Source: a virus. From it: DNA of 64,000 nucleotides. Made by a program: the position numbers and the translations under genes. Position 1 is the stretch's first letter, and each line of letters starts with the position of its first letter. Shown piece by piece: positions 1-64,000 of the stretch. The notes under the pieces were generated by a model. The model had not been told where the DNA came from and did no database searches. It was given only the letters and a program-made list of their open reading frames with translations. The stretch is from the IMG/VR virus record IMGVR_UViG_3300028581_000013; one strand, given 5' to 3'.

Positions 1-2
1 CA

Positions 3-203
3 GCTGCGCCTTCTGGTTACTCAGTCGATGCACTGGTTACACAATACGGTAAAACTGGCGATGAACTGAAGTATTATAAATTTGTTGGAATGTTTCCTGT
101 TGATATTGCTCCAATCGATTTGGATTGGGGCTCGAATGATGTTATCGAAGAATATGCGGTAACATTTGCCTATCAATGGTGGGAAGCTGAGCAGACAAGT
201 TAA
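3..203 (+). CDS. gp19: Tail tube protein gp19, C-terminal fragment (5' truncated by window)
   Basis: Manual translation ...YKFVGMFPVDIAPIDLDWGSNDVIEEYAVTFAYQWWE..*; typical gp19 C-terminus; directly upstream of portal. Confidence 0.9.
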   Translation, partial: AAPSGYSVDALVTQYGKTGDELKYYKFVGMFPVDIAPIDLDWGSNDVIEEYAVTFAYQWWEAEQTS

Positions 204-218
204 TATACATTATTATAC

Positions 219-253
219 GGAGAGAATTTTGGTTCTCTCCATCATGTTTTTTT
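219..253 (+). terminator. Putative intrinsic terminator after gp19
   Basis: GGAGAGAA-ttttgg-TTCTCTCC stem with a T7 run a few nt downstream. Confidence 0.55.
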
Positions 254-271
254 GAATTGGAATAAAATACT

Positions 272-1918
272 ATGGCAAATAAATTCTCACTTTTTGGCTT
301 TACAATAGCACGAAATAAGGAAGAACAATTCCAAGAAGTGCAACAATCTTTCACGCCTCCAGCAAACGAGGACGGTGCTCTTACTATTACTTCTGCCGCA
401 TATTATGGTACATATGTTGATCTAGACGGCACAGCAAAAAATGATGTTGAATTAATTTCTCGTTATCGTGAAATGTCAATGCAGCCAGAAATTGAGTCTG
501 CACTTGATGATATCGTAGGAGAAGCCATTTGTCAAGATGATGATGGCCAAATTATTAAATTGGTTTTAGATGATTTAAAACAACCAGAAAAAATCAAATC
601 TGCCATTAAAGCTGAATTTGAAACAATCATGCGCCTGTTAAATTATAAGAACATGGCACAAGATATCTTCCGCAGATACTATGTAGATGGTCGTCTATTT
701 TATCATCTTATTGTTGATAAAGCCAAACCAATGGAAGGTATTAAAGAATTACGATATATTGATCCACGAAAGTTAAGAAAAATTCGTGAGATGAAGAAAG
801 AAAAAGATCCAAGAACCGGTGTTGAAGTGATGAAAGTAATCAACGAATATTATATATTCAATGACAAAGTTACTACAGGTGCTTCTTCAAACTTTGGACC
901 AGTTGGTGTTCGTATTACAACCGATTCTATTGTTTCTGTTGTGTCTGGATTGATGGATTCTCGCCGGGCTGTTGTGTTATCTTATCTACACAAAGCAATT
1001 AAACCATTAAATCAGTTACGTATGATTGAAGATGCCACAGTTATCTATCGTATCTCACGTGCACCTGAGCGTAGAATATTTTATATTGATGTAGGTAATC
1101 TGCCTAAGTTAAAAGCGGAACAATACCTCCGTGATATTATGGTCAAATATAAAAACAAACTGGTCTATGATGCCAACACAGGCGAGATTCGTGATGACCG
1201 TAAGTTCTTATCAATGATGGAAGATTTTTGGTTACCACGCCGTGAAGGTGGTAAAGGCACAGAGATTACAACATTACCTGGAGGTCAAAATCTAGGTGAA
1301 TTAGAAGATGTAAAGTATTTTGAAAAGAAACTTTACAAGGCTTTAAACGTTCCAATCTCTCGATTAGAACCAAATCAAGGGTTTTCTCTTGGCCGAGTAG
1401 CCGAAGTTACTCGTGACGAACTTAAATTTTCTAAGTTTGTTGATCGGTTACGTAATAAGTTTTCTGATTTGTTTGACCAAGCAATGCGAGTACAATGTGT
1501 ATTAAAAGGCATTTGTACAGCAGAGGAATGGGAATCATTTAAAGAACACATTCATTATGACTTTATTAAAGACAACAACTTTACAGAACTTAAAGATGCT
1601 GAATTAATGAAAGAGCGACTTTCATTGTTAGGATCAGTTGATCCCTACACGGGTCGTTATTTTTCACAATCTTGGATTCAAAGAAATGTGTTGCGTTTAA
1701 CAGATGATGAGATTAAAGAAATGCAGGTTGAGATGGACGAAGAAAAAGAAGCTGGTCTTGGACTGCCTGTTGGTGTTACGAATGATGTGGCACAAGCACA
1801 GATGATGTCTAATGTACCACAACAACCAACTCATCCTGATGATTTAGAAGCACAGGCAGATACCAAAAAACAACAAGAAGAAGTCAATATCATAACTAAA
1901 TTGAAGCGAATATTATAA
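272..1918 (+). CDS. gp20: Portal vertex protein gp20
   Basis: YRISRAPERRIFYIDVGNLPK and EDFWLPRREGGKGTEITTLPGG motifs; 548 aa. Confidence 0.98.
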   Translation: MANKFSLFGFTIARNKEEQFQEVQQSFTPPANEDGALTITSAAYYGTYVDLDGTAKNDVELISRYREMSMQPEIESALDDIVGEAICQDDDGQIIKLVLDDLKQPEKIKSAIKAEFETIMRLLNYKNMAQDIFRRYYVDGRLFYHLIVDKAKPMEGIKELRYIDPRKLRKIREMKKEKDPRTGVEVMKVINEYYIFNDKVTTGASSNFGPVGVRITTDSIVSVVSGLMDSRRAVVLSYLHKAIKPLNQLRMIEDATVIYRISRAPERRIFYIDVGNLPKLKAEQYLRDIMVKYKNKLVYDANTGEIRDDRKFLSMMEDFWLPRREGGKGTEITTLPGGQNLGELEDVKYFEKKLYKALNVPISRLEPNQGFSLGRVAEVTRDELKFSKFVDRLRNKFSDLFDQAMRVQCVLKGICTAEEWESFKEHIHYDFIKDNNFTELKDAELMKERLSLLGSVDPYTGRYFSQSWIQRNVLRLTDDEIKEMQVEMDEEKEAGLGLPVGVTNDVAQAQMMSNVPQQPTHPDDLEAQADTKKQQEEVNIITKLKRIL

Positions 1919-1921
1919 ATA
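1914..1921 (+). promoter_or_regulatory. T4-type late promoter
   Basis: TATAAATA upstream of prohead core genes. Confidence 0.75.
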
Positions 1922-1939
1922 TTTTTGGAGAAAAAACAA

Positions 1940-2167
1940 ATGGATACGAAACAAATTATTGATTATGCTTACCAAGATAATGGTGTTGCATTTAAAGATG
2001 CCTTGTATGCATCAATACATGATAAGGTAACGGCTCATATAGAAGCCAAAAAGCAAGAAATTGCACAGAATTTAATAGCACAGAATAATGAACCATCTGA
2101 AGCAACAGCACAAGATGTTGCTATCGGTGTACCAGAAACACAGGAAACGGCAAGTGAAAACACTTAA
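1940..2167 (+). CDS. Small acidic prohead core protein (gp67-like)
   Basis: Position after gp20; GGAG RBS before ATG 1940. Confidence 0.55.
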   Translation: MDTKQIIDYAYQDNGVAFKDALYASIHDKVTAHIEAKKQEIAQNLIAQNNEPSEATAQDVAIGVPETQETASENT

Positions 2168-2375
2168 AGAGTTTCGTAACCATCAAATTGACGAGGCAAA
2201 ACTGCCGGCAGATCCGCCAGCGGTTATGCTTATGAAAAGACAGTCAATTCGACAGTTTGGTGATGGACAAAGAGTGGCTCTTTATTATGTGGATAAAATT
2301 AATAAATACATTACCATACCATATAACGCATCACAATGGTCATTAACAATACCAGAAGAATTTAAACAGGAATAA
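2154..2375 (+). CDS. Conserved hypothetical head-module protein
   Basis: GTG start, MKTLKEF..QIDE N-terminus resembling a capsid-targeting sequence. Confidence 0.6.
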   Translation: MKTLKEFRNHQIDEAKLPADPPAVMLMKRQSIRQFGDGQRVALYYVDKINKYITIPYNASQWSLTIPEEFKQE

Positions 2376-2378
2376 AAA

Positions 2379-2909
2379 ATGCCAAATTCATTTACATATC
2401 AAGTAATAAAAGATACTACAGAAAGTGCAGTGATTAAACTTACTGGTAATTTTGATGGTTCGGGCCAAGAAGATAATACTGCTCGAATTCAAGCAAACAC
2501 TTTATATGGTGCACTTGATGCAAACAATGTTCCTTTGCGTTCGGCTTTAAGTCAAAGTAATACAGCAAAATCATTTTATGGATTATCGGTAAACCGTATG
2601 TGGTATACTGTTTCTGCAGGAGCACTAGTTCAGTTACAATGGACCGCCTCAACATCTTTACCTATTTGTAATGTTATTGGTAGTGCTGAGTATGATGGTG
2701 CATCAAACTGGCCTACTATTCCAAATAATGCCGAAGGTGCTGCAGGATGTAATGGAAACATTGGCATATCTACAAAAGGTATGGCAGCAAATGGTGCATA
2801 TACAATTATATTAGATATTCGTAAACATAATGAATACTATCAGCGTGGTCAGTTTAATGATCCGGCTGCATTTAACTTTGGTAGTTATTCTTTAAGACCT
2901 GCTCCATAA
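2379..2909 (+). CDS. Hypothetical protein, possibly virion structural
   Basis: 176-aa ORF with RBS, G/N/A-rich, inside head module. Confidence 0.6.
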   Translation: MPNSFTYQVIKDTTESAVIKLTGNFDGSGQEDNTARIQANTLYGALDANNVPLRSALSQSNTAKSFYGLSVNRMWYTVSAGALVQLQWTASTSLPICNVIGSAEYDGASNWPTIPNNAEGAAGCNGNIGISTKGMAANGAYTIILDIRKHNEYYQRGQFNDPAAFNFGSYSLRPAP

Positions 2910-3346
2910 TGAGTGAGTTTGTTTCAAAACTTCTTTCTAATAATGTTTTAGAAGCAAAAAACGTTTTAGATGAAAAATTAAAAAAGTTGATTGAAAACAA
3001 AATCAACCAAATAAAACTCCGCATGGCGGCAGAAATGTTTGAAGATTGTGGTGTTGAAGTAGATTTTGAAATAGAAAATATTGCTGAAGGCAATATAATG
3101 AAAATGGGTAGAACCAAAATGGTTCGGATCCGTATTCGTGCTGGTAAAGTACAAAGACGTAAAAAGTTATCTGCTGTACCTGGTTTTACGATTCGTGGTG
3201 GGAAAATGATTCGAATGTCACCCATGGAACGCAGACATCGTAAAATGGCAGCCAGAAGAGCTAAGTTTAAAAGACGGGCTAAAATGAGCCAGTCTTTAAG
3301 AAAAAGAAGGATATCACTCAGAAGAAGAGGAACATACGGATTATGA
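2909..3346 (+). CDS. gp68: Prohead core protein (gp68-like)
   Basis: Very basic C-terminus (RRHRKMAARRAKFKRR); immediately before gp21. Confidence 0.7.
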   Translation: MSEFVSKLLSNNVLEAKNVLDEKLKKLIENKINQIKLRMAAEMFEDCGVEVDFEIENIAEGNIMKMGRTKMVRIRIRAGKVQRRKKLSAVPGFTIRGGKMIRMSPMERRHRKMAARRAKFKRRAKMSQSLRKRRISLRRRGTYGL

Positions 3347-3987
3347 AATTAATCAAAGAAATAACCGAAACTGTTAGTTATCTTGTAGAAGATTCTAATG
3401 GTAAAAAGTCTTTACATATAGAAGGACCGTTCCTGGTTGCTGAGAAGAAAAATCGTAATGGTCGTCTGTATGAGTATAACACCATGAAAAAAGAAGTTTC
3501 CAGATACACGGAAGAATATATTAACAAACACCGTGCTTTTGGTGAACTAGGTCATCCAGAATCTCCATCTATTAACTTAGACCGAGTTTCACACATGATT
3601 ACATCTTTAAAAGAAGATGGTAACCAATGGATTGGTAAAGCAAAAATTTTAGATACTCCTATGGGTAATATCGCCAAAAGTCTTATTGAAGGCGGTGCTC
3701 AATTAGGTGTATCTTCACGGGGCATGGGCTCACTAAAGAATGTCAATGGAGTTAATGTCGTTCAGCCCGATTTTTATCTAGCCACAGCGGCAGATATAGT
3801 AGCAGATCCTTCTGCGCCTGGAGCATTTGTTCAAGGCATTATGGAAGGTAAAGAATGGATGTTAGTCAACGGTGTTTGGACCGAAGTCGAATACACTCAA
3901 GCCGTCAATGAAATTAGGAAGGCAACGAGTAAGGAAATCGAAGAAGTAAGTCTACGCATTTTTGAGAACTTCATGAAAAAACTTTAA
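3343..3987 (+). CDS. gp21: Prohead protease gp21
   Basis: KNRNGRLY, GELGHP, GVSSRGMGS, DIVADPSAPGAFV motifs. Confidence 0.97.
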   Translation: MKLIKEITETVSYLVEDSNGKKSLHIEGPFLVAEKKNRNGRLYEYNTMKKEVSRYTEEYINKHRAFGELGHPESPSINLDRVSHMITSLKEDGNQWIGKAKILDTPMGNIAKSLIEGGAQLGVSSRGMGSLKNVNGVNVVQPDFYLATAADIVADPSAPGAFVQGIMEGKEWMLVNGVWTEVEYTQAVNEIRKATSKEIEEVSLRIFENFMKKL

Positions 3988-3988
3988 A

Positions 3989-3996
3989 TATAAATA
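3989..3996 (+). promoter_or_regulatory. T4-type late promoter
   Basis: TATAAATA upstream of gp22. Confidence 0.8.
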
Positions 3997-4024
3997 TCCA
4001 ATATAAATCAAGGAGATTTTCAAA

Positions 4025-5215
4025 ATGGCAAAATTTAATCTGTCTGAAGCCGCTAAAGAAATACTTTCTGCATCTGTAACAAGCAAAAAGTCTGGCCAAG
4101 ATAAACCACAAAAATTAACTGGCGATGTTGCTTACGGCACAAAAGAAGCTGGCGACATTGGTACAGAAGTTACTAAAACAACCGATGCTGGTCCAGATGC
4201 AACTAAGGGTGCTCCAACAGCAACCGCTCCTGGTGCCACACCTCCTGTAGGTTCTGAGCCAATGAAGAAGTTGGCAAAGCAACCACAAGAGCAAGGTTCT
4301 AATGAGCAACCAGAAGGCAAAGCTGCTTCACAGAAGTTTGCTAAAAATCCTGGTGCCACATTCCAGTCTTATGGCGAAGAAACTGAAGCTGAAGAAGAAG
4401 TTATTGCTGAAGCTGAAAAAGAAGAAGGCCATGATGATGAAAAACAAGATAAAGCCATGATCAAAAAAATGATTAACAAAGAAAAAATGAAGGAAGATAT
4501 TGACGCTTTAATGTCTGGCGAAAATCTTTCTGAAGAATTCGTACAAAAAGCTGCCACAATATTTGAAGCTGCCGTTGTTGCACGTGCAGAAGAAGTTATT
4601 GCTGAAGCTGAAGCCGAGTTACTTGAGCAATTTGAAAGTGCCATTGAAGAAGTTAAAGAAGATTTGGCAACTAAAGTTGACGATTACCTAAACTATGTTG
4701 TTGAGCAATGGATGAAAGAAAATGAAATTGCAATCGAGAAAGGCCTACGTGCTGAGATTGTTGAAGATTTCATTGGCGGTTTACGCAATCTATTCATTGA
4801 GCATTACATCGACATTCCTGCCGACAAGGTAGACGTTGTTGAAGAACTCACAACACGAGTTGAAGAACTTGAGGCTTCTTTAAATGAGCAGATTACTCAT
4901 GGTATCGAACTTAAAAAAGAATTAAACGAACAGAAAAAAATTGAGGCTATCTACACAGCGTGTGAAGGCCTGACGCAGACCCAAGTAGAAAAATTAAAAT
5001 CACTCGCAGAGGGTGTGGAATTTACTACTGAGGGAGAGTTTGTCGAAAAACTATCCACTTTAAAAGAATCATATTTTAAAACGGAAGTTAAAGTAGCAGA
5101 CAATTCCGCTCTAGATGATGAAGTCGATATTGAAGAAGAAAAGAAGGTTGTAAAATCTTCCGATCCTTTGATGGAAGTTTACTCAAAAGCAATTTCACAA
5201 ACTGTAAACAAATAA
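4025..5215 (+). CDS. gp22: Prohead scaffold protein gp22
   Basis: Acidic coiled coil, KVDDYLNYVVEQWMKENEIAIE; located between gp21 and gp23. Confidence 0.93.
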   Translation: MAKFNLSEAAKEILSASVTSKKSGQDKPQKLTGDVAYGTKEAGDIGTEVTKTTDAGPDATKGAPTATAPGATPPVGSEPMKKLAKQPQEQGSNEQPEGKAASQKFAKNPGATFQSYGEETEAEEEVIAEAEKEEGHDDEKQDKAMIKKMINKEKMKEDIDALMSGENLSEEFVQKAATIFEAAVVARAEEVIAEAEAELLEQFESAIEEVKEDLATKVDDYLNYVVEQWMKENEIAIEKGLRAEIVEDFIGGLRNLFIEHYIDIPADKVDVVEELTTRVEELEASLNEQITHGIELKKELNEQKKIEAIYTACEGLTQTQVEKLKSLAEGVEFTTEGEFVEKLSTLKESYFKTEVKVADNSALDDEVDIEEEKKVVKSSDPLMEVYSKAISQTVNK

Positions 5216-5246
5216 TAACAAATATACAACAAAAGGAAAACAAAAA

Positions 5247-6575
5247 ATGTATATGACTGAAGAACTACAAAAAAAATGGACACCAGTTTTGGAGCATCCA
5301 GAACTTGAAGCCATTAAAGACCCATACAAGCGTGCTGTTACAGCTCTCGTATTAGAGAACCAACAACAAGCTATGTCGCAAGACCGTATGGCCCTAAACG
5401 AAGTTACTGTAACAGGTCCAGAGAATGCTACTGGCAATGCAATTCAGAACTTTGATCCAATTTTGATCAGCTTGGTACGCCGTGCTCTGCCAAATCTAAT
5501 CGCTTATGACGTTGCTGGTGTTCAACCAATGACAGGTCCTACCGGTTTGATTTTTGCAATGCGTGCTCGTTACAGTACACAAGACGGTACTGAGGCTTTC
5601 TTCAATGAGCCAAATACACAGTTCTCTGGTTCTGTATCTGCAACAAACCCATACGGTTTCCAAGGTACAACAGCACAAGATACAGCTAACACATTCCAAA
5701 ATCCAGCATCATTGACAACTACCTCTGGTATTGCAATGCCAACAGCTAACGCTGAAATTTTGGGTTCTGATAGTCCTGCTAATGCTTTCCAGCAAATGGC
5801 ATTCTCTATCGAGAAAGTAACTGTAACAGCTCAAAGCCGTGCCTTGAAAGCTGAGTATTCTTTAGAACTTGCACAAGACTTAAAAGCGATTCATGGTCTT
5901 GATGCTGAAACAGAATTGTCTAACATTCTGTCTACAGAAATCCTTGCTGAGATCAACCGTGAAGTTATTCGTACCATTTACACGACTGCCGTTGCCGGTG
6001 CTCAGTATGGTACAACAACTGCTGGTTTCTTTGACCTCGATACAGATTCCAACGGCCGTTGGTCTGTTGAGCGTTTCAAGGGCCTCATTTTCCAAATTGA
6101 GCGTGATGCTAACGTAATTGCTAAGCAGACTCGCCGTGGAAAAGGTAACGTATTGATCGTTTCTTCTGACGTTGCTTCCGCTATGGCAATGGCTGGTGTA
6201 TTGCAATATACTCCTGCTTTGTCTGCTGATTTGCAAGTAGATGACACAGGCAATACATTTGCTGGTCTCCTCCATGGTCGTATCAAGGTTTACATCGACC
6301 CATACTTTGGTGGATACACAAGCAACCAAGAACTAGTAACCATCGGTTACAAAGGTTCTAGCCCATACGATGCTGGATTGTTCTATTGCCCATACGTTCC
6401 ATTACAGATGGTTCGTGCTGTAGACCAGTTCACATTCCAACCAAAGATTGGTTTCAAAACTCGTTACGGAATGGTAGCCAACCCATTCGCCAAGGGTTCT
6501 TTGGTAGGCAATGGTGCTTTGACAGAGCGTTCAAACGTTTACTATCGTTTGTTTGGCGTCAAAAACCTAATGTGA
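5247..6575 (+). CDS. gp23: Major capsid protein gp23
   Basis: GVQPMTGPTGLIFAMR, SRALKAEYSLELAQDLKAIHGLDAE, FQPKIGFKTRYG. Confidence 0.99.
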   Translation: MYMTEELQKKWTPVLEHPELEAIKDPYKRAVTALVLENQQQAMSQDRMALNEVTVTGPENATGNAIQNFDPILISLVRRALPNLIAYDVAGVQPMTGPTGLIFAMRARYSTQDGTEAFFNEPNTQFSGSVSATNPYGFQGTTAQDTANTFQNPASLTTTSGIAMPTANAEILGSDSPANAFQQMAFSIEKVTVTAQSRALKAEYSLELAQDLKAIHGLDAETELSNILSTEILAEINREVIRTIYTTAVAGAQYGTTTAGFFDLDTDSNGRWSVERFKGLIFQIERDANVIAKQTRRGKGNVLIVSSDVASAMAMAGVLQYTPALSADLQVDDTGNTFAGLLHGRIKVYIDPYFGGYTSNQELVTIGYKGSSPYDAGLFYCPYVPLQMVRAVDQFTFQPKIGFKTRYGMVANPFAKGSLVGNGALTERSNVYYRLFGVKNLM

Positions 6576-6606
6576 TGCATTGAGTCCTCGTTAAGAAGGA
6601 CATTTG

Positions 6607-6633
6607 GAAAGGGACTTCGGTCCCTTTCTTTTT
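6607..6633 (+). terminator. Intrinsic terminator after gp23 with cUUCGg tetraloop
   Basis: GAAAGGGAC-TTCG-GTCCCTTTC-TTTTT. Confidence 0.92.
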
Positions 6634-6661
6634 GCAATCAATTACATGGAATTCTTTACCA

Positions 6662-7051
6662 ATGTTTAAAACTTTAAAAACAATGCCGTTTGATATTAAT
6701 GACCACAATCCTTCATTAAGAAGGTACGGAATAGGATTTCCACATATGGAAGAAACAAAAAAAGACCTTAGTGAAATTCAAAAAGAAAGATGGAAACAAG
6801 GCAAATACGATCCAGAAAAATTACGGCTTAGTCGTATAGGGTTTAAACAACCAGACAGTCAAAAGATATCTGTGGCAGAAAAATTGTCATCTGAATGGAT
6901 AGTAATTAATCCTAAAGGAGAATCACAGATTATAAAAAATTTACAAAAATTTTGCAGAGAAAACGGATTAGACCAAGGAAACATGGTTAAAGTTTCTCAA
7001 GGCATAATTAAACAAAACAAAGGTTGGAAGTGCGTTAAAATAAACACCTAA
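6662..7051 (+). CDS. NUMOD3/HTH DNA-binding protein; homing endonuclease remnant without a catalytic domain
   Basis: NUMOD3-like repeats (GFPHMEETKKDLS; GFKQPDSQKISVA) and C-terminal NLQKFCRENGL..KGWKC; no GIY-YIG or HNH motif. Confidence 0.6.
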   Translation: MFKTLKTMPFDINDHNPSLRRYGIGFPHMEETKKDLSEIQKERWKQGKYDPEKLRLSRIGFKQPDSQKISVAEKLSSEWIVINPKGESQIIKNLQKFCRENGLDQGNMVKVSQGIIKQNKGWKCVKINT

Positions 7052-7083
7052 ATAGTTGTATGTTCAAAGGATTATTTCAATAA

Positions 7084-7614
7084 ATGAGTGCCATTACCAG
7101 AACTCCAGAAAATACAGGTTATCTACAACCGTCAAAGTTTCTCTTAACTTTTGACCGTATACCAAACTGCCAGTATTTCTGTCAATCAGTAAACATACCA
7201 GGAATGAGTTTAGGGCAAGCACAAATGACTTCTCCTATGTTGGATGTTTTTGCACCTGGAAACAAACTGACATATAACCAATTAAATGTTAATTTTCCTG
7301 TTGATGCTGCAGTGGTATCATGGAAAGAAATCCATGAGTGGTTCCGTTCCATCGCATCTCCAGAGGGTTTTCCTGAAAGGAATAGGTTATCAGATCAACA
7401 GACCAAGTTTGGTAGTAAAAAACCCAAATATTATTCTGATGCCATACTAACGGTATTGTCTGCTTTAAACAATCCTATTGTACGAATTCAATTTATAAAT
7501 GCATTTCCAGTATCACTATCAGACATCCAGTTTGATACCAGAATGACGGCTGAAGATATTATTACATGTGATGCCACGTTTGTATATGATTATTTTAATT
7601 TTGTAAGTCTATAA
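7084..7614 (+). CDS. gp3: Tail tube terminator / tail completion protein gp3
   Basis: YFCQSVNIPG, YSDAILTVLS..NNP, AFPVSLSDIQFD motifs. Confidence 0.88.
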   Translation: MSAITRTPENTGYLQPSKFLLTFDRIPNCQYFCQSVNIPGMSLGQAQMTSPMLDVFAPGNKLTYNQLNVNFPVDAAVVSWKEIHEWFRSIASPEGFPERNRLSDQQTKFGSKKPKYYSDAILTVLSALNNPIVRIQFINAFPVSLSDIQFDTRMTAEDIITCDATFVYDYFNFVSL

Positions 7615-7621
7615 CAACGGC

Positions 7622-7651
7622 TTGACACAATAACATAAGCTGTGTTAAAAT
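7622..7651 (+). promoter_or_regulatory. Sigma70-type early promoter for uvsY-uvsW operon
   Basis: TTGACA-18 nt-TAAAAT with TGn extension. Confidence 0.7.
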
Positions 7652-7682
7652 GTAACTTTATAGTTAACTATTTGATTTTATT

Positions 7683-8117
7683 ATGGAAAATTTAGAACAA
7701 GTATTGAAGTTTTGGGAAAAAGACGTTGAGATGGATCAAACGGAACCCGGTAAAGAACTTTTACGAATACCAATCTTACACAACAAGTACCTCTCCATAC
7801 TAACAAAACACAAGATTGCCTCTAAAAAGGCACACTTTGATTATCTCCGTATGAGAAAAATCAAGTGGGAATACTACACAGGCAAGATGTCCCAAGAGGA
7901 ACTTCAGGAATACGGTTGGGAACCATTCCAATTCACTCTTAAATCTGACATCAGTACCTATCTCGAAGCAGATACCGACCTAATAAAGTTGTTAGAAAAG
8001 AAGGTATACCACGAAGAATGTGTATCGGTCATCGAATCTATTATGAATGAATTGAAACAAAGAACTTGGCAATTGAGAGATTTTATCTCTTGGGAAAAAT
8101 TTATAGGAGGCCAGTAA
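7683..8117 (+). CDS. uvsY: Recombination mediator UvsY
   Basis: IPILHNKYL, KWEYYTGK, RTWQLRDFISWEKF; precedes uvsW. Confidence 0.9.
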   Translation: MENLEQVLKFWEKDVEMDQTEPGKELLRIPILHNKYLSILTKHKIASKKAHFDYLRMRKIKWEYYTGKMSQEELQEYGWEPFQFTLKSDISTYLEADTDLIKLLEKKVYHEECVSVIESIMNELKQRTWQLRDFISWEKFIGGQ

Positions 8118-8755
8118 TGTCTTTTCTAGTTGCAAATATACCACCTGTTAAATGTTTTGTGCGTAAAGAGTTTCTTTACAACCACGAAAAAGGTCATGGT
8201 GAATTAGAACCTTGTGTGTGGATAACTGCCAAGGCCATTAAAGGTCAGGCCTTCCGTATTGAGTGTATGCTAACCGATTACGGTGCGTTGTTTGATAAAC
8301 TACCTATCTCCGCATATGTTTGGAAACCTGTAGATGAGTATCTACCATTAGATAATCTACAGATATGGGATTGTCTATCATATGACATGGCAGTAATTGA
8401 AAAATCAAATCTACGAGGCCTCAAAGTAAAATACTTTGGCAAAGACCGAGCATTTCATTTTGGTAAATACCTTTTTACAATTGATTTTGCGGCACCAGAT
8501 TTTAATCGTATTGACACCAGTTTCTCGGAAGGTGTACAAGAACATAAATCATACAACTTTATTCAATTAGACAACGGCCAATTTGCCTGTCAACCAAACA
8601 ATCGTTGCCTGTGGTATGACGTATCACTGGTACCACCTGTAGTTAAAACTCCTGATTTCAAAATACCAACAGAAGTGTACTCAGTAGAAAACATTTCTAA
8701 GTGGAGTGTTGGTACACCTGATTCATGGTTCTATAAGTTTGATGAAAAAGAATGA
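8117..8755 (+). CDS. Conserved hypothetical phage protein
   Basis: ATG overlaps uvsY stop; LDNGQFACQPNNR motif. Confidence 0.7.
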   Translation: MSFLVANIPPVKCFVRKEFLYNHEKGHGELEPCVWITAKAIKGQAFRIECMLTDYGALFDKLPISAYVWKPVDEYLPLDNLQIWDCLSYDMAVIEKSNLRGLKVKYFGKDRAFHFGKYLFTIDFAAPDFNRIDTSFSEGVQEHKSYNFIQLDNGQFACQPNNRCLWYDVSLVPPVVKTPDFKIPTEVYSVENISKWSVGTPDSWFYKFDEKE

Positions 8756-10239
8756 GTGATTTAATTATATCAAAAAAAGATGAGGTCTATGCCAAGATAA
8801 CTTGTGAAAAACACATCACAAAAGAATTATCAGAGTTCTTTACTTTTTTTGTTCCTGGTTATCAATTTGTTCCTGCGTATCGCAATCGAGTTTGGGATGG
8901 AAAAATTCGTATGTTTAATTTACAAACGAATCAAATCTATCTTGGTTTATTACCATACATTGAGGAGTTTTGTAGAGAAAGAGAATATGAGTTTGAATAT
9001 GGTGATCCAAGGCCGGACGTTGAAGATGAATACTCGGTATATCATGCGAAGAAATTCATAGGAGAGTTGAATATTCACGCTCGAGGTGAACCAATTGAAA
9101 TACGAGAACATCAATTAGATGCATACATTCATGCCATGCAAAAACGCCGAGCGTTGTTGGTTTCTCCAACGGCATCTGGCAAATCTCTTATCATCTATCT
9201 AATCTTCCGTCAATTACATCAATATCAAAATCTCAAAGGTCTTATCATTGTTCCTACCACATCTTTGGTTGAACAATTATACTCCGACTTTGGTGATTAT
9301 AACAATGGTGAAATGACCAAGGTGCATCGTATTTACCAAGGTAAAGAAAAAGACACCGACAAGCCACTTACCATTTCTACATGGCAATCTCTGTATAAAC
9401 TTCCAAAAGAATACTTTCACCAATTTGATTATATCGTTGGTGATGAGGCACATCTATTCAAAGCACAATCACTCACCACAATATTGACCTCCTGTGTTAA
9501 TGCTAAATATAGGATAGGTCTTACAGGTACATTAGATGGTACCAAAACACATAAACTGGTGTTAGAAGGTTTGTTTGGTTCAGTCAAAAAAGTAATTACC
9601 ACAAGAGAGTTAATTGATAAACAGCAAGTTTCAGATTTTGAAATTAAGTGTTTAGTTTTAAAACACGATGATGAGATATGTTTACAATTAAAAGATAAAA
9701 CATACCAAGAAGAAATACAGTATCTAATTGCAAACGAAAATAGAAATAAATTTATTAAGAATCTTGCAGTTAGCTTAGGTAATAATACATTGATATTGTA
9801 TCAAATGGTTGACAAACATGGTCAAATACTATATGATATGATTAAGAACACCGAAAAGATTGGTGATCGAAAAGTTTTCTTTGTTCATGGTGGCACCGAT
9901 ACAACAGATAGAGAAGAAATAAGAAGAATAATGGAGATAGAAAATGATGCGATTGTTGTGGCATCTTTTGGTACTTTTAGCACTGGTATCAACATTCGCA
10001 ATCTACACAATATCATCTTTGCAAGTCCTTCTAAGTCAAGGATTCGTAATCTGCAATCTATCGGTAGAGGATTACGACAAGCTGAAGGAAAAGAAAGAGC
10101 AACACTCTATGATATTGCCGATGATTTACGATACAAGAAACACATAAATTTTACATTAAAACATTTTGTTGAACGAATTAAAATTTACACGGAAGAAAAG
10201 TTCCCATTCAAAATATATAAAATAGGACTAAAAAAATGA
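8752..10239 (+). CDS. uvsW: SF2 DNA helicase UvsW
   Basis: SPTASGKS, DEAH, GLTGT, QSIGRGLR motifs. Confidence 0.97.
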   Translation: MSDLIISKKDEVYAKITCEKHITKELSEFFTFFVPGYQFVPAYRNRVWDGKIRMFNLQTNQIYLGLLPYIEEFCREREYEFEYGDPRPDVEDEYSVYHAKKFIGELNIHARGEPIEIREHQLDAYIHAMQKRRALLVSPTASGKSLIIYLIFRQLHQYQNLKGLIIVPTTSLVEQLYSDFGDYNNGEMTKVHRIYQGKEKDTDKPLTISTWQSLYKLPKEYFHQFDYIVGDEAHLFKAQSLTTILTSCVNAKYRIGLTGTLDGTKTHKLVLEGLFGSVKKVITTRELIDKQQVSDFEIKCLVLKHDDEICLQLKDKTYQEEIQYLIANENRNKFIKNLAVSLGNNTLILYQMVDKHGQILYDMIKNTEKIGDRKVFFVHGGTDTTDREEIRRIMEIENDAIVVASFGTFSTGINIRNLHNIIFASPSKSRIRNLQSIGRGLRQAEGKERATLYDIADDLRYKKHINFTLKHFVERIKIYTEEKFPFKIYKIGLKK

Positions 10240-10616
10240 ACACAATAAAAATAGTTCGATTAAAGAGTGGTGAAGATATTATTGGTAATGTAACCGCCAA
10301 TGGTATTCAATATTATGACATTGACGAACCAATGGCATTTGAGGTTGATTACCGTGGTAATCATTCTGGTTTAGTTATGAGGCATTGGCTGCCAGTTCAA
10401 CTGCTTAAGAAAAATCAAATTCAATTAAACGCTCATGATGTTCTTTGTGTTTTAGAACCAGACGATGAATTCTCCGAATATTACCTTAGTACTGTGGAAA
10501 AAGTTAATCGATTGTTAGAGGCAAAAGCTTCAGTAAAGGATATGACCGATGATGAAATACAAGAAATTGTTGATGAATTTAATACGATGAACCAAGGTAA
10601 TGATACATTACATTAA
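10236..10616 (+). CDS. Conserved hypothetical protein (Sm-like N-terminus)
   Basis: IKIVRLKSGEDIIG; typical gene between uvsW and gp55. Confidence 0.7.
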   Translation: MNTIKIVRLKSGEDIIGNVTANGIQYYDIDEPMAFEVDYRGNHSGLVMRHWLPVQLLKKNQIQLNAHDVLCVLEPDDEFSEYYLSTVEKVNRLLEAKASVKDMTDDEIQEIVDEFNTMNQGNDTLH

Positions 10617-10639
10617 TACTTTAAACCAGGACATACTCG

Positions 10640-10668
10640 ACTTTACACTCTTGTCAAGCAAATGTCAA
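10640..10668 (-). promoter_or_regulatory. Putative antisense sigma70 promoter upstream of gp55
   Basis: Minus strand TTGACA-17 nt-TAAAGT; a second TTGACA lies in the spacer. Confidence 0.45.
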
Positions 10669-10686
10669 TAACTTTATGTGGTAAAC

Positions 10687-11223
10687 ATGGCAACTAAACA
10701 AAAACATTATATAAACAATGCTGATTTTTTACAGGCTTTAATTGACTATAAATTGGCACAGAAGGAAGCTAAGAAGAACAAATTGCCTCCTCCACCCATT
10801 CCTAATTACATTGGTGAGTGCTTTATGAAGATAGCAGAAGGTTTATCACACAAACCCAACTTCATTAATTACACTTACCGTGATGAAATGATGTCAGATG
10901 GTATTGAAAATTGTTTAATGTACTTTGATAATTTTGATCCAAACAAATCTAAAAATCCATTTGCCTACTTTACACAGATTATCTATTATGCTTTTTTACG
11001 TAGAATTGGTAAAGAAAAGAAACAACTATATGTTAAATATAAAGCCACAGAACAAATGGGTATTTTGGATGAATTTGAAATGATGGAATTTGAAGATGGC
11101 ACTTCAAGGCAGTTTGAACTGTATGATAATATTGCCGAGTTTATAGAAACTTATGAATCAGCCAAGGCAAATAAAAAAACGGTGAATAAGCCAAAAGGTA
11201 TTGAAAAGTTTATAGGAGAGTGA
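10687..11223 (+). CDS. gp55: Late transcription sigma factor gp55
   Basis: HYINNADF, NFINYTYRDEMMSDGIENC, NPFAYFTQIIYYAFLRRI. Confidence 0.97.
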   Translation: MATKQKHYINNADFLQALIDYKLAQKEAKKNKLPPPPIPNYIGECFMKIAEGLSHKPNFINYTYRDEMMSDGIENCLMYFDNFDPNKSKNPFAYFTQIIYYAFLRRIGKEKKQLYVKYKATEQMGILDEFEMMEFEDGTSRQFELYDNIAEFIETYESAKANKKTVNKPKGIEKFIGE

Positions 11224-11227
11224 TATA

Positions 11228-11395
11228 ATGTACAAAGTTTGTTATTACCCAACACAATCAGAAACAGTTGTGTTTTTTAAATGGTTTAAAACATTACAAG
11301 ATGCTGCCTTTTTTGCTGGCAACAAACCTAATGAATCCGTACTTGAGATAAAATATTATGATGACAATGAACATAGAAAACCAAACCGAAACTAA
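11228..11395 (+). CDS. Small hypothetical protein (55 aa, not in ORF track)
   Basis: AGGAG RBS; MYKVCYYPTQ...KPNRN*. Confidence 0.5.
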   Translation: MYKVCYYPTQSETVVFFKWFKTLQDAAFFAGNKPNESVLEIKYYDDNEHRKPNRN

Positions 11396-12146
11396 AAAGA
11401 TTATTGTTGTATCTGGTGGATTTGATCCACTACATTCTGGCCATATTGCTTATTTGAATGAAGCCAAAAGCCTTGGCGACATTCTTGTTGTTGGTATTAA
11501 TAGTGATGAGTGGTTGATTCGTAAAAAAGGCAAAGCCTTTATGAATTGGCACGACCGGTCTAAAATAATAAAAGCACTTAAATCTGTTGACTATGTTGTT
11601 AATTTTGATGACACAGATGATAGTGCAATTAGACTATTAGATACAGTAAAGAAAACATGGCGTGATAACAATACTATATTCATATTTGCAAATGGTGGTG
11701 ACAGAACTAAAGACAACATACCAGAAATGTCTGTTGATGGTGTTGAATTTGTTTTTGGTGTTGGTGGTCAAATCAAGTTAAATTCTTCTTCAAATTTATT
11801 GAACGAATGGAAATCTCCTAAAACAAAAAGACCTTGGGGATTCTATCGTGTATTATATGAAACACCAAATACCAAAGTTAAGGAATTGGTTGTGGATCCT
11901 GGCCAATCTCTAACAATGCAAAGGCACCAATATAGAAATGAACATTGGCATGTTGTTGAAGGAGAAGCAACAGTCATTGAAGAAAGAGCAAGTTCAAATT
12001 CAAAAAACATCTATTACAAACATAATACTGTACACGTACCAATTAATGTCTGGCATCAATTACAAAACAATTCAAGTGAGCCTTTAAAAATTATAGAGAT
12101 TCAGTATGGTGAAAAATGTGAAGAAGAAGATATTGAGAGAAAATGA
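11358..12146 (+). CDS. Cytidylyltransferase (HxGH) fused to mannose-6-phosphate isomerase-type cupin
   Basis: VSGGFDPLHSGH, FANGGDR; C-terminal RPWGFY..QRHQYRNEHW..IEIQYG. Confidence 0.85.
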   Translation: MMTMNIENQTETKKIIVVSGGFDPLHSGHIAYLNEAKSLGDILVVGINSDEWLIRKKGKAFMNWHDRSKIIKALKSVDYVVNFDDTDDSAIRLLDTVKKTWRDNNTIFIFANGGDRTKDNIPEMSVDGVEFVFGVGGQIKLNSSSNLLNEWKSPKTKRPWGFYRVLYETPNTKVKELVVDPGQSLTMQRHQYRNEHWHVVEGEATVIEERASSNSKNIYYKHNTVHVPINVWHQLQNNSSEPLKIIEIQYGEKCEEEDIERK

Positions 12147-13213
12147 AAATAGCTATTATAACTGACCAACATTTTGGTGCTCGTAATGATTCAATACATT
12201 TTTTAGATTATTATGAAAAATTTTATCGGGACACTTTTTTTACCACAATTGATGAGAACGGTATTGATACTGTTCTTATTTTAGGTGATACATTTGATCG
12301 CAGAAAGTATATAAACTTTTTTACACTCAAGCGTTCAAGAGAAATGTTCTTTGATAAGTTGTATGCAAAAGGCATACAGGTACATATGTTGGCTGGCAAC
12401 CACGATACCTATTTTAAAAATACCAATGATGTGAACTCGGTTGATTTGCTGTTGCAAGAATACAGCAACATTAATGTAATTTCAAAACCAACCATTATTA
12501 ATGTGAAGAATACAAATATCTGTATGGTACCTTGGGTTTGTCCTGAGAATTATAATGACTGTATGTCAGTTATATCTGATACCAATGCTGATATCTGTAT
12601 GGGACACTTTGAAATTCAAGGCTTCGCTATGCATCGTGGTATGCCAAGTCAAGAAGGATTAAGTCGTGAGTTATTCAGAAAGTTTGATTTTACTTTTAGC
12701 GGTCACTATCATCATCGGAGTTCATCTGACGGTATACATTATCTTGGAAACCCCTATGAACTTACTTGGCAAGATTATAATGACACTAGAGGTTTTCATC
12801 TTTTTGACCTTAGCACTCGGAGTCTTGATTTTATAAAAAACCCAAATGTAATGTTTCATAGAATTGTTTATGATGATAAAGTGGAATCAATTACCGAAAT
12901 CAATAATAAAGACTTGAGCAAGTATACCAATACCTATGTTAAAGTTGTGGTAATTAATAAAACAAACCCCTATTTGTTTGACAAGTTCATGAACAATCTG
13001 TATAATGTAAATCCTGTTGATATTACCATTGCAGAAGATTTTACAGACTTGACAGAAGGTGTAGAAGATGATATGGTGGATCAAGCGGAAGATACTATTA
13101 CAATTATTAATAAGTTTGTAGATGGTATTCAAGAAGAACACATTGATAATGAAAAGCTAAAAACAGTAATGCGTGAATTATATGTTGAGGCATTGAACCA
13201 AGAACAGGCATGA
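12143..13213 (+). CDS. gp47: Recombination endonuclease subunit gp47 (Mre11/SbcD-like)
   Basis: TDQHFG, GDTFD, GNHD, SGHYH. Confidence 0.96.
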   Translation: MKIAIITDQHFGARNDSIHFLDYYEKFYRDTFFTTIDENGIDTVLILGDTFDRRKYINFFTLKRSREMFFDKLYAKGIQVHMLAGNHDTYFKNTNDVNSVDLLLQEYSNINVISKPTIINVKNTNICMVPWVCPENYNDCMSVISDTNADICMGHFEIQGFAMHRGMPSQEGLSRELFRKFDFTFSGHYHHRSSSDGIHYLGNPYELTWQDYNDTRGFHLFDLSTRSLDFIKNPNVMFHRIVYDDKVESITEINNKDLSKYTNTYVKVVVINKTNPYLFDKFMNNLYNVNPVDITIAEDFTDLTEGVEDDMVDQAEDTITIINKFVDGIQEEHIDNEKLKTVMRELYVEALNQEQA

Positions 13214-14925
13214 TTAAATTTGAAAAAGTCCGTTGGAAGAATTTTCTTTCAACAGGATTAAACTTTACTGAAATCAATCTAACCAAATCACCAAATACAC
13301 TTATCATTGGTAATAATGGTGCAGGTAAATCTACGATACTGGATGCCTTGTGTTTTGGTCTCTTTGGTAAACCATTTCGTAAAATCAATAAACCACAATT
13401 ACCAAATTCTATCAACCAAGCGGACTGCATTGTTGAGATTGAGTTTTCTATTGGTAAAAAACAATACAAAGTAATTCGAGGTATCAAACCAAATACATTT
13501 GAAGTGTATTGTAATGGCATAATGGTTGACCAAGATGCCAAAGCTAAAGACTATCAAGAACACTTAGAGAAGTTTATTCTCAAATTAAACTATAAATCAT
13601 TTACTCAAGTGGTAATTCTTGGTTCAGCTTCGTTTGTTCCGTTCATGCAATTATCACCAGCAGACCGTAGAGCCATTATTGAGGACTTACTAGACATTCA
13701 AATCTTTTCGTCTATGAATGGTGTGGTTAAAGAGAAAATGGCCACCATAAAAGATACCTCCACCAAAAACAAATATGAAATGGATTTGACATCTGAGAAG
13801 ATTAATTTTCAAAAACAAAGTATTGAAGAACACCGAAAACATAATGATGCCGAGATTGAAAAAAAACAAAAAGATATTACAGATTCAGAAAAACAGGTCA
13901 AGAAGTTGAACAAAGATATTGGATTGATTCAGAAACACATTGATGTGTTGAATAGTAAGATATCGGATCAAATGGCCATGCAAAAAAAGAGTGGCAAACT
14001 GGTTCAATTAGAATCTAAACTAGAATCTCGTTTAAAGAAGATTGAAAAAGAAGTTGGATTCTACCATGATAATAGTGATTGTCCCACTTGCAAACAAGGC
14101 ATAGAACAAGAATTTAGGGAACAACAAATTACCACACTAAACAACACCAAGGTTGAAGTTAATGATGCACTAACAGGTATAGCAAAACAGATTGCTGAAA
14201 CAAGTGATAGAATTGATGCCATACAGAAAATAATTCAACACATACAGGCACATAATAATGAAATAGTCAAACACAATTCTACTATTACAGCAGTAAATAG
14301 TTTTATTGGTAAATTACAAAATGAAATTAATGATTTATCTAATCGTAAAGATAACCTAGAAGAAGAAAATGCCAAACTAAGAGAACTCAGAACACATTTG
14401 GCTGAATTGATTACCAAACGAGAAGAACTATCTACAGAAAAACAATATTATGAATTTGCTGGCAACTTGTTAAAAGATACTGGTATTAAAACAAAGATTA
14501 TTCGCCAATACTTACCTATTATGAATAAACTAATTAATAAGTATTTGACAGCCATGGACTTCTTTGTGAACTTCAATATCAATGAATCGTTTGAAGAAAC
14601 AATTAAATCAAGGCACCGTGATGAATTTAGTTATGCCAACTTTTCAGAAGGTGAAAAAATGCGAATCGATTTGGCACTATTGTTTACATGGCGACAGATT
14701 GCCAAATTAAAGAATAGCACAAACACCAATCTATTGATTCTCGATGAGGTATTCGATTCTTCTTTAGATGGTGTTGGCACAGAAGAATTTTTAAAACTAA
14801 TTCATGAGATGGGCAACGATACAAACATATTTGTTATATCACATAAAGGTGACCAACTATTTGATAAGTTTAGGTCAATCATTAAATTTGAAAAGAAAAA
14901 CAATTTCAGTCAGGTGGCAAAATGA
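13210..14925 (+). CDS. gp46: Recombination ATPase gp46 (Rad50/SbcC-like)
   Basis: GNNGAGKS, CPTC zinc hook, FSEGEK, LDEVFD. Confidence 0.97.
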   Translation: MIKFEKVRWKNFLSTGLNFTEINLTKSPNTLIIGNNGAGKSTILDALCFGLFGKPFRKINKPQLPNSINQADCIVEIEFSIGKKQYKVIRGIKPNTFEVYCNGIMVDQDAKAKDYQEHLEKFILKLNYKSFTQVVILGSASFVPFMQLSPADRRAIIEDLLDIQIFSSMNGVVKEKMATIKDTSTKNKYEMDLTSEKINFQKQSIEEHRKHNDAEIEKKQKDITDSEKQVKKLNKDIGLIQKHIDVLNSKISDQMAMQKKSGKLVQLESKLESRLKKIEKEVGFYHDNSDCPTCKQGIEQEFREQQITTLNNTKVEVNDALTGIAKQIAETSDRIDAIQKIIQHIQAHNNEIVKHNSTITAVNSFIGKLQNEINDLSNRKDNLEEENAKLRELRTHLAELITKREELSTEKQYYEFAGNLLKDTGIKTKIIRQYLPIMNKLINKYLTAMDFFVNFNINESFEETIKSRHRDEFSYANFSEGEKMRIDLALLFTWRQIAKLKNSTNTNLLILDEVFDSSLDGVGTEEFLKLIHEMGNDTNIFVISHKGDQLFDKFRSIIKFEKKNNFSQVAK

Positions 14926-15467
14926 GTATATTAAGAGATTATACAAACGCTAAACATAGAGAAGCAGAAGCAAAACCATTTGTTCAGTACCTATTACATG
15001 GTAATATTACACCAGAACATTATGCTTTGTATTTAAAACAGATGTCGGTTATATATGGTGCAATAGAATATTTTGCAGAAATGTCTTTATTATTACTTGA
15101 TTTAAAGGACATAAAAAGAAAAGATTATATTTACGAAGATTTGTATGAACTTGGCCATACAACATTCGAACCTACGTTATCAGCAACAGAAAAATATAGA
15201 CAAAGGATAATTGATTTATATTATTTGGATAAGAAAAAAGATATCTTTGCTCATGTGTATGTTCGTCATATGGGTGATTTATATGGGGGTAAAGCAATTG
15301 CTAAACGAGTTCCTGGTTCTGGTAAAGCATATCAATTTGAAGATCGACCAGGATTAATCAAAGCAATTGATTCAAAATTGAGCTTAGATTTGGTCGATGA
15401 GGCTTTAATAGGTTTTGACCTTTCTATGGGTGTATTTGATGAATTGCAGGAGAAAATAAATGAGTGA
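14922..15467 (+). CDS. Heme oxygenase (biliverdin-producing family)
   Basis: N-terminal His (KHREAE) and HVYVRHMGDLYGG. Confidence 0.88.
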   Translation: MSILRDYTNAKHREAEAKPFVQYLLHGNITPEHYALYLKQMSVIYGAIEYFAEMSLLLLDLKDIKRKDYIYEDLYELGHTTFEPTLSATEKYRQRIIDLYYLDKKKDIFAHVYVRHMGDLYGGKAIAKRVPGSGKAYQFEDRPGLIKAIDSKLSLDLVDEALIGFDLSMGVFDELQEKINE

Positions 15468-16032
15468 AATTTTTAAGTATGATACAGAAGTAGCTTCCAA
15501 AGTTGAAGTAAAAAAACAACAATCGAAATATTTTAAATTGGTAAATGAAAACGATCCAATTTTAAAACAGGTATTACCACAATTTGATTTTAAAAATCCT
15601 CCCGTTAATCCAGAAGAATTTGTGGAGTCTTTAGCCGAAACCTGTAAACTTCATCGTGGTATTGGACTGTCAGCAAATCAATGTGGATTTTCATATCGTG
15701 TATTTGTAATGGGTGCCGGAGATGAATATGTGGCATATTTTAATCCTAAGATAACGGCAAAAACCGAAGAAGAAGTTCACATGATAGAAGGTTGTTTATC
15801 TTTTCCTTTTTTAGGTTTAAGGATTACCAGACCAAAAGAAATTATGGTTGAATACCAGAATTATCATGGAGAAATAAAACAGGCAAAATTTGATGGCATA
15901 TCTGCTCGTTGTTTTCAACATGAGCTTGACCACATGAATGGTATCGTGTATACTAGTCATACAAAGCCAATGGCTTTACAGTCAGGTATGAATAAAAGAA
16001 ATAAAATCATGAGAAAGTTGAAACTCAAATAA
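15460..16032 (+). CDS. def: Peptide deformylase
   Basis: GIGLSANQ, EGCLS, QHELDH motifs. Confidence 0.95.
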   Translation: MSEIFKYDTEVASKVEVKKQQSKYFKLVNENDPILKQVLPQFDFKNPPVNPEEFVESLAETCKLHRGIGLSANQCGFSYRVFVMGAGDEYVAYFNPKITAKTEEEVHMIEGCLSFPFLGLRITRPKEIMVEYQNYHGEIKQAKFDGISARCFQHELDHMNGIVYTSHTKPMALQSGMNKRNKIMRKLKLK

Positions 16033-17297
16033 TGGCAAGAGTAGAACCCGTAGAAACACAATGGAAAAGGTGGACAGAAAAAAATCCATCGGACCAGATT
16101 CGGCATATTGATAAAGAACAGTTAACAAAAACTGTTACTCAAGATTTAGAATATGCCTCTCAAATGGATGTTCGTGAATATACTTTATATCAAAAATGGT
16201 GTGAAGTAAAAGAAAGATATCCAGGCAAAGCTAGTGTGAATATGTTTGGTGATCCAGATATTTCTTGGGAAGATGATGCACAAGCAGCTATTATAAACAA
16301 AGTAAAAAACAATATTTGGGTTCCTAAAGATGTGGATGATTTTCAAAACCTAGAACCTCAAATGTATCTGGCTAATACTAATCGTGTTGATGAATGGAAT
16401 GCTATAAGAACATTTTCTTCTACAATGAAAAACAATTCTAATATTGGAAGAAATTTATATTACATTGTTAAAGATAAAAAAACGAATAAGTATCTTGGTG
16501 TTATCTGTATCTCATCAGACTTTTTAGATTTAACTCCTAGAGATAAAGCAATTGGCTGGTCCAGAGATGTGAAAACATCACAGAGTATGATTAACCACAC
16601 AGCAATAGGTTCAACAATTGTACCACTACAACCTCTTGGATATAATTACATGGGTGGTAAATTACTCGCATTATTATGTTTATCTGACAAAGTTCAAAAT
16701 GATTGGAAAGAAAGATATGGTGATGTTTTGGTAGGAGTTACAACCACTTCATTATATGGAAAAACTAAAGCGGGTGGTCTTTCTCAATATGACGGCCTCG
16801 AGCATTGGAATTCTATGGGATTCTCCTCTGGCTCTGTTGCCTTTGAACCAACAAAACAAACCAAACAGTTGATTTTTGATTGGATAAAAGAAAACCATAC
16901 TCGCAAATATTTTGAATGGTGGGAAGCAAAGAATCCACAAGGATTGCCACTCAAACGAGATCACAAAAATCGTTCATTACATTTTGCTTATCCAAAACTT
17001 GGTATATCAAAAGACAAAACTAGAACAGAACACCAACGTGGTATATATTTTAGTTATCTCTATAATAACACTTGTGAATTTTTACGAAAAGAAATTACAG
17101 AAGATAAACTGGTAAAGTCGTTTGATACCAGTGAAGAAGCGTTAACAAACATCTGGAAAACAAAGTATGCCAAAGGTCGTATTCGGCAACTACAAAAGAA
17201 AAACAATGTTTCATATGAAACACTTTTCTATGATGATTTGATTTATTTAACTTGGGAAGAAACCAAGGCAAAGTATTTGCCACAAGTTGGCAGATAA
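16032..17297 (+). CDS. DUF4338/DruA-like protein, paralog 1
   Basis: QPLGYNYMGGKLLA and TTTSLYG..SQYDG motifs shared with 37923..39032; family assignment from recall. Confidence 0.6.
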   Translation: MARVEPVETQWKRWTEKNPSDQIRHIDKEQLTKTVTQDLEYASQMDVREYTLYQKWCEVKERYPGKASVNMFGDPDISWEDDAQAAIINKVKNNIWVPKDVDDFQNLEPQMYLANTNRVDEWNAIRTFSSTMKNNSNIGRNLYYIVKDKKTNKYLGVICISSDFLDLTPRDKAIGWSRDVKTSQSMINHTAIGSTIVPLQPLGYNYMGGKLLALLCLSDKVQNDWKERYGDVLVGVTTTSLYGKTKAGGLSQYDGLEHWNSMGFSSGSVAFEPTKQTKQLIFDWIKENHTRKYFEWWEAKNPQGLPLKRDHKNRSLHFAYPKLGISKDKTRTEHQRGIYFSYLYNNTCEFLRKEITEDKLVKSFDTSEEALTNIWKTKYAKGRIRQLQKKNNVSYETLFYDDLIYLTWEETKAKYLPQVGR

Positions 17298-17318
17298 TCA
17301 AGTATGCCACAAATATAC

Positions 17319-17348
17319 TTGACACACACACATATATAATGTTATGAT
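17319..17348 (+). promoter_or_regulatory. Sigma70-type early promoter
   Basis: TTGACA-18 nt-TATGAT with TGn. Confidence 0.7.
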
Positions 17349-17403
17349 GTGAGAACTTGCAATACGCAAGGATTTATTTTTAACTATGATTGGAGTTTAT
17401 ATA

Positions 17404-17673
17404 ATGGCTAAGTTATCAGCTAAAGAGCGCATGCTCAACACACTAAAGAAGCAAGACGGTTATAACACTTTTACAACTGCTCAAGCACAACGCCGTTTCG
17501 GCATCAGCAATGTTTCTGCTCGTATCGATGAGCTGCGTCAAGAAGGTCATTGCATCTATACTAACACCCGCACAACCGGTGATGGTCGTAAAGTTAGTTT
17601 CTATCGTTTAGGTACACCAACTAAAGCGATGGTTCAAGCTGCCTTACGTGCTGGGTATTCTTTCGCAGCCTAA
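17404..17673 (+). CDS. Small winged-HTH DNA-binding protein
   Basis: FTTAQAQRRFGISNVSARIDELRQEG..I; GGAG RBS. Confidence 0.75.
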   Translation: MAKLSAKERMLNTLKKQDGYNTFTTAQAQRRFGISNVSARIDELRQEGHCIYTNTRTTGDGRKVSFYRLGTPTKAMVQAALRAGYSFAA

Positions 17674-17685
17674 TTTAAGGTTATA

Positions 17686-17717
17686 GGGGAAGTCGTTCAT
17701 CGGCATCCCCTTTTTTT
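17686..17717 (+). terminator. Intrinsic terminator
   Basis: GGGGAAGTCG-ttcat-CGGCATCCCC-T7. Confidence 0.8.
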
Positions 17718-17732
17718 ATTCTCGGAGAACAA

Positions 17733-18551
17733 ATGGAAATTTCAATAAAAAAAGAGGACTTACAAAAGAAAAGTCTATTCGTAGCCACACCAATGTATGG
17801 TGGCATGAATCATGGACTATACATGAAAGCTTGTTTAGACTTACAAGGAATGTGTGTTCAATACGGAATTAATATTAAATTTTCATTTCTTTTCAACGAA
17901 TCATTAATCACTCGTGCCAGAAACTATTTGGTGGACGAATTCATTCATCGTTCTGATTGCACACATATGTTGTTTATTGATTCCGATATTCATTTTAATC
18001 CACAAGATGTGATTGCTTTATTGGCCATGGACAATGAAGTTTCTGGTGGTCCTTATCCCAAGAAAGCAATTAAGTGGAAATCTGTAAAGACTGCTATTGT
18101 AAAAAATCCTGAAATTGATCCTGCTATTTTAGAAAAAGTTACTGGTGATTATGTTTTCAATCCAGTCAAAGGTACAGCACAATTTAATGTTACTGAACCA
18201 TTAGAAGTATTGGAGATTGGTACAGGATTTATGATGATTAAACGTGATGTTTTTAAAAAGATGGAAGAAGCATATCCAATGATTCGTTATAAACCAGACC
18301 ATGTTGGTCAACAACACTTTGATGGCACTCGCTACATTCATGCTTTCTTTGATACGGTTATTGACACAAAAGATAGTATTGTTGGCGGTGGTTCTGAGCG
18401 ATATCTAAGTGAAGATTATATGTTTTGCCAAATGTGGCGTAAGATTGGTGGTAAAATTCATTTGTGTCCTTGGATGAGAACATCTCATATTGGTACGTAT
18501 CATTTCCAAGGAGATATGCCAGCTGTGGCCAATTTTGTTGGAGAAATGTAA
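17733..18551 (+). CDS. GT-A fold glycosyltransferase-like protein
   Basis: ESLITRARN, LFIDSDI (DxD), GTGFMMI, LSEDYMFC. Confidence 0.7.
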   Translation: MEISIKKEDLQKKSLFVATPMYGGMNHGLYMKACLDLQGMCVQYGINIKFSFLFNESLITRARNYLVDEFIHRSDCTHMLFIDSDIHFNPQDVIALLAMDNEVSGGPYPKKAIKWKSVKTAIVKNPEIDPAILEKVTGDYVFNPVKGTAQFNVTEPLEVLEIGTGFMMIKRDVFKKMEEAYPMIRYKPDHVGQQHFDGTRYIHAFFDTVIDTKDSIVGGGSERYLSEDYMFCQMWRKIGGKIHLCPWMRTSHIGTYHFQGDMPAVANFVGEM

Positions 18552-18910
18552 TGAGTGATGTGAATGGTCCTTTTGGTTATAAAATTGCAGATGAGGTTAA
18601 GGCTTCACAAAATGCAACCACCGGGGGCCGTAAATTTGATGGTGGTAAATTACAATACGGGTTATTACCGCCAGCAGCTTTAAAAGCAACAGTTGAAATC
18701 CTTACGTTTGGTGCAGAAAAGTATGAACCAGACAATTGGAAGTATGTACCAGATTCTAAACGTAGGTATTTTGATGCCATGCAACGGCACCTGTGGGCTT
18801 GGAAAGAAGGAGAGATTAGTGATCCTGAATCTGGTAAACATCACTTGGCACACGCAATGTGCTGCTTGATGTTTCTGTATGAACATGATACAATATATTC
18901 GAAGCAGTAA
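18551..18910 (+). CDS. dATP/dGTP diphosphohydrolase domain protein (DUF5664-like)
   Basis: GRKFDGGK, GAEKY..DNW, RHLWAW, DPESGKHHLAHA. Confidence 0.85.
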   Translation: MSDVNGPFGYKIADEVKASQNATTGGRKFDGGKLQYGLLPPAALKATVEILTFGAEKYEPDNWKYVPDSKRRYFDAMQRHLWAWKEGEISDPESGKHHLAHAMCCLMFLYEHDTIYSKQ

Positions 18911-18930
18911 TTTTTATAATGGAGAAAACA

Positions 18931-19602
18931 ATGAAGTTATCAAATGAAACATTGGCAGTATTAAAGAATTTTTCGGCAATCAATCAAGGCATTCAGTTTA
19001 AGAAAGGCACAAAACTTACCACAGTATCCGCTGGTAAAACTGTTTTGGCACAAGCCACTCTTAAAGATGAATTTCCACAAGACTTTTGTGTATATGATTT
19101 GAATCAATTTTTGTCGGTACATTCTTTACATAAAGATTCTGAATTGAGTTTTGACGATTCAAATGTTATTTTTAAATCTGGTCGTTCTAGTACAAAGTAT
19201 CGTAAAACGGCAAAAGAAATGATTGTAACTCCTCCAGAGAAAGAAATCTCTTTGCCTTCTGTTGATGTGTCTTTCACTTTAACAGAAGAAGATTATGCAA
19301 ACATCATGAAGGTAGCTAGTGTGTTGGGTTCGCCACACATTGCTGTTGAATCTGATGGAGAGTTCGTTCAATTGGCAGCTTTTGATTCTCTAGACGATTC
19401 GGCTCACACCAACTCGATTCAAGTTGGCCAAGGTGATGGTAAAAAGTATAAGATTGTTTTCAAGACTGAAAATATCAAATTAATTCCTGGAAGTTATTCT
19501 GTTGAAATTTCTTTCAAAGGTATTGGCCACTTTAAAAATACTAAAGATGCCATTGAGTATTGGATTGCTTTTGAAGCAAAAGAAACAAAGATTGGAGATT
19601 AA
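18931..19602 (+). CDS. gp45: Sliding clamp gp45
   Basis: MKLSNETLAVLKNFSAINQ, YDLNQFLS, YWIA; precedes gp44. Confidence 0.95.
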   Translation: MKLSNETLAVLKNFSAINQGIQFKKGTKLTTVSAGKTVLAQATLKDEFPQDFCVYDLNQFLSVHSLHKDSELSFDDSNVIFKSGRSSTKYRKTAKEMIVTPPEKEISLPSVDVSFTLTEEDYANIMKVASVLGSPHIAVESDGEFVQLAAFDSLDDSAHTNSIQVGQGDGKKYKIVFKTENIKLIPGSYSVEISFKGIGHFKNTKDAIEYWIAFEAKETKIGD

Positions 19603-19603
19603 T

Positions 19604-19795
19604 ATGTTGGTTAATTTTACTGATTCCACAACAAATGAATCTATTGCTATCAACTTAGCCAATCTAGTTTGTGTCTTTACAGTTAAAGAAGAAGGCGTTG
19701 AGAAAACAGTTATCAATATGATTAATGGTAACGTTGCTGTAAAAGAAAACTATTTGGAAACTGTTGGTAGAATCAATGCAGAAATGCCTAGGTAA
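19604..19795 (+). CDS. Small hypothetical protein
   Basis: GGAG RBS, ATG 19604, 63 aa. Confidence 0.6.
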   Translation: MLVNFTDSTTNESIAINLANLVCVFTVKEEGVEKTVINMINGNVAVKENYLETVGRINAEMPR

Positions 19796-19851
19796 TTATT
19801 TTGAAAGTAGTAAAGAAGTGTTGAGAAGTTATTATATTATGGGAGTGTTAA

Positions 19852-20787
19852 ATGGAACATTTACTTTGGGTCGAGAAGTACCGTCCAAAAACAATTGAAG
19901 ATTGTATTTTACCAGATGCGATCAAGGAAACTTTTCAGGAGTACGTTAAAAGAAAAGAAATACCAAATCTTCTTTTATCTGGTACGGCAGGTGTCGGAAA
20001 AACAACTGTTGCTAAAGCTTTATGCAATGAGGTTGGTTGTGATTTTATTGTCATCAATGGCTCTGACGAGTCTGGCATTGATGTGCTTCGCAACAAAATT
20101 AAGAATTATGCTTCATCAGTTTCTCTCACTGGCGGCCGAAAAGTCATCATCATTGATGAGGCTGATTATCTTAACCCTAATTCGACTCAACCTGCTTTAC
20201 GGGGAGCCATTGAAGAATTCTCATCGAATTGCTCGTTCATCTTCACATGCAATTTCAAAAACCGTATTATCGATCCAATACACTCTCGGTGTTCTGTTAT
20301 TGATTTTAAAATCAACGGTTCTAAACCAAAACTGGCTGCACAATTCTTTAAAAGAGTTGAAGGTATCTTACAACAAGAGAATATCAAATATTCAAAAGAT
20401 GTTGTCGCATCCATCATCACGAAACACTTTCCTGACAATCGAAGAATTCTTAACGAACTTCAGCGTTATTCTGTGTCAGGTTCGATTGATAGTGGGATTC
20501 TGTCTAATATTGCTGATATACAACTTGATAATCTTATTAAGTCGTTAAAAGAAAAAGACTTTGCCTCTGCTCGTAAGTGGGTCACCAACAATCTAGATAA
20601 TGATCCTGTTAAAGTTTATCGCAAACTTTATGATGGTCTATATGATGCTCTTGATGCCAGTTCAGTTCCACAACTTGTTCTTATTCTTGCTAAGTATCAA
20701 TATCAATCCGCTTTTGTGGCTGACCACGAAATCAATATGACTGCTTGTTTAACCGAAATTATGGTAGATTGTGAGTTTAAAAAATGA
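19852..20787 (+). CDS. gp44: Clamp loader AAA+ subunit gp44
   Basis: WVEKYRP, GTAGVGKT, DEAD, SRC. Confidence 0.97.
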   Translation: MEHLLWVEKYRPKTIEDCILPDAIKETFQEYVKRKEIPNLLLSGTAGVGKTTVAKALCNEVGCDFIVINGSDESGIDVLRNKIKNYASSVSLTGGRKVIIIDEADYLNPNSTQPALRGAIEEFSSNCSFIFTCNFKNRIIDPIHSRCSVIDFKINGSKPKLAAQFFKRVEGILQQENIKYSKDVVASIITKHFPDNRRILNELQRYSVSGSIDSGILSNIADIQLDNLIKSLKEKDFASARKWVTNNLDNDPVKVYRKLYDGLYDALDASSVPQLVLILAKYQYQSAFVADHEINMTACLTEIMVDCEFKK

Positions 20788-21392
20788 CTTATTATGAAAA
20801 ACATTTAACTTTAAATTGGGTTCATGTTAATCAAATTTATAGATATTCGAATAACATTACAGCAGCAGTGTATGCTTGGGCTTGGTTGAATAAAGAACCT
20901 AACAAAAAAACTTGGCCTTGTGATATAAAAGATACATTTTATATTGGTATGAGTGGTGGATTGGAAGATGATTTTATAGCCGATAGAAAGGAAAAACACA
21001 GAGTTCCAGCACTAACAACTAGGTTTCACCTTAGAATGAAACAACATATAGGTTTTTTTCGTAATCCAAATGCAAAATTTGGAAAACAAGCTTTAAAATA
21101 TAATTTATATCATGAATTGTTTAATGAAGAAACGACACAAAATAAAGAATTGTATTGTGCAATTATGATTCCTAAAGATAATGTTTCTAGAGTTGGTTTG
21201 AGAAATAGATTGGAATTAATTGAATCGGAATTGAAAGAAGTATATTGTGAGAATTTTCATGAGATTCCTGTTTTATGTTTAGCAGAAAAAGATAATGTTA
21301 CTGATTCGATGAAAAATTATAATTCAATTTCTCAACAAAAAATTAGAGAACATGAACAATCTAGTTTAATAAGGTTTTTTAAAAATGACTAA
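20784..21392 (+). CDS. Putative GIY-YIG-like endonuclease
   Basis: AVY...FYIGMS, downstream R-x-x-x-H and E; AT-rich insertion between gp44 and gp62. Confidence 0.45.
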   Translation: MTYYEKHLTLNWVHVNQIYRYSNNITAAVYAWAWLNKEPNKKTWPCDIKDTFYIGMSGGLEDDFIADRKEKHRVPALTTRFHLRMKQHIGFFRNPNAKFGKQALKYNLYHELFNEETTQNKELYCAIMIPKDNVSRVGLRNRLELIESELKEVYCENFHEIPVLCLAEKDNVTDSMKNYNSISQQKIREHEQSSLIRFFKND

Positions 21393-21837
21393 AGACGAAA
21401 TGATGAATGAGTTGGGTCTAGCCGGTGAAAAAATCATCATTAATTTGTTGAGTGAAGAAGGTCGTAAGATTCAAAGTTCAATTAACAAATATGATTCAGA
21501 AAAAGATTTATTGGCTGATAATAAAAAAGTAGAAGTTAAAACACAAGTACCTTTTATTATGCAAAATGCTTTTACTTTTAAACCAAATCAACTCCGTAAA
21601 TGTCGTTCTGTGGATGAATTGTATTTTGTTTCTGTACCAGCTAGCCATCATACCGATAAGTGGGCTGGCTGGATTTTTAAAGCAGACCCTAAAAGTTTTA
21701 AAACTAGAAACTATAAAACAAAAGATGGCCGTGATATGTTATTGGTTGACCGTGAACAAGATTCGTTGACACCAATCAAAAAAATGTCCATGGAAGAAAT
21801 AAAGGAGTTGCAAAAATATACGGTATCGGGGTACTAA
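21385..21837 (+). CDS. Putative PD-(D/E)xK nuclease-fold protein
   Basis: GLAGE...KDLLADNKKVEVKT. Confidence 0.5.
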   Translation: MTKDEMMNELGLAGEKIIINLLSEEGRKIQSSINKYDSEKDLLADNKKVEVKTQVPFIMQNAFTFKPNQLRKCRSVDELYFVSVPASHHTDKWAGWIFKADPKSFKTRNYKTKDGRDMLLVDREQDSLTPIKKMSMEEIKELQKYTVSGY

Positions 21838-21838
21838 G

Positions 21839-22231
21839 ATGCCAGATTTATTTAAAGAAATTCTTCCGTCTATACTAGAGAAGAAAAAGAGTGTGTTTTT
21901 GGATGAATATGATTATAAAGACTATAATCCTTATATCATCAATCGAGCCTTGTCGTACCACATGGATTGCATACTCTATGTCAATGAACTAAACAAGAAT
22001 CCTAACCTTGAAAAGGACTTACAATATTCATATCTTCTAAATACCATAAGACCAATGAAACGGAAATTTCAACCGTGGCAGAAATCAGAGGTCGATAAAG
22101 ATATGGAATGTGTCAAACAGTATTTTGGTTACTCCAACGAGAAAGCCAAAGAAGCTTTGCGTATTCTTAATGATGAACAAATCGCTGAAATAAAAGCTAA
22201 AACAAATAAAGGCGGAGTGAACAAGTCATGA
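21839..22231 (+). CDS. gp62: Clamp loader small subunit gp62
   Basis: YNPYIINRALS, YFGYSNEKAKEAL. Confidence 0.93.
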   Translation: MPDLFKEILPSILEKKKSVFLDEYDYKDYNPYIINRALSYHMDCILYVNELNKNPNLEKDLQYSYLLNTIRPMKRKFQPWQKSEVDKDMECVKQYFGYSNEKAKEALRILNDEQIAEIKAKTNKGGVNKS

Positions 22232-22635
22232 TTGCAATCATAGATTTAGTTGAAGTTACATTAGGTGAGAAAGATGATTTCCTCAAGGTCCGTGAAACGT
22301 TAACACGAATCGGTGTAGCTTCCAAAAAAGACAAAATTCTTTACCAATCTTGTCATATTCTACATAAACAAAGCAGGTATTACATAGTACATTTCAAAGA
22401 ACTATTTGCTTTGGATGGTAAACCAACTGACATTACCGAAAACGATCTATCTCGTAGAAACGCAATTGCCAAACTACTAGAAGATTGGGGTCTGGTAAAA
22501 ATATTGGATAAAAGTAAAGTGGAAAACCCACCTCCAATATTCTTATCTCAAATTAAGATCATATCACATAAAGAAAAAGACGATTGGGATTTGGTACCCA
22601 AGTATAATATTGGTAAAAAACCAGGAGCCTATTGA
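22228..22635 (+). CDS. regA: Translational repressor RegA
   Basis: DDFLKVRETLTRIGVAS, LYQSCHILHKQ, YIVHFKELFALDG. Confidence 0.97.
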   Translation: MIAIIDLVEVTLGEKDDFLKVRETLTRIGVASKKDKILYQSCHILHKQSRYYIVHFKELFALDGKPTDITENDLSRRNAIAKLLEDWGLVKILDKSKVENPPPIFLSQIKIISHKEKDDWDLVPKYNIGKKPGAY

Positions 22636-22662
22636 CAAAATAGGCTTTTTGTGTTATAAATA
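22632..22662 (+). promoter_or_regulatory. Overlapping early-like and late promoter for hsp20
   Basis: TTGACA-17 nt-TATAAA; the -10 is also a late TATAAATA box. Confidence 0.65.
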
Positions 22663-22666
22663 TGGA

Positions 22667-22730
22667 TGTAGGTGCCTCAGGGGCCTATAATTTTGATTAA
22701 CTCGCTTAAACTAAGGAGCACATAAACATG
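22667..22730 (+). promoter_or_regulatory. ROSE-like RNA thermometer in hsp20 5' UTR
   Basis: Two hairpins; CTC-G-CTTA pairs with TAAGGAG (SD) leaving a bulged G, the UCGCU signature. Confidence 0.7.
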
Positions 22731-23189
22731 ACTACAAGTCTATTACCAAGTCTATTTGACTTTCACAAAACGCTGGATCCATTCACAGTTGGTTACGATA
22801 AGTTCTTCAAAGACATTGAAGAAGTTACCAAAAATGTAACCAAGAATATACCATCGTATCCCCCATACAATATCAAACAAGTAAGCAAGAACAAGTATGT
22901 CATTGAAATGGCAGTTGCTGGTTTTGCCAAGTCTGATATTGAAGTAACTCTTGAAGGTAATAAATTGGTCATCAAAGGTGCTGCAAAAGAAGATGAACTT
23001 AAAGAAGAAGAAAATTTCCTCTTTAAAGGAATCGCTAACCGTAACTTTACACGTTCATTTACATTGGCTGACAAGATTGAAATCGGTCAAGCTGAAATGA
23101 TGAATGGTATGTTGCGTGTATGGTTAGAGAATCTTGTGCAGGCTCAAGATACCATTAAAAAGATTGCCATTAAAGAAAAGAGTGTATAA
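22728..23189 (+). CDS. Small heat shock protein Hsp20 (IbpA-like)
   Basis: SYPPYNI, IEMAVAGF, KGIANRNFTRSF, NGML. Confidence 0.95.
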   Translation: MTTSLLPSLFDFHKTLDPFTVGYDKFFKDIEEVTKNVTKNIPSYPPYNIKQVSKNKYVIEMAVAGFAKSDIEVTLEGNKLVIKGAAKEDELKEEENFLFKGIANRNFTRSFTLADKIEIGQAEMMNGMLRVWLENLVQAQDTIKKIAIKEKSV

Positions 23190-23266
23190 TGAACTGGTGG
23201 CCCGTAACCGATGAGGAATGGGAACAGTTGAATTATCCAAAAAGTCGGTAAAAATATAGGGGGCTC

Positions 23267-23295
23267 TTGACAGACCCCCTATTCTATGTTATAAT
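23267..23295 (+). promoter_or_regulatory. Consensus sigma70 early promoter
   Basis: TTGACA-17 nt-TATAAT with TGn; the -35 lies in the loop of an inverted repeat. Confidence 0.85.
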
Positions 23296-23305
23296 GGTAC
23301 ATATT

Positions 23306-23506
23306 ATGAAAAAAGTGAAACCAAAATCAGTTCTCAAAAAAGTTCGTGCCAAAAATGGTACGGATATCTTCTATACATATTCTAATTGGCCAATCGAAGA
23401 AATTGATGGCCAACAATTTATTGCCGTTGTAAAACAAATGCCTGATCCAAAAAAGAATCAGGTAATTCATTATATGAAAAAGGATAGTATGGAGTATGTG
23501 AAATGA
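23306..23506 (+). CDS. Hypothetical protein
   Basis: ATG 10 nt after the promoter -10; 66 aa. Confidence 0.6.
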   Translation: MKKVKPKSVLKKVRAKNGTDIFYTYSNWPIEEIDGQQFIAVVKQMPDPKKNQVIHYMKKDSMEYVK

Positions 23507-23733
23507 GTTTCTTAGTTCAACATCAATTATTAAATAATCAAAAACGAAAATTTGATCCCAAAAATAAAAAAGACATTGAATTATTTAAAATGTTTTTAAC
23601 GGAAAATAAATGGAATGGACCTTGTCCTTTTCTTTTAGAAGAACCACATACTGTAATTCCTGAAATGTTAAAAGACAAATATATTCGTAGTCAATTTAAT
23701 ATTCCAGAACCTATTGGTGAAATTTTAAGATGA
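23503..23733 (+). CDS. Hypothetical protein
   Basis: Overlaps upstream stop; W..CPFLLEEP. Confidence 0.6.
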   Translation: MSFLVQHQLLNNQKRKFDPKNKKDIELFKMFLTENKWNGPCPFLLEEPHTVIPEMLKDKYIRSQFNIPEPIGEILR

Positions 23734-23903
23734 ATTGGTTGAAATATTCTGGTTGTAATATTACATTAAAATTAAATCCATTTCATTGGAGATTAAATTT
23801 CAGTAAAGGTAGTGAGAATGATGCTTGGGAAATTTCAACATCATATATTATTGAATTATTACCTATCACGATCCGAATATGGATTGATGACGGTAGTTGG
23901 TAG
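23730..23903 (+). CDS. Small hypothetical protein (57 aa, not in ORF track)
   Basis: ATGA overlap; MNWLKYSG...IRIWIDDGSW*. Confidence 0.55.
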   Translation: MNWLKYSGCNITLKLNPFHWRLNFSKGSENDAWEISTSYIIELLPITIRIWIDDGSW

Positions 23904-23910
23904 ACCAAAG

Positions 23911-23985
23911 GGGCCTTTAGCATATCGGTAGATGCGTCCGGCTCATAACCGGTTGAAGAAAGTTCAACTCTTTCAAGGCCCACCA
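23911..23985 (+). tRNA. tRNA with CAU anticodon, probably Ile2 (lysidine-type)
   Basis: Cloverleaf GGGCCTT/AAGGCCC-A-CCA, loop CT-CAT-AA; C4:G69 and C5:G68 match TilS determinants. Confidence 0.85.
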
Positions 23986-24338
23986 ATATTGTTTTCTGGA
24001 TAATGTGTTTCCATGTGGCAGTTATGACAAAGCACAACACATTTTTTGGCTTCTTGTAAAAGTTTATCAAATTTTGTGTTGGAACAATGTCTAAGATCCA
24101 ATGTAAACTCTTTATCGTGTAAATGGTGAAAACATAATGCAGAATAATTTTTTTTGTATCCACAAATATTACATTGGCCACCTAGTGTGTTTAATAATTT
24201 AATTTTGTTTTTTTCTCCACGAACTCTTTGAGATTTATATGCTTGATTTCTTATATTACTACTTTTCATTTTACAAGAAACTGAGCAATACATTTTTTGC
24301 AAACCAGTTAGTTTATTTGAACATATTTTACAATTCAT
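23973..24338 (-). CDS. HNH endonuclease with zinc-finger motifs
   Basis: CKIC..YCSVSC; CNICG..FHH...LCHNCH; AGGAGG RBS. Confidence 0.8.
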   Translation of the reverse strand: MNCKICSNKLTGLQKMYCSVSCKMKSSNIRNQAYKSQRVRGEKNKIKLLNTLGGQCNICGYKKNYSALCFHHLHDKEFTLDLRHCSNTKFDKLLQEAKKCVVLCHNCHMETHYPENNIGGP

Positions 24339-24396
24339 ATTGAGTCCTCCTATTAATATATAGTATTATGAAGTTTTTCATAAACCTTTTAAAACT

Positions 24397-24843
24397 ATGA
24401 AACAAAAATTTATTGACGCTTACATGGATGTGGCAGAGAGATTTGCCAAATTATCCAGTGCCAAACGATTGAAGGTTGGTGCCATTGTGGTAAAAGATGA
24501 CCGAATTATATCTATCGGTTATAATGGTATGCCAGCTGGCTGGACCAATGAATGTGAAGAAGTGGTAGAATACCTAGAAGATGGTGGTACTATCACCAAA
24601 ACAAAGGATGAAGTGATCCACGCCGAGGCTAATGCCATCGCTAAACTGGCCAAAAGTAGTGAATCTGGAGATGGTTCCACCATGTTCCTGACACATGCTC
24701 CATGTATTCATTGTGCAAAACAAGTCTATACCGCTGGTATTAAAAAGGTATATTACCGTAATTCGTATCGAGATACCATCGGCATAGACTTCTTAAATCA
24801 TTGTGGTATATCAGTAGAACAAATTTCACCTGGTGAAAACTAG
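24397..24843 (+). CDS. cd: dCMP deaminase
   Basis: GYNG, HAEANAI, PCIHC. Confidence 0.93.
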   Translation: MKQKFIDAYMDVAERFAKLSSAKRLKVGAIVVKDDRIISIGYNGMPAGWTNECEEVVEYLEDGGTITKTKDEVIHAEANAIAKLAKSSESGDGSTMFLTHAPCIHCAKQVYTAGIKKVYYRNSYRDTIGIDFLNHCGISVEQISPGEN

Positions 24844-24896
24844 ATATCACCTAAATATTTGAGAAGTATTAGTTGGTTTTCACAGGAGAAACCTCA

Positions 24897-25433
24897 ATGC
24901 AACTCAGTATAATCGGATGTCCCGATAAGAAACGCTTTCGACCTTTTGTTAAGCGTGCGGCTATTTTTTATGCCGGACAACTGATGACACCTAAAATGAT
25001 AGAAAACATTAGTGTCCGTATTAAGTTTGATCCAAAACTTGATGCTCTTGGATATGCAGAAGTATTGGATTATAATGATAGCAATAAACCTAGAGAGTTT
25101 CAGATTGAAATAAATCCTTTATGTGGTTCACATGATATATTGGAAACTATAGCACACGAAATGGTTCATGTTAAACAATATGTGTATGGCGAAACCAATG
25201 AATATGGTACACGATGGAGAGGTCAAAGAATTACCGAAAATATGGATTATTATGATGAGCCATGGGAAATAGAAGCACACGGGTTATCCACAGGATTGTT
25301 TACCAAATTTGCTATCAAAGAAAAATTATGGGAAGTGTTTAGTGATGTTCGTAATCCGGATGCACCACTCAAACCAGAACCAATAGCATGGTTAAATATA
25401 CCACAAATAAGTGTTGACAATCACACTATATAA
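24897..25433 (+). CDS. Putative zinc metallopeptidase (HExxH)
   Basis: AHEMVHVKQY...PWEIEA. Confidence 0.7.
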   Translation: MQLSIIGCPDKKRFRPFVKRAAIFYAGQLMTPKMIENISVRIKFDPKLDALGYAEVLDYNDSNKPREFQIEINPLCGSHDILETIAHEMVHVKQYVYGETNEYGTRWRGQRITENMDYYDEPWEIEAHGLSTGLFTKFAIKEKLWEVFSDVRNPDAPLKPEPIAWLNIPQISVDNHTI

Positions 25434-25442
25434 TGTTATAGT
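25414..25442 (+). promoter_or_regulatory. Sigma70 early promoter for the atypical tRNA-Gly
   Basis: TTGACA-17 nt-TATAGT with TGn, 9 nt before the tRNA. Confidence 0.8.
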
Positions 25443-25451
25443 ATTACATAT

Positions 25452-25521
25452 GCGGTCGGGGTATAGAACCAGAGTAGGTGTCCAACTTACTCATCTAGTG
25501 CGAATCTAGACCACCGCTCCA
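25452..25521 (+). tRNA. Atypical tRNA-Gly(UCC)-like RNA, 70 nt
   Basis: Acceptor GCGGTCG/CCACCGC, U73, encoded CCA; anticodon loop TG-TCC-AA; T-arm TCTAG-TGCGAAT-CTAGA; minimal D-arm. Confidence 0.75.
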
Positions 25522-25541
25522 AATTCTTTAAGGACTATATC

Positions 25542-25715
25542 ATGGCAGTTTCAAAATCAAAAAAGAAAAATCCAATGTTGACTAAAAATGGCAAGCCAAG
25601 ATTAGGTCCATTAAATCTTAAACAGCTTAATGATATGTTAGAAAAATCTAGTAGACCAAAAGATAAAGCTAAGATTCAAAAACGCATCACCGAATTGGCT
25701 GCACGGCCCCTTTAG
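25542..25715 (+). CDS. Small basic hypothetical protein (57 aa, not in ORF track)
   Basis: AAGGA RBS; MAVSKSKKKNPM...ELAARPL*; stop lies inside the tRNA-Thr 5' end. Confidence 0.55.
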   Translation: MAVSKSKKKNPMLTKNGKPRLGPLNLKQLNDMLEKSSRPKDKAKIQKRITELAARPL

Positions 25716-25779
25716 TTAAATGGTATAACGCTAGATTTGTAATCTTGAATTGTTAGTTCGATTCTATCAAGGGGCACCA
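25706..25779 (+). tRNA. tRNA-Thr(UGU)
   Basis: GCCCCTT/AAGGGGC-A-CCA, anticodon loop TT-TGT-AA, TTCGATT T-loop. Confidence 0.9.
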
Positions 25780-26372
25780 TTAGGAGGATTCATAAAATTT
25801 TCAATTAAAGTTGTAACATCACCATATTGATAATCTTCAAGCATTTCGATGACAATATCAACAATTTGAATTTGTCTTATGAAATTTTGTAATTCGTTTT
25901 CATGGTTCTTTAATTGATTTTCGGCAAACATTTTTAACATATTTTCACCTTGCTCATTTTTCTTTTTAATTTTTTTGATTATTTTTTTTAATCTGAATAT
26001 GTAACCATTACAAGTATTAATGTTATTGTTTATGTTTAGTTTTTCTCGCCTACTTTCATTTTTCATAATCAGTATTAGATCATCAAGATCGGGATTAATG
26101 TTTGGAAGTAAATTGAAAAATAACCGACTAAGTTGTTCTAGAGCTTGATCACGGAGACTTGTACCAGATTCGTAATGACCGGTGGTGTCGTATTTTTTTC
26201 TGTTAACGGGATCACTTAAAACTTCATAGGCGTTTTTTATTTCCTTGAATATTTCAGGATCGCCGCCTTTGTCTGGATGATGTTGTTGAGCGAGTGATTT
26301 ATATTTGGCTTTAATTTCTTCAAATGTTGCATTTTTAGAAACGCCTAAGATATCATATAGATTTTTATTCAT
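25767..26372 (-). CDS. J-domain (DnaJ-like) protein
   Basis: LYDILGV..HHPDKGGD..AYEVLSD..RKKYD; probable start MNKN at 26372. Confidence 0.88.
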   Translation of the reverse strand: MNKNLYDILGVSKNATFEEIKAKYKSLAQQHHPDKGGDPEIFKEIKNAYEVLSDPVNRKKYDTTGHYESGTSLRDQALEQLSRLFFNLLPNINPDLDDLILIMKNESRREKLNINNNINTCNGYIFRLKKIIKKIKKKNEQGENMLKMFAENQLKNHENELQNFIRQIQIVDIVIEMLEDYQYGDVTTLIENFMNPPNGAP

Positions 26373-26377
26373 ACATG

Positions 26378-26385
26378 TATTTATA
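26378..26385 (-). promoter_or_regulatory. Late promoter for the J-domain gene
   Basis: TATAAATA on minus strand, 5 nt before ATG. Confidence 0.6.
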
Positions 26386-27099
26386 ATGAGTTCCATACCT
26401 AAAATTGCACACGTTGCTTGGAAGACTAAAGATGTGTTCGACAGTAAATCACCACTCATTGTCAATGGTTTGCGCAAACTAATTGATTTGAATCCTGACT
26501 GGACTGTTACAGTACATGATGATAATGATGTGGATGAATATCTAAGAAATGTTTTAAATAAAAGAGATTACAATTTAATTAAAGATATACATATAGTTGA
26601 AAAAACTGATTTATGGAGGCTCTTTAAATTATACAATGAAGGTGGTCTTTACATTGACATTGACCGTTTTTGTAATATACCATTGTCAGCAATTATAACA
26701 GATGGTATAAAGTGTGTATTACCAACTTGTTTGGAGTGGGATTTTTCACAAGACTTTATGTTGACTGAACCTAAAAATCCAATTCAAGCAAAAACAATTG
26801 AATTGATATTACAGAGGCGGTATGAAGGACATAAGAATGTTTTCTTTTTAGGTCCACAAACATACATGCACGCCGTAACAACAGTATTATTTGGTGAAAT
26901 GATTAACACGGATCCTGGTGTTGAGAAGTTTGATGAGATGCGTAAGTATATGGAACAAATTCCGTTTATTAAAACATACAGGGAACATCCACCCCACAAT
27001 ACAATAATTTATAAAGGTGATGGTGTTCTGGACTGGGAAAAATTAAAAAAAGAATTTTATGCTGAGGCCAATATAAAACATTGGTCTGGTGAATGGTAA
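26386..27099 (+). CDS. DxD glycosyltransferase (GT32/OCH1-like)
   Basis: IPKIAH..W, DLWRL..LYNEGGLYIDID, LGP. Confidence 0.8.
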   Translation: MSSIPKIAHVAWKTKDVFDSKSPLIVNGLRKLIDLNPDWTVTVHDDNDVDEYLRNVLNKRDYNLIKDIHIVEKTDLWRLFKLYNEGGLYIDIDRFCNIPLSAIITDGIKCVLPTCLEWDFSQDFMLTEPKNPIQAKTIELILQRRYEGHKNVFFLGPQTYMHAVTTVLFGEMINTDPGVEKFDEMRKYMEQIPFIKTYREHPPHNTIIYKGDGVLDWEKLKKEFYAEANIKHWSGEW

Positions 27100-27100
27100 T

Positions 27101-27814
27101 ATGAAAACAATAACACTACCTAGATTACTACAACCTTATTACTGTTCCGACCTTGTTAGAGTTGGTAAAAATAATGATGGTGGTTATCTTTTAAATAAAA
27201 ATGATATATTGAAAAGTGAATGTTTATTATCCTTTGGCATCAATGATGACTGGTCTTTTGAGGATCAATTTCTTAAAATTAAAGATTGTCCTTTATTTGG
27301 TTATGATAATTCCGTAAATGATGTTATGTTAAAAGATAAAGGATTGTATGAATCTCATAAAGAATTTTTTACTGGTACAAAACAACACATAACGAAAAAC
27401 ATAGGTAAAAATAATACATCCGATGAAATCACTTTTGAATCTGTTTTAGAAAATAAAGGTAAAAATATTTTTTTAAAGTGTGATATTGAAGGTTCTGAAT
27501 ATAAGATTTTAGACAATATACTCACACACACAAAATTGTTTTCTGGTATTGTGATTGAATTTCATGATATACAAGATAATTTTAACTTGAATGAAATGGC
27601 TAATTTTATTAGTAAATTGGATCAAAAATTAGTTCATGTACATATAAACAATTATTCTTATATGCAAATTGATGAAAATCAATATATACCTTCAGTTGTT
27701 GAATTGTCTTTTACTTCATCAGATAATATAAAATTAAAAAAACATATTAATTTTCCAAATTCTTTAGACATGCCAAATTGTCCAGAAAGAGAAGATTTTA
27801 CCATAATATTTTGA
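27101..27814 (+). CDS. FkbM-like SAM methyltransferase
   Basis: RVGKNNDGGY, SFGINDDWSFE, LKCDIEGSEY, IEFH, HVHINN. Confidence 0.75.
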   Translation: MKTITLPRLLQPYYCSDLVRVGKNNDGGYLLNKNDILKSECLLSFGINDDWSFEDQFLKIKDCPLFGYDNSVNDVMLKDKGLYESHKEFFTGTKQHITKNIGKNNTSDEITFESVLENKGKNIFLKCDIEGSEYKILDNILTHTKLFSGIVIEFHDIQDNFNLNEMANFISKLDQKLVHVHINNYSYMQIDENQYIPSVVELSFTSSDNIKLKKHINFPNSLDMPNCPEREDFTIIF

Positions 27815-27904
27815 AAAATGGTTGGATGTTCGGAGCCTCCGAAAATTTTTTTGCCATTCTCAAGATTCAAAAAAGTAATTTTAGTTTTTGATATATATAA
27901 TTAT

Positions 27905-27979
27905 AGCGGGGTAGCTCAGAGGTAGAGCATTGGACTCATAATCCAGGGGCCGTAGGTTCGATTCCTTCCCCCGCAACCA
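27905..27979 (+). tRNA. tRNA-Met(CAU), initiator-like
   Basis: AGCGGGG/CCCCGCA-A-CCA with 1:72 mismatch as in tRNA-fMet; two of three anticodon-stem G-C pairs. Confidence 0.88.
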
Positions 27980-27992
27980 ATAAGGAGATATT

Positions 27993-28136
27993 ATGACACA
28001 GCCAAAAACCAAAGGTGGAGTTTCACCAATTGAGATTCACACTATTCCTAAACCAAAAACTCCATCAACACCAAAACCAAAACAAACATTTGTTCCTAAG
28101 ATGACTGTAATGCGAAAGGCAGGTAGAGGTAGATGA
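27993..28136 (+). CDS. Small Pro/Lys-rich hypothetical protein (47 aa)
   Basis: TAAGGAG RBS; ends RKAGRGR*. Confidence 0.55.
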   Translation: MTQPKTKGGVSPIEIHTIPKPKTPSTPKPKQTFVPKMTVMRKAGRGR

Positions 28137-28300
28137 CATCCGATTTAGAGAAGTATCGTCAACAAGCTTTAGAGTTATGGTTTAATAATGGAGGTTCATG
28201 CACTGGTGCACAGCCACCTGAACCAAAAGATATTGATGATGCAATAGCTGAAGATGAAGAATTTAAACGAATAGGAAAATTAAATGATTCAAATCACTGA
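28133..28300 (+). CDS. Small hypothetical protein (55 aa)
   Basis: ATGA overlap with previous ORF. Confidence 0.45.
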
Positions 28301-28607
28301 TAGTGCAATAAACAAAGTAAGAGATTTATTGGTAGAAGAAAAATTACCAAATGGTGCATTACGAATGTTTGTGCAAGGTGGTGGATGTTCTGGTTATCAA
28401 TACGGATTTACATTTGATGAGGAAGTTGCAGAAGATGATTTTGTCATTGAGAATGAAGGTATCAAAGTAATTGTTGATATGATATCATCTCAATATCTAC
28501 AAGGCGCAACATTAGACTATAAAGAGGAAAAGTTTAATTCACAATTTGTAATTATTAATCCAAATGCTAAATCTACTTGTGGATGTGGTTCTTCATTTAA
28601 CGCTTAG
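28284..28607 (+). CDS. erpA: Fe-S cluster insertion protein (ErpA/IscA family)
   Basis: GGGCSGYQY and [14 protein letters not shown]. Confidence 0.93.
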
Positions 28608-29300
28608 TTTGGCTAATCTGAATTTTTCTAATAGTTTAATATAGAACCAACCTGCATCTATTTCAAACCATTTCCTACTAAGCTTGGCGGAACCAGCATC
28701 AGCATGGTGATTATTATGAAGCTCTTCGCCACCAATAATAAGACCAATAGGGAAAACATTTCTAGATGATTCTCTTGTTTCGACATTTCTATACCCCCAA
28801 TAGTGGCCGATTCCATTGACTACACCAGCAGCCCAAAACGGAATCCATATCATTTGAATTCCCCAAGTTAATAATCCCCACCACGAAAAACAAAGTAAAT
28901 TTATTAGCAATAACAAAGTAATTCCTAGACGGGAATGTTTGCTGTAAAGGTTTTTCTCTAACCAATCATCTGGTGTTCCTCTGCCAAACGAATTAACCAT
29001 CAATTCATCCTTGGATGCTGTGTTATATAATAAAGCTCCGCCAAATAAAACTTTCCATATACCAAATAATTGAGGTGAATGTGGATCACCTTTTTGGTCA
29101 GTCATACTGTGATGCTTACGGTGAATAGCCACCCATTGTTTTGTGACCATACCTGTGGTCATCCACAACCAAAAACGAAAGAAATGATTTACTGCTGGAT
29201 GAAATGTAACCGATAAGTGAGTTTGACTACGGTGTAGATATAGAGTTACGGCGATGATTGTTAGATGAGTTGTTACTAGGACATAAATTAGTTCGTTCAT
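28593..29300 (-). CDS. Membrane fatty acid desaturase (delta-9 type)
   Basis: His boxes HRSQTH, HRKHH, HNNHH; DPHSP. Confidence 0.92.
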
Positions 29301-29392
29301 TGGTGTGTTTCAAAAGTGTGTGTGGAAAAAACCAACAGTTGAGTATAAGATATACCCAAAAATCTATTGGATGAATTATTGACATTACTTAT

Positions 29393-29482
29393 TTAGGATA
29401 TTTTAGATATAGCTTCTAGTGCCATAAGAGTCAAACTACCAATCAATACAATTGCAAATATTACTTGCGGCAATTTATTCAT
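29393..29482 (-). CDS. Hydrophobic micropeptide (29 aa)
   Basis: GGAGG RBS; MNKLPQVIFAIVLIGSLTLMALEAISKIS*. Confidence 0.55.
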   Translation of the reverse strand: MNKLPQVIFAIVLIGSLTLMALEAISKIS

Positions 29483-29502
29483 AATACCTCCATTTCAGTT
29501 AT

Positions 29503-29580
29503 TTATTTAACCACTCCTGATTCAATTACCATTAAACATAAGCAGAATATAAGAATAAGTATGAAAACGATTGGTTGCAT
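29503..29580 (-). CDS. Hydrophobic micropeptide (25 aa)
   Basis: Starts 2 nt after upstream stop; MQPIVFILILIFCLCLMVIESGVVK*. Confidence 0.45.
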   Translation of the reverse strand: MQPIVFILILIFCLCLMVIESGVVK

Positions 29581-29582
29581 AT

Positions 29583-30023
29583 TCATTTATATAACTTAAA
29601 AAAATATGTTACCAAAGCTGCAGCCGTCATACACCACCAAAATAATTGAGCTTGTCTATTTCTGTCTTTATCCATGTATTTTAATTCATCAGCTCTATCT
29701 TTTTCCATTTTTGCTTTGGTTGCTTCAATCTCAGCCCAAGCAGTTTTACCATATTTTTTAATAGCTTCCAGTTTTAATTCATCAACTTTTCGTTGGTGAG
29801 CTTTTTCTTTTTGATATTTTTCGTAAGCCTTAAACTCTGCCATTGTGGCCAAATATTCTTGTTCCGCTTTGGCCTTCAATCTTTGGACATGCTGTTGTTG
29901 AACAGCCTTTTCCATATCCGCTTGTTGGTCGGTAACCACAGCGCTTAATTGTTTGCTTGCTCCTTGAGCAGCTTTGAGGGTATTAACGGCACTTTGGGCG
30001 CCGGCAACAATAGGGTCAGCCAT
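29583..30023 (-). CDS. Coiled-coil protein with C-terminal TM anchor
   Basis: 146 aa, helical, ends LFWWCMTAAALVTYFFKLYK. Confidence 0.7.
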   Translation of the reverse strand: MADPIVAGAQSAVNTLKAAQGASKQLSAVVTDQQADMEKAVQQQHVQRLKAKAEQEYLATMAEFKAYEKYQKEKAHQRKVDELKLEAIKKYGKTAWAEIEATKAKMEKDRADELKYMDKDRNRQAQLFWWCMTAAALVTYFFKLYK

Positions 30024-30078
30024 TTGGTTTCTTTTAGTTGTGTTATAGGAAGAATAATAAAGAATACCGAATGTCAGG

Positions 30079-30107
30079 TTGACATGGAGAGATAAATCAG
30101 ATAGAAT
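30079..30107 (+). promoter_or_regulatory. Sigma70 early promoter for the operon leading to gp43
   Basis: TTGACA-17 nt-TAGAAT. Confidence 0.75.
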
Positions 30108-30126
30108 TTCAATTCAACTACATACT

Positions 30127-30134
30127 TATTTATA
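30127..30134 (-). promoter_or_regulatory. Late promoter for the minus-strand operon
   Basis: TATAAATA on minus strand, facing the 30079 promoter. Confidence 0.6.
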
Positions 30135-30161
30135 AGAAATCATTAAAGAAAAGGTAAAAAT

Positions 30162-30476
30162 ATGAAGATACTGGCTATGAAACTCATTACCGGAGAAGAA
30201 GTTTTGGGTGAAATTGAATCCGAATCGGAAACTGAATTTGTCATTGAAAACCCAGTCGGTATCTCTATTGTACGAGATCCAAAAACTGGTCAACCAAACA
30301 TTGGTTTTTCACCATTTCCATTACATGCCGAACAAAAAACTGGTGCCACGCTTGCCATCAGTAAGAAAAATGTAGTATACTCCTACAATCCAGCAGAAGA
30401 TTTTATTAATAATTACAATTCAATCTTTGGTTCTGGAATCGTTGTTCCTCCAACCAAATCACTAATTACAGGTTAA
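30162..30476 (+). CDS. Conserved hypothetical protein (Sm-like)
   Basis: MKLITGEEVLGE, YNSIFGSGIVVP. Confidence 0.7.
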   Translation: MKILAMKLITGEEVLGEIESESETEFVIENPVGISIVRDPKTGQPNIGFSPFPLHAEQKTGATLAISKKNVVYSYNPAEDFINNYNSIFGSGIVVPPTKSLITG

Positions 30477-30664
30477 TGGTACTAGAAAAATCAATCATTC
30501 GTACCGCAAAATGGGATAAAGAGAATAGTTCTTGGGATATTAAAGAGTCATTAAATTATCAATGGTTCACCCTAAATAATACACCGAAGTCACCTCTTTA
30601 CACAGAGCTATCAGACGCTCTACAATGGATCATTGAATATGACCGAAATAAAAACCTATCGTAG
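30476..30664 (+). CDS. Hypothetical protein
   Basis: 62 aa, coupled to upstream stop. Confidence 0.5.
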   Translation: MVLEKSIIRTAKWDKENSSWDIKESLNYQWFTLNNTPKSPLYTELSDALQWIIEYDRNKNLS

Positions 30665-31397
30665 TATCTTTATTTCCGATGTTCACCTCGGTACCAGAGA
30701 TTGCCAAGCAGAAAAACTTAATAATTTTTTAAAGCACAATACTTGTGATACACTCTATCTTATTGGTGATATTATTGATGCTTGGAAAATTCAACAAAAC
30801 AAATGGCGTTGGAAACAATCACATTCAAATGTGGTTAGAAGAATTCTTGGCCACGCAAAAAGAGGTACTCGTGTGGTTTATGTGGCCGGTAATCATGATG
30901 AATTTTTACGACCAATGATACCATATGATTTAAGTTTTGGTTCTATTCAAATATGTAATCAGACAGAACATATTGATGCAAATGGCAAAAGATTTCTGGT
31001 AACTCACGGAGATTTGTTTGATGGTATTTCAAAAATAGCACCATGGCTTGCCTTTCTTGGTGATAAGTTGTATGATATGGTCTTAAACTGGAATTCGGCC
31101 TTTAATTCTTTTCGCCGTAAGTTTGGACTAGGTTATTGGTCACTTTCCAAGTATCTAAAATATAAAGTCAAATCATCTGTTGATTTTTTATTAGGATTTG
31201 AAAAGAATATTTCAGAATATTGTAAGAAAAAAGGATTTGATGGTGTAATATGTGGTCATATTCATCATGCAGAAATAAAAGAGTTGAATGGTATATTGTA
31301 TATGAATGACGGTGATTGGGTAGAATCTTGCACCGCTTTAGTGGAACATCATGACGGCACATGGCAAATTGTGCATTGGACGAAAGAAAAAGATTGA
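30639..31397 (+). CDS. UDP-2,3-diacylglucosamine diphosphatase-like metallophosphoesterase (LpxH family)
   Basis: SDVHLG, GDIID, GNHD, HGD, CGHIH, YMNDGDWVES. Confidence 0.82.
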   Translation: MTEIKTYRSIFISDVHLGTRDCQAEKLNNFLKHNTCDTLYLIGDIIDAWKIQQNKWRWKQSHSNVVRRILGHAKRGTRVVYVAGNHDEFLRPMIPYDLSFGSIQICNQTEHIDANGKRFLVTHGDLFDGISKIAPWLAFLGDKLYDMVLNWNSAFNSFRRKFGLGYWSLSKYLKYKVKSSVDFLLGFEKNISEYCKKKGFDGVICGHIHHAEIKELNGILYMNDGDWVESCTALVEHHDGTWQIVHWTKEKD

Positions 31398-33928
31398 GTA
31401 ATTTTTATACTAATGTGCAGAGTATCGGTGGCAACATACTCTATCGTGGAATACAAAACGGCAAGAAAATAAAGACAAAGGTTGAGTATGCTCCATCTTT
31501 GTTTTTGCCATCCAAAAAAATCACCAACTTCACAAGTCTTGAGGGTGATTACCTAGACGAGAAAAAGTTTCCATCAATCAAAACAGCCAGAGATTATATC
31601 AAACAATTTGAAGGTGTTTCTAGTGCATCAAAGATTTATGGCCAAACTCGATTTGAATATGCCTTTATTGCCGACCAACATCAAGGTATGGTTGATTATG
31701 ATTATGAAAAAGTATCAATCGCTGTAATCGATATTGAAGTCGGTTCTGAGAATGGCTTTCCTGATCCATACGAAGCAAACGAACCCATCACAGCAATCTG
31801 TTTAAAATTTCTCAATGGCAAACCAATCGTATTTGGCTGTGGTGAATATCAAGTTGAAGAAGGTGAAATCTATATTCGTTGTAAAGATGAATACAATCTT
31901 TGTAAGAAATTTCTTGAGTTTTGGAAAGACAAATATCCAGATATCGTAACTGGCTGGAACACCAAGTTCTTTGATATACCATATCTCATCAATCGTTTTC
32001 GCAAGATTCTAGGTGACGATGAAGTCAAGAAACTATCACCATGGAATTTCATTACAGAACGCAAAGCATATGTAAACAATCGACAGTTGATTGATTACAC
32101 ACTTGTTGGACTATCTTCACTTGATTACATTGAACTATACAAATGGTACGCACCGGGTGGTAAGTCACAAGAGTCATATCGTTTGGATAATATCGCACAA
32201 GTAGAACTTGGTGAAGGCAAGATTGCATATGATGAATATGATAACCTTCATTCTTTGTATCGATTAAACTTTCAAAAGTTTATTGAGTACAACATTAAAG
32301 ACGTTGAACTCATTATCAAACTTGAAGATAAATTAAAACTGCTTGAACTGGCAGTAACTCTTGCATACGATACCAAATCAAACTTTGAAGATGTGTTTGC
32401 TCAAACTCGTATGTGGGACGCTCTAACATATTCTTATCTCCGTGATAAAGATATTATTGTTCCACCACGAGTAGTCAAAGATAAAGATGCAGCATTTGAA
32501 GGTGCCTATGTTAAAGTACCGCAAGTTGGTCTCCATAATTGGGTTGCTTCATTTGATTTGAACTCTCTATATCCACATTTGATGATGCAGTATAATATCT
32601 CACCCGAAACACTCATTGAACCAGAGAATTATACAGATGAAATGCGTGAGATTCTTTCACAAGGCGTTTCTGTTGATGGACTTTTGAAAAAAGGAATTGA
32701 TACTTCAAAATTAAAAGGTGCAACACTAACACCTAATGGCCAATTCTTTCGCACTGATTTTCAAGGTTTCTTGCCTAAGATGATGGAAGAAATGTATACA
32801 GACAGAAGTAAGTTTAAGAAGTTGATGTTACAAGCAAAACAGGAATATGAAAATGAAACAGATAGCTCGAAGAAATATGAAATTGAGAAACGAATCGCCA
32901 AATATAACAACATTCAGTTGGCAAAAAAAGTATCTCTCAACTCTGCTTATGGTGCTTTGGGTAGTCAGTATTTCCGTTTCTACGATTTGCGGATGGCTCT
33001 TGGCGTCACTACTGCTGGCCAATTAAGTATTCGTTGGATCGAAAATAAAATTAACGATTACATGAATAAATTATTAAAGAGTGAGAAAGATTATGTTATT
33101 GCATCGGATACAGATTCGATTTATCTCAACCTTGGCCCATTGGTTGATAGTATTGTTAAAACAAAAACAGAAATTACTAAAGTTATCTCCATCATGGATC
33201 GTGTTTGTGAAGATAAAATTCAACCTTTTATTGATAAAAGTTATCAGGAACTTGCAGAATATGTGTGTGCATTTTCCCAAAAAATGGAAATGAAACGAGA
33301 AGGCCTTTCTAACAAAGGTATCTGGACTGCCAAGAAACGATATATTTTGAATGTCTATAATAACGAAGGTGTACAATACAAAGAACCACAGATGAAAGTC
33401 ATGGGTCTAGAGATGATTAAATCTTCCACACCTTCCGCTATTCGTGAGAAAATGAAAGAAGCAATTCAATTAATGGTGAGTGGCACAGAGAATGATATCC
33501 ACAAATTCATTGAAGATTTTAGAAAAGAATTTAAAAAACTACCTGTCGAAGAAATTTCATTTCCTCGTGGACTCAATGGTCTAAATACTTATTCTGATTC
33601 ATTGTCTTTATATAAAAAAGGAACACCAATTCATGTTAAAGGTGCTATTCTTTATAATCATAATTTAAATTTAAAAAATCTAACCAAAAAATATCCACTC
33701 ATTCAAGAGGGTGAAAAAGTTAAATTCACCTATCTAAAGATGCCAAATCCATTTAAAGATACTGTTATTTCTTATCCATCTCGTTTACCAAAAGAGTTTG
33801 AATTGCAACAGTATATTGATTATGATATGCAGTTTGAAAAAGCATTCCTAGAACCAATCAAAGTAATTCTTGATTGCATGGGTTGGCGAGTAGAAAAAAC
33901 AAGTTCAATAGAGGATTTCTTCTCATGA
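31394..33928 (+). CDS. gp43: Family B DNA polymerase gp43
   Basis: DIEV exonuclease, SFDLNSLYP, KVSLNSAYG, SDTDS; probable TTG start. Confidence 0.98.
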   Translation: MSNFYTNVQSIGGNILYRGIQNGKKIKTKVEYAPSLFLPSKKITNFTSLEGDYLDEKKFPSIKTARDYIKQFEGVSSASKIYGQTRFEYAFIADQHQGMVDYDYEKVSIAVIDIEVGSENGFPDPYEANEPITAICLKFLNGKPIVFGCGEYQVEEGEIYIRCKDEYNLCKKFLEFWKDKYPDIVTGWNTKFFDIPYLINRFRKILGDDEVKKLSPWNFITERKAYVNNRQLIDYTLVGLSSLDYIELYKWYAPGGKSQESYRLDNIAQVELGEGKIAYDEYDNLHSLYRLNFQKFIEYNIKDVELIIKLEDKLKLLELAVTLAYDTKSNFEDVFAQTRMWDALTYSYLRDKDIIVPPRVVKDKDAAFEGAYVKVPQVGLHNWVASFDLNSLYPHLMMQYNISPETLIEPENYTDEMREILSQGVSVDGLLKKGIDTSKLKGATLTPNGQFFRTDFQGFLPKMMEEMYTDRSKFKKLMLQAKQEYENETDSSKKYEIEKRIAKYNNIQLAKKVSLNSAYGALGSQYFRFYDLRMALGVTTAGQLSIRWIENKINDYMNKLLKSEKDYVIASDTDSIYLNLGPLVDSIVKTKTEITKVISIMDRVCEDKIQPFIDKSYQELAEYVCAFSQKMEMKREGLSNKGIWTAKKRYILNVYNNEGVQYKEPQMKVMGLEMIKSSTPSAIREKMKEAIQLMVSGTENDIHKFIEDFRKEFKKLPVEEISFPRGLNGLNTYSDSLSLYKKGTPIHVKGAILYNHNLNLKNLTKKYPLIQEGEKVKFTYLKMPNPFKDTVISYPSRLPKEFELQQYIDYDMQFEKAFLEPIKVILDCMGWRVEKTSSIEDFFS

Positions 33929-34935
33929 TTATTCTAACATTATTATCAGCATTATTGTTATCTGGTATTGCAGCTTACTATTCGATTATTGGATTGGCTG
34001 CAATTTTTACCGGAGCATTTTGGCCAATCGTTTTTATGGGTTCGGTTCTTGAGATGAGTAAATTAGTTACTGCATCATGGTTATATCGTAATTGGAAAAC
34101 CTGCCCACTTTTATTAAAATCTTATTTGACATCCGCTGTTGTTATATTAATGATAATTACCAGTATGGGTATTTTTGGATTCTTATCGAAAGCTCACATA
34201 GATTCCACACTAGAAGCTGGTGCAAACTCGGTTGAAATACGAACACTCAATCAACAAGAAAAGATTGCGAAAGAACGTTTAGATTATTTACTGAAACGTG
34301 CTGGTAATCCAGAAACGGCATCAGCCAATGTTGATAAACAAATTCAACAAACACAAAAAGAATTGACAGATATTAACAAAAGAAAATTGCCACTTCTTAA
34401 AGAGGAAAATAAGTTAATTGCCGAAGTTGGTCCTATTAAGTATATTGGTGATATGGTATATGGAACTGAAGATAACAATGCCATTGACAAAGCAGTTCGT
34501 TTGGTAATATTGTTAATAATGGTTGTATTTGACCCCTTAGCTGTGTTATTATTGATAGCAGCAAATATGTCATTACAACAAAGAAATGGTATAACTGATA
34601 AAAAAGAAGAAATCATTACTGTTGTACCAGATGTTCCGGTATTTACTGAAAAGAAACCGGACGAAGAAATAGAGAATGATAGAGTTGAAATACCTAAAAA
34701 CAATATTACTTCAATTGACGAAAATGAACAAAAAGAAATTGTAATTGATGCGGCTTCAGGAGAAACTATACCTCCATTAACGGTGCATCAATCACCAGGT
34801 GTTTACACGGAATTTCATGAAGCGGAACAACCAGTTAAAAAATTAGAACCTAAGTATGATTATGAAGAAGAATTTGCTTTTAAAGAAAAAGAAAAAAAAG
34901 CAAAACAAGTTAAATTGGATGGTGGTGACTTTTAA
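33925..34935 (+). CDS. Conserved membrane protein with coiled coil
   Basis: N-terminal TMs (AAYYSIIGL, TSMGIFGFLSKAH), EVGPIKY, VFDPLAVLLLIAAN. Confidence 0.75.
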   Translation: MIILTLLSALLLSGIAAYYSIIGLAAIFTGAFWPIVFMGSVLEMSKLVTASWLYRNWKTCPLLLKSYLTSAVVILMIITSMGIFGFLSKAHIDSTLEAGANSVEIRTLNQQEKIAKERLDYLLKRAGNPETASANVDKQIQQTQKELTDINKRKLPLLKEENKLIAEVGPIKYIGDMVYGTEDNNAIDKAVRLVILLIMVVFDPLAVLLLIAANMSLQQRNGITDKKEEIITVVPDVPVFTEKKPDEEIENDRVEIPKNNITSIDENEQKEIVIDAASGETIPPLTVHQSPGVYTEFHEAEQPVKKLEPKYDYEEEFAFKEKEKKAKQVKLDGGDF

Positions 34936-34944
34936 AGGAATGTT

Positions 34945-36027
34945 ATGAGTATATTAGATAAAATTAAAAAAAATAGTAGTATTAAAGAATCAGCAATTCT
35001 TTCTAAATCGAAATTCTTTACACAAAAGGATATGATTCCGACATCTGTGCCAATTATTAATGTGGCGCTTTCTGGTCGTTTAGATGGAGGCCTAACACCA
35101 GGTCTTACAATGTGGGCCGGCCCATCTAAACATTTTAAAACTGCTTTTAGTTTACTAATGGCAAAAAGTTATTTGGACAAATATGATGATGCAGCGTTAT
35201 TATTCTATGATTCTGAGTTTGGTACTCCTCAGTCTTATTTTGATAGCTTTGGTATTGATACCAACAGAGTTCTACATACACCTCTTACTGATATTGAACA
35301 ATTAAAATTTGATATCATGCAACAGTTAACCAATCTCGAAAGAGGTGATAGGTTGATTATTGTTATCGATTCAATTGGTAATTTGGCTTCAAAGAAAGAA
35401 GTTGAAGATGCTCTAGAAGGTAAATCAGTTGCCGATATGTCCCGTGCCAAACAAGTTAAAAGTTTATTTCGCATGGTGACACCGCATCTCACAATGAAAG
35501 ATGTTCCAATGATTGTGGTAAATCATACATATAAAGAGATTGGTATGTTCCCTAAAGATATCGTTGGTGGTGGAACAGGTTCATATTATTCAGCTGACAA
35601 CATTTTTATTATTGGTCGCCAGCAAGAAAAAGAAGGCACAGAGGTTGTTGGTTACAACTTCATAATTAACGTGGAGAAATCACGCTATGTTAAAGAAAAA
35701 TCTAAAATTCCTGTTACTGTTTCTTTTGATGGGGGTGTTAGCCGGTGGTCAGGCTTACTTGATTTGGCACTTGATTCAGGCCTTGTCGTTAAGCCTTCTA
35801 ACGGGTGGTACAGTAGAGTTGATATTTCTACCGGTGAAATAGAAGCAAAGAAATATAGAATAAAAGAAACAGACACCAAAGATTTTTGGATGCCTATTAT
35901 CACCAGTAAAAAGTTTCAAGATTATGTAACGGACAAATATCAAATTGCAGCTGGTGAAATTATGCAAGGCGGTGTTGATAATTTATTTGATGAGATTGTT
36001 ACCATGAATGGGACTGAGAATGAGTAA
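34945..36027 (+). CDS. uvsX: RecA-like recombinase UvsX
   Basis: AGPSKHFKT, YDSEFG, DSIGNLAS, GGGTG. Confidence 0.97.
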   Translation: MSILDKIKKNSSIKESAILSKSKFFTQKDMIPTSVPIINVALSGRLDGGLTPGLTMWAGPSKHFKTAFSLLMAKSYLDKYDDAALLFYDSEFGTPQSYFDSFGIDTNRVLHTPLTDIEQLKFDIMQQLTNLERGDRLIIVIDSIGNLASKKEVEDALEGKSVADMSRAKQVKSLFRMVTPHLTMKDVPMIVVNHTYKEIGMFPKDIVGGGTGSYYSADNIFIIGRQQEKEGTEVVGYNFIINVEKSRYVKEKSKIPVTVSFDGGVSRWSGLLDLALDSGLVVKPSNGWYSRVDISTGEIEAKKYRIKETDTKDFWMPIITSKKFQDYVTDKYQIAAGEIMQGGVDNLFDEIVTMNGTENE

Positions 36028-36262
36028 TGAAGATGCTAAATTAAAACATTCCAAGCGTATTCAAAAAACTCAAAATCAAATTAAAAAACAAACTAAGATT
36101 GCCAAATCACATGGTATGCCGGTGGATGAACCACACAAATTCGCCAAACATCATGCGATGGACTGTGGTAATCCTGATTGTGTAATGTGTGGTAACCCCA
36201 GAAAAGTGTGGAGAGAAAAAACCATACAAGAAAAAAGATTTGACGAGGTGAAAGATGATTGA
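36020..36262 (+). CDS. Hypothetical protein with CxxxxCxxC motif
   Basis: HHAMDCGNPDCVMCGNPR. Confidence 0.65.
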   Translation: MSNEDAKLKHSKRIQKTQNQIKKQTKIAKSHGMPVDEPHKFAKHHAMDCGNPDCVMCGNPRKVWREKTIQEKRFDEVKDD

Positions 36263-36578
36263 AGGAGTAGATTACTGTTTCATTTACCCAAAAAATGATG
36301 AAACTGCCGTACACATTAAATTTTTAGATGGTCCATATAAAAATACCACATTTAAATATGGTAAGGTAAAATTTAAAGAAGAAGATCAACAGGTGTATTT
36401 ACTTTTTGCTTATGATGTGATAGAATCCACAGTAGACAAGCCAAGAAAGTTGGAAAAAGATACTGATTTTAAAAATTACATTGGTAATTTATTGGTAGAA
36501 ATTATGGGTAGTAACATTGAACAGGAAATAATTGATGAAGCTGGAACAAACGATATTGAAGAACCTCGTTTACAATGA
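36255..36578 (+). CDS. Hypothetical protein in the gp40 (head vertex chaperone) position
   Basis: Between uvsX and gp41; function inferred from synteny only. Confidence 0.5.
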   Translation: MIEGVDYCFIYPKNDETAVHIKFLDGPYKNTTFKYGKVKFKEEDQQVYLLFAYDVIESTVDKPRKLEKDTDFKNYIGNLLVEIMGSNIEQEIIDEAGTNDIEEPRLQ

Positions 36579-37926
36579 GGAATATTTACGAAAAGTTTTA
36601 CCATTTTTAAAGACAGAATATTTTAGTGATAATGTAGAGAGAACATTATTTAATGAAATTACATCATTCACGGAGACTTACAATAACACGGCAACGATTG
36701 AAGCACTTAGTATTGCCGTCAAAGAAAAGAGAAATCTTACAGCTGATGAAGTTCAGAGATGCGAGGACTATCTTCTCGAAATTGAAAAGATTAAGTCTAC
36801 AGAAACCGAGGTTCAATGGCTTGTTGATAAGACCGAAAAATTCTGTCAAGAGAAGGCCATATATAACGCAGTATTGGGGTCTATTTCGATTCTCGATGGC
36901 AAAGATAAAAATCACGACAAAGGCCAGATTCCCAAGATATTATCGGACGCTTTAGCAGTAAGTTTTGATAACTCCGTTGGCCATGACTACTTACAGGACT
37001 CAGATGCTCGATATGAATTCTATCACAGAAAAGAGGAACGAATCCCATTCGACCTCGATTACTTTAACAAGATCACAAAAGGTGGTTTACCAGCTAAGAC
37101 GCTTAACATTGCTTTGGCGGGGACTGGTGTTGGTAAATCTCTTTTTATGTGTCATGTGGCTGCTTCGTGCATGGTTCAGGGTAAAAATGTCCTTTACATC
37201 ACTTTGGAAATGAGTGAAGAAAAGATTGCAGAACGAATTGATGCCAATCTATTGAATGTTACTATTGATGATTTGATTGAGTTACCAAAAGATATGTATG
37301 ATAAAAAAGTTAATCGTGTCCGTGAAAAGACTACAGGCAAACTTATTATCAAAGAATATCCAACCGCTTCAGCATCAACTATTCATTTTAGGACACTATT
37401 AAATGAACTTAATCTCAAGAGGTCTTTTGTACCTGACATTATATTTGTTGACTATCTCAATATTTGTTGTTCTGCTCGTATTAAGGCTGGCGCAAATATT
37501 AATTCCTACACCTACGTTAAAGCAATTGCAGAAGAATTACGTGGCCTTGCTGTTGAGTATAATGTTCCTATTGTATCTGCTACACAAACTACCCGCTCAG
37601 GATTTACTTCCAGTGATCCGGGACTTGAGGATACGAGTGAGTCGTTCGGACTTCCCGCCACCGCAGACTTGATGTTCGCTTTGATTTCTTCTGAAGAACT
37701 AGAAGAACTTGGTCAGATTATGGTTAAACAATTGAAGAATCGATATAATGATCCAACATTCCACAAACGATTTACTCTTGGTGTTGATAGATCCAAAATG
37801 AAACTATATGATGTTGAACAGGCTGCACAAATGGGTATCGCAGATGCTGGCCACGATAAGCCTTTGAACACATTTGGTACCAGAGAAGATAGACCAAAGA
37901 AATCATTTAGTGGATTTAAAGTATGA
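36535..37926 (+). CDS. gp41: Replicative helicase gp41
   Basis: AGTGVGKS, LEMSEE, VDYLNI, ATQTTR, SESFGLPATAD, QLKNRY. Confidence 0.97.
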   Translation: MKLEQTILKNLVYNEEYLRKVLPFLKTEYFSDNVERTLFNEITSFTETYNNTATIEALSIAVKEKRNLTADEVQRCEDYLLEIEKIKSTETEVQWLVDKTEKFCQEKAIYNAVLGSISILDGKDKNHDKGQIPKILSDALAVSFDNSVGHDYLQDSDARYEFYHRKEERIPFDLDYFNKITKGGLPAKTLNIALAGTGVGKSLFMCHVAASCMVQGKNVLYITLEMSEEKIAERIDANLLNVTIDDLIELPKDMYDKKVNRVREKTTGKLIIKEYPTASASTIHFRTLLNELNLKRSFVPDIIFVDYLNICCSARIKAGANINSYTYVKAIAEELRGLAVEYNVPIVSATQTTRSGFTSSDPGLEDTSESFGLPATADLMFALISSEELEELGQIMVKQLKNRYNDPTFHKRFTLGVDRSKMKLYDVEQAAQMGIADAGHDKPLNTFGTREDRPKKSFSGFKV

Positions 37927-39032
37927 TGATCAATAGGGATCAGGCACTTCATTGTGCTGGTGTATTTAAAGATTACTTTAGTAACATTGGAAGTACCGAA
38001 GAATACATGCGTGATGAGAAACTGAAGAATGTGGCTGATATGCCATCTTCTTTATTTCCAATTGAAGATGATTTATTCTCCGATTTCACAATGCACCCAA
38101 AAGATATGGATATTGAAGTGTGTGAAATACCAAACGATGTTTGGGAACCTTTACTTGCCATTACCAGTTCACACATCAATAAAGCACCAGTTGGTAAGAA
38201 TATTCAATTGGCAGTCAAAGAAAGAAACTCAGGAAAGATTCTAGGATTCATTCGTTTGGGTTCACCAGTAATCTATATGAAACCTCGTAATGACTACCTA
38301 GGACAAGTTTGGATTCAAAATGAAGATACTGCCAAGCGGTTCAATACGGCTTGTGTTATGGGTTTCGTAATTGTACCATCTCAACCATTTGGTTTTAATT
38401 ATCTAGGCGGTAAACTTTTATCTGCCATTTGTGCCAGTCATACCGTAAGAGAAATCTGTAATAAAAAATACGATATGAATATCTGCTTGTTTGAAACTAC
38501 CAGTTTATATGGAAGTACCAAATCGGTTTCACAATATGATGGCATGAAACCTTACATTCGTTTTAAAGGCTTAACAGAATCAGATATTGTGCCAATGATG
38601 CACGGCCAAAGATATACTGATTTGAAAAAATACGTGGAGGATATTACTGGTGATTTATTGGGTGGAGATACTTCAACAACGAGTAGAAAACTCAGAACAT
38701 TCACTAAGATTATTGCTCTCACCAAAGCTGCTTTAAAAGGAACACCTGAAGGAGATGCTTTCTCTTTAACGATTGACAATGCCAAAAAGTTGACAGAAAA
38801 GAAACGATATTATATTTCTGATTATGGATTTAAAAATACTGTTGATTACATGAATTGTAAGACCGACAAACTTTTACCTGGTGAAAATTACAAGAAACAT
38901 GAACTATCAAATGTAATCGAATGGTGGCGGAGTAAAGCTATAAATAGATATGAAACCCTTAAAGCTGAGGGTAGATTACGAACAGAACTTGAAGTATGGA
39001 CTTCAGGTAAAGACATTCAAATTATTAGGTAA
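37923..39032 (+). CDS. DUF4338/DruA-like protein, paralog 2
   Basis: QPFGFNYLGGKLLS and ETTSLYG..SQYDG; ATGA-coupled to gp41. Confidence 0.6.
   Translation: MMINRDQALHCAGVFKDYFSNIGSTEEYMRDEKLKNVADMPSSLFPIEDDLFSDFTMHPKDMDIEVCEIPNDVWEPLLAITSSHINKAPVGKNIQLAVKERNSGKILGFIRLGSPVIYMKPRNDYLGQVWIQNEDTAKRFNTACVMGFVIVPSQPFGFNYLGGKLLSAICASHTVREICNKKYDMNICLFETTSLYGSTKSVSQYDGMKPYIRFKGLTESDIVPMMHGQRYTDLKKYVEDITGDLLGGDTSTTSRKLRTFTKIIALTKAALKGTPEGDAFSLTIDNAKKLTEKKRYYISDYGFKNTVDYMNCKTDKLLPGENYKKHELSNVIEWWRSKAINRYETLKAEGRLRTELEVWTSGKDIQIIR
38939..38946 (+). promoter_or_regulatory. Late promoter inside the 3' end of the upstream gene
   Basis: TATAAATA 90 nt before ORF 39036. Confidence 0.5.
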
Positions 39033-39035
39033 AAA

Positions 39036-40298
39036 ATGGCAAAAAAAGAAGATGCTCAAGAAACTGCTCAAGCATTATTTTGTGCTTTAGCTGATTTTCA
39101 TGGTGTGGCCAACATCGATAAAATCTTTAATGAAAAAGCATATCCATCTTATTTTGATTTTAAGGCTTTTTGGAACAAAAAATACCCAAACGCTAGTATA
39201 GAGAAAACATTTCAAAAGAAACTTTTATCTGGTAAATCTTCACTACAAGAAGTTGAAGATTTGTTGTATGGAGTTCAAGAAAAATCTAAAAGTAAAAAAA
39301 CAGAGTGGTACCGATCTTCTTTACACATTGCCGCACAGTTGATGAAAGACATCTCCACCATTTCAAAAAATTTTAATTATATAAAGTCGAAAAATTGGTC
39401 TGATATTTTTTATGCTCAAGGTGATAAAGAAGTTATGGAAAATATTGCGAAACTTTATAAAAAAGCCAACGACAATCAAAAAAAATTAATAGAAAACAAA
39501 AATAAAAATAAAGCTCCTGCATCTGAAATTATAAAAATTTCAAGACCTTTTGATAACATTAATAAATGGTCCACGGCTGATATTTATTTTGCTTCTGATG
39601 ATGCCAAAAAACAAATTTCAGATTTAGTATCCGAAAAACAATTAGATTATACAAAATTAAATGCGTTTATAAGTAAAAACATTTCAAATGGTGATATATT
39701 GCCATTATCATTAAAAAAACAACCAAATGAAGTTAAAATTTTAAAAGTTAATTTCAATCGACCCCAAGAACAAAAAGACATTGATAAGTTGGAATATGGT
39801 GGTATTAGTAATTGGAAAAAATATGATGAAAATACTGATATAAAAAAATATACAAGAACACTATTAGTTTATATGTCAAAAGATAAAAGCATGGAATTAC
39901 AAATGCGCCACGACCCCTCAACAGAAGGTTACAAAGGTGTTGTAAAACTTTCAGGTGCAGGTGCTTTTGAGGGCAGTTTATCTGCTGGACCTATAGCTGA
40001 TCTATTGTGCACAATAGATTTATCTTTTGGAAAAAAATGGTATAAAGTATATCAAGATGCAAACAGAATTTTTAAAGACTATAAAGTAATTCTTGATAAA
40101 GAACTAAAAGAAAAAGATAGAGATCAATATGATGAAAAAAGAGAAAAAGCCAGTGCAAAAGTTACAAACGAAGTAAATCCTGTTTTGATTAGTTGGCTAA
40201 ATAAGGACAAACAAAATGCAGACCTTTTCATTCGTAATGTTTACACCTACGCAACTGCTCGTTCTACAAATTCATCAAAATATGTTATAGCAAAATAA
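39036..40298 (+). CDS. Hypothetical protein, possible PD-(D/E)xK endonuclease
   Basis: AQE N-terminus, NKWSTADIY, PLSLKK; Lys-rich and AT-rich. Confidence 0.5.
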   Translation: MAKKEDAQETAQALFCALADFHGVANIDKIFNEKAYPSYFDFKAFWNKKYPNASIEKTFQKKLLSGKSSLQEVEDLLYGVQEKSKSKKTEWYRSSLHIAAQLMKDISTISKNFNYIKSKNWSDIFYAQGDKEVMENIAKLYKKANDNQKKLIENKNKNKAPASEIIKISRPFDNINKWSTADIYFASDDAKKQISDLVSEKQLDYTKLNAFISKNISNGDILPLSLKKQPNEVKILKVNFNRPQEQKDIDKLEYGGISNWKKYDENTDIKKYTRTLLVYMSKDKSMELQMRHDPSTEGYKGVVKLSGAGAFEGSLSAGPIADLLCTIDLSFGKKWYKVYQDANRIFKDYKVILDKELKEKDRDQYDEKREKASAKVTNEVNPVLISWLNKDKQNADLFIRNVYTYATARSTNSSKYVIAK

Positions 40299-40299
40299 A

Positions 40300-40767
40300 A
40301 TGACCCTAGACGATATAGAAAACGCAATCTTTCAAGGCCAAAAAGGTTTCGACCAAGCACTTGACCTTATAGAAAGATACAAAACAAATAAAAAACATTT
40401 TCTAAATGATGGAAGATTGATTGCTATTAATCAACGAGTTAATGGTGTCAAACAAAAATTAAATACCATACCAACACAATTCTTAAATAAAATATCAGTA
40501 ACAATTAGATATAAAAACTATATTAGAAGTGTTACACCGGTTGGTAAAATAGAAAGTGTAAGCGCTACAGCAACAAAAGTTTTAGAGATAGTAACTGAAG
40601 ATAGTAACAAAAGAATATTGAGTGCAAAAGAACCTGCTACCAAAAGAAATAGACAATATGAAAAAACCGAAGTAATAAAGTTCTTTCATCAAAATTACAA
40701 TTCTATCGTTGCCTTGTTCGAACTATATAATTTACTACAAGATATAAAAGATGTGATTAACAATTAG
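40300..40767 (+). CDS. Hypothetical protein
   Basis: 155 aa; weak resemblance to the helical parts of ORF 47936. Confidence 0.55.
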   Translation: MTLDDIENAIFQGQKGFDQALDLIERYKTNKKHFLNDGRLIAINQRVNGVKQKLNTIPTQFLNKISVTIRYKNYIRSVTPVGKIESVSATATKVLEIVTEDSNKRILSAKEPATKRNRQYEKTEVIKFFHQNYNSIVALFELYNLLQDIKDVINN

Positions 40768-40775
40768 GTGATAAT

Positions 40776-41057
40776 ATGGCTTTAGTTGATTTCGATAAAG
40801 TATTACAAGAATATACTGACGATGATGATGATTTTGGTTTTTCTGCCGTTTCTGAAGAAGAATATAATTCAGTTATAAACAAAACAGCAGAGACCGCTGA
40901 TGACTATAAATTAAGATTGAATGAAGTTGAGAAAATGATTATTCCTTTCCTTAAAAAATTACATTCAACCGGAGATAAAGAATACATATATTGGCCGAAT
41001 CGTAAACCAATTATAGAGAAACAAATAGAGAGAATACTGAAACTAACAAGAGATTAA
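40776..41057 (+). CDS. Conserved hypothetical protein
   Basis: DDFGFSAV, EYIYWPNR. Confidence 0.7.
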   Translation: MALVDFDKVLQEYTDDDDDFGFSAVSEEEYNSVINKTAETADDYKLRLNEVEKMIIPFLKKLHSTGDKEYIYWPNRKPIIEKQIERILKLTRD

Positions 41058-41060
41058 ATT

Positions 41061-41774
41061 ATGTCTGCTACTGTGATTATACCAACCACTGGATCACCAG
41101 AGGTCAAAACTGCCGTTGAATCTGTTTTAAATCAAAGCCATCCTACTGATTGTTATGTTGTCATTGATGGTGACCAATATATGGACAAAACACTGGAGGC
41201 GTTGGGTTCAGCTGTTGATGACACACGAGTTCATATCTGTGCTTTACCAATCAATGTAGGTGCCAAAGGATTTTATGGCCACCGTGTCTATGCCGCTTTC
41301 ACTCATCTAGTCAATACAGAGTACATTGCTTATCTTGACCAAGATAATTGGTTATATCGGTCACATGTAGAAAACTGTATCAAAACAATTAACACAAGAA
41401 GTTTAGATTGGTGTTATTCTTTACGCCAAGTGTATAACAAACAAGGTAAGTTTGTTTGTTTTGATGACTGTGAATCGTTAGGTATTTGGCCAACATACCA
41501 CGGAGTTCATCACATAGATACTAATTGTTACTTCATTAAAACGGAAGTAGCAAATAAAATTGCAAGTGTTTGGCATGGTGGTTGGGGTCAAGATAGAGTA
41601 TTTCTACAAGCAATCACAAAACACTTTCCCAAATTCTATTGCACAAGTGAATATACAACCTGTTATAGAGTAGATGGTGGTAAAGGTTCTGTTACAGCAG
41701 AATTCTTTGAAAATGGTAATAAAGTAATGAATGAAAAATATAATGGAGAATACCCATGGCGGAAAAAAGCTTAA
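41061..41774 (+). CDS. Glycosyltransferase family 2
   Basis: TVIIPT, VIDG, YLDQDNW. Confidence 0.85.
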   Translation: MSATVIIPTTGSPEVKTAVESVLNQSHPTDCYVVIDGDQYMDKTLEALGSAVDDTRVHICALPINVGAKGFYGHRVYAAFTHLVNTEYIAYLDQDNWLYRSHVENCIKTINTRSLDWCYSLRQVYNKQGKFVCFDDCESLGIWPTYHGVHHIDTNCYFIKTEVANKIASVWHGGWGQDRVFLQAITKHFPKFYCTSEYTTCYRVDGGKGSVTAEFFENGNKVMNEKYNGEYPWRKKA

Positions 41775-42607
41775 TAATTGGTGCTATAACCAACTATGAT
41801 TTCGATAAGGTTGCACCTTGGGTAAAATCAATTAATGAAACTGGTTTTGTTGGTGATAAGATAATGGTTGTTTTTAATTCGACATTAGAAACAGTTGAAA
41901 AACTTGTTCAACACGATTTCAAAGTTGTTGTGGTTGGCCAAGAAGATAAAGAAAACAAAAGATTTGTACACCAATCACATCTACCAATTCATGTAGAAAG
42001 ATTCTTTCACATTTATAACATTTTAAAAGATAATTGGGAATTCTATGACTATGTTATTACAACAGATGTTAAAGACATTATCTTTCAAAGTAATCCAGTG
42101 GATTGGTTAAAAGATAATTTAAACGACAAGAAATTGGTTGCTGGTTCAGAGGCCATTCAATACATGCATGAGCCTTGGGGTAATCAAAATCTACTAGAAA
42201 CTTATGGCCAATATTTTTACGACCAATTTAAAGATTGTGAAATCTATAATGTAGGAACACTAGGTGGTGAATCTGAATATATGAAAGATTTGTGTTTAAA
42301 TATATTCTTGTCTGCTATTAATCGTCCAATACCAATTGTTGACCAAGCTGTATTTAATGTACTGATACAGACCTTGCCATTTAGAGATGTTATTCATTTT
42401 GCAAGACAACGAGATGGTTGGGCTTGTCAAGCAGGCACAACAGTTGATCCATCTAAAATAGAATCTTTTAGACCACATTTACTAGAAGAAGAACCAGATT
42501 TTATTGATGGTTATGTTTATACATCCACAGGAAAAAAGTTTTGTATTGTTCACCAATACGACCGGGTTCCTGAATGGAGAAAAATTATCGAGGCGAGATA
42601 CAAATGA
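41756..42607 (+). CDS. Putative GT-A glycosyltransferase
   Basis: TTDVKDIIFQSNP, NVG, DQAVFN, HQYDR. Confidence 0.65.
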   Translation: MAEKSLIIGAITNYDFDKVAPWVKSINETGFVGDKIMVVFNSTLETVEKLVQHDFKVVVVGQEDKENKRFVHQSHLPIHVERFFHIYNILKDNWEFYDYVITTDVKDIIFQSNPVDWLKDNLNDKKLVAGSEAIQYMHEPWGNQNLLETYGQYFYDQFKDCEIYNVGTLGGESEYMKDLCLNIFLSAINRPIPIVDQAVFNVLIQTLPFRDVIHFARQRDGWACQAGTTVDPSKIESFRPHLLEEEPDFIDGYVYTSTGKKFCIVHQYDRVPEWRKIIEARYK

Positions 42608-43605
42608 AAATTTTTATAACAGGATTAGCAGGATTCTTGGGCAGCCATTTGGCCGACAGAATGATAGAACTTGGCCATGAAGTTATTGGTAATGATACAC
42701 TCATTGGTGGTTATGTTGACAATGTACCAATCAAAGCAAAGCTATATGTGGTCGATTGTTGTAAGGTTGATGAGATGGCACAGATTATGAAAGGTTGTGA
42801 TATTGTAATACACACAGCTGCCACAGCACATGAAGGTCTTTCAGTTTTTAGTCCAAGTTTTATTACTCGAAATATATTTGAAGCTTCTGTAGCTACAATC
42901 TCTGCGGCAATTCAAAATAAAGTAAAACGATTCGTATACTGCACTTCAATGGCACGATACGGTGACCAAAATACTCCGTTTACTGAAGATATGAAACCAA
43001 GACCAGTTGATCCATATGGTATTGCCAAAGTTGCTGGTGAAGAAGTTTTAAAAGCTCTAGGTGAAACACATAACATGCAATGGAACATTGCTGTACCTCA
43101 CAACATTGTGGGACCAAGGCAGAGATATGATGATCCTTTCCGTAATGTAATGAGTATTATGATTAATAGAAATCTACAAGGTAAACCATCTATTATTTAC
43201 GGAGATGGTTTACAAACAAGATGTTTTTCTTATATTGATGATTGCATTTCTTGTTTAGAGAAAATGGCACTTGATCCTAACTTGACACATCAAATTATCA
43301 ATATTGGTCCCGATGAAGGAACAATTACAGTAAAAGAAATGTCAAAAATGGTTGCTGAAGAATGTGGATTTGAAGGAGAACCAATACATATGCCAGATCG
43401 GCCAAGAGAAGTCAAACACGCATCTTGTTCTGCTGATAAAGCAAGACGCTTATTGAATTATGAAACAAAGACGGATTTGAAAACGTCAATCAAAAAAACC
43501 GTGGACTATATCAAACAAAAAGGAACAAAACAATTCGATTATTCTTATCCATTGGAAATTATCTCAGATAAAACTCCAGCAACATGGAAAGATAGGTTGA
43601 TGTAA
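42604..43605 (+). CDS. NAD-dependent nucleotide-sugar epimerase/dehydratase
   Basis: ITGLAGFLGSH, YGIAK, HNIVGP, GDGLQTRCFSYIDD. Confidence 0.93.
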   Translation: MKIFITGLAGFLGSHLADRMIELGHEVIGNDTLIGGYVDNVPIKAKLYVVDCCKVDEMAQIMKGCDIVIHTAATAHEGLSVFSPSFITRNIFEASVATISAAIQNKVKRFVYCTSMARYGDQNTPFTEDMKPRPVDPYGIAKVAGEEVLKALGETHNMQWNIAVPHNIVGPRQRYDDPFRNVMSIMINRNLQGKPSIIYGDGLQTRCFSYIDDCISCLEKMALDPNLTHQIINIGPDEGTITVKEMSKMVAEECGFEGEPIHMPDRPREVKHASCSADKARRLLNYETKTDLKTSIKKTVDYIKQKGTKQFDYSYPLEIISDKTPATWKDRLM

Positions 43606-44327
43606 TGGCGACAATAGGTTTCTTTAACTGTGTTTCAACACAACCAAAAGCTACAGAACATTCTATACAATCAATACGAAAGTTTCATCCAGATAGTTTC
43701 TTTATGATTGCTTGTGATGCAGGTCCAGATTATTATACATTATGTAAAGAGTATAATATCGAATATTATCATTCACAGAAAAGTTTAAGTTATCCGGTTC
43801 AACCATATGGTTACAGAAAAGAAAAAATATTGGAATGGTTGAGTAGATTCTATATCGCTTGTATTAAAACCAACACAACACATTTGATGATGGTTGAAGA
43901 TGATGTGGTATTGATTAAACCAGTAACGGTTGAGGATGATTGGGAGGTATCTGGTCATGCAACAACTCATGCAAATCTATTTCATCCAGAATTTACAAAG
44001 ATGATACACGAATATTCTGGAGTTTATCCTGATGTTCAAGGTTATGGTGCTGGTGGTGGTTCGATATTCAAAGTAAAAACATTTATAGACAATTACTTTG
44101 GCATTGTAGAATTTATTGATAAAAATGCTGACTACATACAAGATAACTTCTATCCTACGATGGGTTGGATGGATTGTTATATGACATACTACTATTTGTT
44201 GTGTGGTAAAAAATATACGAACAATCCTCACTTGTTCAACATTTGGCCAACAGATAAAAATTATGATATTAATAATGTGCCATCTGAAATGGAAATAGTT
44301 CACAACTATAAGAATTATTATGTATGA
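43605..44327 (+). CDS. Putative glycosyltransferase
   Basis: MMVEDDV, GGSIF; lies in glycan cluster. Confidence 0.55.
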   Translation: MATIGFFNCVSTQPKATEHSIQSIRKFHPDSFFMIACDAGPDYYTLCKEYNIEYYHSQKSLSYPVQPYGYRKEKILEWLSRFYIACIKTNTTHLMMVEDDVVLIKPVTVEDDWEVSGHATTHANLFHPEFTKMIHEYSGVYPDVQGYGAGGGSIFKVKTFIDNYFGIVEFIDKNADYIQDNFYPTMGWMDCYMTYYYLLCGKKYTNNPHLFNIWPTDKNYDINNVPSEMEIVHNYKNYYV

Positions 44328-44955
44328 AAATTATAAGGTAGTATCTCCAGGCCATCTGTTTCAAATTAGAACTGGTCCTGGCCCCGATTATAGTGAAACA
44401 TATTCCAAAACAAGATATGATTTATATCCGACAACGGATAAAATGTCGCAGTTGAGATATTCTATAATTGAATCAAATATTGGCCGTGTCAATTCAATTT
44501 GTGACTTTGGTTATGGTAACGGAAGTTTTTTAAAATATTGCCACATAGAAGGACGCAAAACTTTTGGTTACGATATATCTAACTATCAATTACCATCTTA
44601 CGTTACTAAGGTAGATAATCCAGACAATGTTGAAGTTGATGTAATGACTTTTTTCGACTCACTAGAACATTTAGATGTGGAAGATTTGACACCAATTCTC
44701 AAAGCAAAGAAAACAAAATATTTTGTTATTTCTGTTCCTTGGTATCACGAATCATGTGGAAAAGAATGGTTTATGAATTGGAAACACCGTAGAGAGAATG
44801 AACACTTCCACCATTTTGATTGTAATGGACTGACAAAATTATTAGTTGATGCTGGTTGTAAGATAATTCATGTGTGTAACGATGAAGATAAAATTAGAAC
44901 TCCTTTTAGTGACTTACCAAATATTTTAACGATTGTGGCAAAAAAGAATGATTGA
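44320..44955 (+). CDS. Class I SAM methyltransferase, paralog A
   Basis: CDFGYGNG, FFDSLEH, ISVPW, EHFHHF. Confidence 0.8.
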   Translation: MYENYKVVSPGHLFQIRTGPGPDYSETYSKTRYDLYPTTDKMSQLRYSIIESNIGRVNSICDFGYGNGSFLKYCHIEGRKTFGYDISNYQLPSYVTKVDNPDNVEVDVMTFFDSLEHLDVEDLTPILKAKKTKYFVISVPWYHESCGKEWFMNWKHRRENEHFHHFDCNGLTKLLVDAGCKIIHVCNDEDKIRTPFSDLPNILTIVAKKND

Positions 44956-45571
44956 TAATTATGAAATGATTGAACCTGGTCATTGGTTTCAAAAGAAACA
45001 AACTGGTGAGATTATGAAGTACGATACTCGATACATGGAGTATTATACAAAAATGAATCTTGCTATGTCAAAATTAAGATTTGATTTATTGGATCGATAT
45101 ACAGACTTTGATTCTATTTGTGATTTTGGTTATGGTGATGGTAAGTTTTTAGAATATTGTAAACACCAGAATGTGTCGAAGTGTTACGGCCATGATATAT
45201 CCAATTTCCCATTACCACAAGGTGTTGAATTTGTACCAGATGTAACCAAACAGCAATTTGATGCCATTACCTTTTTCGATTCAATCGAACATATACCACA
45301 ACCAAACGTCCATGAGTTGCTGGCCTCTTTACAAACCAAATATATTATGATATCATTACCTTGGATGCATGAAGTAATGGGACCTGAATGGTTTAAAACA
45401 TGGAAACACAGAAAAGAAAATGAACATTTCCATCATTTTGATGTTCATGGATTGATTAAGTTGATGCAAAAATCAGGATTCACACCAATACATATATGCA
45501 ACCATGAAGATGAAATTCGTAAACCTGTATCGAATCTTCCAAATATTTTAACTATTATTGCTAAAAAATGA
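44948..45571 (+). CDS. Class I SAM methyltransferase, paralog B
   Basis: CDFGYGDG, FFDSIEH, ISLPW, EHFHHF. Confidence 0.8.
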   Translation: MIDNYEMIEPGHWFQKKQTGEIMKYDTRYMEYYTKMNLAMSKLRFDLLDRYTDFDSICDFGYGDGKFLEYCKHQNVSKCYGHDISNFPLPQGVEFVPDVTKQQFDAITFFDSIEHIPQPNVHELLASLQTKYIMISLPWMHEVMGPEWFKTWKHRKENEHFHHFDVHGLIKLMQKSGFTPIHICNHEDEIRKPVSNLPNILTIIAKK

Positions 45572-46356
45572 ATGATATCACAATCGTAACTGCTTTCTTT
45601 GATATTGGTCGTGGTGATTGGACGCCAGACAAAGGATTGCCACATTATTTACAACGAACAACCAAAACTTATTTGCAAAGATTTAGTCATCTAGCAAAAT
45701 TAGAAAATCCCATGGTCGTATACACATCTAAAGATATGGTAAAAGAAATAGAATATCTAAGGCAAGATAGACCAACACAAATATTAACTCTTGATTTTCA
45801 AAAAAACTTTAAAAAATTGAGAGAAGAAATTACCAGTGTTCAAAAAAATATTGAATATCAAAGTAAAATAAATCCCATGCAAGTAAAAAATCCAGAATAT
45901 TGGAATGCTGACTACGTTCTCGTTAATGCTTTAAAATCGTCTTTTGTTAGTAGGTCTTTGGATCTTATCAAAACCGATTTAATTGCTTGGCTAGATTTTG
46001 GTTATTGTAGAAGTGAATCAACATTGAATGGTGTTAAAAACTGGAAATATTCTTTTGATAAGAATAAAATACATTTCTTTAACATTAAAGAATGGACAGA
46101 AGGAACATACATCCAAGACGTTATTGCCAATAATGACGTACACATTACTGGTCCTTGTATCGTCGCAGGCCGAGAAATGTGGCCAAAATTGGAAGCCATG
46201 GTGCACCATAGTATTAATGAACTTATAAAAAATAATTTAATTGATGACGACCAAACATTATTGTTGATGTCTTATCTGATGAAACCGGAATTGTTTGAAT
46301 TACATCCTGTTTCTAATACAGATTGGTTCATCGTTTTTAAGGAATTTAGTGAATGA
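45568..46356 (+). CDS. HtrL/YibB (WlaTC) family glycosyltransferase-like protein
   Basis: TIVTAFFDIGRGDW, AWLDFGY, DDDQTLLL. Confidence 0.8.
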   Translation: MNDITIVTAFFDIGRGDWTPDKGLPHYLQRTTKTYLQRFSHLAKLENPMVVYTSKDMVKEIEYLRQDRPTQILTLDFQKNFKKLREEITSVQKNIEYQSKINPMQVKNPEYWNADYVLVNALKSSFVSRSLDLIKTDLIAWLDFGYCRSESTLNGVKNWKYSFDKNKIHFFNIKEWTEGTYIQDVIANNDVHITGPCIVAGREMWPKLEAMVHHSINELIKNNLIDDDQTLLLMSYLMKPELFELHPVSNTDWFIVFKEFSE

Positions 46357-47105
46357 AAATATTTCTATCAGGAACATCTAACTTAGGTGACTTTCTAAAT
46401 GGCATGCCAGTATTATCTGGTATCAATAAATCATACGGAAAGATTGATTTAATTATACGACCAGAAATGTCCAAGTTTAAAGGCATCAAGCAATTCTTAT
46501 CTTATCAAGATATATTTTCTGATGTTAACTTTGCAAATGAAGTTTTTGTGTATGGTAATATTACTCACATGAGTAGTTGGCCAATTCGTGAAGATAAAGG
46601 TAATCCTAATCGACCAATAGAAACTTGTCGATATGAAAATTTCATGAAGGACAATTACAATTTAAATTTTGAAGTCGATGATGATTTCACAGTAAAAACA
46701 CCAGAGTGTGATATTGCTGTAAAAGATACTTATTATGTTGGTGACCGTTGGTCTGTAGGTGACATTGATGACCGTAGAGCTACACACACATTAAGTCATT
46801 TGAAAGATTGTGAATTCATTGATTATAATAATGACCTATTAACGAATGCTTATATCATCAAAAATAGTACCAAACCAATCATTACAAGTCTGTCGGGAGT
46901 TTCTGTATTGACCGATTTATTGAATAAAGATGGTTACGTGGTTTGGAAAGCAGAAGATTGGGACATACAGTTTAGAAATGGTGATGACATTTCTTGGGAC
47001 AATGGAAAAAATATTAATACAATTTTCGAAAAGCATTATTACTTGAATAGAAAAATGAAACTGGTACACCAAAACAAATTGGAAGAAATATTAAATGGTC
47101 ATTAA
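46353..47105 (+). CDS. Putative GT-B (GT9-like) glycosyltransferase
   Basis: NLGDFLNGMPVL N-terminus, SG motif. Confidence 0.45.
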   Translation: MKIFLSGTSNLGDFLNGMPVLSGINKSYGKIDLIIRPEMSKFKGIKQFLSYQDIFSDVNFANEVFVYGNITHMSSWPIREDKGNPNRPIETCRYENFMKDNYNLNFEVDDDFTVKTPECDIAVKDTYYVGDRWSVGDIDDRRATHTLSHLKDCEFIDYNNDLLTNAYIIKNSTKPIITSLSGVSVLTDLLNKDGYVVWKAEDWDIQFRNGDDISWDNGKNINTIFEKHYYLNRKMKLVHQNKLEEILNGH

Positions 47106-47799
47106 TATTGCACCAAATACTTTTGGTGGGCCTTTGAGAAATGGTGACATGATAGCACTCCTTAATGCACTAGAATATATTCGAAAAGAAAATCCAGAAG
47201 CAAAGTTTCATATGATGAGTGGTACTATCAACTCAGCTAAGTATTGCCAAGATATGTTTAGTTTTCTTTGTGATAACACGGATTATTTTTCTGTGGAACC
47301 TGGCCAACATATTTTACCATGGAAAAGAGTAAATCTTTGGGACTTTAGAGATATATCTGGTGATATTGCTGAAATTAAAAATACCAAAACAATGAGGAAA
47401 AAAATAGTTGTTTTTCCATTGTTTGATGCTCCATATAACACATATAGAAATTGGCCAAAACAAGTATTTGAAAACATACTCAATGAATATAACAAACCAG
47501 AGTATGCTGAATATGAAAAGTTGATATGCATTCAAAATGAATTACCTCAAACCTATGATGGTTGGAAATATAGTACAGATTTTATGACTAATATTTACCA
47601 CATTATGGAGTCCGAGATATTCATTGGTGCCGAAACGGGTTCTGCCGTTTTTGCATCGGCGCTTGACAAACCACCACAAAAACTGATATACTATTATTCC
47701 AGTCGAGGTTTAATACACACCTTACCATTCAATGTCTTGAGGGGTAAAGGAGAATTAAAAACGTATTGGGGTGATTTTGAAGGTACTTCCTGGCAGTAA
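47095..47799 (+). CDS. Putative GT-B (GT9-like) glycosyltransferase
   Basis: RNGD, RNWP, FIGAETGSAVFASAL (cf. GT9 DSG motif). Confidence 0.55.
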   Translation: MVINIAPNTFGGPLRNGDMIALLNALEYIRKENPEAKFHMMSGTINSAKYCQDMFSFLCDNTDYFSVEPGQHILPWKRVNLWDFRDISGDIAEIKNTKTMRKKIVVFPLFDAPYNTYRNWPKQVFENILNEYNKPEYAEYEKLICIQNELPQTYDGWKYSTDFMTNIYHIMESEIFIGAETGSAVFASALDKPPQKLIYYYSSRGLIHTLPFNVLRGKGELKTYWGDFEGTSWQ

Positions 47800-47871
47800 A
47801 ATCCAACATTTTTGATGACTATGTATCAAACCCAATCTTTCTATGGTTTGGCCATGGGAGGTCAAATGTTG

Positions 47872-47879
47872 TATAAATA
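47872..47879 (+). promoter_or_regulatory. T4-type late promoter
   Basis: Intergenic TATAAATA before the internal-protein cluster. Confidence 0.8.
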
Positions 47880-47935
47880 ATCAAACCGAAGTCGTATTTT
47901 GCAACCATAGTGTGTTGCGTTCTAGAAGGAAATTA

Positions 47936-49081
47936 ATGCAGTCATTTTTAACATTCTTGAGGGAAGCTACATCCGTAGATGATGAGATGCTTGGTCATCT
48001 TACTCATACTAAAGACCTACCCCATGAAGATCCAAAACATGCACAGACTGCAATCGATTTAATAGACCAATTTCACAAAAAAAGAATGGGACAAAAAAGT
48101 TCTGTTGGTGCCTCGTTAAAAACTGATGGTGGTGCCTCTGTTCATGTTATACATGATAAAGACGGTGTTGGTGTATCCGATAAGCATAGAATAGCCAGAG
48201 GTGTTATTGCCAGGACACCAAAAGAAGTAGACCAACATTTTGGTCATCAACCAGAATATGCAGCATCACTAAAAAGATTATTGAAACATGGTCACGAGTT
48301 TGTTAACAAAGGACACCATGTTCAAGGAGATTTATTACACACACCGGACTCTCCTGGAGAAAAATCTGGAGATGTAACAAAAACAACTCCTAATAGAATT
48401 ACATATAAAGCAAAAACAAAAGCACCAATAGGTCTTGCAGTCCACACAGAAATAACAAAAGGTGTTGCACATGGTGTTACTAAGAATGCATTGAAACACA
48501 GTAATAATGTCTTTGTGCCAGAACATGAATATAAAGCAAATCCAGAAACATATTCTGAAAAAGATAGACAATCTACAGAAAAACATTTAGATGCAGCAAA
48601 AGAGTTGTTAAAGAAACATACTTCAGAACATCTTACACCAGAACACATAAATGTTAAGAAGGGTGGACACTTTACTACATACTTAAATAGAACAACAAGA
48701 AGAGGTGAAAATGCCTCTATTGAAGGTTATAAAAAACACTTAGATGGTGAAGCAAAAAAAGCAGTAAACAAATTAAAGACTCCTGTTGGTCAAGTAAGAA
48801 AGCAAGCAGAGTTTGATAAGTTAAAAAGCCATGTTGATGATAATGCTAAACACTTTCAAAGGTCTTTAGATATACGCCATCATTTAGGCCAAGCAACAGA
48901 ACATTTATTAAAAGGTGTATCTCATCCTGATATGGAAACAAGTATAGATGGCAAAAAGTCACAAGGTGAAGGTATTGTTTTACAGAAAAAAGATAAAGAA
49001 GGTAAAATGAGACCTATGACAAAGCTTGTTCCTGTTAAAGTGTCTAATTCAATTTTAAATAACCCTAGGTTTGCAAAGTAA
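47936..49081 (+). CDS. Ligase-like covalent nucleotidyltransferase-fold protein (DUF6267-like), His-rich
   Basis: KTDG (motif I), QGDLL, EGIVL (motif IV), TKLV (motif V); N-terminal MQSFLTFLRE. Confidence 0.6.
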   Translation: MQSFLTFLREATSVDDEMLGHLTHTKDLPHEDPKHAQTAIDLIDQFHKKRMGQKSSVGASLKTDGGASVHVIHDKDGVGVSDKHRIARGVIARTPKEVDQHFGHQPEYAASLKRLLKHGHEFVNKGHHVQGDLLHTPDSPGEKSGDVTKTTPNRITYKAKTKAPIGLAVHTEITKGVAHGVTKNALKHSNNVFVPEHEYKANPETYSEKDRQSTEKHLDAAKELLKKHTSEHLTPEHINVKKGGHFTTYLNRTTRRGENASIEGYKKHLDGEAKKAVNKLKTPVGQVRKQAEFDKLKSHVDDNAKHFQRSLDIRHHLGQATEHLLKGVSHPDMETSIDGKKSQGEGIVLQKKDKEGKMRPMTKLVPVKVSNSILNNPRFAK

Positions 49082-49082
49082 G

Positions 49083-50888
49083 ATGAAATCATTTTTAGAC
49101 GTAATCAAAGAAGAACAACAAGGTGAAAAACACCATGTTATTACCTTTGGTAGAATGAGCCCTCCTACTGCTGGCCATTTAAAACTAATTGACAAAGTTA
49201 AAGAGGTTGCAAAGAAAAATAATGCAACTCATACCATTGTTGTTTCTCATACACAAGATAGCAAAAAGAATCCACTAACTGCTCAACAAAAAATCAAACA
49301 TCTAAAGCGATATGTTGCTGGTCCTATAACAGAAGCCAAGAAATCAGATAATACCAATTTTGTTGCAGCTTCAAAAGAGAAACCAACAATATTACACCAT
49401 GCAGCCGAAGCACATAAGAGTGGAGTTACACATCTTCATGTTGTTGTTGGTTCTGACCGTGTCAAAGAAATGCACCACCTATTACACAAATACAATGGTG
49501 TAGAGGCTGGTCATGGTAAATACCATTTCAAAAAGATTACTGTCCATTCTGCAGGACACCGTGATCCAGACGCAGAAGGTACAGAGGGTATGTCAGCTAC
49601 GAAGATGAGAGAACATGCCAAGAGTAAGAACTTTGGTGAGTTTAGGAAAGGTGTTCCTTCTCATGTATCCGATTCTCATGCCAAAGAATTGATGCACGAT
49701 ACCCGTAAGGGTATGGGTTTACATGAATCGTTTGATCGTGGTATGTTTAAAGCTGTTTTTGTTACTGGCGGTCCAGGTTCTGGTAAAGATATCATTATCC
49801 GTGAAGCTATCTCCGAATCTCGAATCGTTGAATTAAACTTCATACAGGCTCAAGAATATTTGGCCGATAAACAAAAATTGTCAGAAAAAACAAGTGATTA
49901 CCGCCATGAAGCAATTAGAAATCGTGGTCCATTAATAATCAATGGCCCAGCGGATGACACCACCAGAATATCGTATATCAAAGAAGAACTGGAAGAACTA
50001 GGTTACGATACATTAATGGTTTTTGTCAATACCACCAATGAAACCAGTAGGGAAAGAAACTTTTTACTGGCTAGAATGATGGTTGAATCGATTAGGCAAG
50101 ACAAATGGTTGAAATCTCAAAAAAATACTAAATATTTCATAGAGACCTTTGATAGATTTGTATCTTTTGATAATACAGGAGATATAGATAGTAAAGAGCA
50201 AGATATACATGAAGTTTATGAGAAAACAAATAACTTCTTGGATTCTAAGGCTTTTAACGAAACTGCCGAAGATTGGTTGATTCGAAACTCTAAATTAAAT
50301 ATTAATTCATTATATAAGGAACAAAAAAATGTTAAAAGCCCTAGTCAATTTATTAAAGCTAAAACCAAAGGATGTGGACAACACCGATTCCTCGCAGACA
50401 ACAACTGCCCCAGCTGCCAGCTCCAACGAAAAGCCGGCCGAATCGACAGCGTTAAAGACGGAGACGTCCAAAGTAACTCAAGTTACACCTTCCGCACCTA
50501 CGAAGAAAGCCAGCCCAAGGTCGAAGTCCAGCCCCAAGCCAAAGAGCCAAACTTCCAAAAAGACAAAGAGCAAGTAAACAAAAAGAAAAGATGGGTCAAT
50601 AGTGCCTCTGGTGCTATTCGATCCCAAGGTGTAGGACCAGAATTCGACACTCGCCAACAGGGAACAGTATACCCTATGTCAGGAATGGGCGATGTAACTT
50701 ATCGTGAAGAAAAAGAATTTAAGAAGTTTAGACAATATGTAGAAGCAATAGATGATCCGGGAGCCAATGATATGGGTTTAGCCGGATCAATGTCTGGCGC
50801 AAGTAATAAAGAACCTTTAGTAACTCCAGCAGATAAATTTGCTTTATCTGGTGTAACTATAAAGAAGAAAAAAAATGTTAAAATTTAA
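49083..50888 (+). CDS. HxGH nucleotidyltransferase fused to P-loop kinase-like domain
   Basis: FGRMSPPTAGH, VGSDR, MSATKMR; GGPGSGKD. Confidence 0.8.
   Translation: MKSFLDVIKEEQQGEKHHVITFGRMSPPTAGHLKLIDKVKEVAKKNNATHTIVVSHTQDSKKNPLTAQQKIKHLKRYVAGPITEAKKSDNTNFVAASKEKPTILHHAAEAHKSGVTHLHVVVGSDRVKEMHHLLHKYNGVEAGHGKYHFKKITVHSAGHRDPDAEGTEGMSATKMREHAKSKNFGEFRKGVPSHVSDSHAKELMHDTRKGMGLHESFDRGMFKAVFVTGGPGSGKDIIIREAISESRIVELNFIQAQEYLADKQKLSEKTSDYRHEAIRNRGPLIINGPADDTTRISYIKEELEELGYDTLMVFVNTTNETSRERNFLLARMMVESIRQDKWLKSQKNTKYFIETFDRFVSFDNTGDIDSKEQDIHEVYEKTNNFLDSKAFNETAEDWLIRNSKLNINSLYKEQKNVKSPSQFIKAKTKGCGQHRFLADNNCPSCQLQRKAGRIDSVKDGDVQSNSSYTFRTYEESQPKVEVQPQAKEPNFQKDKEQVNKKKRWVNSASGAIRSQGVGPEFDTRQQGTVYPMSGMGDVTYREEKEFKKFRQYVEAIDDPGANDMGLAGSMSGASNKEPLVTPADKFALSGVTIKKKKNVKI
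50329..50577 (+). CDS. Probable overprinted S/T/P/K-rich protein in an alternative frame
   Basis: AAGGA RBS and ATG; host-frame third positions switch to C over this interval. Confidence 0.5.
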   Translation: MLKALVNLLKLKPKDVDNTDSSQTTTAPAASSNEKPAESTALKTETSKVTQVTPSAPTKKASPRSKSSPKPKSQTSKKTKSK

Positions 50889-51195
50889 ACAATTTATTTC
50901 TGAGCAATATTTGGATGAGAAATCACCAGCATGGCAACGTTCTGCAGGTAAAGATCCAGAAGGTGGCTTAAATCGTAAAGGTATTGCATCATATCGTAGA
51001 GAAAATCCAGGTTCTAAATTGTCGATGGCTGTAACAACAAAACCATCTAAACTAAAACCAGGTTCTAAAGCTGCTAATCGTAGAAAATCGTTTTGTGCTC
51101 GTATGGGTGGAATGAAGAAACGATTGACATCTGCTAAGACAGCAAGAGATCCAGATTCAAGAATTAACAAAGCATTACGCAAGTGGAACTGCTAA
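50875..51195 (+). CDS. Basic conserved hypothetical protein, probable internal head protein
   Basis: MLKFKQFISE..LDE; RRKSFCARM; LRKWNC. Confidence 0.75.
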   Translation: MLKFKQFISEQYLDEKSPAWQRSAGKDPEGGLNRKGIASYRRENPGSKLSMAVTTKPSKLKPGSKAANRRKSFCARMGGMKKRLTSAKTARDPDSRINKALRKWNC

Positions 51196-51210
51196 TAAAC
51201 GGAGAATAAA

Positions 51211-52395
51211 ATGTTCACAAAAAATAAAGTAAGCCAGTCAATGATTGACGCAGTAAATAAAGTTCTAGAAGAACAATCATTGGAAGAAGTGGCACCAATT
51301 AAAGAACCTACGGCAACCGGCATGAAAGTTTATGGCCGTAGTTATGGTAATTCTGCAAAGGCTAAACAAGATCAAAGTAAATCTTCTGTTGATGACCTCA
51401 AGGGTCCTAAAACAAAAGATTTGATGAAAAAAGATAAAGAAGATTATGAGAAAACGAAAGGCAAATATGATGAAGCTGCCAAGCCAGATTATTTGGATTT
51501 CGATAAAGACGGCAATAAAACAGAGCCTATGAAGAAAGCTTTGGCCAGCACCAAAAAAGTTGCTGAAGAATTAAAAGGTGATCAACATAAGATTGATGCA
51601 AACAAAAATAATAAAATTGATGCACACGATTTTGCCATTCTCCGTGGTAAAAAGAAAGTGAAAGAATCTTTTTCTGTTCGTTTAGAAGAAAAATGGAAAT
51701 CAATGAAAGAGAAAAAAGATGTTGTGATGCCTGAGGCTTTAGAAAAATCTCCAGAAAAGAACCAAGATGTTGCTGATAAAAGCCATTTAAAAGATAAACC
51801 AGGTTCTTTTAAGAGTGACCTAAAAAACCTTGGTCGTTTTCTCACAGGTAAAAAAGAAACAAATGAAGAAGTTGAGCAGATTGATGAAAAAAATGTACCT
51901 ACAAGTCCAGAAAAATGGGCTCGTGCAAAAGCAGCTGCTAAATCTAAGTTTGCTGTATACCCATCTGCTTACGCAAATGGTTGGGCATCTAAAAAATACA
52001 AAGCAATGGGTGGTGGTTGGAAGTCAACAAAAGAAGAAGTAGAAGAATATACTGAGGAACAACTTGATGAAATGATTAATGAAGTTCTCGGTAAAGATGC
52101 AACTGCAGGCGATTGGATTAGTGATTTCGTACATTCTGATAATCCTAAATTTGCTGGTAAGTCAAAAACAAAACGTAAAGAAATGGCTCTTGCTGCTTAT
52201 TATGCAAAACAGAAAAACGAAGAAGTTGAAATTGATGAAGCAACAATCGCTGGAACATCTGGCTGGAAAAAAATGCCAAAGGACGTTAAAGATAAGTCTG
52301 GTGCGATTCACACACCAATGAGTCGTGCTAAAGATTTAGCACGTTTAGCATTTAAAAAAGTACAAGACAGAACAAAAATTAGTAAACAGGACTAA
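51211..52395 (+). CDS. Modular probable internal head protein
   Basis: EF-hand-like DFDKDGNK and DANKNNKIDAHDF; VYPSAYAN module; repeated (I/L)xE linkers. Confidence 0.7.
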   Translation: MFTKNKVSQSMIDAVNKVLEEQSLEEVAPIKEPTATGMKVYGRSYGNSAKAKQDQSKSSVDDLKGPKTKDLMKKDKEDYEKTKGKYDEAAKPDYLDFDKDGNKTEPMKKALASTKKVAEELKGDQHKIDANKNNKIDAHDFAILRGKKKVKESFSVRLEEKWKSMKEKKDVVMPEALEKSPEKNQDVADKSHLKDKPGSFKSDLKNLGRFLTGKKETNEEVEQIDEKNVPTSPEKWARAKAAAKSKFAVYPSAYANGWASKKYKAMGGGWKSTKEEVEEYTEEQLDEMINEVLGKDATAGDWISDFVHSDNPKFAGKSKTKRKEMALAAYYAKQKNEEVEIDEATIAGTSGWKKMPKDVKDKSGAIHTPMSRAKDLARLAFKKVQDRTKISKQD

Positions 52396-52397
52396 TC

Positions 52398-54281
52398 ATG
52401 GCTAAAAATTTAAGAGATATCGTTAAGAAGAATCCTACACCAGCAAGACCTAGGTTTGGTGTAGATCCGTCAGACCCATGGTCAGCAAAAGCAGGAATCT
52501 ATGAAGCAGACGGAACATTGGATCAATTTTTATCATCTAGAGGAATCAATCCTAAATTTGTTTCCAAAGATACTAAAATTTCTCATGCTAAGTCGAGCGC
52601 CTTCTTAAAATGGAAACAAGATCATGTTGTTGAGGAAATTCAATTAGACGAAGATAAATGGTTAAATAGATTTTTATCATCAAGAGGCCTTGATCCTAAA
52701 TTTGTTACTACAGATAAAAAAGTTAGCTTTTCTAAGTCTGGTGAATTTGCAAAATGGTTACGTGACCATAAACCTGATGAAAGATTACAAAAAGAAGAAC
52801 AAATTGATGAAGTTTCTGGTATGGGAATTCGTAGTAGTAGGTCTCATGAACCTACTCAATTAGACCATGATACTGTAAAAAAACATTTAAAAAATTTAAT
52901 GGCTATACATTCTGATGAGCCAACAGCAACATCAGCTGTACACAGAGCCATTAAAAAAGTATCTACAGCAGGAACTACTTCAACAAAAACCAGAAGTAGA
53001 GAAATGTTGAGAGCCTTAATTCAAAAACATTCTATTCCTATTGACCACGAGCATCGTGCTTTATTGAATAGAGAGCAAGTAGAACATAAACAACTTGATG
53101 AGTTGGCTCCAGAAACATTGGCATCTTATGTTCTCAAAACAACTAGTAAAGATCCAAAGCGTGCCGAACCTCGTAAGAAAGCAATGAGTAAATTAGCCAA
53201 GATTATGGCTAAACGGTCATTTTCTGAAGAAAAGAAACCGACAGCATTAGAAAGATTCCGCAAAGCATCGGCTGAGCGTGAAAAGAAACATGCTGAAATT
53301 GAAAAGAAACAATCCAAAGATGGTTCTGGTATGACTAGTGCTATTGACCGTTTAGAAAAACATTTGAATAAAGAGGATGTAGGAATCAGTAAAGCTAAAG
53401 AAACTAAATTTCATAAAAAGTTAGATACTCTTGTACATTCCACTTTTGGTAAAAGAAAAGATGAAATGAAGATGAAGGAAGAAGTTGAACAAATTGATGA
53501 AGTTTCTAGTTCAGAAGTCGACCATCATTTTCATCAATGGGTAAATTCTGAACATGCTCCTTATAATAGTGATGCTGGAGATGATAACAAAGTTCACCAA
53601 TCAGCTTTATCGTATTTAAGAAGTACTAATGTACCAAAAGAAAAACATGAAAAAATGGCAATGCATATTGCTCATAAATTTCATGGAAGTGGTATTGATG
53701 AAGAAGTTAAACAGATTGATGAATTAAAGATGTCCACAGTTAAATCTTATCATAGTAAACGATTGACAGATTTTTCATATACAAAGAAAAAATCAGGTGA
53801 AACTTCTACCAAACCACGTAATGCAAGAATCAAAAAGGTTTCTGCAGGTATCGACCGTTCAATAGACCGTCAAACTGGTCGTAAGCCAACATCCGAAGAT
53901 GTATATCACGATTCTCAGGCAGCAACTCAAATGCCTTTTGATGGTGCCAATAATACAAATGACACATCACCAATGAAACGTGAAATGTCTAAATCTGCTC
54001 GTATAATTAAGTCTTTATATAAGTCTAAAAATATGAAAGAAGATATGTATGATTGGGAAAAAGACGATAAATCAACAAAGGGTTATGGTAAAAAACCTAA
54101 GATGGCCATGACCGATGAAAAAGATAGTATGGGTGAAAACAAACCGGAAGCGGTGGCCATAATGACTGGTGGTAAGACTTTAACTGGTCAAGATAGGGAT
54201 ACTGTCGAGATTGATCCATCTATGAAGAAACGTACTAATCAACCAGATGCTGGTCCACAAGACGGTAGTAAAACAAGATAG
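52398..54281 (+). CDS. Modular probable internal head protein with duplicated N-terminal domain
   Basis: Two FLSSRGxxPKFV repeats; five Q(I/L)DE linkers. Confidence 0.7.
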   Translation: MAKNLRDIVKKNPTPARPRFGVDPSDPWSAKAGIYEADGTLDQFLSSRGINPKFVSKDTKISHAKSSAFLKWKQDHVVEEIQLDEDKWLNRFLSSRGLDPKFVTTDKKVSFSKSGEFAKWLRDHKPDERLQKEEQIDEVSGMGIRSSRSHEPTQLDHDTVKKHLKNLMAIHSDEPTATSAVHRAIKKVSTAGTTSTKTRSREMLRALIQKHSIPIDHEHRALLNREQVEHKQLDELAPETLASYVLKTTSKDPKRAEPRKKAMSKLAKIMAKRSFSEEKKPTALERFRKASAEREKKHAEIEKKQSKDGSGMTSAIDRLEKHLNKEDVGISKAKETKFHKKLDTLVHSTFGKRKDEMKMKEEVEQIDEVSSSEVDHHFHQWVNSEHAPYNSDAGDDNKVHQSALSYLRSTNVPKEKHEKMAMHIAHKFHGSGIDEEVKQIDELKMSTVKSYHSKRLTDFSYTKKKSGETSTKPRNARIKKVSAGIDRSIDRQTGRKPTSEDVYHDSQAATQMPFDGANNTNDTSPMKREMSKSARIIKSLYKSKNMKEDMYDWEKDDKSTKGYGKKPKMAMTDEKDSMGENKPEAVAIMTGGKTLTGQDRDTVEIDPSMKKRTNQPDAGPQDGSKTR

Positions 54282-54327
54282 AAAATAAGATAAATAACTA
54301 ACAACCTTCAATAATAAGGAGAAGAAG

Positions 54328-55014
54328 ATGTCCTCATGGGGAAATAACGATAACGCAGCCAATGCACCATATTGGGCTGTTAATTCAACGATTGTAAACG
54401 CCACAAACGTAAAGGCTAACTATTCTGCACCAACAGCAGATAACGTAGCCCGTCTGTATGCAAACACTACAGCTGATGTCTATACAGTTGGTGAAACGAT
54501 TGGCCTTTTTGCAGTCGATGCCAACGAATCCTCAGTTGATAGTAACGTTGGCCATTCTGGCTGGGTTCTAAGGACTACTGGTTCTGGTGGCCGTGCTAAC
54601 CGTGTTCAACAAGAAGTTTTGGTAGCCATTTCAAGCTTTAGTGGTGATGATGAAGATACCACATATGAAGATGCTATTATCACCATTAGTTCACAACCAG
54701 GTAGCAACACTGCTAACTTGACTGTTGGCAATACTGCTACATTCCGTGTAACAGCAAGTATCACCACAGGCAATACAGCTGCACCGTTGACCTTCCAATG
54801 GCAGCGTTCTGCAACACTTGGTGGAAGTTATGTAAACGTATCAAACGGAACACCTGCAAATACAACATACACTGGTGGAACAACTGCTGCATTAGTAATC
54901 ACACCTACATTTACTGATGCGGACAATAACTACTATCGTGTAGTAATCAATGCAACAGGCACAGGAGCTACAGCAGTAACTTCTACACCTGCTAAGCTTG
55001 ATGTAGTTGCCTAA
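54328..55014 (+). CDS. Virion structural protein with Ig-like C-terminal domain
   Basis: MSSWGNND, HSGWV..GRANRVQQEVLVA; ITISSQP, TFQWQ, YYRVVI. Confidence 0.75.
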   Translation: MSSWGNNDNAANAPYWAVNSTIVNATNVKANYSAPTADNVARLYANTTADVYTVGETIGLFAVDANESSVDSNVGHSGWVLRTTGSGGRANRVQQEVLVAISSFSGDDEDTTYEDAIITISSQPGSNTANLTVGNTATFRVTASITTGNTAAPLTFQWQRSATLGGSYVNVSNGTPANTTYTGGTTAALVITPTFTDADNNYYRVVINATGTGATAVTSTPAKLDVVA

Positions 55015-55496
55015 TGTTAGCATTTAGAAGGTATGTTAGTGAATGTGGAGATGGACTGGCTATGCCGGTCATCTCCATTTCTAAAGAAACTGTAGATTTA
55101 TCACAAGAAGAAACTCGTGATGAAATCAATGATAATCTATATGCAGCTTTAGATCCTCACTTTTTAAATCCTTATGTTGCATGGATTAGAGCTTCAAAAT
55201 TAATGGCTCTTTATGGTGTTAGTTTACCTAGAGTAATATTTGATGATATTATGGATGGTGAAGAAGTTGTTGCAATAAACCAATTTGGAGAAAAACACGG
55301 TGTTGATACTGATGGCGTAACAACAAATCCAAATGATGAAGTAGACTATTATTTCTATTTCAGTTATGGTATATCCGAAGATGGCCATTATGAATGTTAT
55401 GCTGTGGTTACTGATGATGCAGGTTTGGATGAAATAGTATCTGATGAAACTGAACATTTAGATCCAGAAGGCGAAAAGCAACCACCACAAGAATAA
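55014..55496 (+). CDS. Acidic hypothetical protein
   Basis: 160 aa; MLAFRRYVSE N-terminus. Confidence 0.65.
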   Translation: MLAFRRYVSECGDGLAMPVISISKETVDLSQEETRDEINDNLYAALDPHFLNPYVAWIRASKLMALYGVSLPRVIFDDIMDGEEVVAINQFGEKHGVDTDGVTTNPNDEVDYYFYFSYGISEDGHYECYAVVTDDAGLDEIVSDETEHLDPEGEKQPPQE

Positions 55497-55502
55497 TACA
55501 AT

Positions 55503-55889
55503 ATGTTTGATGATTTGAATGATGAAAATTTTATGATGTATGCAATGAAGTGTTACACGACACCTAATTGTATTATATCTGAATTCGAAAGTGATATTAA
55601 AAGGACGAAATACTTAAAAAGATTATTTCGTAGATATAAGATTACCAAAACTCTTAAAGAGAGATTGATACTTAATCACATTATTTTATTGAACAATGTT
55701 TTTGGTCCAGAACCAACTTCTAGAATATTGTTCTATAAAATTGATAAAAGAGATTATGATATTTTGAAAACATTTCTAATATATTTGGGTATTATGCCTG
55801 ATGTTATTAGGAGTGTAAACGGAAAAAATATTATATCAGCTGACATTCCGGTTGATTTACATATTGCACAGATATTAAGGCAAATATGA
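55503..55889 (+). CDS. Conserved T4-like phage hypothetical protein
   Basis: NFMMYAMKCY, ERLILNHII.L.NVFG. Confidence 0.75.
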   Translation: MFDDLNDENFMMYAMKCYTTPNCIISEFESDIKRTKYLKRLFRRYKITKTLKERLILNHIILLNNVFGPEPTSRILFYKIDKRDYDILKTFLIYLGIMPDVIRSVNGKNIISADIPVDLHIAQILRQI

Positions 55890-56566
55890 ATTACGACATA
55901 TTAACATTTAAAGATTTTGTAAGAGTTCAAGCAGATTTGAACCATCTCAGGCACAAACTAAAAGGTCCTATGGCCGATGAAGAACGTGTTCAACTGTTTA
56001 ACCAAATATCAGATAAAACAAAAGAAGTAATGCACCATCTCAATACTTTACACCAAGGAAGTCTTGGTGAAGAAACTGAATTGAGTGAAGATTTACGAAA
56101 GTGGTTTAAACAAAAATGGGTTCGTATGGACACCAAAGGCAATATCAAAGGTGATTGTGCAAGAGATCCTGGTGAAGGTAAACCAAAATGTTTACCTCAA
56201 GCTAAAGCTCACGCTTTAGGCAAAGAAGGTCGTGCTTCTGCAGCTCGTAGAAAGCGTAGAGAAGATCCAAATCCAGAACGCCGTGGTGCACCAATTAATG
56301 TGAGAACCGAAAGTGTTTTTGAAGCTTGCTGGCAAGGATATGTAGCTAGAGGTATGAAGAAAAAAGGCAATAGAATGGTACCTAATTGTGTACCTGAAAG
56401 TACCGATTTAGAAGAAGATGGTGTTGTAGCTGCAGCACCAACAAATGTTGTTGGTCGTGGTGCAATCGCTGGTACAGGTGGCCTTGGTGGTGAACCAGGT
56501 GTCAATTTGAAAAAGAAAAAAACTCCGGTTCTTATGTCTATTCGGAGAAAACCGATAAAGGCGTAA
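55886..56566 (+). CDS. Modular probable internal head protein
   Basis: LRKWFKQKWV..KPKCLP module; CWQGY..MVPNCVPE module. Confidence 0.7.
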   Translation: MNYDILTFKDFVRVQADLNHLRHKLKGPMADEERVQLFNQISDKTKEVMHHLNTLHQGSLGEETELSEDLRKWFKQKWVRMDTKGNIKGDCARDPGEGKPKCLPQAKAHALGKEGRASAARRKRREDPNPERRGAPINVRTESVFEACWQGYVARGMKKKGNRMVPNCVPESTDLEEDGVVAAAPTNVVGRGAIAGTGGLGGEPGVNLKKKKTPVLMSIRRKPIKA

Positions 56567-56569
56567 TCA

Positions 56570-57064
56570 ATGTGGTTTTTGTCATTCATACCTGATTGGA
56601 TTTTACAATGGGCAATACATGGTCTGGTTATTCTTGGACTTGTATTAACATTTATAGGATCACTTGTTAGATTTATACCTATAATTCAACCATACGCTTT
56701 GGTTGGTAGACAACTAGGTATAGTGTTATTGGTGATTGGTGTATTCTTTGAAGGAGGATATGCCACAGAAATGTCATATCGTGCTAGAATAGCTGAGATG
56801 CAAACAAAAATAAAAGAAGCAGAAGTAAAATCTGCCAAAGCCAATGAAAAGTTGGCAGCTGAAGTTAATAAGAATAAAGAGTTGATTAAAGAGAAGGTGA
56901 ATAAGAATGCTAAAGATATTGAAGCGAAAAGGGAAACTATTAACGCTGAGTGTAAGTTGTCTGATGATGCTTGGGTGCTCTACAACCGTGCCGTTGAGCC
57001 AAAAGTTTCCAGAAGCTCCTCAAGTGCTAATGGAGCCCGCTCCGGTTCTAAAGCCTCTAAGTGA
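56570..57064 (+). CDS. Inner-membrane spanin (Rz-like)
   Basis: N-terminal TM segments, coiled coil, C-terminal Cys; overlaps a lipoprotein gene. Confidence 0.7.
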   Translation: MWFLSFIPDWILQWAIHGLVILGLVLTFIGSLVRFIPIIQPYALVGRQLGIVLLVIGVFFEGGYATEMSYRARIAEMQTKIKEAEVKSAKANEKLAAEVNKNKELIKEKVNKNAKDIEAKRETINAECKLSDDAWVLYNRAVEPKVSRSSSSANGARSGSKASK

Positions 57065-57200
57065 AGATAAAAAGACGTTAGCTGATTTGTTACAAAATGC
57101 TAATGAGAATTATGGACTATATTATGAATTACAAGATAGATACAATGCATGGCAGTTATGGTATAAACAACAGAAACAAATATTTGATAGTGTAAAATGA
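56907..57200 (+). CDS. Outer-membrane spanin lipoprotein (Rz1-like)
   Basis: Lipobox MLGC, Pro-rich FPEAPQVLMEPAP; overlaps the i-spanin in another frame. Confidence 0.75.
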   Translation: MLKILKRKGKLLTLSVSCLMMLGCSTTVPLSQKFPEAPQVLMEPAPVLKPLSEDKKTLADLLQNANENYGLYYELQDRYNAWQLWYKQQKQIFDSVK

Positions 57201-57553
57201 AAAAACTCCTAATTCTTTTGTGTATGATACCCAATCTTGTATTTGCTCAAGAGGTGATAAATGAACCTCGCACGGTCTCTTGCGTAAACAAAGAGAACAT
57301 ATACAAGCTTGTAGGTGAGTTTGATGAGGTTCCGTTTATTCGTGCATTGAATTCTCCTGTGCTAGGTGTTCCAATTTTTAACCCACTTGTAATTTTTGTA
57401 AATCAAAAAACGGGATCGTTTACGGTTGTAGAAAAAGTAGAAGAACAAAAGTATTGTATATTGGCGGTAGGTGTTAGTTTTGAACCCATGCCAGCAGAAG
57501 CACTAAAAGAATATAATAAATTTCGTGAGAAAGAAAATAAAAAGAAATTATGA
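57197..57553 (+). CDS. Secreted hypothetical protein
   Basis: Signal peptide MKKLLILL..VFA. Confidence 0.6.
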   Translation: MKKLLILLCMIPNLVFAQEVINEPRTVSCVNKENIYKLVGEFDEVPFIRALNSPVLGVPIFNPLVIFVNQKTGSFTVVEKVEEQKYCILAVGVSFEPMPAEALKEYNKFREKENKKKL

Positions 57554-57954
57554 AAAGAATACTCATAGTCTTATTTGCGTTTAGTTTATCTGGTTGTGCC
57601 TTGTTTGATGCCTATTTCATGGCCAAATATGACACCAATGAATACTTTATTGTAAATGATATTAAAACAAAAGCACAAGTTGCAGAAGAAAATTGTGGCA
57701 ACCATATACTAGTTGTTACACAGGTAAACGAATTGTATATCAAAGCGTTGGAATTTAAGAACTTTACAACACATATACCACGAAACAAAGATACGGATAA
57801 TATGTCAACCAAGTTATTAACATTGACAAAAGATACAAGAGATTATTTTAACAAAGCAGAAAAAATATCACCAATCTTTTGTAAGGCAAAATTGCAACAG
57901 ATTGTTAAATCAGCTGATACCATTCAACATGTACTAGGGAGCAAACCAAGATGA
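57550..57954 (+). CDS. Putative lipoprotein
   Basis: Lipobox LSGC. Confidence 0.7.
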   Translation: MKRILIVLFAFSLSGCALFDAYFMAKYDTNEYFIVNDIKTKAQVAEENCGNHILVVTQVNELYIKALEFKNFTTHIPRNKDTDNMSTKLLTLTKDTRDYFNKAEKISPIFCKAKLQQIVKSADTIQHVLGSKPR

Positions 57955-58157
57955 CACCAGAACAATTAAATACTTACATTATTGAATATAATAAGATGTG
58001 GGCTGATGGCCAAATTAGTAAAGAAGAATATGTTCAATTGTTACAAGGCATCAATATTATGGAAGGCATCGCCGATGATGCTGAAGGTTTGGCACTAAAA
58101 GAAAAATTAAACACAATGATAAACGCAGCAATTTCTGTTGCATCTATGGCTGTATAA
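57951..58157 (+). CDS. Hypothetical protein
   Basis: 68 aa, ATGA-coupled. Confidence 0.6.
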   Translation: MTPEQLNTYIIEYNKMWADGQISKEEYVQLLQGINIMEGIADDAEGLALKEKLNTMINAAISVASMAV

Positions 58158-58167
58158 GGAGAAAAAA

Positions 58168-58281
58168 ATGTTAGACACACTATTTTGGGTTTTAGTTGGC
58201 GCATTTGTAGGTTGGCACTTTCCAGAGCCTTTTTGGGCCAAAGCAATTAAAGCTAAAGTTTTAGGAATGATTAAGAAATAA
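58168..58281 (+). CDS. Small membrane peptide (37 aa, not in ORF track)
   Basis: AAGGAG RBS; MLDTLFWVLVGAFVGWHFPEPFWAK.. Confidence 0.6.
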   Translation: MLDTLFWVLVGAFVGWHFPEPFWAKAIKAKVLGMIKK

Positions 58282-58907
58282 TGGAACTGACAAAAGACCA
58301 ACTGAAGCAACTGCTTCCAAAGAATCCATATATTGACCAATGGCACAATGCCTTGGCACAATTGTTACCTGACTATGGTATCAATACACCACAGCGTATT
58401 GCAGCCTTCATAGCACAATGCGCCCACGAATCTGGTAATTTTGTGTTTCTCAAAGAGAACCTAAATTACAAAGCACCTACACTACGCAAACTCTTTGCTA
58501 AGTATTTCCCAACAGATGAATTGGCAAATGAGTATGCAAACAAACCAAACAAACAAGAAGCAATTGCAAATCGTATCTATGCTAATCGTATGGGTAATGG
58601 CGATGAGGCCTCTGGTGATGGTTTCAGATATTGTGGTCGTGGTCTAATTCAATTGACAGGTAAAGAGAACTATTCTTGGTTTGCTGCCTCAATTGAAATA
58701 CCTGTTGAACAAGCATCCGAATATCTACAAACATTTGAAGGTGCAGCTCAATCTGCTTGTTGGTTTTGGGAAACAAACAATCTTAACCAATGGGCTGACA
58801 AAGGCGACATACTCACATTAACAAAGCGTATCAATGGTGGTACCATTGGACTTGAAGATAGAATTAAACATTATGAACACGCACTTCATGTATTAGGAGT
58901 TCATTAA
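58281..58907 (+). CDS. Glycoside hydrolase family 19 endolysin
   Basis: AAFIAQCAHES, ENLNY, GRGLIQLTGKENY, TKRINGG. Confidence 0.92.
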   Translation: MELTKDQLKQLLPKNPYIDQWHNALAQLLPDYGINTPQRIAAFIAQCAHESGNFVFLKENLNYKAPTLRKLFAKYFPTDELANEYANKPNKQEAIANRIYANRMGNGDEASGDGFRYCGRGLIQLTGKENYSWFAASIEIPVEQASEYLQTFEGAAQSACWFWETNNLNQWADKGDILTLTKRINGGTIGLEDRIKHYEHALHVLGVH

Positions 58908-59185
58908 TGAATGATAAGAGATTAGCCAAAGGCCTAATTATTTTATTATTACTTCCATTGACATTGGCATATTTTAGTGGCGATAAGTTTCGTTACCCAT
59001 GCCAAGATCCATCCAATTGGGATAAAGATATCTGCAAGTTACCATATTGTGATGTAACAAGAACTTGTCCTGAACATATCTTTAAGGGTCAAAATGATCC
59101 ACGATTGGGACCAGCAGGAAATAAACCTCTTGCACAAAATACACCAACACCAATAACGCCAACAACTGGAGCGAATTGCAAATGA
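58907..59185 (+). CDS. Membrane-anchored Cys-rich hypothetical protein
   Basis: N-terminal TM, FRYPCQDP..C...C....CP. Confidence 0.65.
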   Translation: MNDKRLAKGLIILLLLPLTLAYFSGDKFRYPCQDPSNWDKDICKLPYCDVTRTCPEHIFKGQNDPRLGPAGNKPLAQNTPTPITPTTGANCK

Positions 59186-59664
59186 ACTTGAATATTTTTA
59201 ATAAAGAAGAAAAACAACCAGAAAGTTTTATGTATACAGAAGAGCAATTAATGGCTCGCCTGAAGTTCTTTATTGGTATTTGTTTGGCACTTACATTGTT
59301 TGGTATTGTATTCGTTGTATTATACTCTTTAATTTTTGTAACGCAACCACTCAATGCTATTTCACCAATCGACCAAAAATTCTTTGAGTTGATTATACCT
59401 ATCGCCACATTTTTAACTGGTACATTGTCTGGTATCATGTTGGCTGGCGGTGACAAGGATGCACAAAAGAGAGCATTGGAATTAGCCAATAGAACAACAA
59501 CAGTATCACCTGCACCAACAACACCATCTACACCAAGTTTTAGTGGTGTAACAACGCCTGCTTTTGTTGCATCGGCACCTGCACCATCGCCATTCACACC
59601 AGCAGTTGTAACAGGATTTGGTGGTAAACCTGCACCAGTTCAACCACCTCAGCCGGAGATTTAA
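59182..59664 (+). CDS. Two-TM membrane protein (holin/antiholin candidate)
   Basis: Two hydrophobic helices and a Pro/Thr-rich tail; downstream of endolysin. Confidence 0.55.
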   Translation: MNLNIFNKEEKQPESFMYTEEQLMARLKFFIGICLALTLFGIVFVVLYSLIFVTQPLNAISPIDQKFFELIIPIATFLTGTLSGIMLAGGDKDAQKRALELANRTTTVSPAPTTPSTPSFSGVTTPAFVASAPAPSPFTPAVVTGFGGKPAPVQPPQPEI

Positions 59665-59667
59665 TAA

Positions 59668-59892
59668 ATGAATTGGTTAACCAGTATGTTATCTGATGGA
59701 CACAATAGTTCAATCAGTAGTAAAAGAGTTATAACATTCATGGCATTTTTAATATGCGGATTTGCACTTGTTGCTGACATATATGGATATAAAGTAACTC
59801 CATCACTATTTGATTCAATGATATATTTGGTGATTGCAGGATTAGGTTTTACCGCTTCAGAAAAATTTGCTAAAAAGGAAGAACAGAAATGA
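59668..59892 (+). CDS. Two-TM holin candidate
   Basis: SSKRV, two TMs, charged C-terminus. Confidence 0.55.
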   Translation: MNWLTSMLSDGHNSSISSKRVITFMAFLICGFALVADIYGYKVTPSLFDSMIYLVIAGLGFTASEKFAKKEEQK

Positions 59893-60080
59893 AAAAGCTT
59901 TTAATTGGACTTAACATTGTAGCTTGGTCTTTGGTTGGTTATCATGTTGCTCATGCAGCCGAAACCAAAAAAGCCTGTGTTATGCAGAAGGACCAAAAAA
60001 CTGGTAAAGAAAAAGAAGTTTGCAAAGAGATTAAAGTGCATAAGAAGTTAGAAGGCACAGCAGTACCAGAAAAGAAATAA
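59889..60080 (+). CDS. Small secreted hypothetical protein
   Basis: Signal peptide ending AHA; two Cys. Confidence 0.55.
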   Translation: MKKLLIGLNIVAWSLVGYHVAHAAETKKACVMQKDQKTGKEKEVCKEIKVHKKLEGTAVPEKK

Positions 60081-60503
60081 ATGTCAGATTTTGACGATAC
60101 CGATATTAAGGTCGATATTGGTGTTTTAAAGACACAAGTATTGACTTTATCTTCTCTTTGTAATAAAATGGATCAGGTCATAGAAAAACTGGTGGATCAA
60201 CACGACCGTCATATTGCAAAGGTATATACAGATATGGATAATCGCAGACTGGAAACGGAGGCCGATATCAAAGAAATACATCAACGAATAGATACCGTTT
60301 TGGACAAAATGGAAAGTTCGAATAAAGAAATTATGGAAGAATTTAAATCTCTCCGTAAAGATATGAGTGAACATAACAAACAAGAGAAAGATGCTCTTGA
60401 TGCTTTACTCAAATGGAAGTGGATGCTTGCCGGTGGTATTATTGCTATCTCATGGTTGATATCTCACGTTAATCCTGATACAATAAGTAAATTCATTAAA
60501 TAG
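60081..60503 (+). CDS. Coiled-coil protein with C-terminal TM
   Basis: ..LLKWKWMLAGGIIAISWLI. Confidence 0.65.
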   Translation: MSDFDDTDIKVDIGVLKTQVLTLSSLCNKMDQVIEKLVDQHDRHIAKVYTDMDNRRLETEADIKEIHQRIDTVLDKMESSNKEIMEEFKSLRKDMSEHNKQEKDALDALLKWKWMLAGGIIAISWLISHVNPDTISKFIK

Positions 60504-60528
60504 TATTACAAATTAACTTAAATATATT

Positions 60529-61539
60529 ATGAGTGTTTTCATTGATAGGACTTTCCTGTTGCGACTTTCGCCAAAATTACAAAGGTTTACCAAGAAGAAG
60601 GATGACCTTTATAATTTTAGATGCCCCCTATGTGGTGATTCCCAAAAAAACAAGCTAAAATCCCGTGGTTATGTTTATCGCAAAAAGAATGATTATTTCT
60701 TCATGTGTCATAACTGTGGTGCATCGACCACATTCTACAACTTCCTAAAACAAGTAGATGAAAACTTACTAAAAGAGTATGCTCTTGAGCGATACAAAAA
60801 TGGTGAAACAGGAAATAACAATTATGAGAAACCTAAATTTGAAGAGGCAAAAACACCTAAACCAGTCTTTAAGAAATCGTTGGTTCTTCCATCTATCGAC
60901 TCTTTACCAGAAGCGCATTTTGCTAAAGTCTATGTTCAATCAAGACGGATTCCAGAGGCCTTTCTATCGCAACTATACTATGCGGAAGATTTTGCAGCCT
61001 TCATACAAAGTCTGGGAATTCAAAAAGAGCTCACTAAGGAAGACAAGCGCCTTGTTATTCCGTTCTATGACAAAGAAAAGAATCTCATCGCCATACAGGG
61101 GCGAGCGCTAGGAGAGTCAAAGTTAAGATACATAACTCTGAAGTTACATGACGATAACCATAAGTTCTTTGGACTTGATAGGATAGATGAGGAGAAGATG
61201 ATATATGTGGTGGAAGGTCCTATTGACAGTATGTTTTTAGACAATGCTGTGGCCACCGCAGACAGTAACTTGGAATCAATCACATCTATATACGATAAGT
61301 CCAAGATCACATTAATATTTGATAATGAACCTCGTAATAAAGAAATTATTAAAAAAATTGATGATGCGATAGAAAAACATTATAATGTTGTCATTTGGCC
61401 AGAGATGGTTGATTCTAAAGACATTAACGATATGATACTCGATGGTTTCTCACCAGATGAAATCCAAGATATTATAAGTAAAAATACATTCGTTAATTTA
61501 AGAGCGAAAGCCGAATTTGTGAATTGGAAGAAGGTTTAA
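60529..61539 (+). CDS. gp61: DNA primase gp61
   Basis: RCPLCGDS..CHNC, VEGPIDS, DNEPRN, KDINDM. Confidence 0.96.
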   Translation: MSVFIDRTFLLRLSPKLQRFTKKKDDLYNFRCPLCGDSQKNKLKSRGYVYRKKNDYFFMCHNCGASTTFYNFLKQVDENLLKEYALERYKNGETGNNNYEKPKFEEAKTPKPVFKKSLVLPSIDSLPEAHFAKVYVQSRRIPEAFLSQLYYAEDFAAFIQSLGIQKELTKEDKRLVIPFYDKEKNLIAIQGRALGESKLRYITLKLHDDNHKFFGLDRIDEEKMIYVVEGPIDSMFLDNAVATADSNLESITSIYDKSKITLIFDNEPRNKEIIKKIDDAIEKHYNVVIWPEMVDSKDINDMILDGFSPDEIQDIISKNTFVNLRAKAEFVNWKKV

Positions 61540-61542
61540 ATA

Positions 61543-62187
61543 ATGAATGTTAAATTAATATCATACACACAAGGAACAGATGGTAAGAATTTACTAGAGC
61601 AAGTAGCATATGCTGCTAGAGTTTCTAATCCATCAAATCAAAATAATAACGACACAGCTGAAAAGTTGGTCCGTTATTTAATAAAGCATCAACATTGGTC
61701 ACCACTCGAAATGGTGAATGTTTGTTTAGAAATTGAAACTACAAGAGATATAGCAAGACAAATATTACGACATCGTTCCTTTTCATTCCAGGAGTTTTCT
61801 CAAAGATATGCAGTAGCCGATTTAGGCTTTGAATTCAAAGAAGCAAGAATTCAAGATGAAAAGAATCGACAGAATAGTATTGAAACGGATAACGTTGGTT
61901 TAAAGTTGAATTGGGAAACACAACAAGACTATGTTATAGTAGCAGCAGAGAGAGCTTATCGTTGGGCTATCGAACATGGTATTGCAAAAGAACAGGCACG
62001 AGCAGTTTTGCCTGAAGGTATTACAGTTTCGAGGTTGTATATGAATGGAACTATGCGGTCTTGGGTTCACTATATACAGTTACGAAGCGAAAAGGGAACA
62101 CAAAAAGAACATCGTGAAATCGCTTTGGCTTGTGCTAATGCAATTGAACCGATATTTCCAATGATTAAAGAATTTATAACACAATAA
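61543..62187 (+). CDS. thyX: Flavin-dependent thymidylate synthase ThyX
   Basis: HWSPLE, RQILRHRSFSFQEFSQRY. Confidence 0.96.
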   Translation: MNVKLISYTQGTDGKNLLEQVAYAARVSNPSNQNNNDTAEKLVRYLIKHQHWSPLEMVNVCLEIETTRDIARQILRHRSFSFQEFSQRYAVADLGFEFKEARIQDEKNRQNSIETDNVGLKLNWETQQDYVIVAAERAYRWAIEHGIAKEQARAVLPEGITVSRLYMNGTMRSWVHYIQLRSEKGTQKEHREIALACANAIEPIFPMIKEFITQ

Positions 62188-62204
62188 TAAGGTAAGGCGA
62201 ATAC

Positions 62205-63989
62205 ATGGAATACCTAGGCATCAGCATAGATTTAGAAAGAGATAAATTATTTGACGAACTTGGAATTAAAAGACTTAAAGAAAGTTACATGAAAGAAGAT
62301 GAAGAATCACCACAACACAGATTCGCATTCGTATCAAAATCGTTTAGTTCCAATCCGGAACACGCACAGAGATTATACAACTACAGCAGTAAACATTGGT
62401 TGTCTTATTCTACTCCCATTCTTTCTTTTGGCCGTTCTAAGCGTGGCATGCCTATATCATGTTTCCTTAACTACATTGAAGATACTGCGGAGGGACTAGT
62501 TGATAATCTATCAGAAACTAATTGGCTTTCTATGCTCGGGGGTGGTGTTGGTATTGGCTTTGGTATTCGTTCAGCAGACGATAAATCTACTGGTGTCATG
62601 CCTCACCTCAAAATCTATGACGCCAGTTCTTTGGCATACAGGCAAGGTCGCACTCGCAGGGGCAGTTATGCTGCTTACCTCAATATATCTCATCCAGATA
62701 TTATCTCTTTCTTAGAGATGCGCAAGCCGACAGGCGATCCCAATGTTCGTTGTTTAAATCTACATCACGGTATCAATATTACTGATGACTTCATGCAAAT
62801 CATTGAAACTTGTATGTTGGATCCTGAAGCAAAAGATGATTGGGAATTAAAAGATCCACATTCGGGTGAAGTAAGGGAAGTTGTATCTGCAAAAGAACTT
62901 TGGCAGAAAATTCTAGAGCTTCGTATGATGACTGGTGAACCATATATTCACTATATCGATACAAGCAATCGTGAGATGCCACAATTTCTCAAAGACAAAG
63001 GTTTAAAGATTCACCAATCAAATCTTTGTTCTGAAATCATTCTACCCACAAACGAAGAGCGCACAGCTGTGTGTTGTTTATCTTCTTTAAACTTGGAGAA
63101 CTATGATGAATGGAAATCTGAACCATTATTTCTTAAAGACGTTGCCGAAATGCTTGATAATGTCCTTAATTACTTCATCGCTAATGCTCCTAATGCTATT
63201 GCTCGTGCAAAGTATAGTGCCGAAAGAGAACGTTCTATTGGTATCGGTGCTCTTGGGTTCCATGCTTATCTACAGCGCAATGGCATTGCTTTTGAAGGAG
63301 TAATGGCCAAAGTTGCCAACAACCGAATTTTTAAATTCATTCGAGAGGGATTAAATGAAGCTAACAAACAATTGGGTATGGAAAGAGGCGAAGCTCCAGA
63401 TGCAAGTGGTACTGGTAACCGTTTTAGTCACCTCATGGCTATTGCTCCCAATGCTTCTTCTTCCATTATTATGGGCAACACTAGTCCTTCTGTTGAACCT
63501 TACCGTGCAAATGCTTACCGTCAAGATACTTTATCGGGTTCTTTCTTAAATAAAAATCGTTGGTTGGATGCAATCGTTAAGAAAAAAGCCAAAGATGAAA
63601 ATGACTACAATGATATTTGGTCATCAATTATTGCTAATGATGGTTCAGTTCAACATCTAGATATTTTAGATGAAGCAGAAAAAGATGTATTTAAAACATC
63701 CATGGAAATTGACCAACGCTGGGTGATTGAATTGGCTTCTGATAGACAACAATATATTGACCAAGCACAATCACTTAATTTGTTTTTTAGACCAGATGTT
63801 AATTTGAAGTATCTCCATGCTTGTCATTTTCTTGCATGGAAAAAAGGATTGAAAACTTTATACTATTGTCGTTCTGAGAAAATTGGTAAAGCAGACAAAG
63901 TTGCCAAAAAAATTGAAAGAGAAGTGATTAAAGAATTAGATATGAGCGCTATTGCTCAAGGCAACGAATGTTTGGCTTGCGAAGGCTAA
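62205..63989 (+). CDS. nrdA: Class I ribonucleotide reductase alpha subunit (no ATP cone)
   Basis: PISCF, SNLCSEI, VCCLSS, IAPNASSS, KTLYY, C-terminal CLAC. Confidence 0.95.
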   Translation: MEYLGISIDLERDKLFDELGIKRLKESYMKEDEESPQHRFAFVSKSFSSNPEHAQRLYNYSSKHWLSYSTPILSFGRSKRGMPISCFLNYIEDTAEGLVDNLSETNWLSMLGGGVGIGFGIRSADDKSTGVMPHLKIYDASSLAYRQGRTRRGSYAAYLNISHPDIISFLEMRKPTGDPNVRCLNLHHGINITDDFMQIIETCMLDPEAKDDWELKDPHSGEVREVVSAKELWQKILELRMMTGEPYIHYIDTSNREMPQFLKDKGLKIHQSNLCSEIILPTNEERTAVCCLSSLNLENYDEWKSEPLFLKDVAEMLDNVLNYFIANAPNAIARAKYSAERERSIGIGALGFHAYLQRNGIAFEGVMAKVANNRIFKFIREGLNEANKQLGMERGEAPDASGTGNRFSHLMAIAPNASSSIIMGNTSPSVEPYRANAYRQDTLSGSFLNKNRWLDAIVKKKAKDENDYNDIWSSIIANDGSVQHLDILDEAEKDVFKTSMEIDQRWVIELASDRQQYIDQAQSLNLFFRPDVNLKYLHACHFLAWKKGLKTLYYCRSEKIGKADKVAKKIEREVIKELDMSAIAQGNECLACEG

Positions 63990-64000
63990 TTTTTAAAGGA

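Follow-up and report, generated by a model that had tools for sequence, protein, structure and literature searches.

The window, that is, the whole 64,000-nt stretch of viral DNA that was analyzed, comes from a freshwater relative of the T4-like phages of SAR11. All on the plus strand, it carries a 70-nt RNA gene derived from tRNA-Gly at 25452–25521, hereafter called the mini tRNA, and two genes for GNAT proteins of the DruA/DUF4338 family: gene A (A type; 16032–17297, 421 aa) and gene B (B type; 37923–39032, 369 aa). Both genes matched the Pfam DruA family (PF14236; cut-off, 27 bits), gene A with 71.5 bits (E 8.6e-20) and gene B with 34.2 bits (E 1.9e-8). The PADLOC DruA model also matched both (E 1.5e-17 for gene A), and gene B matched phrog_19197 (E 4e-129).

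The sequence-only reading of this DNA had described two replication-linked DUF4338-like genes, and the gene order bears this out. The start codon of gene A overlaps the stop codon of a deformylase gene (TAATG), after which gp45, gp44 and gp62 follow, and the start codon of gene B overlaps the stop codon of the gp41 helicase gene (ATGA). Orthologues of gene B from isolates of cyanophages and pelagiphages either are flanked by the gp44 and gp62 genes or follow gp43. The DruA/DUF4338 family is widespread, occurring in Druantia defence systems, cyanophages, pelagiphages and giant viruses. Although both window genes are, by HMM, members of the same family as DruA of type I Druantia, they are embedded among the replication genes of a lytic T4-like phage, and a scan of the ORFs from 15.4 to 39 kb turned up none of the DruB–E partners (including the DUF1998 helicase). 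The mini tRNA has its own putative promoter, and its distance is 8 kb to gene A and 12 kb to gene B. The RNA–enzyme linkage in the window is indirect, the earlier reading having rightly noted that these genes are not adjacent.

Fold, conservation and putative promoter of the mini tRNA

The RNA at 25452–25521 was predicted to fold into a four-way cloverleaf (−25.5 kcal/mol; z −3.2 relative to shuffled sequences). Its acceptor stem begins with G1-C66, C2-G65 and G3-C64, equivalent to the canonical G1-C72, C2-G71 and G3-C70, and its 3' end consists of U67 (equivalent to U73) and an encoded CCA. The arm at the anticodon position has an 8-bp stem and a 5-nt loop, GUCCA, containing CC. The D arm is a 3-bp stem with the loop AUAGA, which has no GG, the T loop is UGCGAAU, and the variable loop is reduced to a single base. 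ARAGORN called neither this RNA in the window nor its relatives in 25 loci, and the Rfam tRNA model RF00005 did not match 25452–25521 even at E≤10; with this model, three tRNAs of ordinary build in that stretch reached 60–65 bits. Because the mini tRNAs escape standard tRNA finders, they are missing from phage annotations.

In E. coli, the glycine identity elements of tRNA-Gly recognized by bacterial GlyRS are G1-C72, C2-G71, G3-C70, U73, C35 and C36. Read from the sequence, the window RNA contains all six elements and the CCA end, where we infer that the CC of the 5-nt loop represents true positions 35 and 36. G1-C72 and C2-G71 were present in 41 of 41 family sequences and G3-C70 in 39 of 41, and each of the 32 mini tRNAs examined had CC in the loop at the anticodon position.

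The family covers dozens of uncultured relatives, and its members are 65–70 nt long, most with a 7–9-bp anticodon stem and a 4–5-nt loop. The mini tRNA was 100% identical among loci whose upstream protein shares just 67% identity. Compensatory changes were observed at 15 of 22 base pairs in an alignment of 11 sequences and at 19 of 22 in one of 41, and pairing in the alignments was 95–97.5%, compared with 36–50% when the partners were slid. The D-loop GG was absent from all 32 mini tRNAs examined, whereas the neighbouring canonical tRNA-Gly genes keep it. Likewise, the T loops of the mini tRNAs read UGNGAAU, AGCAUAG and similar, and those of the adjoining canonical genes UUCGAUU. Sequence drift thus affects the stems, the flanks of the loops and the T loops, while the positions read by GlyRS stay invariant. 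To judge from these comparisons, the mini tRNA is under strong selection and the translation-side features were lost together across the family. The window RNA is accordingly a real derivative of tRNA-Gly whose elbow and anticodon loop no longer show the canonical features. As the earlier reading had claimed of an aberrant tRNA-Gly that keeps its glycylation determinants without its ribosome-facing features, the identity set is retained and the D-loop GG and normal T loop are gone; the RNA looks chargeable yet unfit for the ribosome.

An unusual but functional decoding tRNA-Gly could in principle show part of this pattern, with the long anticodon stem offsetting the short D arm and the lack of a variable region, in the manner of some mitochondrial tRNAs, and with resistance to host tRNA-targeting nucleases as the reason for its retention. 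A 7-nt loop can be drawn for some mini tRNAs, and the homologues in the isolates HTVC008M and Mosig, which are 74 nt long and have aberrant T and D loops, possess a normal 5-bp stem and the 7-nt loop UUACCAA; ARAGORN called the HTVC008M copy tRNA-Gly(ACC). When a 7-nt loop is drawn for the window RNA, however, G occupies the place of U33. Moreover, most family members have the short loops, none retains the elbow nucleotides, and in many relatives canonical tRNA-Gly(UCC) and tRNA-Gly(GCC) adjoin the mini tRNA (in several, its gene stands beside the tRNA-Gly(UCC) gene). We therefore consider a decoding role very improbable.

A precedent is found in staphylococci, in which tRNA-Gly paralogues donate glycine off the ribosome to the GNAT-related FemX, FemA and FemB (Villet et al. 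2007, PMC2175331, as cited in PMC13219725). According to that account, these non-proteinogenic tRNAs also keep glycine identity while the D-loop GG and other translation-side features are replaced. In contrast to the phage-encoded mini tRNAs with their reduced length, long anticodon stem and short loop, they are described as full-size, cell-encoded tRNAs with normal anticodon loops that serve cell-wall synthesis. Weak binding to EF-Tu and a Fem-family partner enzyme further characterize the staphylococcal type.

Upstream of the mini tRNA, at 25414–25442 on the plus strand, lies a putative near-consensus sigma70-type promoter (TTGACA, 17-nt spacing, TG-TATAGT) that agrees with the consensus at 11 of 12 positions. 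Its −10 element is extended by the TG before TATAGT, its 3' end is 9 nt ahead of G1 of the RNA, and the hexamers and spacing are kept in about 20 distinct relatives. The sequence agrees with the promoter proposed previously, and expression from it is predicted from the consensus match.

Relation of the DruA-family proteins to Mom

The earlier reading noted that Mom of phage Mu is reported to use Gly-tRNA(Gly), and the literature agrees: Mom moves glycine from Gly-tRNA(Gly) onto N6 of adenine in dsDNA (Silva et al. 2026, PMC13219725), accepting all Gly isoacceptors and rejecting Gly-tRNA(Ala) (PMC13219725). DUF4338 has already been termed a GNAT domain (PMC10853773). AF2 models of the gene A and gene B proteins (pLDDT 93.8 and 91.8, respectively) predicted that both adopt the GNAT fold. 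In the gene A model, a winged-helix-like N-terminal part (helix-helix-helix-strand-strand) precedes the GNAT core, which is followed by C-terminal helices.

Both models were compared with 48,161 PDB representatives. For the gene A protein, the best representative was Mom (8bv8_B; Z 9.7, 171 residues aligned, rmsd 3.9), and for the gene B protein Mom (8bv8) was again the top match (Z 10.0 with 179 residues aligned; Z 9.9 with 164 in a second comparison). The lead of Mom over ordinary acetyl-CoA GNATs was less than 1 Z unit, so that the two are effectively tied, whereas the alignments with Mom covered 164–179 residues, compared with about 140 for other GNATs. Mom was also the best named viral match. 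The features of Mom taken for comparison were the helical insertion needed for activity (residues 175–209) and the catalytic residues R111, S124, D149 and R151. Both models contain an insertion of two or three helices before the last strands, and the order of secondary-structure elements suggests that it may be placed as in Mom.

No such likeness was found in sequence profiles. Neither protein matched the Pfam Mom family (PF25680) at E≤0.01, with Mu Mom itself scoring 253 bits; an HMM built from 30 Mom sequences had no hit in the window at E≤1; and hhalign gave a probability of 0.3% for the DruA-like alignment against that of Mom. By sequence, A and B are thus not members of the Mom family. 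Of the proposal that the DUF4338-like proteins are Mom-related, the GNAT fold and the nominal best PDB match were retained and the profile similarity was not. The window proteins share with Mu Mom that they are phage enzymes with a GNAT fold and, to judge from element order, perhaps a late helical insertion. They differ in belonging to another Pfam family, in being larger with extra N- and C-terminal parts, and in being encoded among replication genes; furthermore, Mom uses ordinary host tRNA-Gly, and a private tRNA has not been described for it.

A similar resemblance was noted for ORF152 of the cyanophage S-SCSM2R, an orthologue of gene B (49% identity over the full length) that adjoins a clamp-loader gene. 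It was annotated as "methylcarbamoylase mom", and its authors pointed out structural similarity to Mom (PMC12801897). That work assumed an acetyl-CoA mechanism and did not notice a tRNA, and the Mom homologue label is unsupported by our sequence tests. S-SCSM2R has only canonical tRNA-Gly.

The near tie with generic GNATs raises the alternative that A and B are ordinary acyl-CoA acyltransferases, or counter-defence mimics of Druantia DruA, to which the mini tRNA is functionally unrelated. Their targets would then be replisome proteins, small molecules or host factors, and adjacency would reflect shared early expression or chance. The near-invariant motifs of the DruA family are S, R, Q-P-x-G, G-G-K and T-T-S-L-x-G, and its glycine-rich Q-P-x-G...G-G-K segment lies after beta4, at the site where GNATs hold the CoA pyrophosphate; this conserved loop would fit an acyl-CoA donor. 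The best E-values in Foldseek went to malonyl-CoA decarboxylases, and the absence of profile similarity to Mom points the same way, as do B-type genes found without a variant tRNA. What speaks against this alternative is the position of the RNA in related phages, described below, and on balance we judge it unlikely.

Gene neighbourhood and co-occurrence in relatives

In a sister clade (13 contigs), the mini tRNA lies 48–70 nt 3' of an A-type DruA gene and on the same strand, with one copy or two in tandem falling within about 140 nt of that gene. ARAGORN found no canonical tRNA at these loci. Mini tRNAs of the same family also lie directly 3' of Pfam-confirmed Mom genes in two lineages (L249 and the L287 group), and 7 of the 11 related Mom loci having downstream sequence carry one. 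Among eight isolates, a variant tRNA was present in both of those with A-type DruA (HTVC008M and Mosig) and in none of the six without it. DruA was found in 20 of 20 related IMG/VR contigs and the RNA in 18, both misses being short fragments. If the RNA were functionally unrelated to these enzymes, its repeated position behind DruA and Mom genes and its restriction, among isolates, to those with A-type DruA would not be expected.

The variant tRNA was absent from cyanophages with B-type DruA and from the Mom-bearing T4-like isolates Melnitz, PX29 and DSL-LC03. Because B-type DruA and Mom occur without it, the private tRNA is dispensable for them, and the link between RNA and DruA is strongest for the A type. 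In addition, A-type DruA and the RNA are common to one broad phage lineage, and most of the co-occurrence is therefore not independent. With this qualification, the co-occurrence expected by the sequence-only reading was found.

The same neighbourhoods bear on the possibility that the mini tRNA acts as a decoy or buffer and does not donate glycine. It could soak up host factors that target tRNA-Gly, such as GNAT toxins of the TacT/AtaT type or nucleases, titrate GlyRS, or protect the Gly-tRNA used in translation from the Mom-like enzyme of the phage itself. An RNA that keeps its acceptor end and glycine identity and has lost its decoding features would suit such a role; acetylation of Gly-tRNA(Gly) by GNAT toxins has been described (work cited in PMC13219725), and TacT3 was among the structural matches of the gene A protein (Z 7.9). 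However, a decoy for host factors leaves the repeated position behind phage Mom and DruA genes without a reason, and a 5-nt loop would not mimic the target of an anticodon nuclease. We consider a decoy role unlikely.

The RNA could also donate glycine to a glycan (such as a product of the phage glycosyltransferase clusters), a protein N-terminus or a lipid, with DruA uninvolved. Fem, MprF and L/F-transferases are established examples of glycyl or aminoacyl transfer from tRNA to peptidoglycan, lipids and proteins (reviewed in PMC13219725), and glycosyltransferase and methyltransferase genes are located at 17733, 26305 and 27089. Nevertheless, a scan of 30 ORFs between 15.4 and 39 kb yielded no Pfam match to the Fem family and no member of the MprF or L/F-transferase families, and the neighbourhood in relatives points to DruA and Mom rather than to glycosyltransferases. 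Such an acceptor seems quite unlikely to us.

Proposed role of the mini tRNA and its implications

Because Mom has been published as a Gly-tRNA(Gly)-dependent DNA modifier, the best reading is that these enzymes receive glycine from the mini tRNA as their private donor, to which we give a little less than an even chance. The phage would make a small RNA descended from tRNA-Gly(UCC) that keeps the parts read by bacterial GlyRS, namely the first three acceptor pairs, U73, CCA and C35-C36. Since its elbow and anticodon arm have been rebuilt, the mini tRNA is probably unable to decode. Host GlyRS would charge it, and the glycyl-RNA would then serve the phage DruA-family GNATs as a private aminoacyl donor. 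By analogy with Mom, DruA-type enzymes may attach the glycine to a nucleic acid, the likeliest being phage DNA at or close to the replisome, and the benefit may be protection against host nucleases. In related phages the RNA stands directly behind Mom-like enzymes, so it may supply glycine for DNA modification. The full proposal, that in a large group of T4-like phages of SAR11-type hosts a translation-incompetent mini tRNA chargeable by GlyRS solely carries glycine to DruA GNATs that aminoacylate phage DNA as it replicates, and in other lineages to Mom, is tentative and in our view more doubtful than probable.

Glycine transfer from Gly-tRNA(Gly) by Mom was shown only in 2026, with the host's ordinary tRNAs. 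Two cultured phages, HTVC008M and Mosig, have A-type DruA as well as a variant tRNA-Gly, and the idea is therefore directly testable in them. If it is true, this RNA would be the first case of a virus encoding a tRNA specifically for the modification of nucleic acids, and DruA/DUF4338 would be a second family of tRNA-dependent DNA-modifying GNATs. It would also give this family a testable activity, and DruA in Druantia defence its first biochemical lead. A phage-encoded glycyl carrier shielded from the ribosome would add a new layer, in which DNA modification has a co-substrate of its own and is thereby kept apart from translation.

The mini tRNA

The region at 15–39 kb of the window (35% G+C) is a T4-like myovirus replication module with genes for peptide deformylase, the gp45 clamp, the gp44/gp62 clamp loader, RegA, Hsp20, dCMP deaminase, family-B DNA polymerase, UvsX and the gp41 helicase. 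The nearest cultured relatives were the Pelagibacter myophages Mosig EXVC030M and HTVC008M (53–58% identity for the A-type DUF4338 gene by tblastn), and all closer relatives were uncultured IMG/VR contigs. ARAGORN and Rfam identified three ordinary tRNAs (Met, Thr, Met) in the scanned stretch. The RNA at 25452–25521 (+), here called the mini tRNA, was not called by ARAGORN and had no Rfam match even at E≤10; on this ground a tmRNA-like domain, or membership of a different Rfam family, was set aside.

The mini tRNA folds as a cloverleaf (−25.5 kcal/mol, z −3.2) with an acceptor stem of seven pairs including one C-C mismatch, a D arm with a 3-bp stem and the loop AUAGA, an 8-bp stem with the loop GUCCA at the anticodon position, a single base in place of the variable loop, a T arm with a 5-bp stem and the loop UGCGAAU, and a 3' end of U-CCA. 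A predicted promoter (TTGACA-17-TG-TATAGT, 11/12 consensus matches) ends 9 nt 5' of it and is kept in relatives. The window-type 70-mer was found 3' of an SprT-like gene in approximately 39 IMG/VR loci, and it was 100% identical even where identity of the SprT-like protein was down to 67%. By covariance model search, diverged members of 65–70 nt were detected in more distant contigs, often within tRNA arrays and adjoining a canonical tRNA-Gly(UCC), suggesting that the mini tRNA arose by duplication. Isolate homologues were recovered with the covariance model; blastn with the window type and the 67-nt type gave no match in 50,697 phage records.

Compensatory changes were observed at 15 of 22 pairs with 11 sequences and at 19 of 22 with 41 sequences, in alignments that were fitted to the model and thus biased towards pairing. 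The structure is nevertheless secure because of the slid controls (95% pairing vs 36–48% with slid partners) and the number of pair types; no shuffle reached the observed score. The RNA is very probably a functional, selected tRNA-Gly derivative.

A lysine-rich ORF of 57 aa with a Shine-Dalgarno sequence (25542–25715 (+)) starts 21 nt 3' of the mini tRNA. Its start context is kept in close relatives, and its stop codon lies within the 5' end of tRNA-Thr (25706–25779). The promoter, mini tRNA, ORF and tRNA-Thr may form a single transcript. A role of the RNA as a mere 5' leader or processing signal for the ORF and tRNA-Thr was dropped as its main role, because in relatives the RNA occurs in tRNA arrays, or behind DruA or Mom genes, without the 57-aa ORF. 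On the minus strand, ORFs at 23783–24338 and 25767–26477, one of them encoding a DnaJ-domain protein, terminate within the 3'-terminal parts of tRNA-Met and tRNA-Thr, whose genes lie on the plus strand.

The acceptor pairs G1-C72 and C2-G71 were invariant, G3-C70 was present in 39 of 41 sequences, and U73 and the CCA end were encoded in every member found by the covariance model. All 32 mini tRNAs examined had CC in the loop, in varying contexts (GUCCA, UACCC, UGCCC, UUCCA, GCCCA, CCCA). These elements (the three acceptor pairs, U73, the CCA end and CC) are identity elements of bacterial tRNA-Gly. The D-loop GG was found in none of the mini tRNAs and their T loops were without U54-U55-C56; both features are retained by the canonical tRNA-Gly genes of the same loci. 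Judging from these sequence features, we infer that the RNA would be chargeable with glycine and poorly suited or unsuited to decoding, which agrees with the sequence-only reading that it keeps glycylation determinants and loses ribosome-facing features. Cultured pelagiphages have 74-nt homologues in which the 7-nt loop (UUACCAA) is normal but both the T loop (AGCGUUA, GGCAGUA) and the D loop are aberrant. A full-size 75-nt tRNA-Gly(GCC) that combines a normal anticodon arm with the T loop UGCGAAU and lacks GG in its D loop was present in L200, L213 and about 16 more viral contigs, with DruA genes 6–8 kb away. Such genes may be an intermediate step towards the specialised state of the mini tRNAs.

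The DruA-type proteins and Mom

The window carries two members of the Pfam DruA/DUF4338 family (PF14236), an A-type (A; 16032–17297 (+), 421 aa) and a B-type (B; 37923–39032 (+), 369 aa). Using AF2 models (pLDDT 93.8 for A and 91.8 for B), all structural matches of both proteins were GNATs. In an unbiased search of 48,161 PDB representatives, the GNAT-fold DNA modifier Mom of phage Mu, of which the solved structure is 8BV8, ranked first for both B (Z 9.9, 164 aligned) and A (Z 9.7, 171 aligned); ordinary acetyltransferases scored less than 1 Z below Mom and FemA scored 8.4–8.7. Rescoring of the Foldseek list gave Z 10.0 with 179 aligned for Mom vs B. At E≤0.001 a Foldseek search of the PDB returned nothing, and its top-ranked hits, malonyl-CoA decarboxylases, superposed poorly. 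Neither phmmer with A and B nor an HMM of the DruA-like alignment detected a relative among PDB sequences. Neither protein matched the Mom family (PF25680), and hhalign of DruA-like vs Mom gave a probability of 0.3%. Mom is thus the solved structure closest to A and B, which share the GNAT fold but lie outside the Mom family: the proposal that the DUF4338-like proteins are Mom-related is supported by the fold, with a marginal lead for Mom, and not by sequence.

The DruA family retains a glycine-rich loop, which could bind CoA, and in the AF2 model of A an additional N-terminal unit (helix-helix-helix-strand-strand) resembles a winged helix. DUF4338 has already been named a GNAT domain (PMC10853773), and a B orthologue in a cyanophage already carries the annotation mom, given on the basis of its structure (PMC12801897). 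The best BFVD matches of the B model were uncharacterised giant-virus proteins (Faunusvirus, Yasminevirus and Dasosvirus; E 6e-16 to 5e-7), so that the DruA-type fold also occurs in Nucleocytoviricota; the best named match was a Salmonella phage Mom.

Silva et al. reported that Mom transfers glycine from Gly-tRNA(Gly) to N6 of adenine in dsDNA, accepting all three E. coli isoacceptors and rejecting Gly-tRNA(Ala), in an account from which a phage-encoded tRNA is absent (Silva et al. 2026, PMC13219725). That report confirms the Mom chemistry given in the sequence-only reading. Run against viral contigs, the Mom alignment retrieved Mu-like prophage loci only, which were left out of further analysis. 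In the searchable literature, we found no paper linking DUF4338 to Mom, none on phage mini tRNA-Gly genes, and no proposal of a mini tRNA as a glycyl carrier for DruA-type GNATs.

Association of the RNA with GNAT genes

Among longer IMG/VR contigs of the window's clade, DruA was present in 20 of 20 and the RNA in 18 of 20, the two others being fragments of 21–28 kb. The order A, RNA, B was constant wherever all three occurred; this is synteny kept in one clade and proves little alone. In cultured isolates, HTVC008M (A and B) and Mosig (A only) lack Mom and carry the 74-nt variant tRNA-Gly. S-SSM7 (B only, with Mom) and S-SCSM2R (B only, without Mom) have only canonical tRNA-Gly, S-PRM1 (B only, without Mom) has no tRNA-Gly match whatsoever, and Melnitz, PX29 and DSL-LC03 have Mom, no DruA and no variant. 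Across these eight isolates, the RNA tracked neither B nor Mom in general. The suggested co-occurrence with DUF4338 genes was therefore borne out for the A type (2/2 isolates with A vs 0/6 without) and not for the B type.

A pattern combining the variant T loop with the Gly acceptor end identified more than 118 viral contigs, and six-frame ORFs of 106 pattern-positive contigs were searched with DruA-like and Mom HMMs. Thirteen contigs had one or two mini tRNAs on the same strand behind an A-type DruA ORF (~430 aa), the nearest lying 48–70 nt 3' where placeable, and ARAGORN found no canonical tRNA in these 13 loci. The contigs form a sister clade (A 60–67% identical to that of the window) with the order deformylase, DruA-A, mini tRNA, about 4 kb, wHTH, glycosyltransferase, MazZ-like gene, gp45 and gp44. 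The differing order indicates that the RNA gene moved relative to A, yet was retained. Tandem pairs of mini tRNAs occur 3' of A-type DruA at L219:287-430, L252:1955-2094 and L259:847-986; in the latter two, the gene-proximal copy has the loop UCCCC and an odd 9-nt T loop (GUUUAAC..).

In the window, DruA-A is followed at 17386–18910 (+) by a winged-helix gene (PF14090), a GT-A-like glycosyltransferase (phrog_1574) and a MazZ-like dATP/dGTP diphosphohydrolase (PF18909), then gp45; in the sister clade the same set lies 3' of DruA-A and the mini tRNA. These genes may make up a more extensive module for the modification of nucleotides or DNA.

Mom genes showed comparable arrangements. In L249, a clearly different lineage, a mini tRNA of 71% G+C begins 9 nt past the point where a Mom domain confirmed by Pfam ends; in L287 a different Mom gene has one 58 nt downstream. 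A tRNA-Gly-like RNA was present 12–62 nt 3' of the gene in 7 of the 11 L287 Mom relatives for which downstream sequence was available, and one of these RNAs combined a canonical elbow with the long anticodon stem. Two tandem 70-nt mini tRNAs of the L287 Mom-associated type (L292:1357-1500) lie behind an ORF of 447 aa whose sole match (GmrSD_N/DUF262) is weak, and the next gene is hsp20. A solitary variant tRNA-Gly thus stands directly 3' of a Mom or DruA-type GNAT gene in three separate arrangements, and one of these GNAT families, Mom, is a known consumer of Gly-tRNA(Gly).

A candidate glycyl carrier

A model in which the charged RNA feeds glycine to DruA-type GNATs is weakened by the lack of a sequence relation to Mom and the marginal structural lead of Mom, by the possibility that the glycine-rich loop binds CoA, by the frequent occurrence of B-type and Mom genes without a private tRNA, and by co-occurrence much of which is not phylogenetically independent. 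On the combined analyses, a dedicated glycyl carrier for DruA-type GNATs would still be the most economical explanation of the mini tRNA, one that we advance tentatively, at a little under an even chance. The user of the glycyl-RNA in this phage would most likely be the A-type DruA, and DNA is favoured as the candidate glycine acceptor by the precedent of Mom, by the domain of A that resembles a winged helix and by the placement of A and B among replisome genes.

Follow-up and report, generated by a model that had tools for sequence, protein, structure and literature searches.

A miniaturised tRNA-Gly(UCC) paralog in a T4-like phage and its relatives, with a DruA-family GNAT protein as candidate partner

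To our knowledge, dedicated tRNAs that do not take part in translation have so far been known from staphylococcal cell-wall synthesis, and tRNA-dependent DNA modification has reportedly been shown, for phage Mu, only in 2026. In Staphylococcus aureus and S. epidermidis, the tRNA-Gly species NP1-NP3 act as glycyl donors for FmhB, FemA, and FemB; these RNAs have UGC in the T loop, bind weakly to EF-Tu and the ribosome, and feed a transferase with a GNAT fold, and the lineage is present only in staphylococci (PMC7826273). The Mom protein of phage Mu (PF25680; 8bv8) is a GNAT that moves glycine from Gly-tRNAGly to the N6 of adenine in double-stranded DNA; every tRNA-Gly isoacceptor can serve as its donor, and its recognition of the tRNA appears to lie at the 3' end (PMC13219725). 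In bacteria, the glycine identity set consists of U73, G1-C72, C2-G71, C35, and C36 (PMC9976931).

The locus described here lies in a 64-kb stretch of viral DNA (the window) from a freshwater T4-like phage. Encoded in it are gp46/47-like proteins, gp45, gp44, gp62, RegA, and Hsp20, together with a dCMP deaminase, a family-B DNA polymerase, UvsX, a gp41-like helicase, and ribonucleotide reductase. Its GC content is ~34%. The DNA polymerase is ~50% identical to the polymerases of cyanomyoviruses, and for one marker gene the best cultured matches are the Pelagibacter phages Mosig (58.5%) and HTVC008M (53%). The window also encodes a fatty-acid desaturase, a trait that has been reported for the freshwater SAR11 'fonsimyophages' (PMC7029224). 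Judged from the related phages and the desaturase, the host is probably a SAR11/LD12-type bacterium. The features considered below are collected in Table 1.

Table 1. Coordinates, in the window, of the mini RNA, its neighbours, and the two DruA-family genes
Feature	Position	Strand	Remarks
DruA-family (PF14236, formerly DUF4338) 'long' paralog, 421 aa (DruA-long)	16032..17297	+	71.5 bits
σ70-type promoter, TTGACA-17-TATAGT, extended -10 TG	25414..25442	+	11/12 consensus positions
70-nt miniaturised tRNA-Gly(UCC) paralog, 'type A'	25452..25521	+	cloverleaf-like; 75.9 bits with model R1
Basic 57-aa ORF with AAGGA ribosome-binding site	25542..25715	+	22 nt 3' of the RNA; stop codon within tRNA-Thr
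Canonical tRNA-Thr(UGU)	25706..25779	+	ARAGORN and Rfam; next same-strand gene
DruA-family 'short' paralog, 369 aa	37923..39032	+	34.2 bits; directly after the gp41-like helicase

The initial annotation of this DNA had described the 70-nt RNA as a tRNA-Gly that looks built to be charged but not translated, and its reading of the letters holds: the Gly identity features, a G at position 33, a 3-bp D-stem without GG, a 7-bp anticodon stem, and GTGC in the T loop are all there as stated. The acceptor end retains what a canonical tRNA has, that is, a 7-bp stem (GCGG.../...CCGC), a discriminator base (U73), and a CCA end, here encoded, with one C of the stem bulged or mismatched. The D arm is a 3-bp hairpin (GGU/ACC) with the loop AUAGA; the anticodon arm is a stem of GAGUAGG/CUUACUC with the loop U-G-UCC-A-A, which places the G at 33; in the T arm (TCTAG/CTAGA) the loop is UGCGAAU, GUGC replacing GUUC; and the variable loop is absent. 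The claimed lack of U8 is borne out as well, since position 8 is G. (It should be noted that standard tRNA numbering is inapplicable to so short a D arm, which bears on the accompanying claim about A14.) The minimum-free-energy fold is the same cloverleaf with an extra U-A pair, which yields an 8-bp anticodon stem and a 5-nt loop, GUCCA, and it makes C6 a bulge, whereas the first reading had a C:C mismatch in the acceptor. That mismatch stands as one of two readings, and the single sequence is compatible with both, as it is with an anticodon stem of 7 or 8 bp. The energy of the fold is -25.5 kcal/mol, compared with -16.1 +/- 2.9 for shuffled sequences (z -3.2), and none of 200 shuffles was as good. 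In type A, the acceptor (7) and T (5) stems make 12 layers and the D (3) and anticodon (7) stems make 10; on our reading of the fold, these arm lengths would still sum to a normal L shape, as would suit recognition of both ends of the molecule by a protein.

As had been predicted, tRNA finders score the RNA poorly. ARAGORN, run on the 64-kb window, makes no call at the element and reports only tRNA-Met, tRNA-Thr, and tRNA-Met, while the Rfam tRNA model RF00005 leaves it unmatched both at the gathering score and at E<=10, where the only Rfam matches are chance ones to the PutA thermometer and mir-374. Such mini RNAs are absent from phage annotations because they are invisible to the standard tRNA finders.

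The strong promoter that had been claimed for the element is a near-consensus σ70 match that ranks second in a scan of 8 kb; G1 of the RNA follows the end of its -10 hexamer by 9 nt, and the promoter is kept ahead of both forms of the element (types A and B, below) in related loci. The 57-aa ORF downstream has no Pfam or PHROG match, and its start region is conserved within the window clade. A search ruled out that it is ribosomal protein S21, unlike the gene that follows the tRNA-Gly of HTVC008M, which does encode S21. The ORF is probably co-transcribed with the element; the stretch from the RNA to tRNA-Thr showed no terminator-like site. When the locus was compared with cultured phages by blastn, only the tRNA-Thr matched.

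The gene directly upstream of the element encodes a WLM/SprT-like HExxH protein for which IMG/VR contains 570 relatives, and blastn of the DNA downstream of this gene in related IMG/VR viral contigs revealed the element in ~25 loci. The two forms found there, type A and type B, differ along most of their length and have their ends, promoter, and position in common. A covariance model, R1, built from 24 sequences, scores 45-79 bits for the element in the window and in 39 loci, which makes 40 of 81 related sources. All five of the long related contigs have a single copy, and the element persists down to ~49% identity in the neighbouring protein. Among these long contigs are two genomes of 174.5 kb (complete) and 157 kb (94% complete). 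Negative results with R1 are weak because the model missed two kinds of copy that other searches recovered: in a genome search it passed over the copy in HTVC008M, found by a sequence pattern, and with default filters it passed over the 63-nt type C copies, found by a regular expression.

Covariation among the phage homologs, which the initial annotation had proposed as a check, is strong. In an alignment of 28 distinct sequences, standard pairs fill 93% of the pair cells, whereas shuffling lowers this share to 72% and sliding the partners lowers it to 35-52%. Of the 22 pairs, 18 have changed on both sides; pairing in the anticodon stem reaches 99%, and each of its eight pairs shows compensatory change. 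Being fitted to the model, this alignment favours pairing; RNAalifold on a plain MAFFT alignment, which is independent of the model, still finds compensatory changes at 10 of 17 pairs. The earlier view that the stems are intact and that the element is not decaying is thus well founded in the covariation, the spread among sources, and the conserved promoter, and the element is almost certainly a functional RNA derived from tRNA-Gly.

What has been conserved within this RNA is informative. G1-C72, C2-G71, U73, and CCA are present in 28 of 28 distinct sequences, as is C36; C35 is present in 27, and the sole exception is an alignment gap. The other invariants are G4 and its partner, the G53-C61 pair, and the G at T-loop position 55 (column 49). 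Position 33, in contrast, may be G, U, or C, position 34 may be U, A, or C, and the size of the loop and both side arms drift across the family. When 51 distinct variants of 63-70 nt were folded, the apical loop came to 4-5 nt, in some variants closed by a G-C pair; the commonest loops are GUCCA (15 variants), CCCA (9), UACCC (6), CCCC (5), UUCCC (4), and CACCC (3), and in ~46 of the 51 there is a CC within the loop. Absent from the element are the canonical 7-nt loop with U33 and the elbow formed by G18G19 and T54-Psi55-C56. Because the invariant positions match the published identity set, selection appears to keep what the glycyl-tRNA synthetase (GlyRS) reads, while the needs of the ribosome (U33, a 7-nt loop, the G18G19/Psi55 elbow) seem to have been let go; the C35/C36 retained in a loop of 4-5 nt would be putative GlyRS determinants there. 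The conserved acceptor end could alternatively reflect the needs of RNase P or the CCA enzyme, or gene conversion with a neighbouring tRNA-Gly.

Three genomes (G003, G004, and G005) each carry tRNA-Gly(UCC), tRNA-Gly(GCC), and the mini RNA; the window and the contigs of its clade (55-68% complete) have the mini RNA only, among the DNA covered. Taken together, the conservation of the element, its retained identity set, and its coexistence with canonical tRNA-Gly lend support to the original proposal of an RNA that is charged but not translated, and at the level of sequence it probably is charged and kept out of translation.

Several observations bear on where the RNA came from. R1 also matches canonical phage tRNA-Gly(UCC) genes, at 34-40 bits, and in the model alignment these share with the element the same acceptor and a near-identical anticodon stem-loop, the loop being UUUCCAA in the canonical phage gene and UGUCCAA in type A, a difference only at position 33. 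In two loci (L084 and L085), tRNA-Gly(UCC) is followed after 7 nt by the element, in reduced copies that the Rfam tRNA model misses at E<=1, and tandems of the two in either order are found in L025-29, L050, L063, and L080. The cross-match, the shared stem-loop, and the tandem loci therefore show, by sequence, that the element arose as a tandem duplicate of the phage's tRNA-Gly(UCC) and is its paralog.

This origin sets the RNA apart from the staphylococcal case to which it had been likened. The parallel is sound for the T loop, where both have UGC instead of UUC, and it extends further, in that both are extra tRNA-Gly(UCC) paralogs that keep the GlyRS determinants and have altered D and T arms. 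However, the staphylococcal NP species are full-size chromosomal cloverleaves, whereas the phage RNA, encoded by a virus, measures 63-70 nt, lacks a variable loop, and has a D hairpin of 3 bp and a loop of 4-5 nt; the nearest cultured relatives of the phage infect Gram-negative SAR11. Membership in the staphylococcal NP lineage was rejected on the grounds of the phage origin from its own tRNA-Gly(UCC) and the lack of a FemAB match in ~53 ORFs of the window. Among these ~53 ORFs, the Pfam scan found none of the Fem, L/F-transferase, MprF, or cyclodipeptide-synthase families.

A candidate partner is offered instead by a family of proteins that the initial annotation had not named. Two DruA-family genes are present in the window, with DruA-long on the strand of the RNA and 8,155 nt upstream of it. 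Both proteins pass the curated PF14236 cut-off of 27 bits and belong to phrog_19197 (the short form at 4e-129), and both paralogs are found in five of the five element-bearing long contigs. Neither a DruA-family gene nor the RNA (searched with R1) was found in Cr30, Melnitz, DLP_6, or phiM12. The cyanophages S-8S55, S-PRM1, S-SM2, and S-CREM1 have DruA-like genes and no element detected by R1 or by the pattern GCGG...CCGCTCCA; the link of the short paralog to the RNA is weaker because S-CREM1 has the short form only and matches neither R1 nor the pattern. Two distant DruA contigs of 10-13 kb (P0147 and P0171) contain no tRNA and no element.

The association with DruA-long is closer in other phages. 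In 80 IMG/VR loci with relatives of DruA-long (57-84% identity), R1 placed the RNA 25-65 nt past the DruA stop codon in 7; the reading of sister loci then revealed the 63-nt form, which R1 had missed, and by pattern search a mini tRNA-Gly is located 3-62 nt after the DruA-long stop codon in 24 of 83 assessable loci, with two more at 545 and 763 nt. Those DruA-adjacent copies that were read have their own TTGACA/TATAAT promoter. In a quick tree of DruA, the adjacent loci fall in one 30-row clade, where they account for 24+2 of 28 assessable loci. The RNAs that occupy this position within the clade are of widely differing kinds: the 63-nt type C, a type A copy that is 91% identical to that of the window (L168), a type B-like copy (L167), several others, and a tandem pair (L160). 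In L153 and L154, the RNA is followed directly by a stem-like sequence and a run of T, with no mRNA attached. Elsewhere the RNA lies in the same early region at a greater distance from DruA-long in the clade of the window and in those of Mosig and HTVC008M: 8.2 kb in the window, 6.5 kb in Mosig, and 3.9 kb in HTVC008M. The linkage is real but partly phylogenetic; because the tight adjacency is concentrated in one DruA clade, shared ancestry may explain part of the association.

Insight into what DruA-long might do comes from an AF2 model built from 44 sequences (pLDDT 92.1), in which residues ~103-365 are predicted to form a GNAT-fold core. Foldseek with this model returned GNAT folds only, all with E-values >0.01. 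Among the Foldseek candidates, VIA-align ranked Mom (8bv8) first (Z 9.8, rmsd 4.1, 186 residues aligned), and a search of 48,161 representative chains again put Mom first (Z 9.6, rmsd 3.9, 168 aligned). Next came generic GNATs at Z 9.0-9.3 with ~147 aligned, a gap of less than one Z unit that amounts to a tie, and FemA scored Z 8.1; the alignment to Mom is the longest among the matches to single-domain GNATs. The predicted GNAT fold of DruA-long is thus secure, and a nearest relationship to Mom is no more than suggestive. Sequence comparison does not extend this likeness: at E<=0.1, DruA-long matches PF14236 alone and not PF25680, on which Mu Mom itself scores 253 bits; hhalign of the two proteins gives a probability of 1%, with an insignificant 13-column match around RGVYF/RGVYL; and phmmer and two profiles found nothing for DruA-long among PDB sequences.

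Mom and DruA-long are accordingly alike in being phage enzymes with a GNAT fold (that of DruA-long by model), and the 3'-end features of tRNA-Gly that Mom appears to read are the part conserved in the phage RNA. Mom, however, uses the ordinary tRNA-Gly isoacceptors of the host and brings no RNA of its own, and it is a protein of 241 aa from a different Pfam family, with no sequence or profile similarity to the 421-aa DruA-long. DruA of the type I Druantia anti-phage systems belongs to PF14236, the family whose curated cut-off both window proteins pass, but the window genes lie in a phage replication module without DruB-E, unlike those of Druantia. No published function for DruA was found in the literature.

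The reading that best joins these observations, to which we would give a probability of about 0.5, is that the element has been neofunctionalised as a chargeable, non-decoding glycyl carrier that serves a DruA-family GNAT. The element would be transcribed early from its own σ70 promoter, and RNase P would trim the short leader. The host GlyRS would be expected to charge the RNA with glycine, since every element of the bacterial glycine identity set is retained. Loss of U33 and of the variable loop, a remodelled D/T elbow, and an anticodon loop closed down to 4-5 nt would then keep the product outside translation, and the Gly-RNA could act as a private glycyl carrier for the GNAT acyltransferase DruA-long, much as Gly-tRNAGly is a co-substrate of Mu Mom and the staphylococcal non-proteogenic tRNA-Gly species are donors for the Fem enzymes. 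In this way, the glycyl donor that had been proposed earlier acquires a concrete candidate partner, the transfer itself being conjectural. The glycine might be passed to DNA, to a protein, or to a small molecule. That DruA-long is the user of the RNA has close to an even chance. A complete two-part phage system, in which a host-charged carrier unseen by EF-Tu and the ribosome is paired with a GNAT that glycylates phage DNA or another target, is a tentative extension at well below even odds, and DNA in particular as the target of the glycine is more doubtful still.

Other roles for a conserved tRNA-Gly-like RNA have to be weighed against that of a glycyl carrier. The RNA might be a decoy or sponge, a charged or tRNA-Gly-shaped molecule that soaks up a host defence factor and spares the translating pool; its target might be GNAT toxins of the TacT/AtaT2 type, which acetylate Gly-tRNAGly, or a nuclease that attacks the anticodon or the acceptor. 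The invariant U73 and G71 are published TacT determinants (PMC9976931), a tight loop of 4-5 nt would resist cleavage in the anticodon loop, the promoter is strong and of an early type, and the RNA is retained even beside canonical tRNA-Gly genes. A decoy for an anticodon nuclease, though, would be expected to display a normal 7-nt loop, and a decoy of either kind leaves the repeated tight linkage to a phage GNAT unexplained, unless the enzyme is itself part of the conflict. We also know of no tRNA-Gly-directed defence in SAR11-type hosts, and we regard both versions as unlikely. An uncharged role is about as improbable: the element could be a tRNA-like structural or regulatory RNA, either the ligand of a tRNA-binding protein or a signal for processing by RNase P or RNase Z through which an early transcript with the 57-aa ORF and tRNA-Thr is punctuated and stabilised. 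Such a signal would be at home where the RNA lies, at the head of a probable polycistronic unit that has no terminator ahead of tRNA-Thr, and the best conserved part of the molecule, the acceptor-T minihelix with NCCA, is what RNase P recognises. Yet the CC of the distal loop, which a processing signal does not need, has been conserved while the rest of that arm was replaced; in other phages the RNA stands alone with its own promoter, in L153 and L154 with no mRNA attached; and the adjoining canonical tRNAs would punctuate the transcript anyway.

The possibility that the RNA does decode, as a tRNA-Gly of mitochondrion-like architecture that reads GGA and GGG, draws on the compensating arm lengths (12 + 10 layers), on the type A loop, which departs from the canonical sequence only at 33, and on the window clade, where no canonical tRNA-Gly is present in the DNA covered. 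It is nevertheless very unlikely, given that position 33 can be G, C, or U and position 34 can be A, that the 4-5-nt loops are closed by Watson-Crick pairs, that the element lacks the G18G19/Psi55 elbow and is rejected by both tRNA finders, and that both canonical isoacceptors are encoded alongside it in three genomes. Rejection by these programs is also what a decaying, functionless tRNA-Gly pseudogene would produce, an idea that is scarcely credible for an RNA with compensatory changes at 18 of 22 pairs, a conserved promoter, one copy per long relative, and retention to ~49% identity of the neighbouring protein.

In the literature on DUF4338/DruA with tRNA and on pelagiphage tRNAs, no description of this RNA and no link between DruA and tRNA was found. 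If the glycyl-carrier reading is correct, the phages would have a new route to the host aminoacylation machinery, insulated from translation, by way of their own chargeable mini tRNA cofactor. The two-part system, if true, would afford protection against host nucleases without competing with translation, and aminoacyl-tRNA-dependent transferases would then make up the DruA/DUF4338 family as a whole, the DruA of Druantia among them. At 74, 70, 67, and 63 nt, the variants are in addition a series in which a tRNA has been minimised by nature, and it shows the parts that GlyRS, RNase P, and a partner enzyme may need.

The longest members of this series are found in the two cultured pelagiphages. 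We know of no bacterium in which ACC is used as a glycine anticodon, and ACC is the anticodon of both phage genes. HTVC008M has a 74-nt tRNA-Gly that ARAGORN and Rfam accept (49.5 bits); its D loop lacks GG, and its T loop reads AGCGUUA. Mosig has a 74-nt version with the T loop GGCAGUA and its own promoter, missed by both programs. These genes share with the window RNA the ends GCGG...CCGCUCCA, CC at 35-36, non-canonical T loops, and D loops that lack GG; unlike it, they have a length of 74 nt, a 7-nt loop with U33, a 5-bp anticodon stem, and a variable loop. By sequence, they look like intermediate stages of the same specialisation. The DruA-long genes of the two phages are 53-58% identical to that of the window, so cultured phages that pair a less reduced form of the RNA with the enzyme are at hand for bench tests, and a positive result would give the first functional handle on DruA/DUF4338. 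Neither copy has been annotated as an RNA: a survey lists HTVC008M with 0 tRNAs (PMC7029224), and the Mosig RNA is overlain by an annotated 96-nt 'hypothetical protein', a spurious CDS.

Forms less reduced than the mini tRNA-Gly, a 63-70-nt paralog of tRNA-Gly(UCC), are found in two cultured Pelagibacter phages, each of which carries a 74-nt tRNA-Gly(ACC)-like RNA (table). The Mosig annotation includes a 96-nt CDS, Mosig_000011 ('hypothetical protein'), that overlaps this RNA and is probably spurious; in HTVC008M, which has a tRNA count of zero in a published survey (PMC7029224), the gene is flanked by cobS on one side and an S21 gene on the other. The 75-nt tRNA-Gly(UCC)-like gene of a further related phage (L186), with G33 (loop CGUCCAG), the T loop UGCAAGU, and a D loop that lacks GG, is another intermediate form. 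A different relative (L160) has a tandem of two distinct mini tRNA-Gly genes, spaced by 6 nt, immediately after a gene for DruA-long, the PF14236 protein that is the candidate partner of the mini tRNA-Gly. A DruA-family homolog in Synechococcus phage S-SCSM2R was labelled 'methylcarbamoylase mom' by its depositors, which is a label only.

In the window, the mini tRNA is followed by a very basic 57-aa ORF, whose start region is conserved within the window clade and whose TAG stop falls within the D arm of the canonical tRNA-Thr(UGU) gene. A search for a family match to this ORF found none.

ARAGORN also reports, in many of the related phages, a 'tRNA-Ile(tat)' with the anticodon at position 31-34. 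Its 91-93 nt make it longer than is usual for a tRNA-Ile, which could reflect an intron, a long extra arm, or another aberrant tRNA.

Coordinates of the features
Feature	Location	Strand	Remark
tRNA-Gly(ACC)-like RNA, Mosig	L106:1501-1574 = MT647606.1 7779-7852	(-)	
tRNA-Gly(ACC), HTVC008M	L108:1501-1574 = NC_020484.1 91140-91213	(+)	unannotated
tRNA-Gly(UCC)-like gene	L186:1405-1479		3.5 kb upstream of DruA-long gene
Mini tRNA-Gly tandem	L160:3736-3879		
DruA-family homolog, S-SCSM2R	PQ898602.1 134003-134350		
57-aa ORF	window:25542-25715		start 22 nt 3' of mini tRNA
'tRNA-Ile(tat)'	L042, L044 (e.g. L044:4886-4977), L045, L047, L052, L066, L067, L068, L078		ARAGORN
DXD glycosyltransferase, FkbM methyltransferase	window:26305-27814		
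Sugar and LPS-type genes	window:41061-50888		
Auxiliary metabolic genes	window:14922-16032, 28284-28607, 28593-29300 (-)		

The sugar and LPS-type genes of the window lie in succession and encode a GT2 glycosyltransferase, an NAD-dependent epimerase/dehydratase, two Methyltransf_23 proteins, HtrL_YibB, DUF6267, and a cytidylyltransferase-like protein; the DXD glycosyltransferase and FkbM methyltransferase genes are closer to the mini RNA than this run. The auxiliary metabolic genes specify a heme oxygenase, a peptide deformylase, an IscA-like Fe-S assembly protein, and a fatty-acid desaturase.
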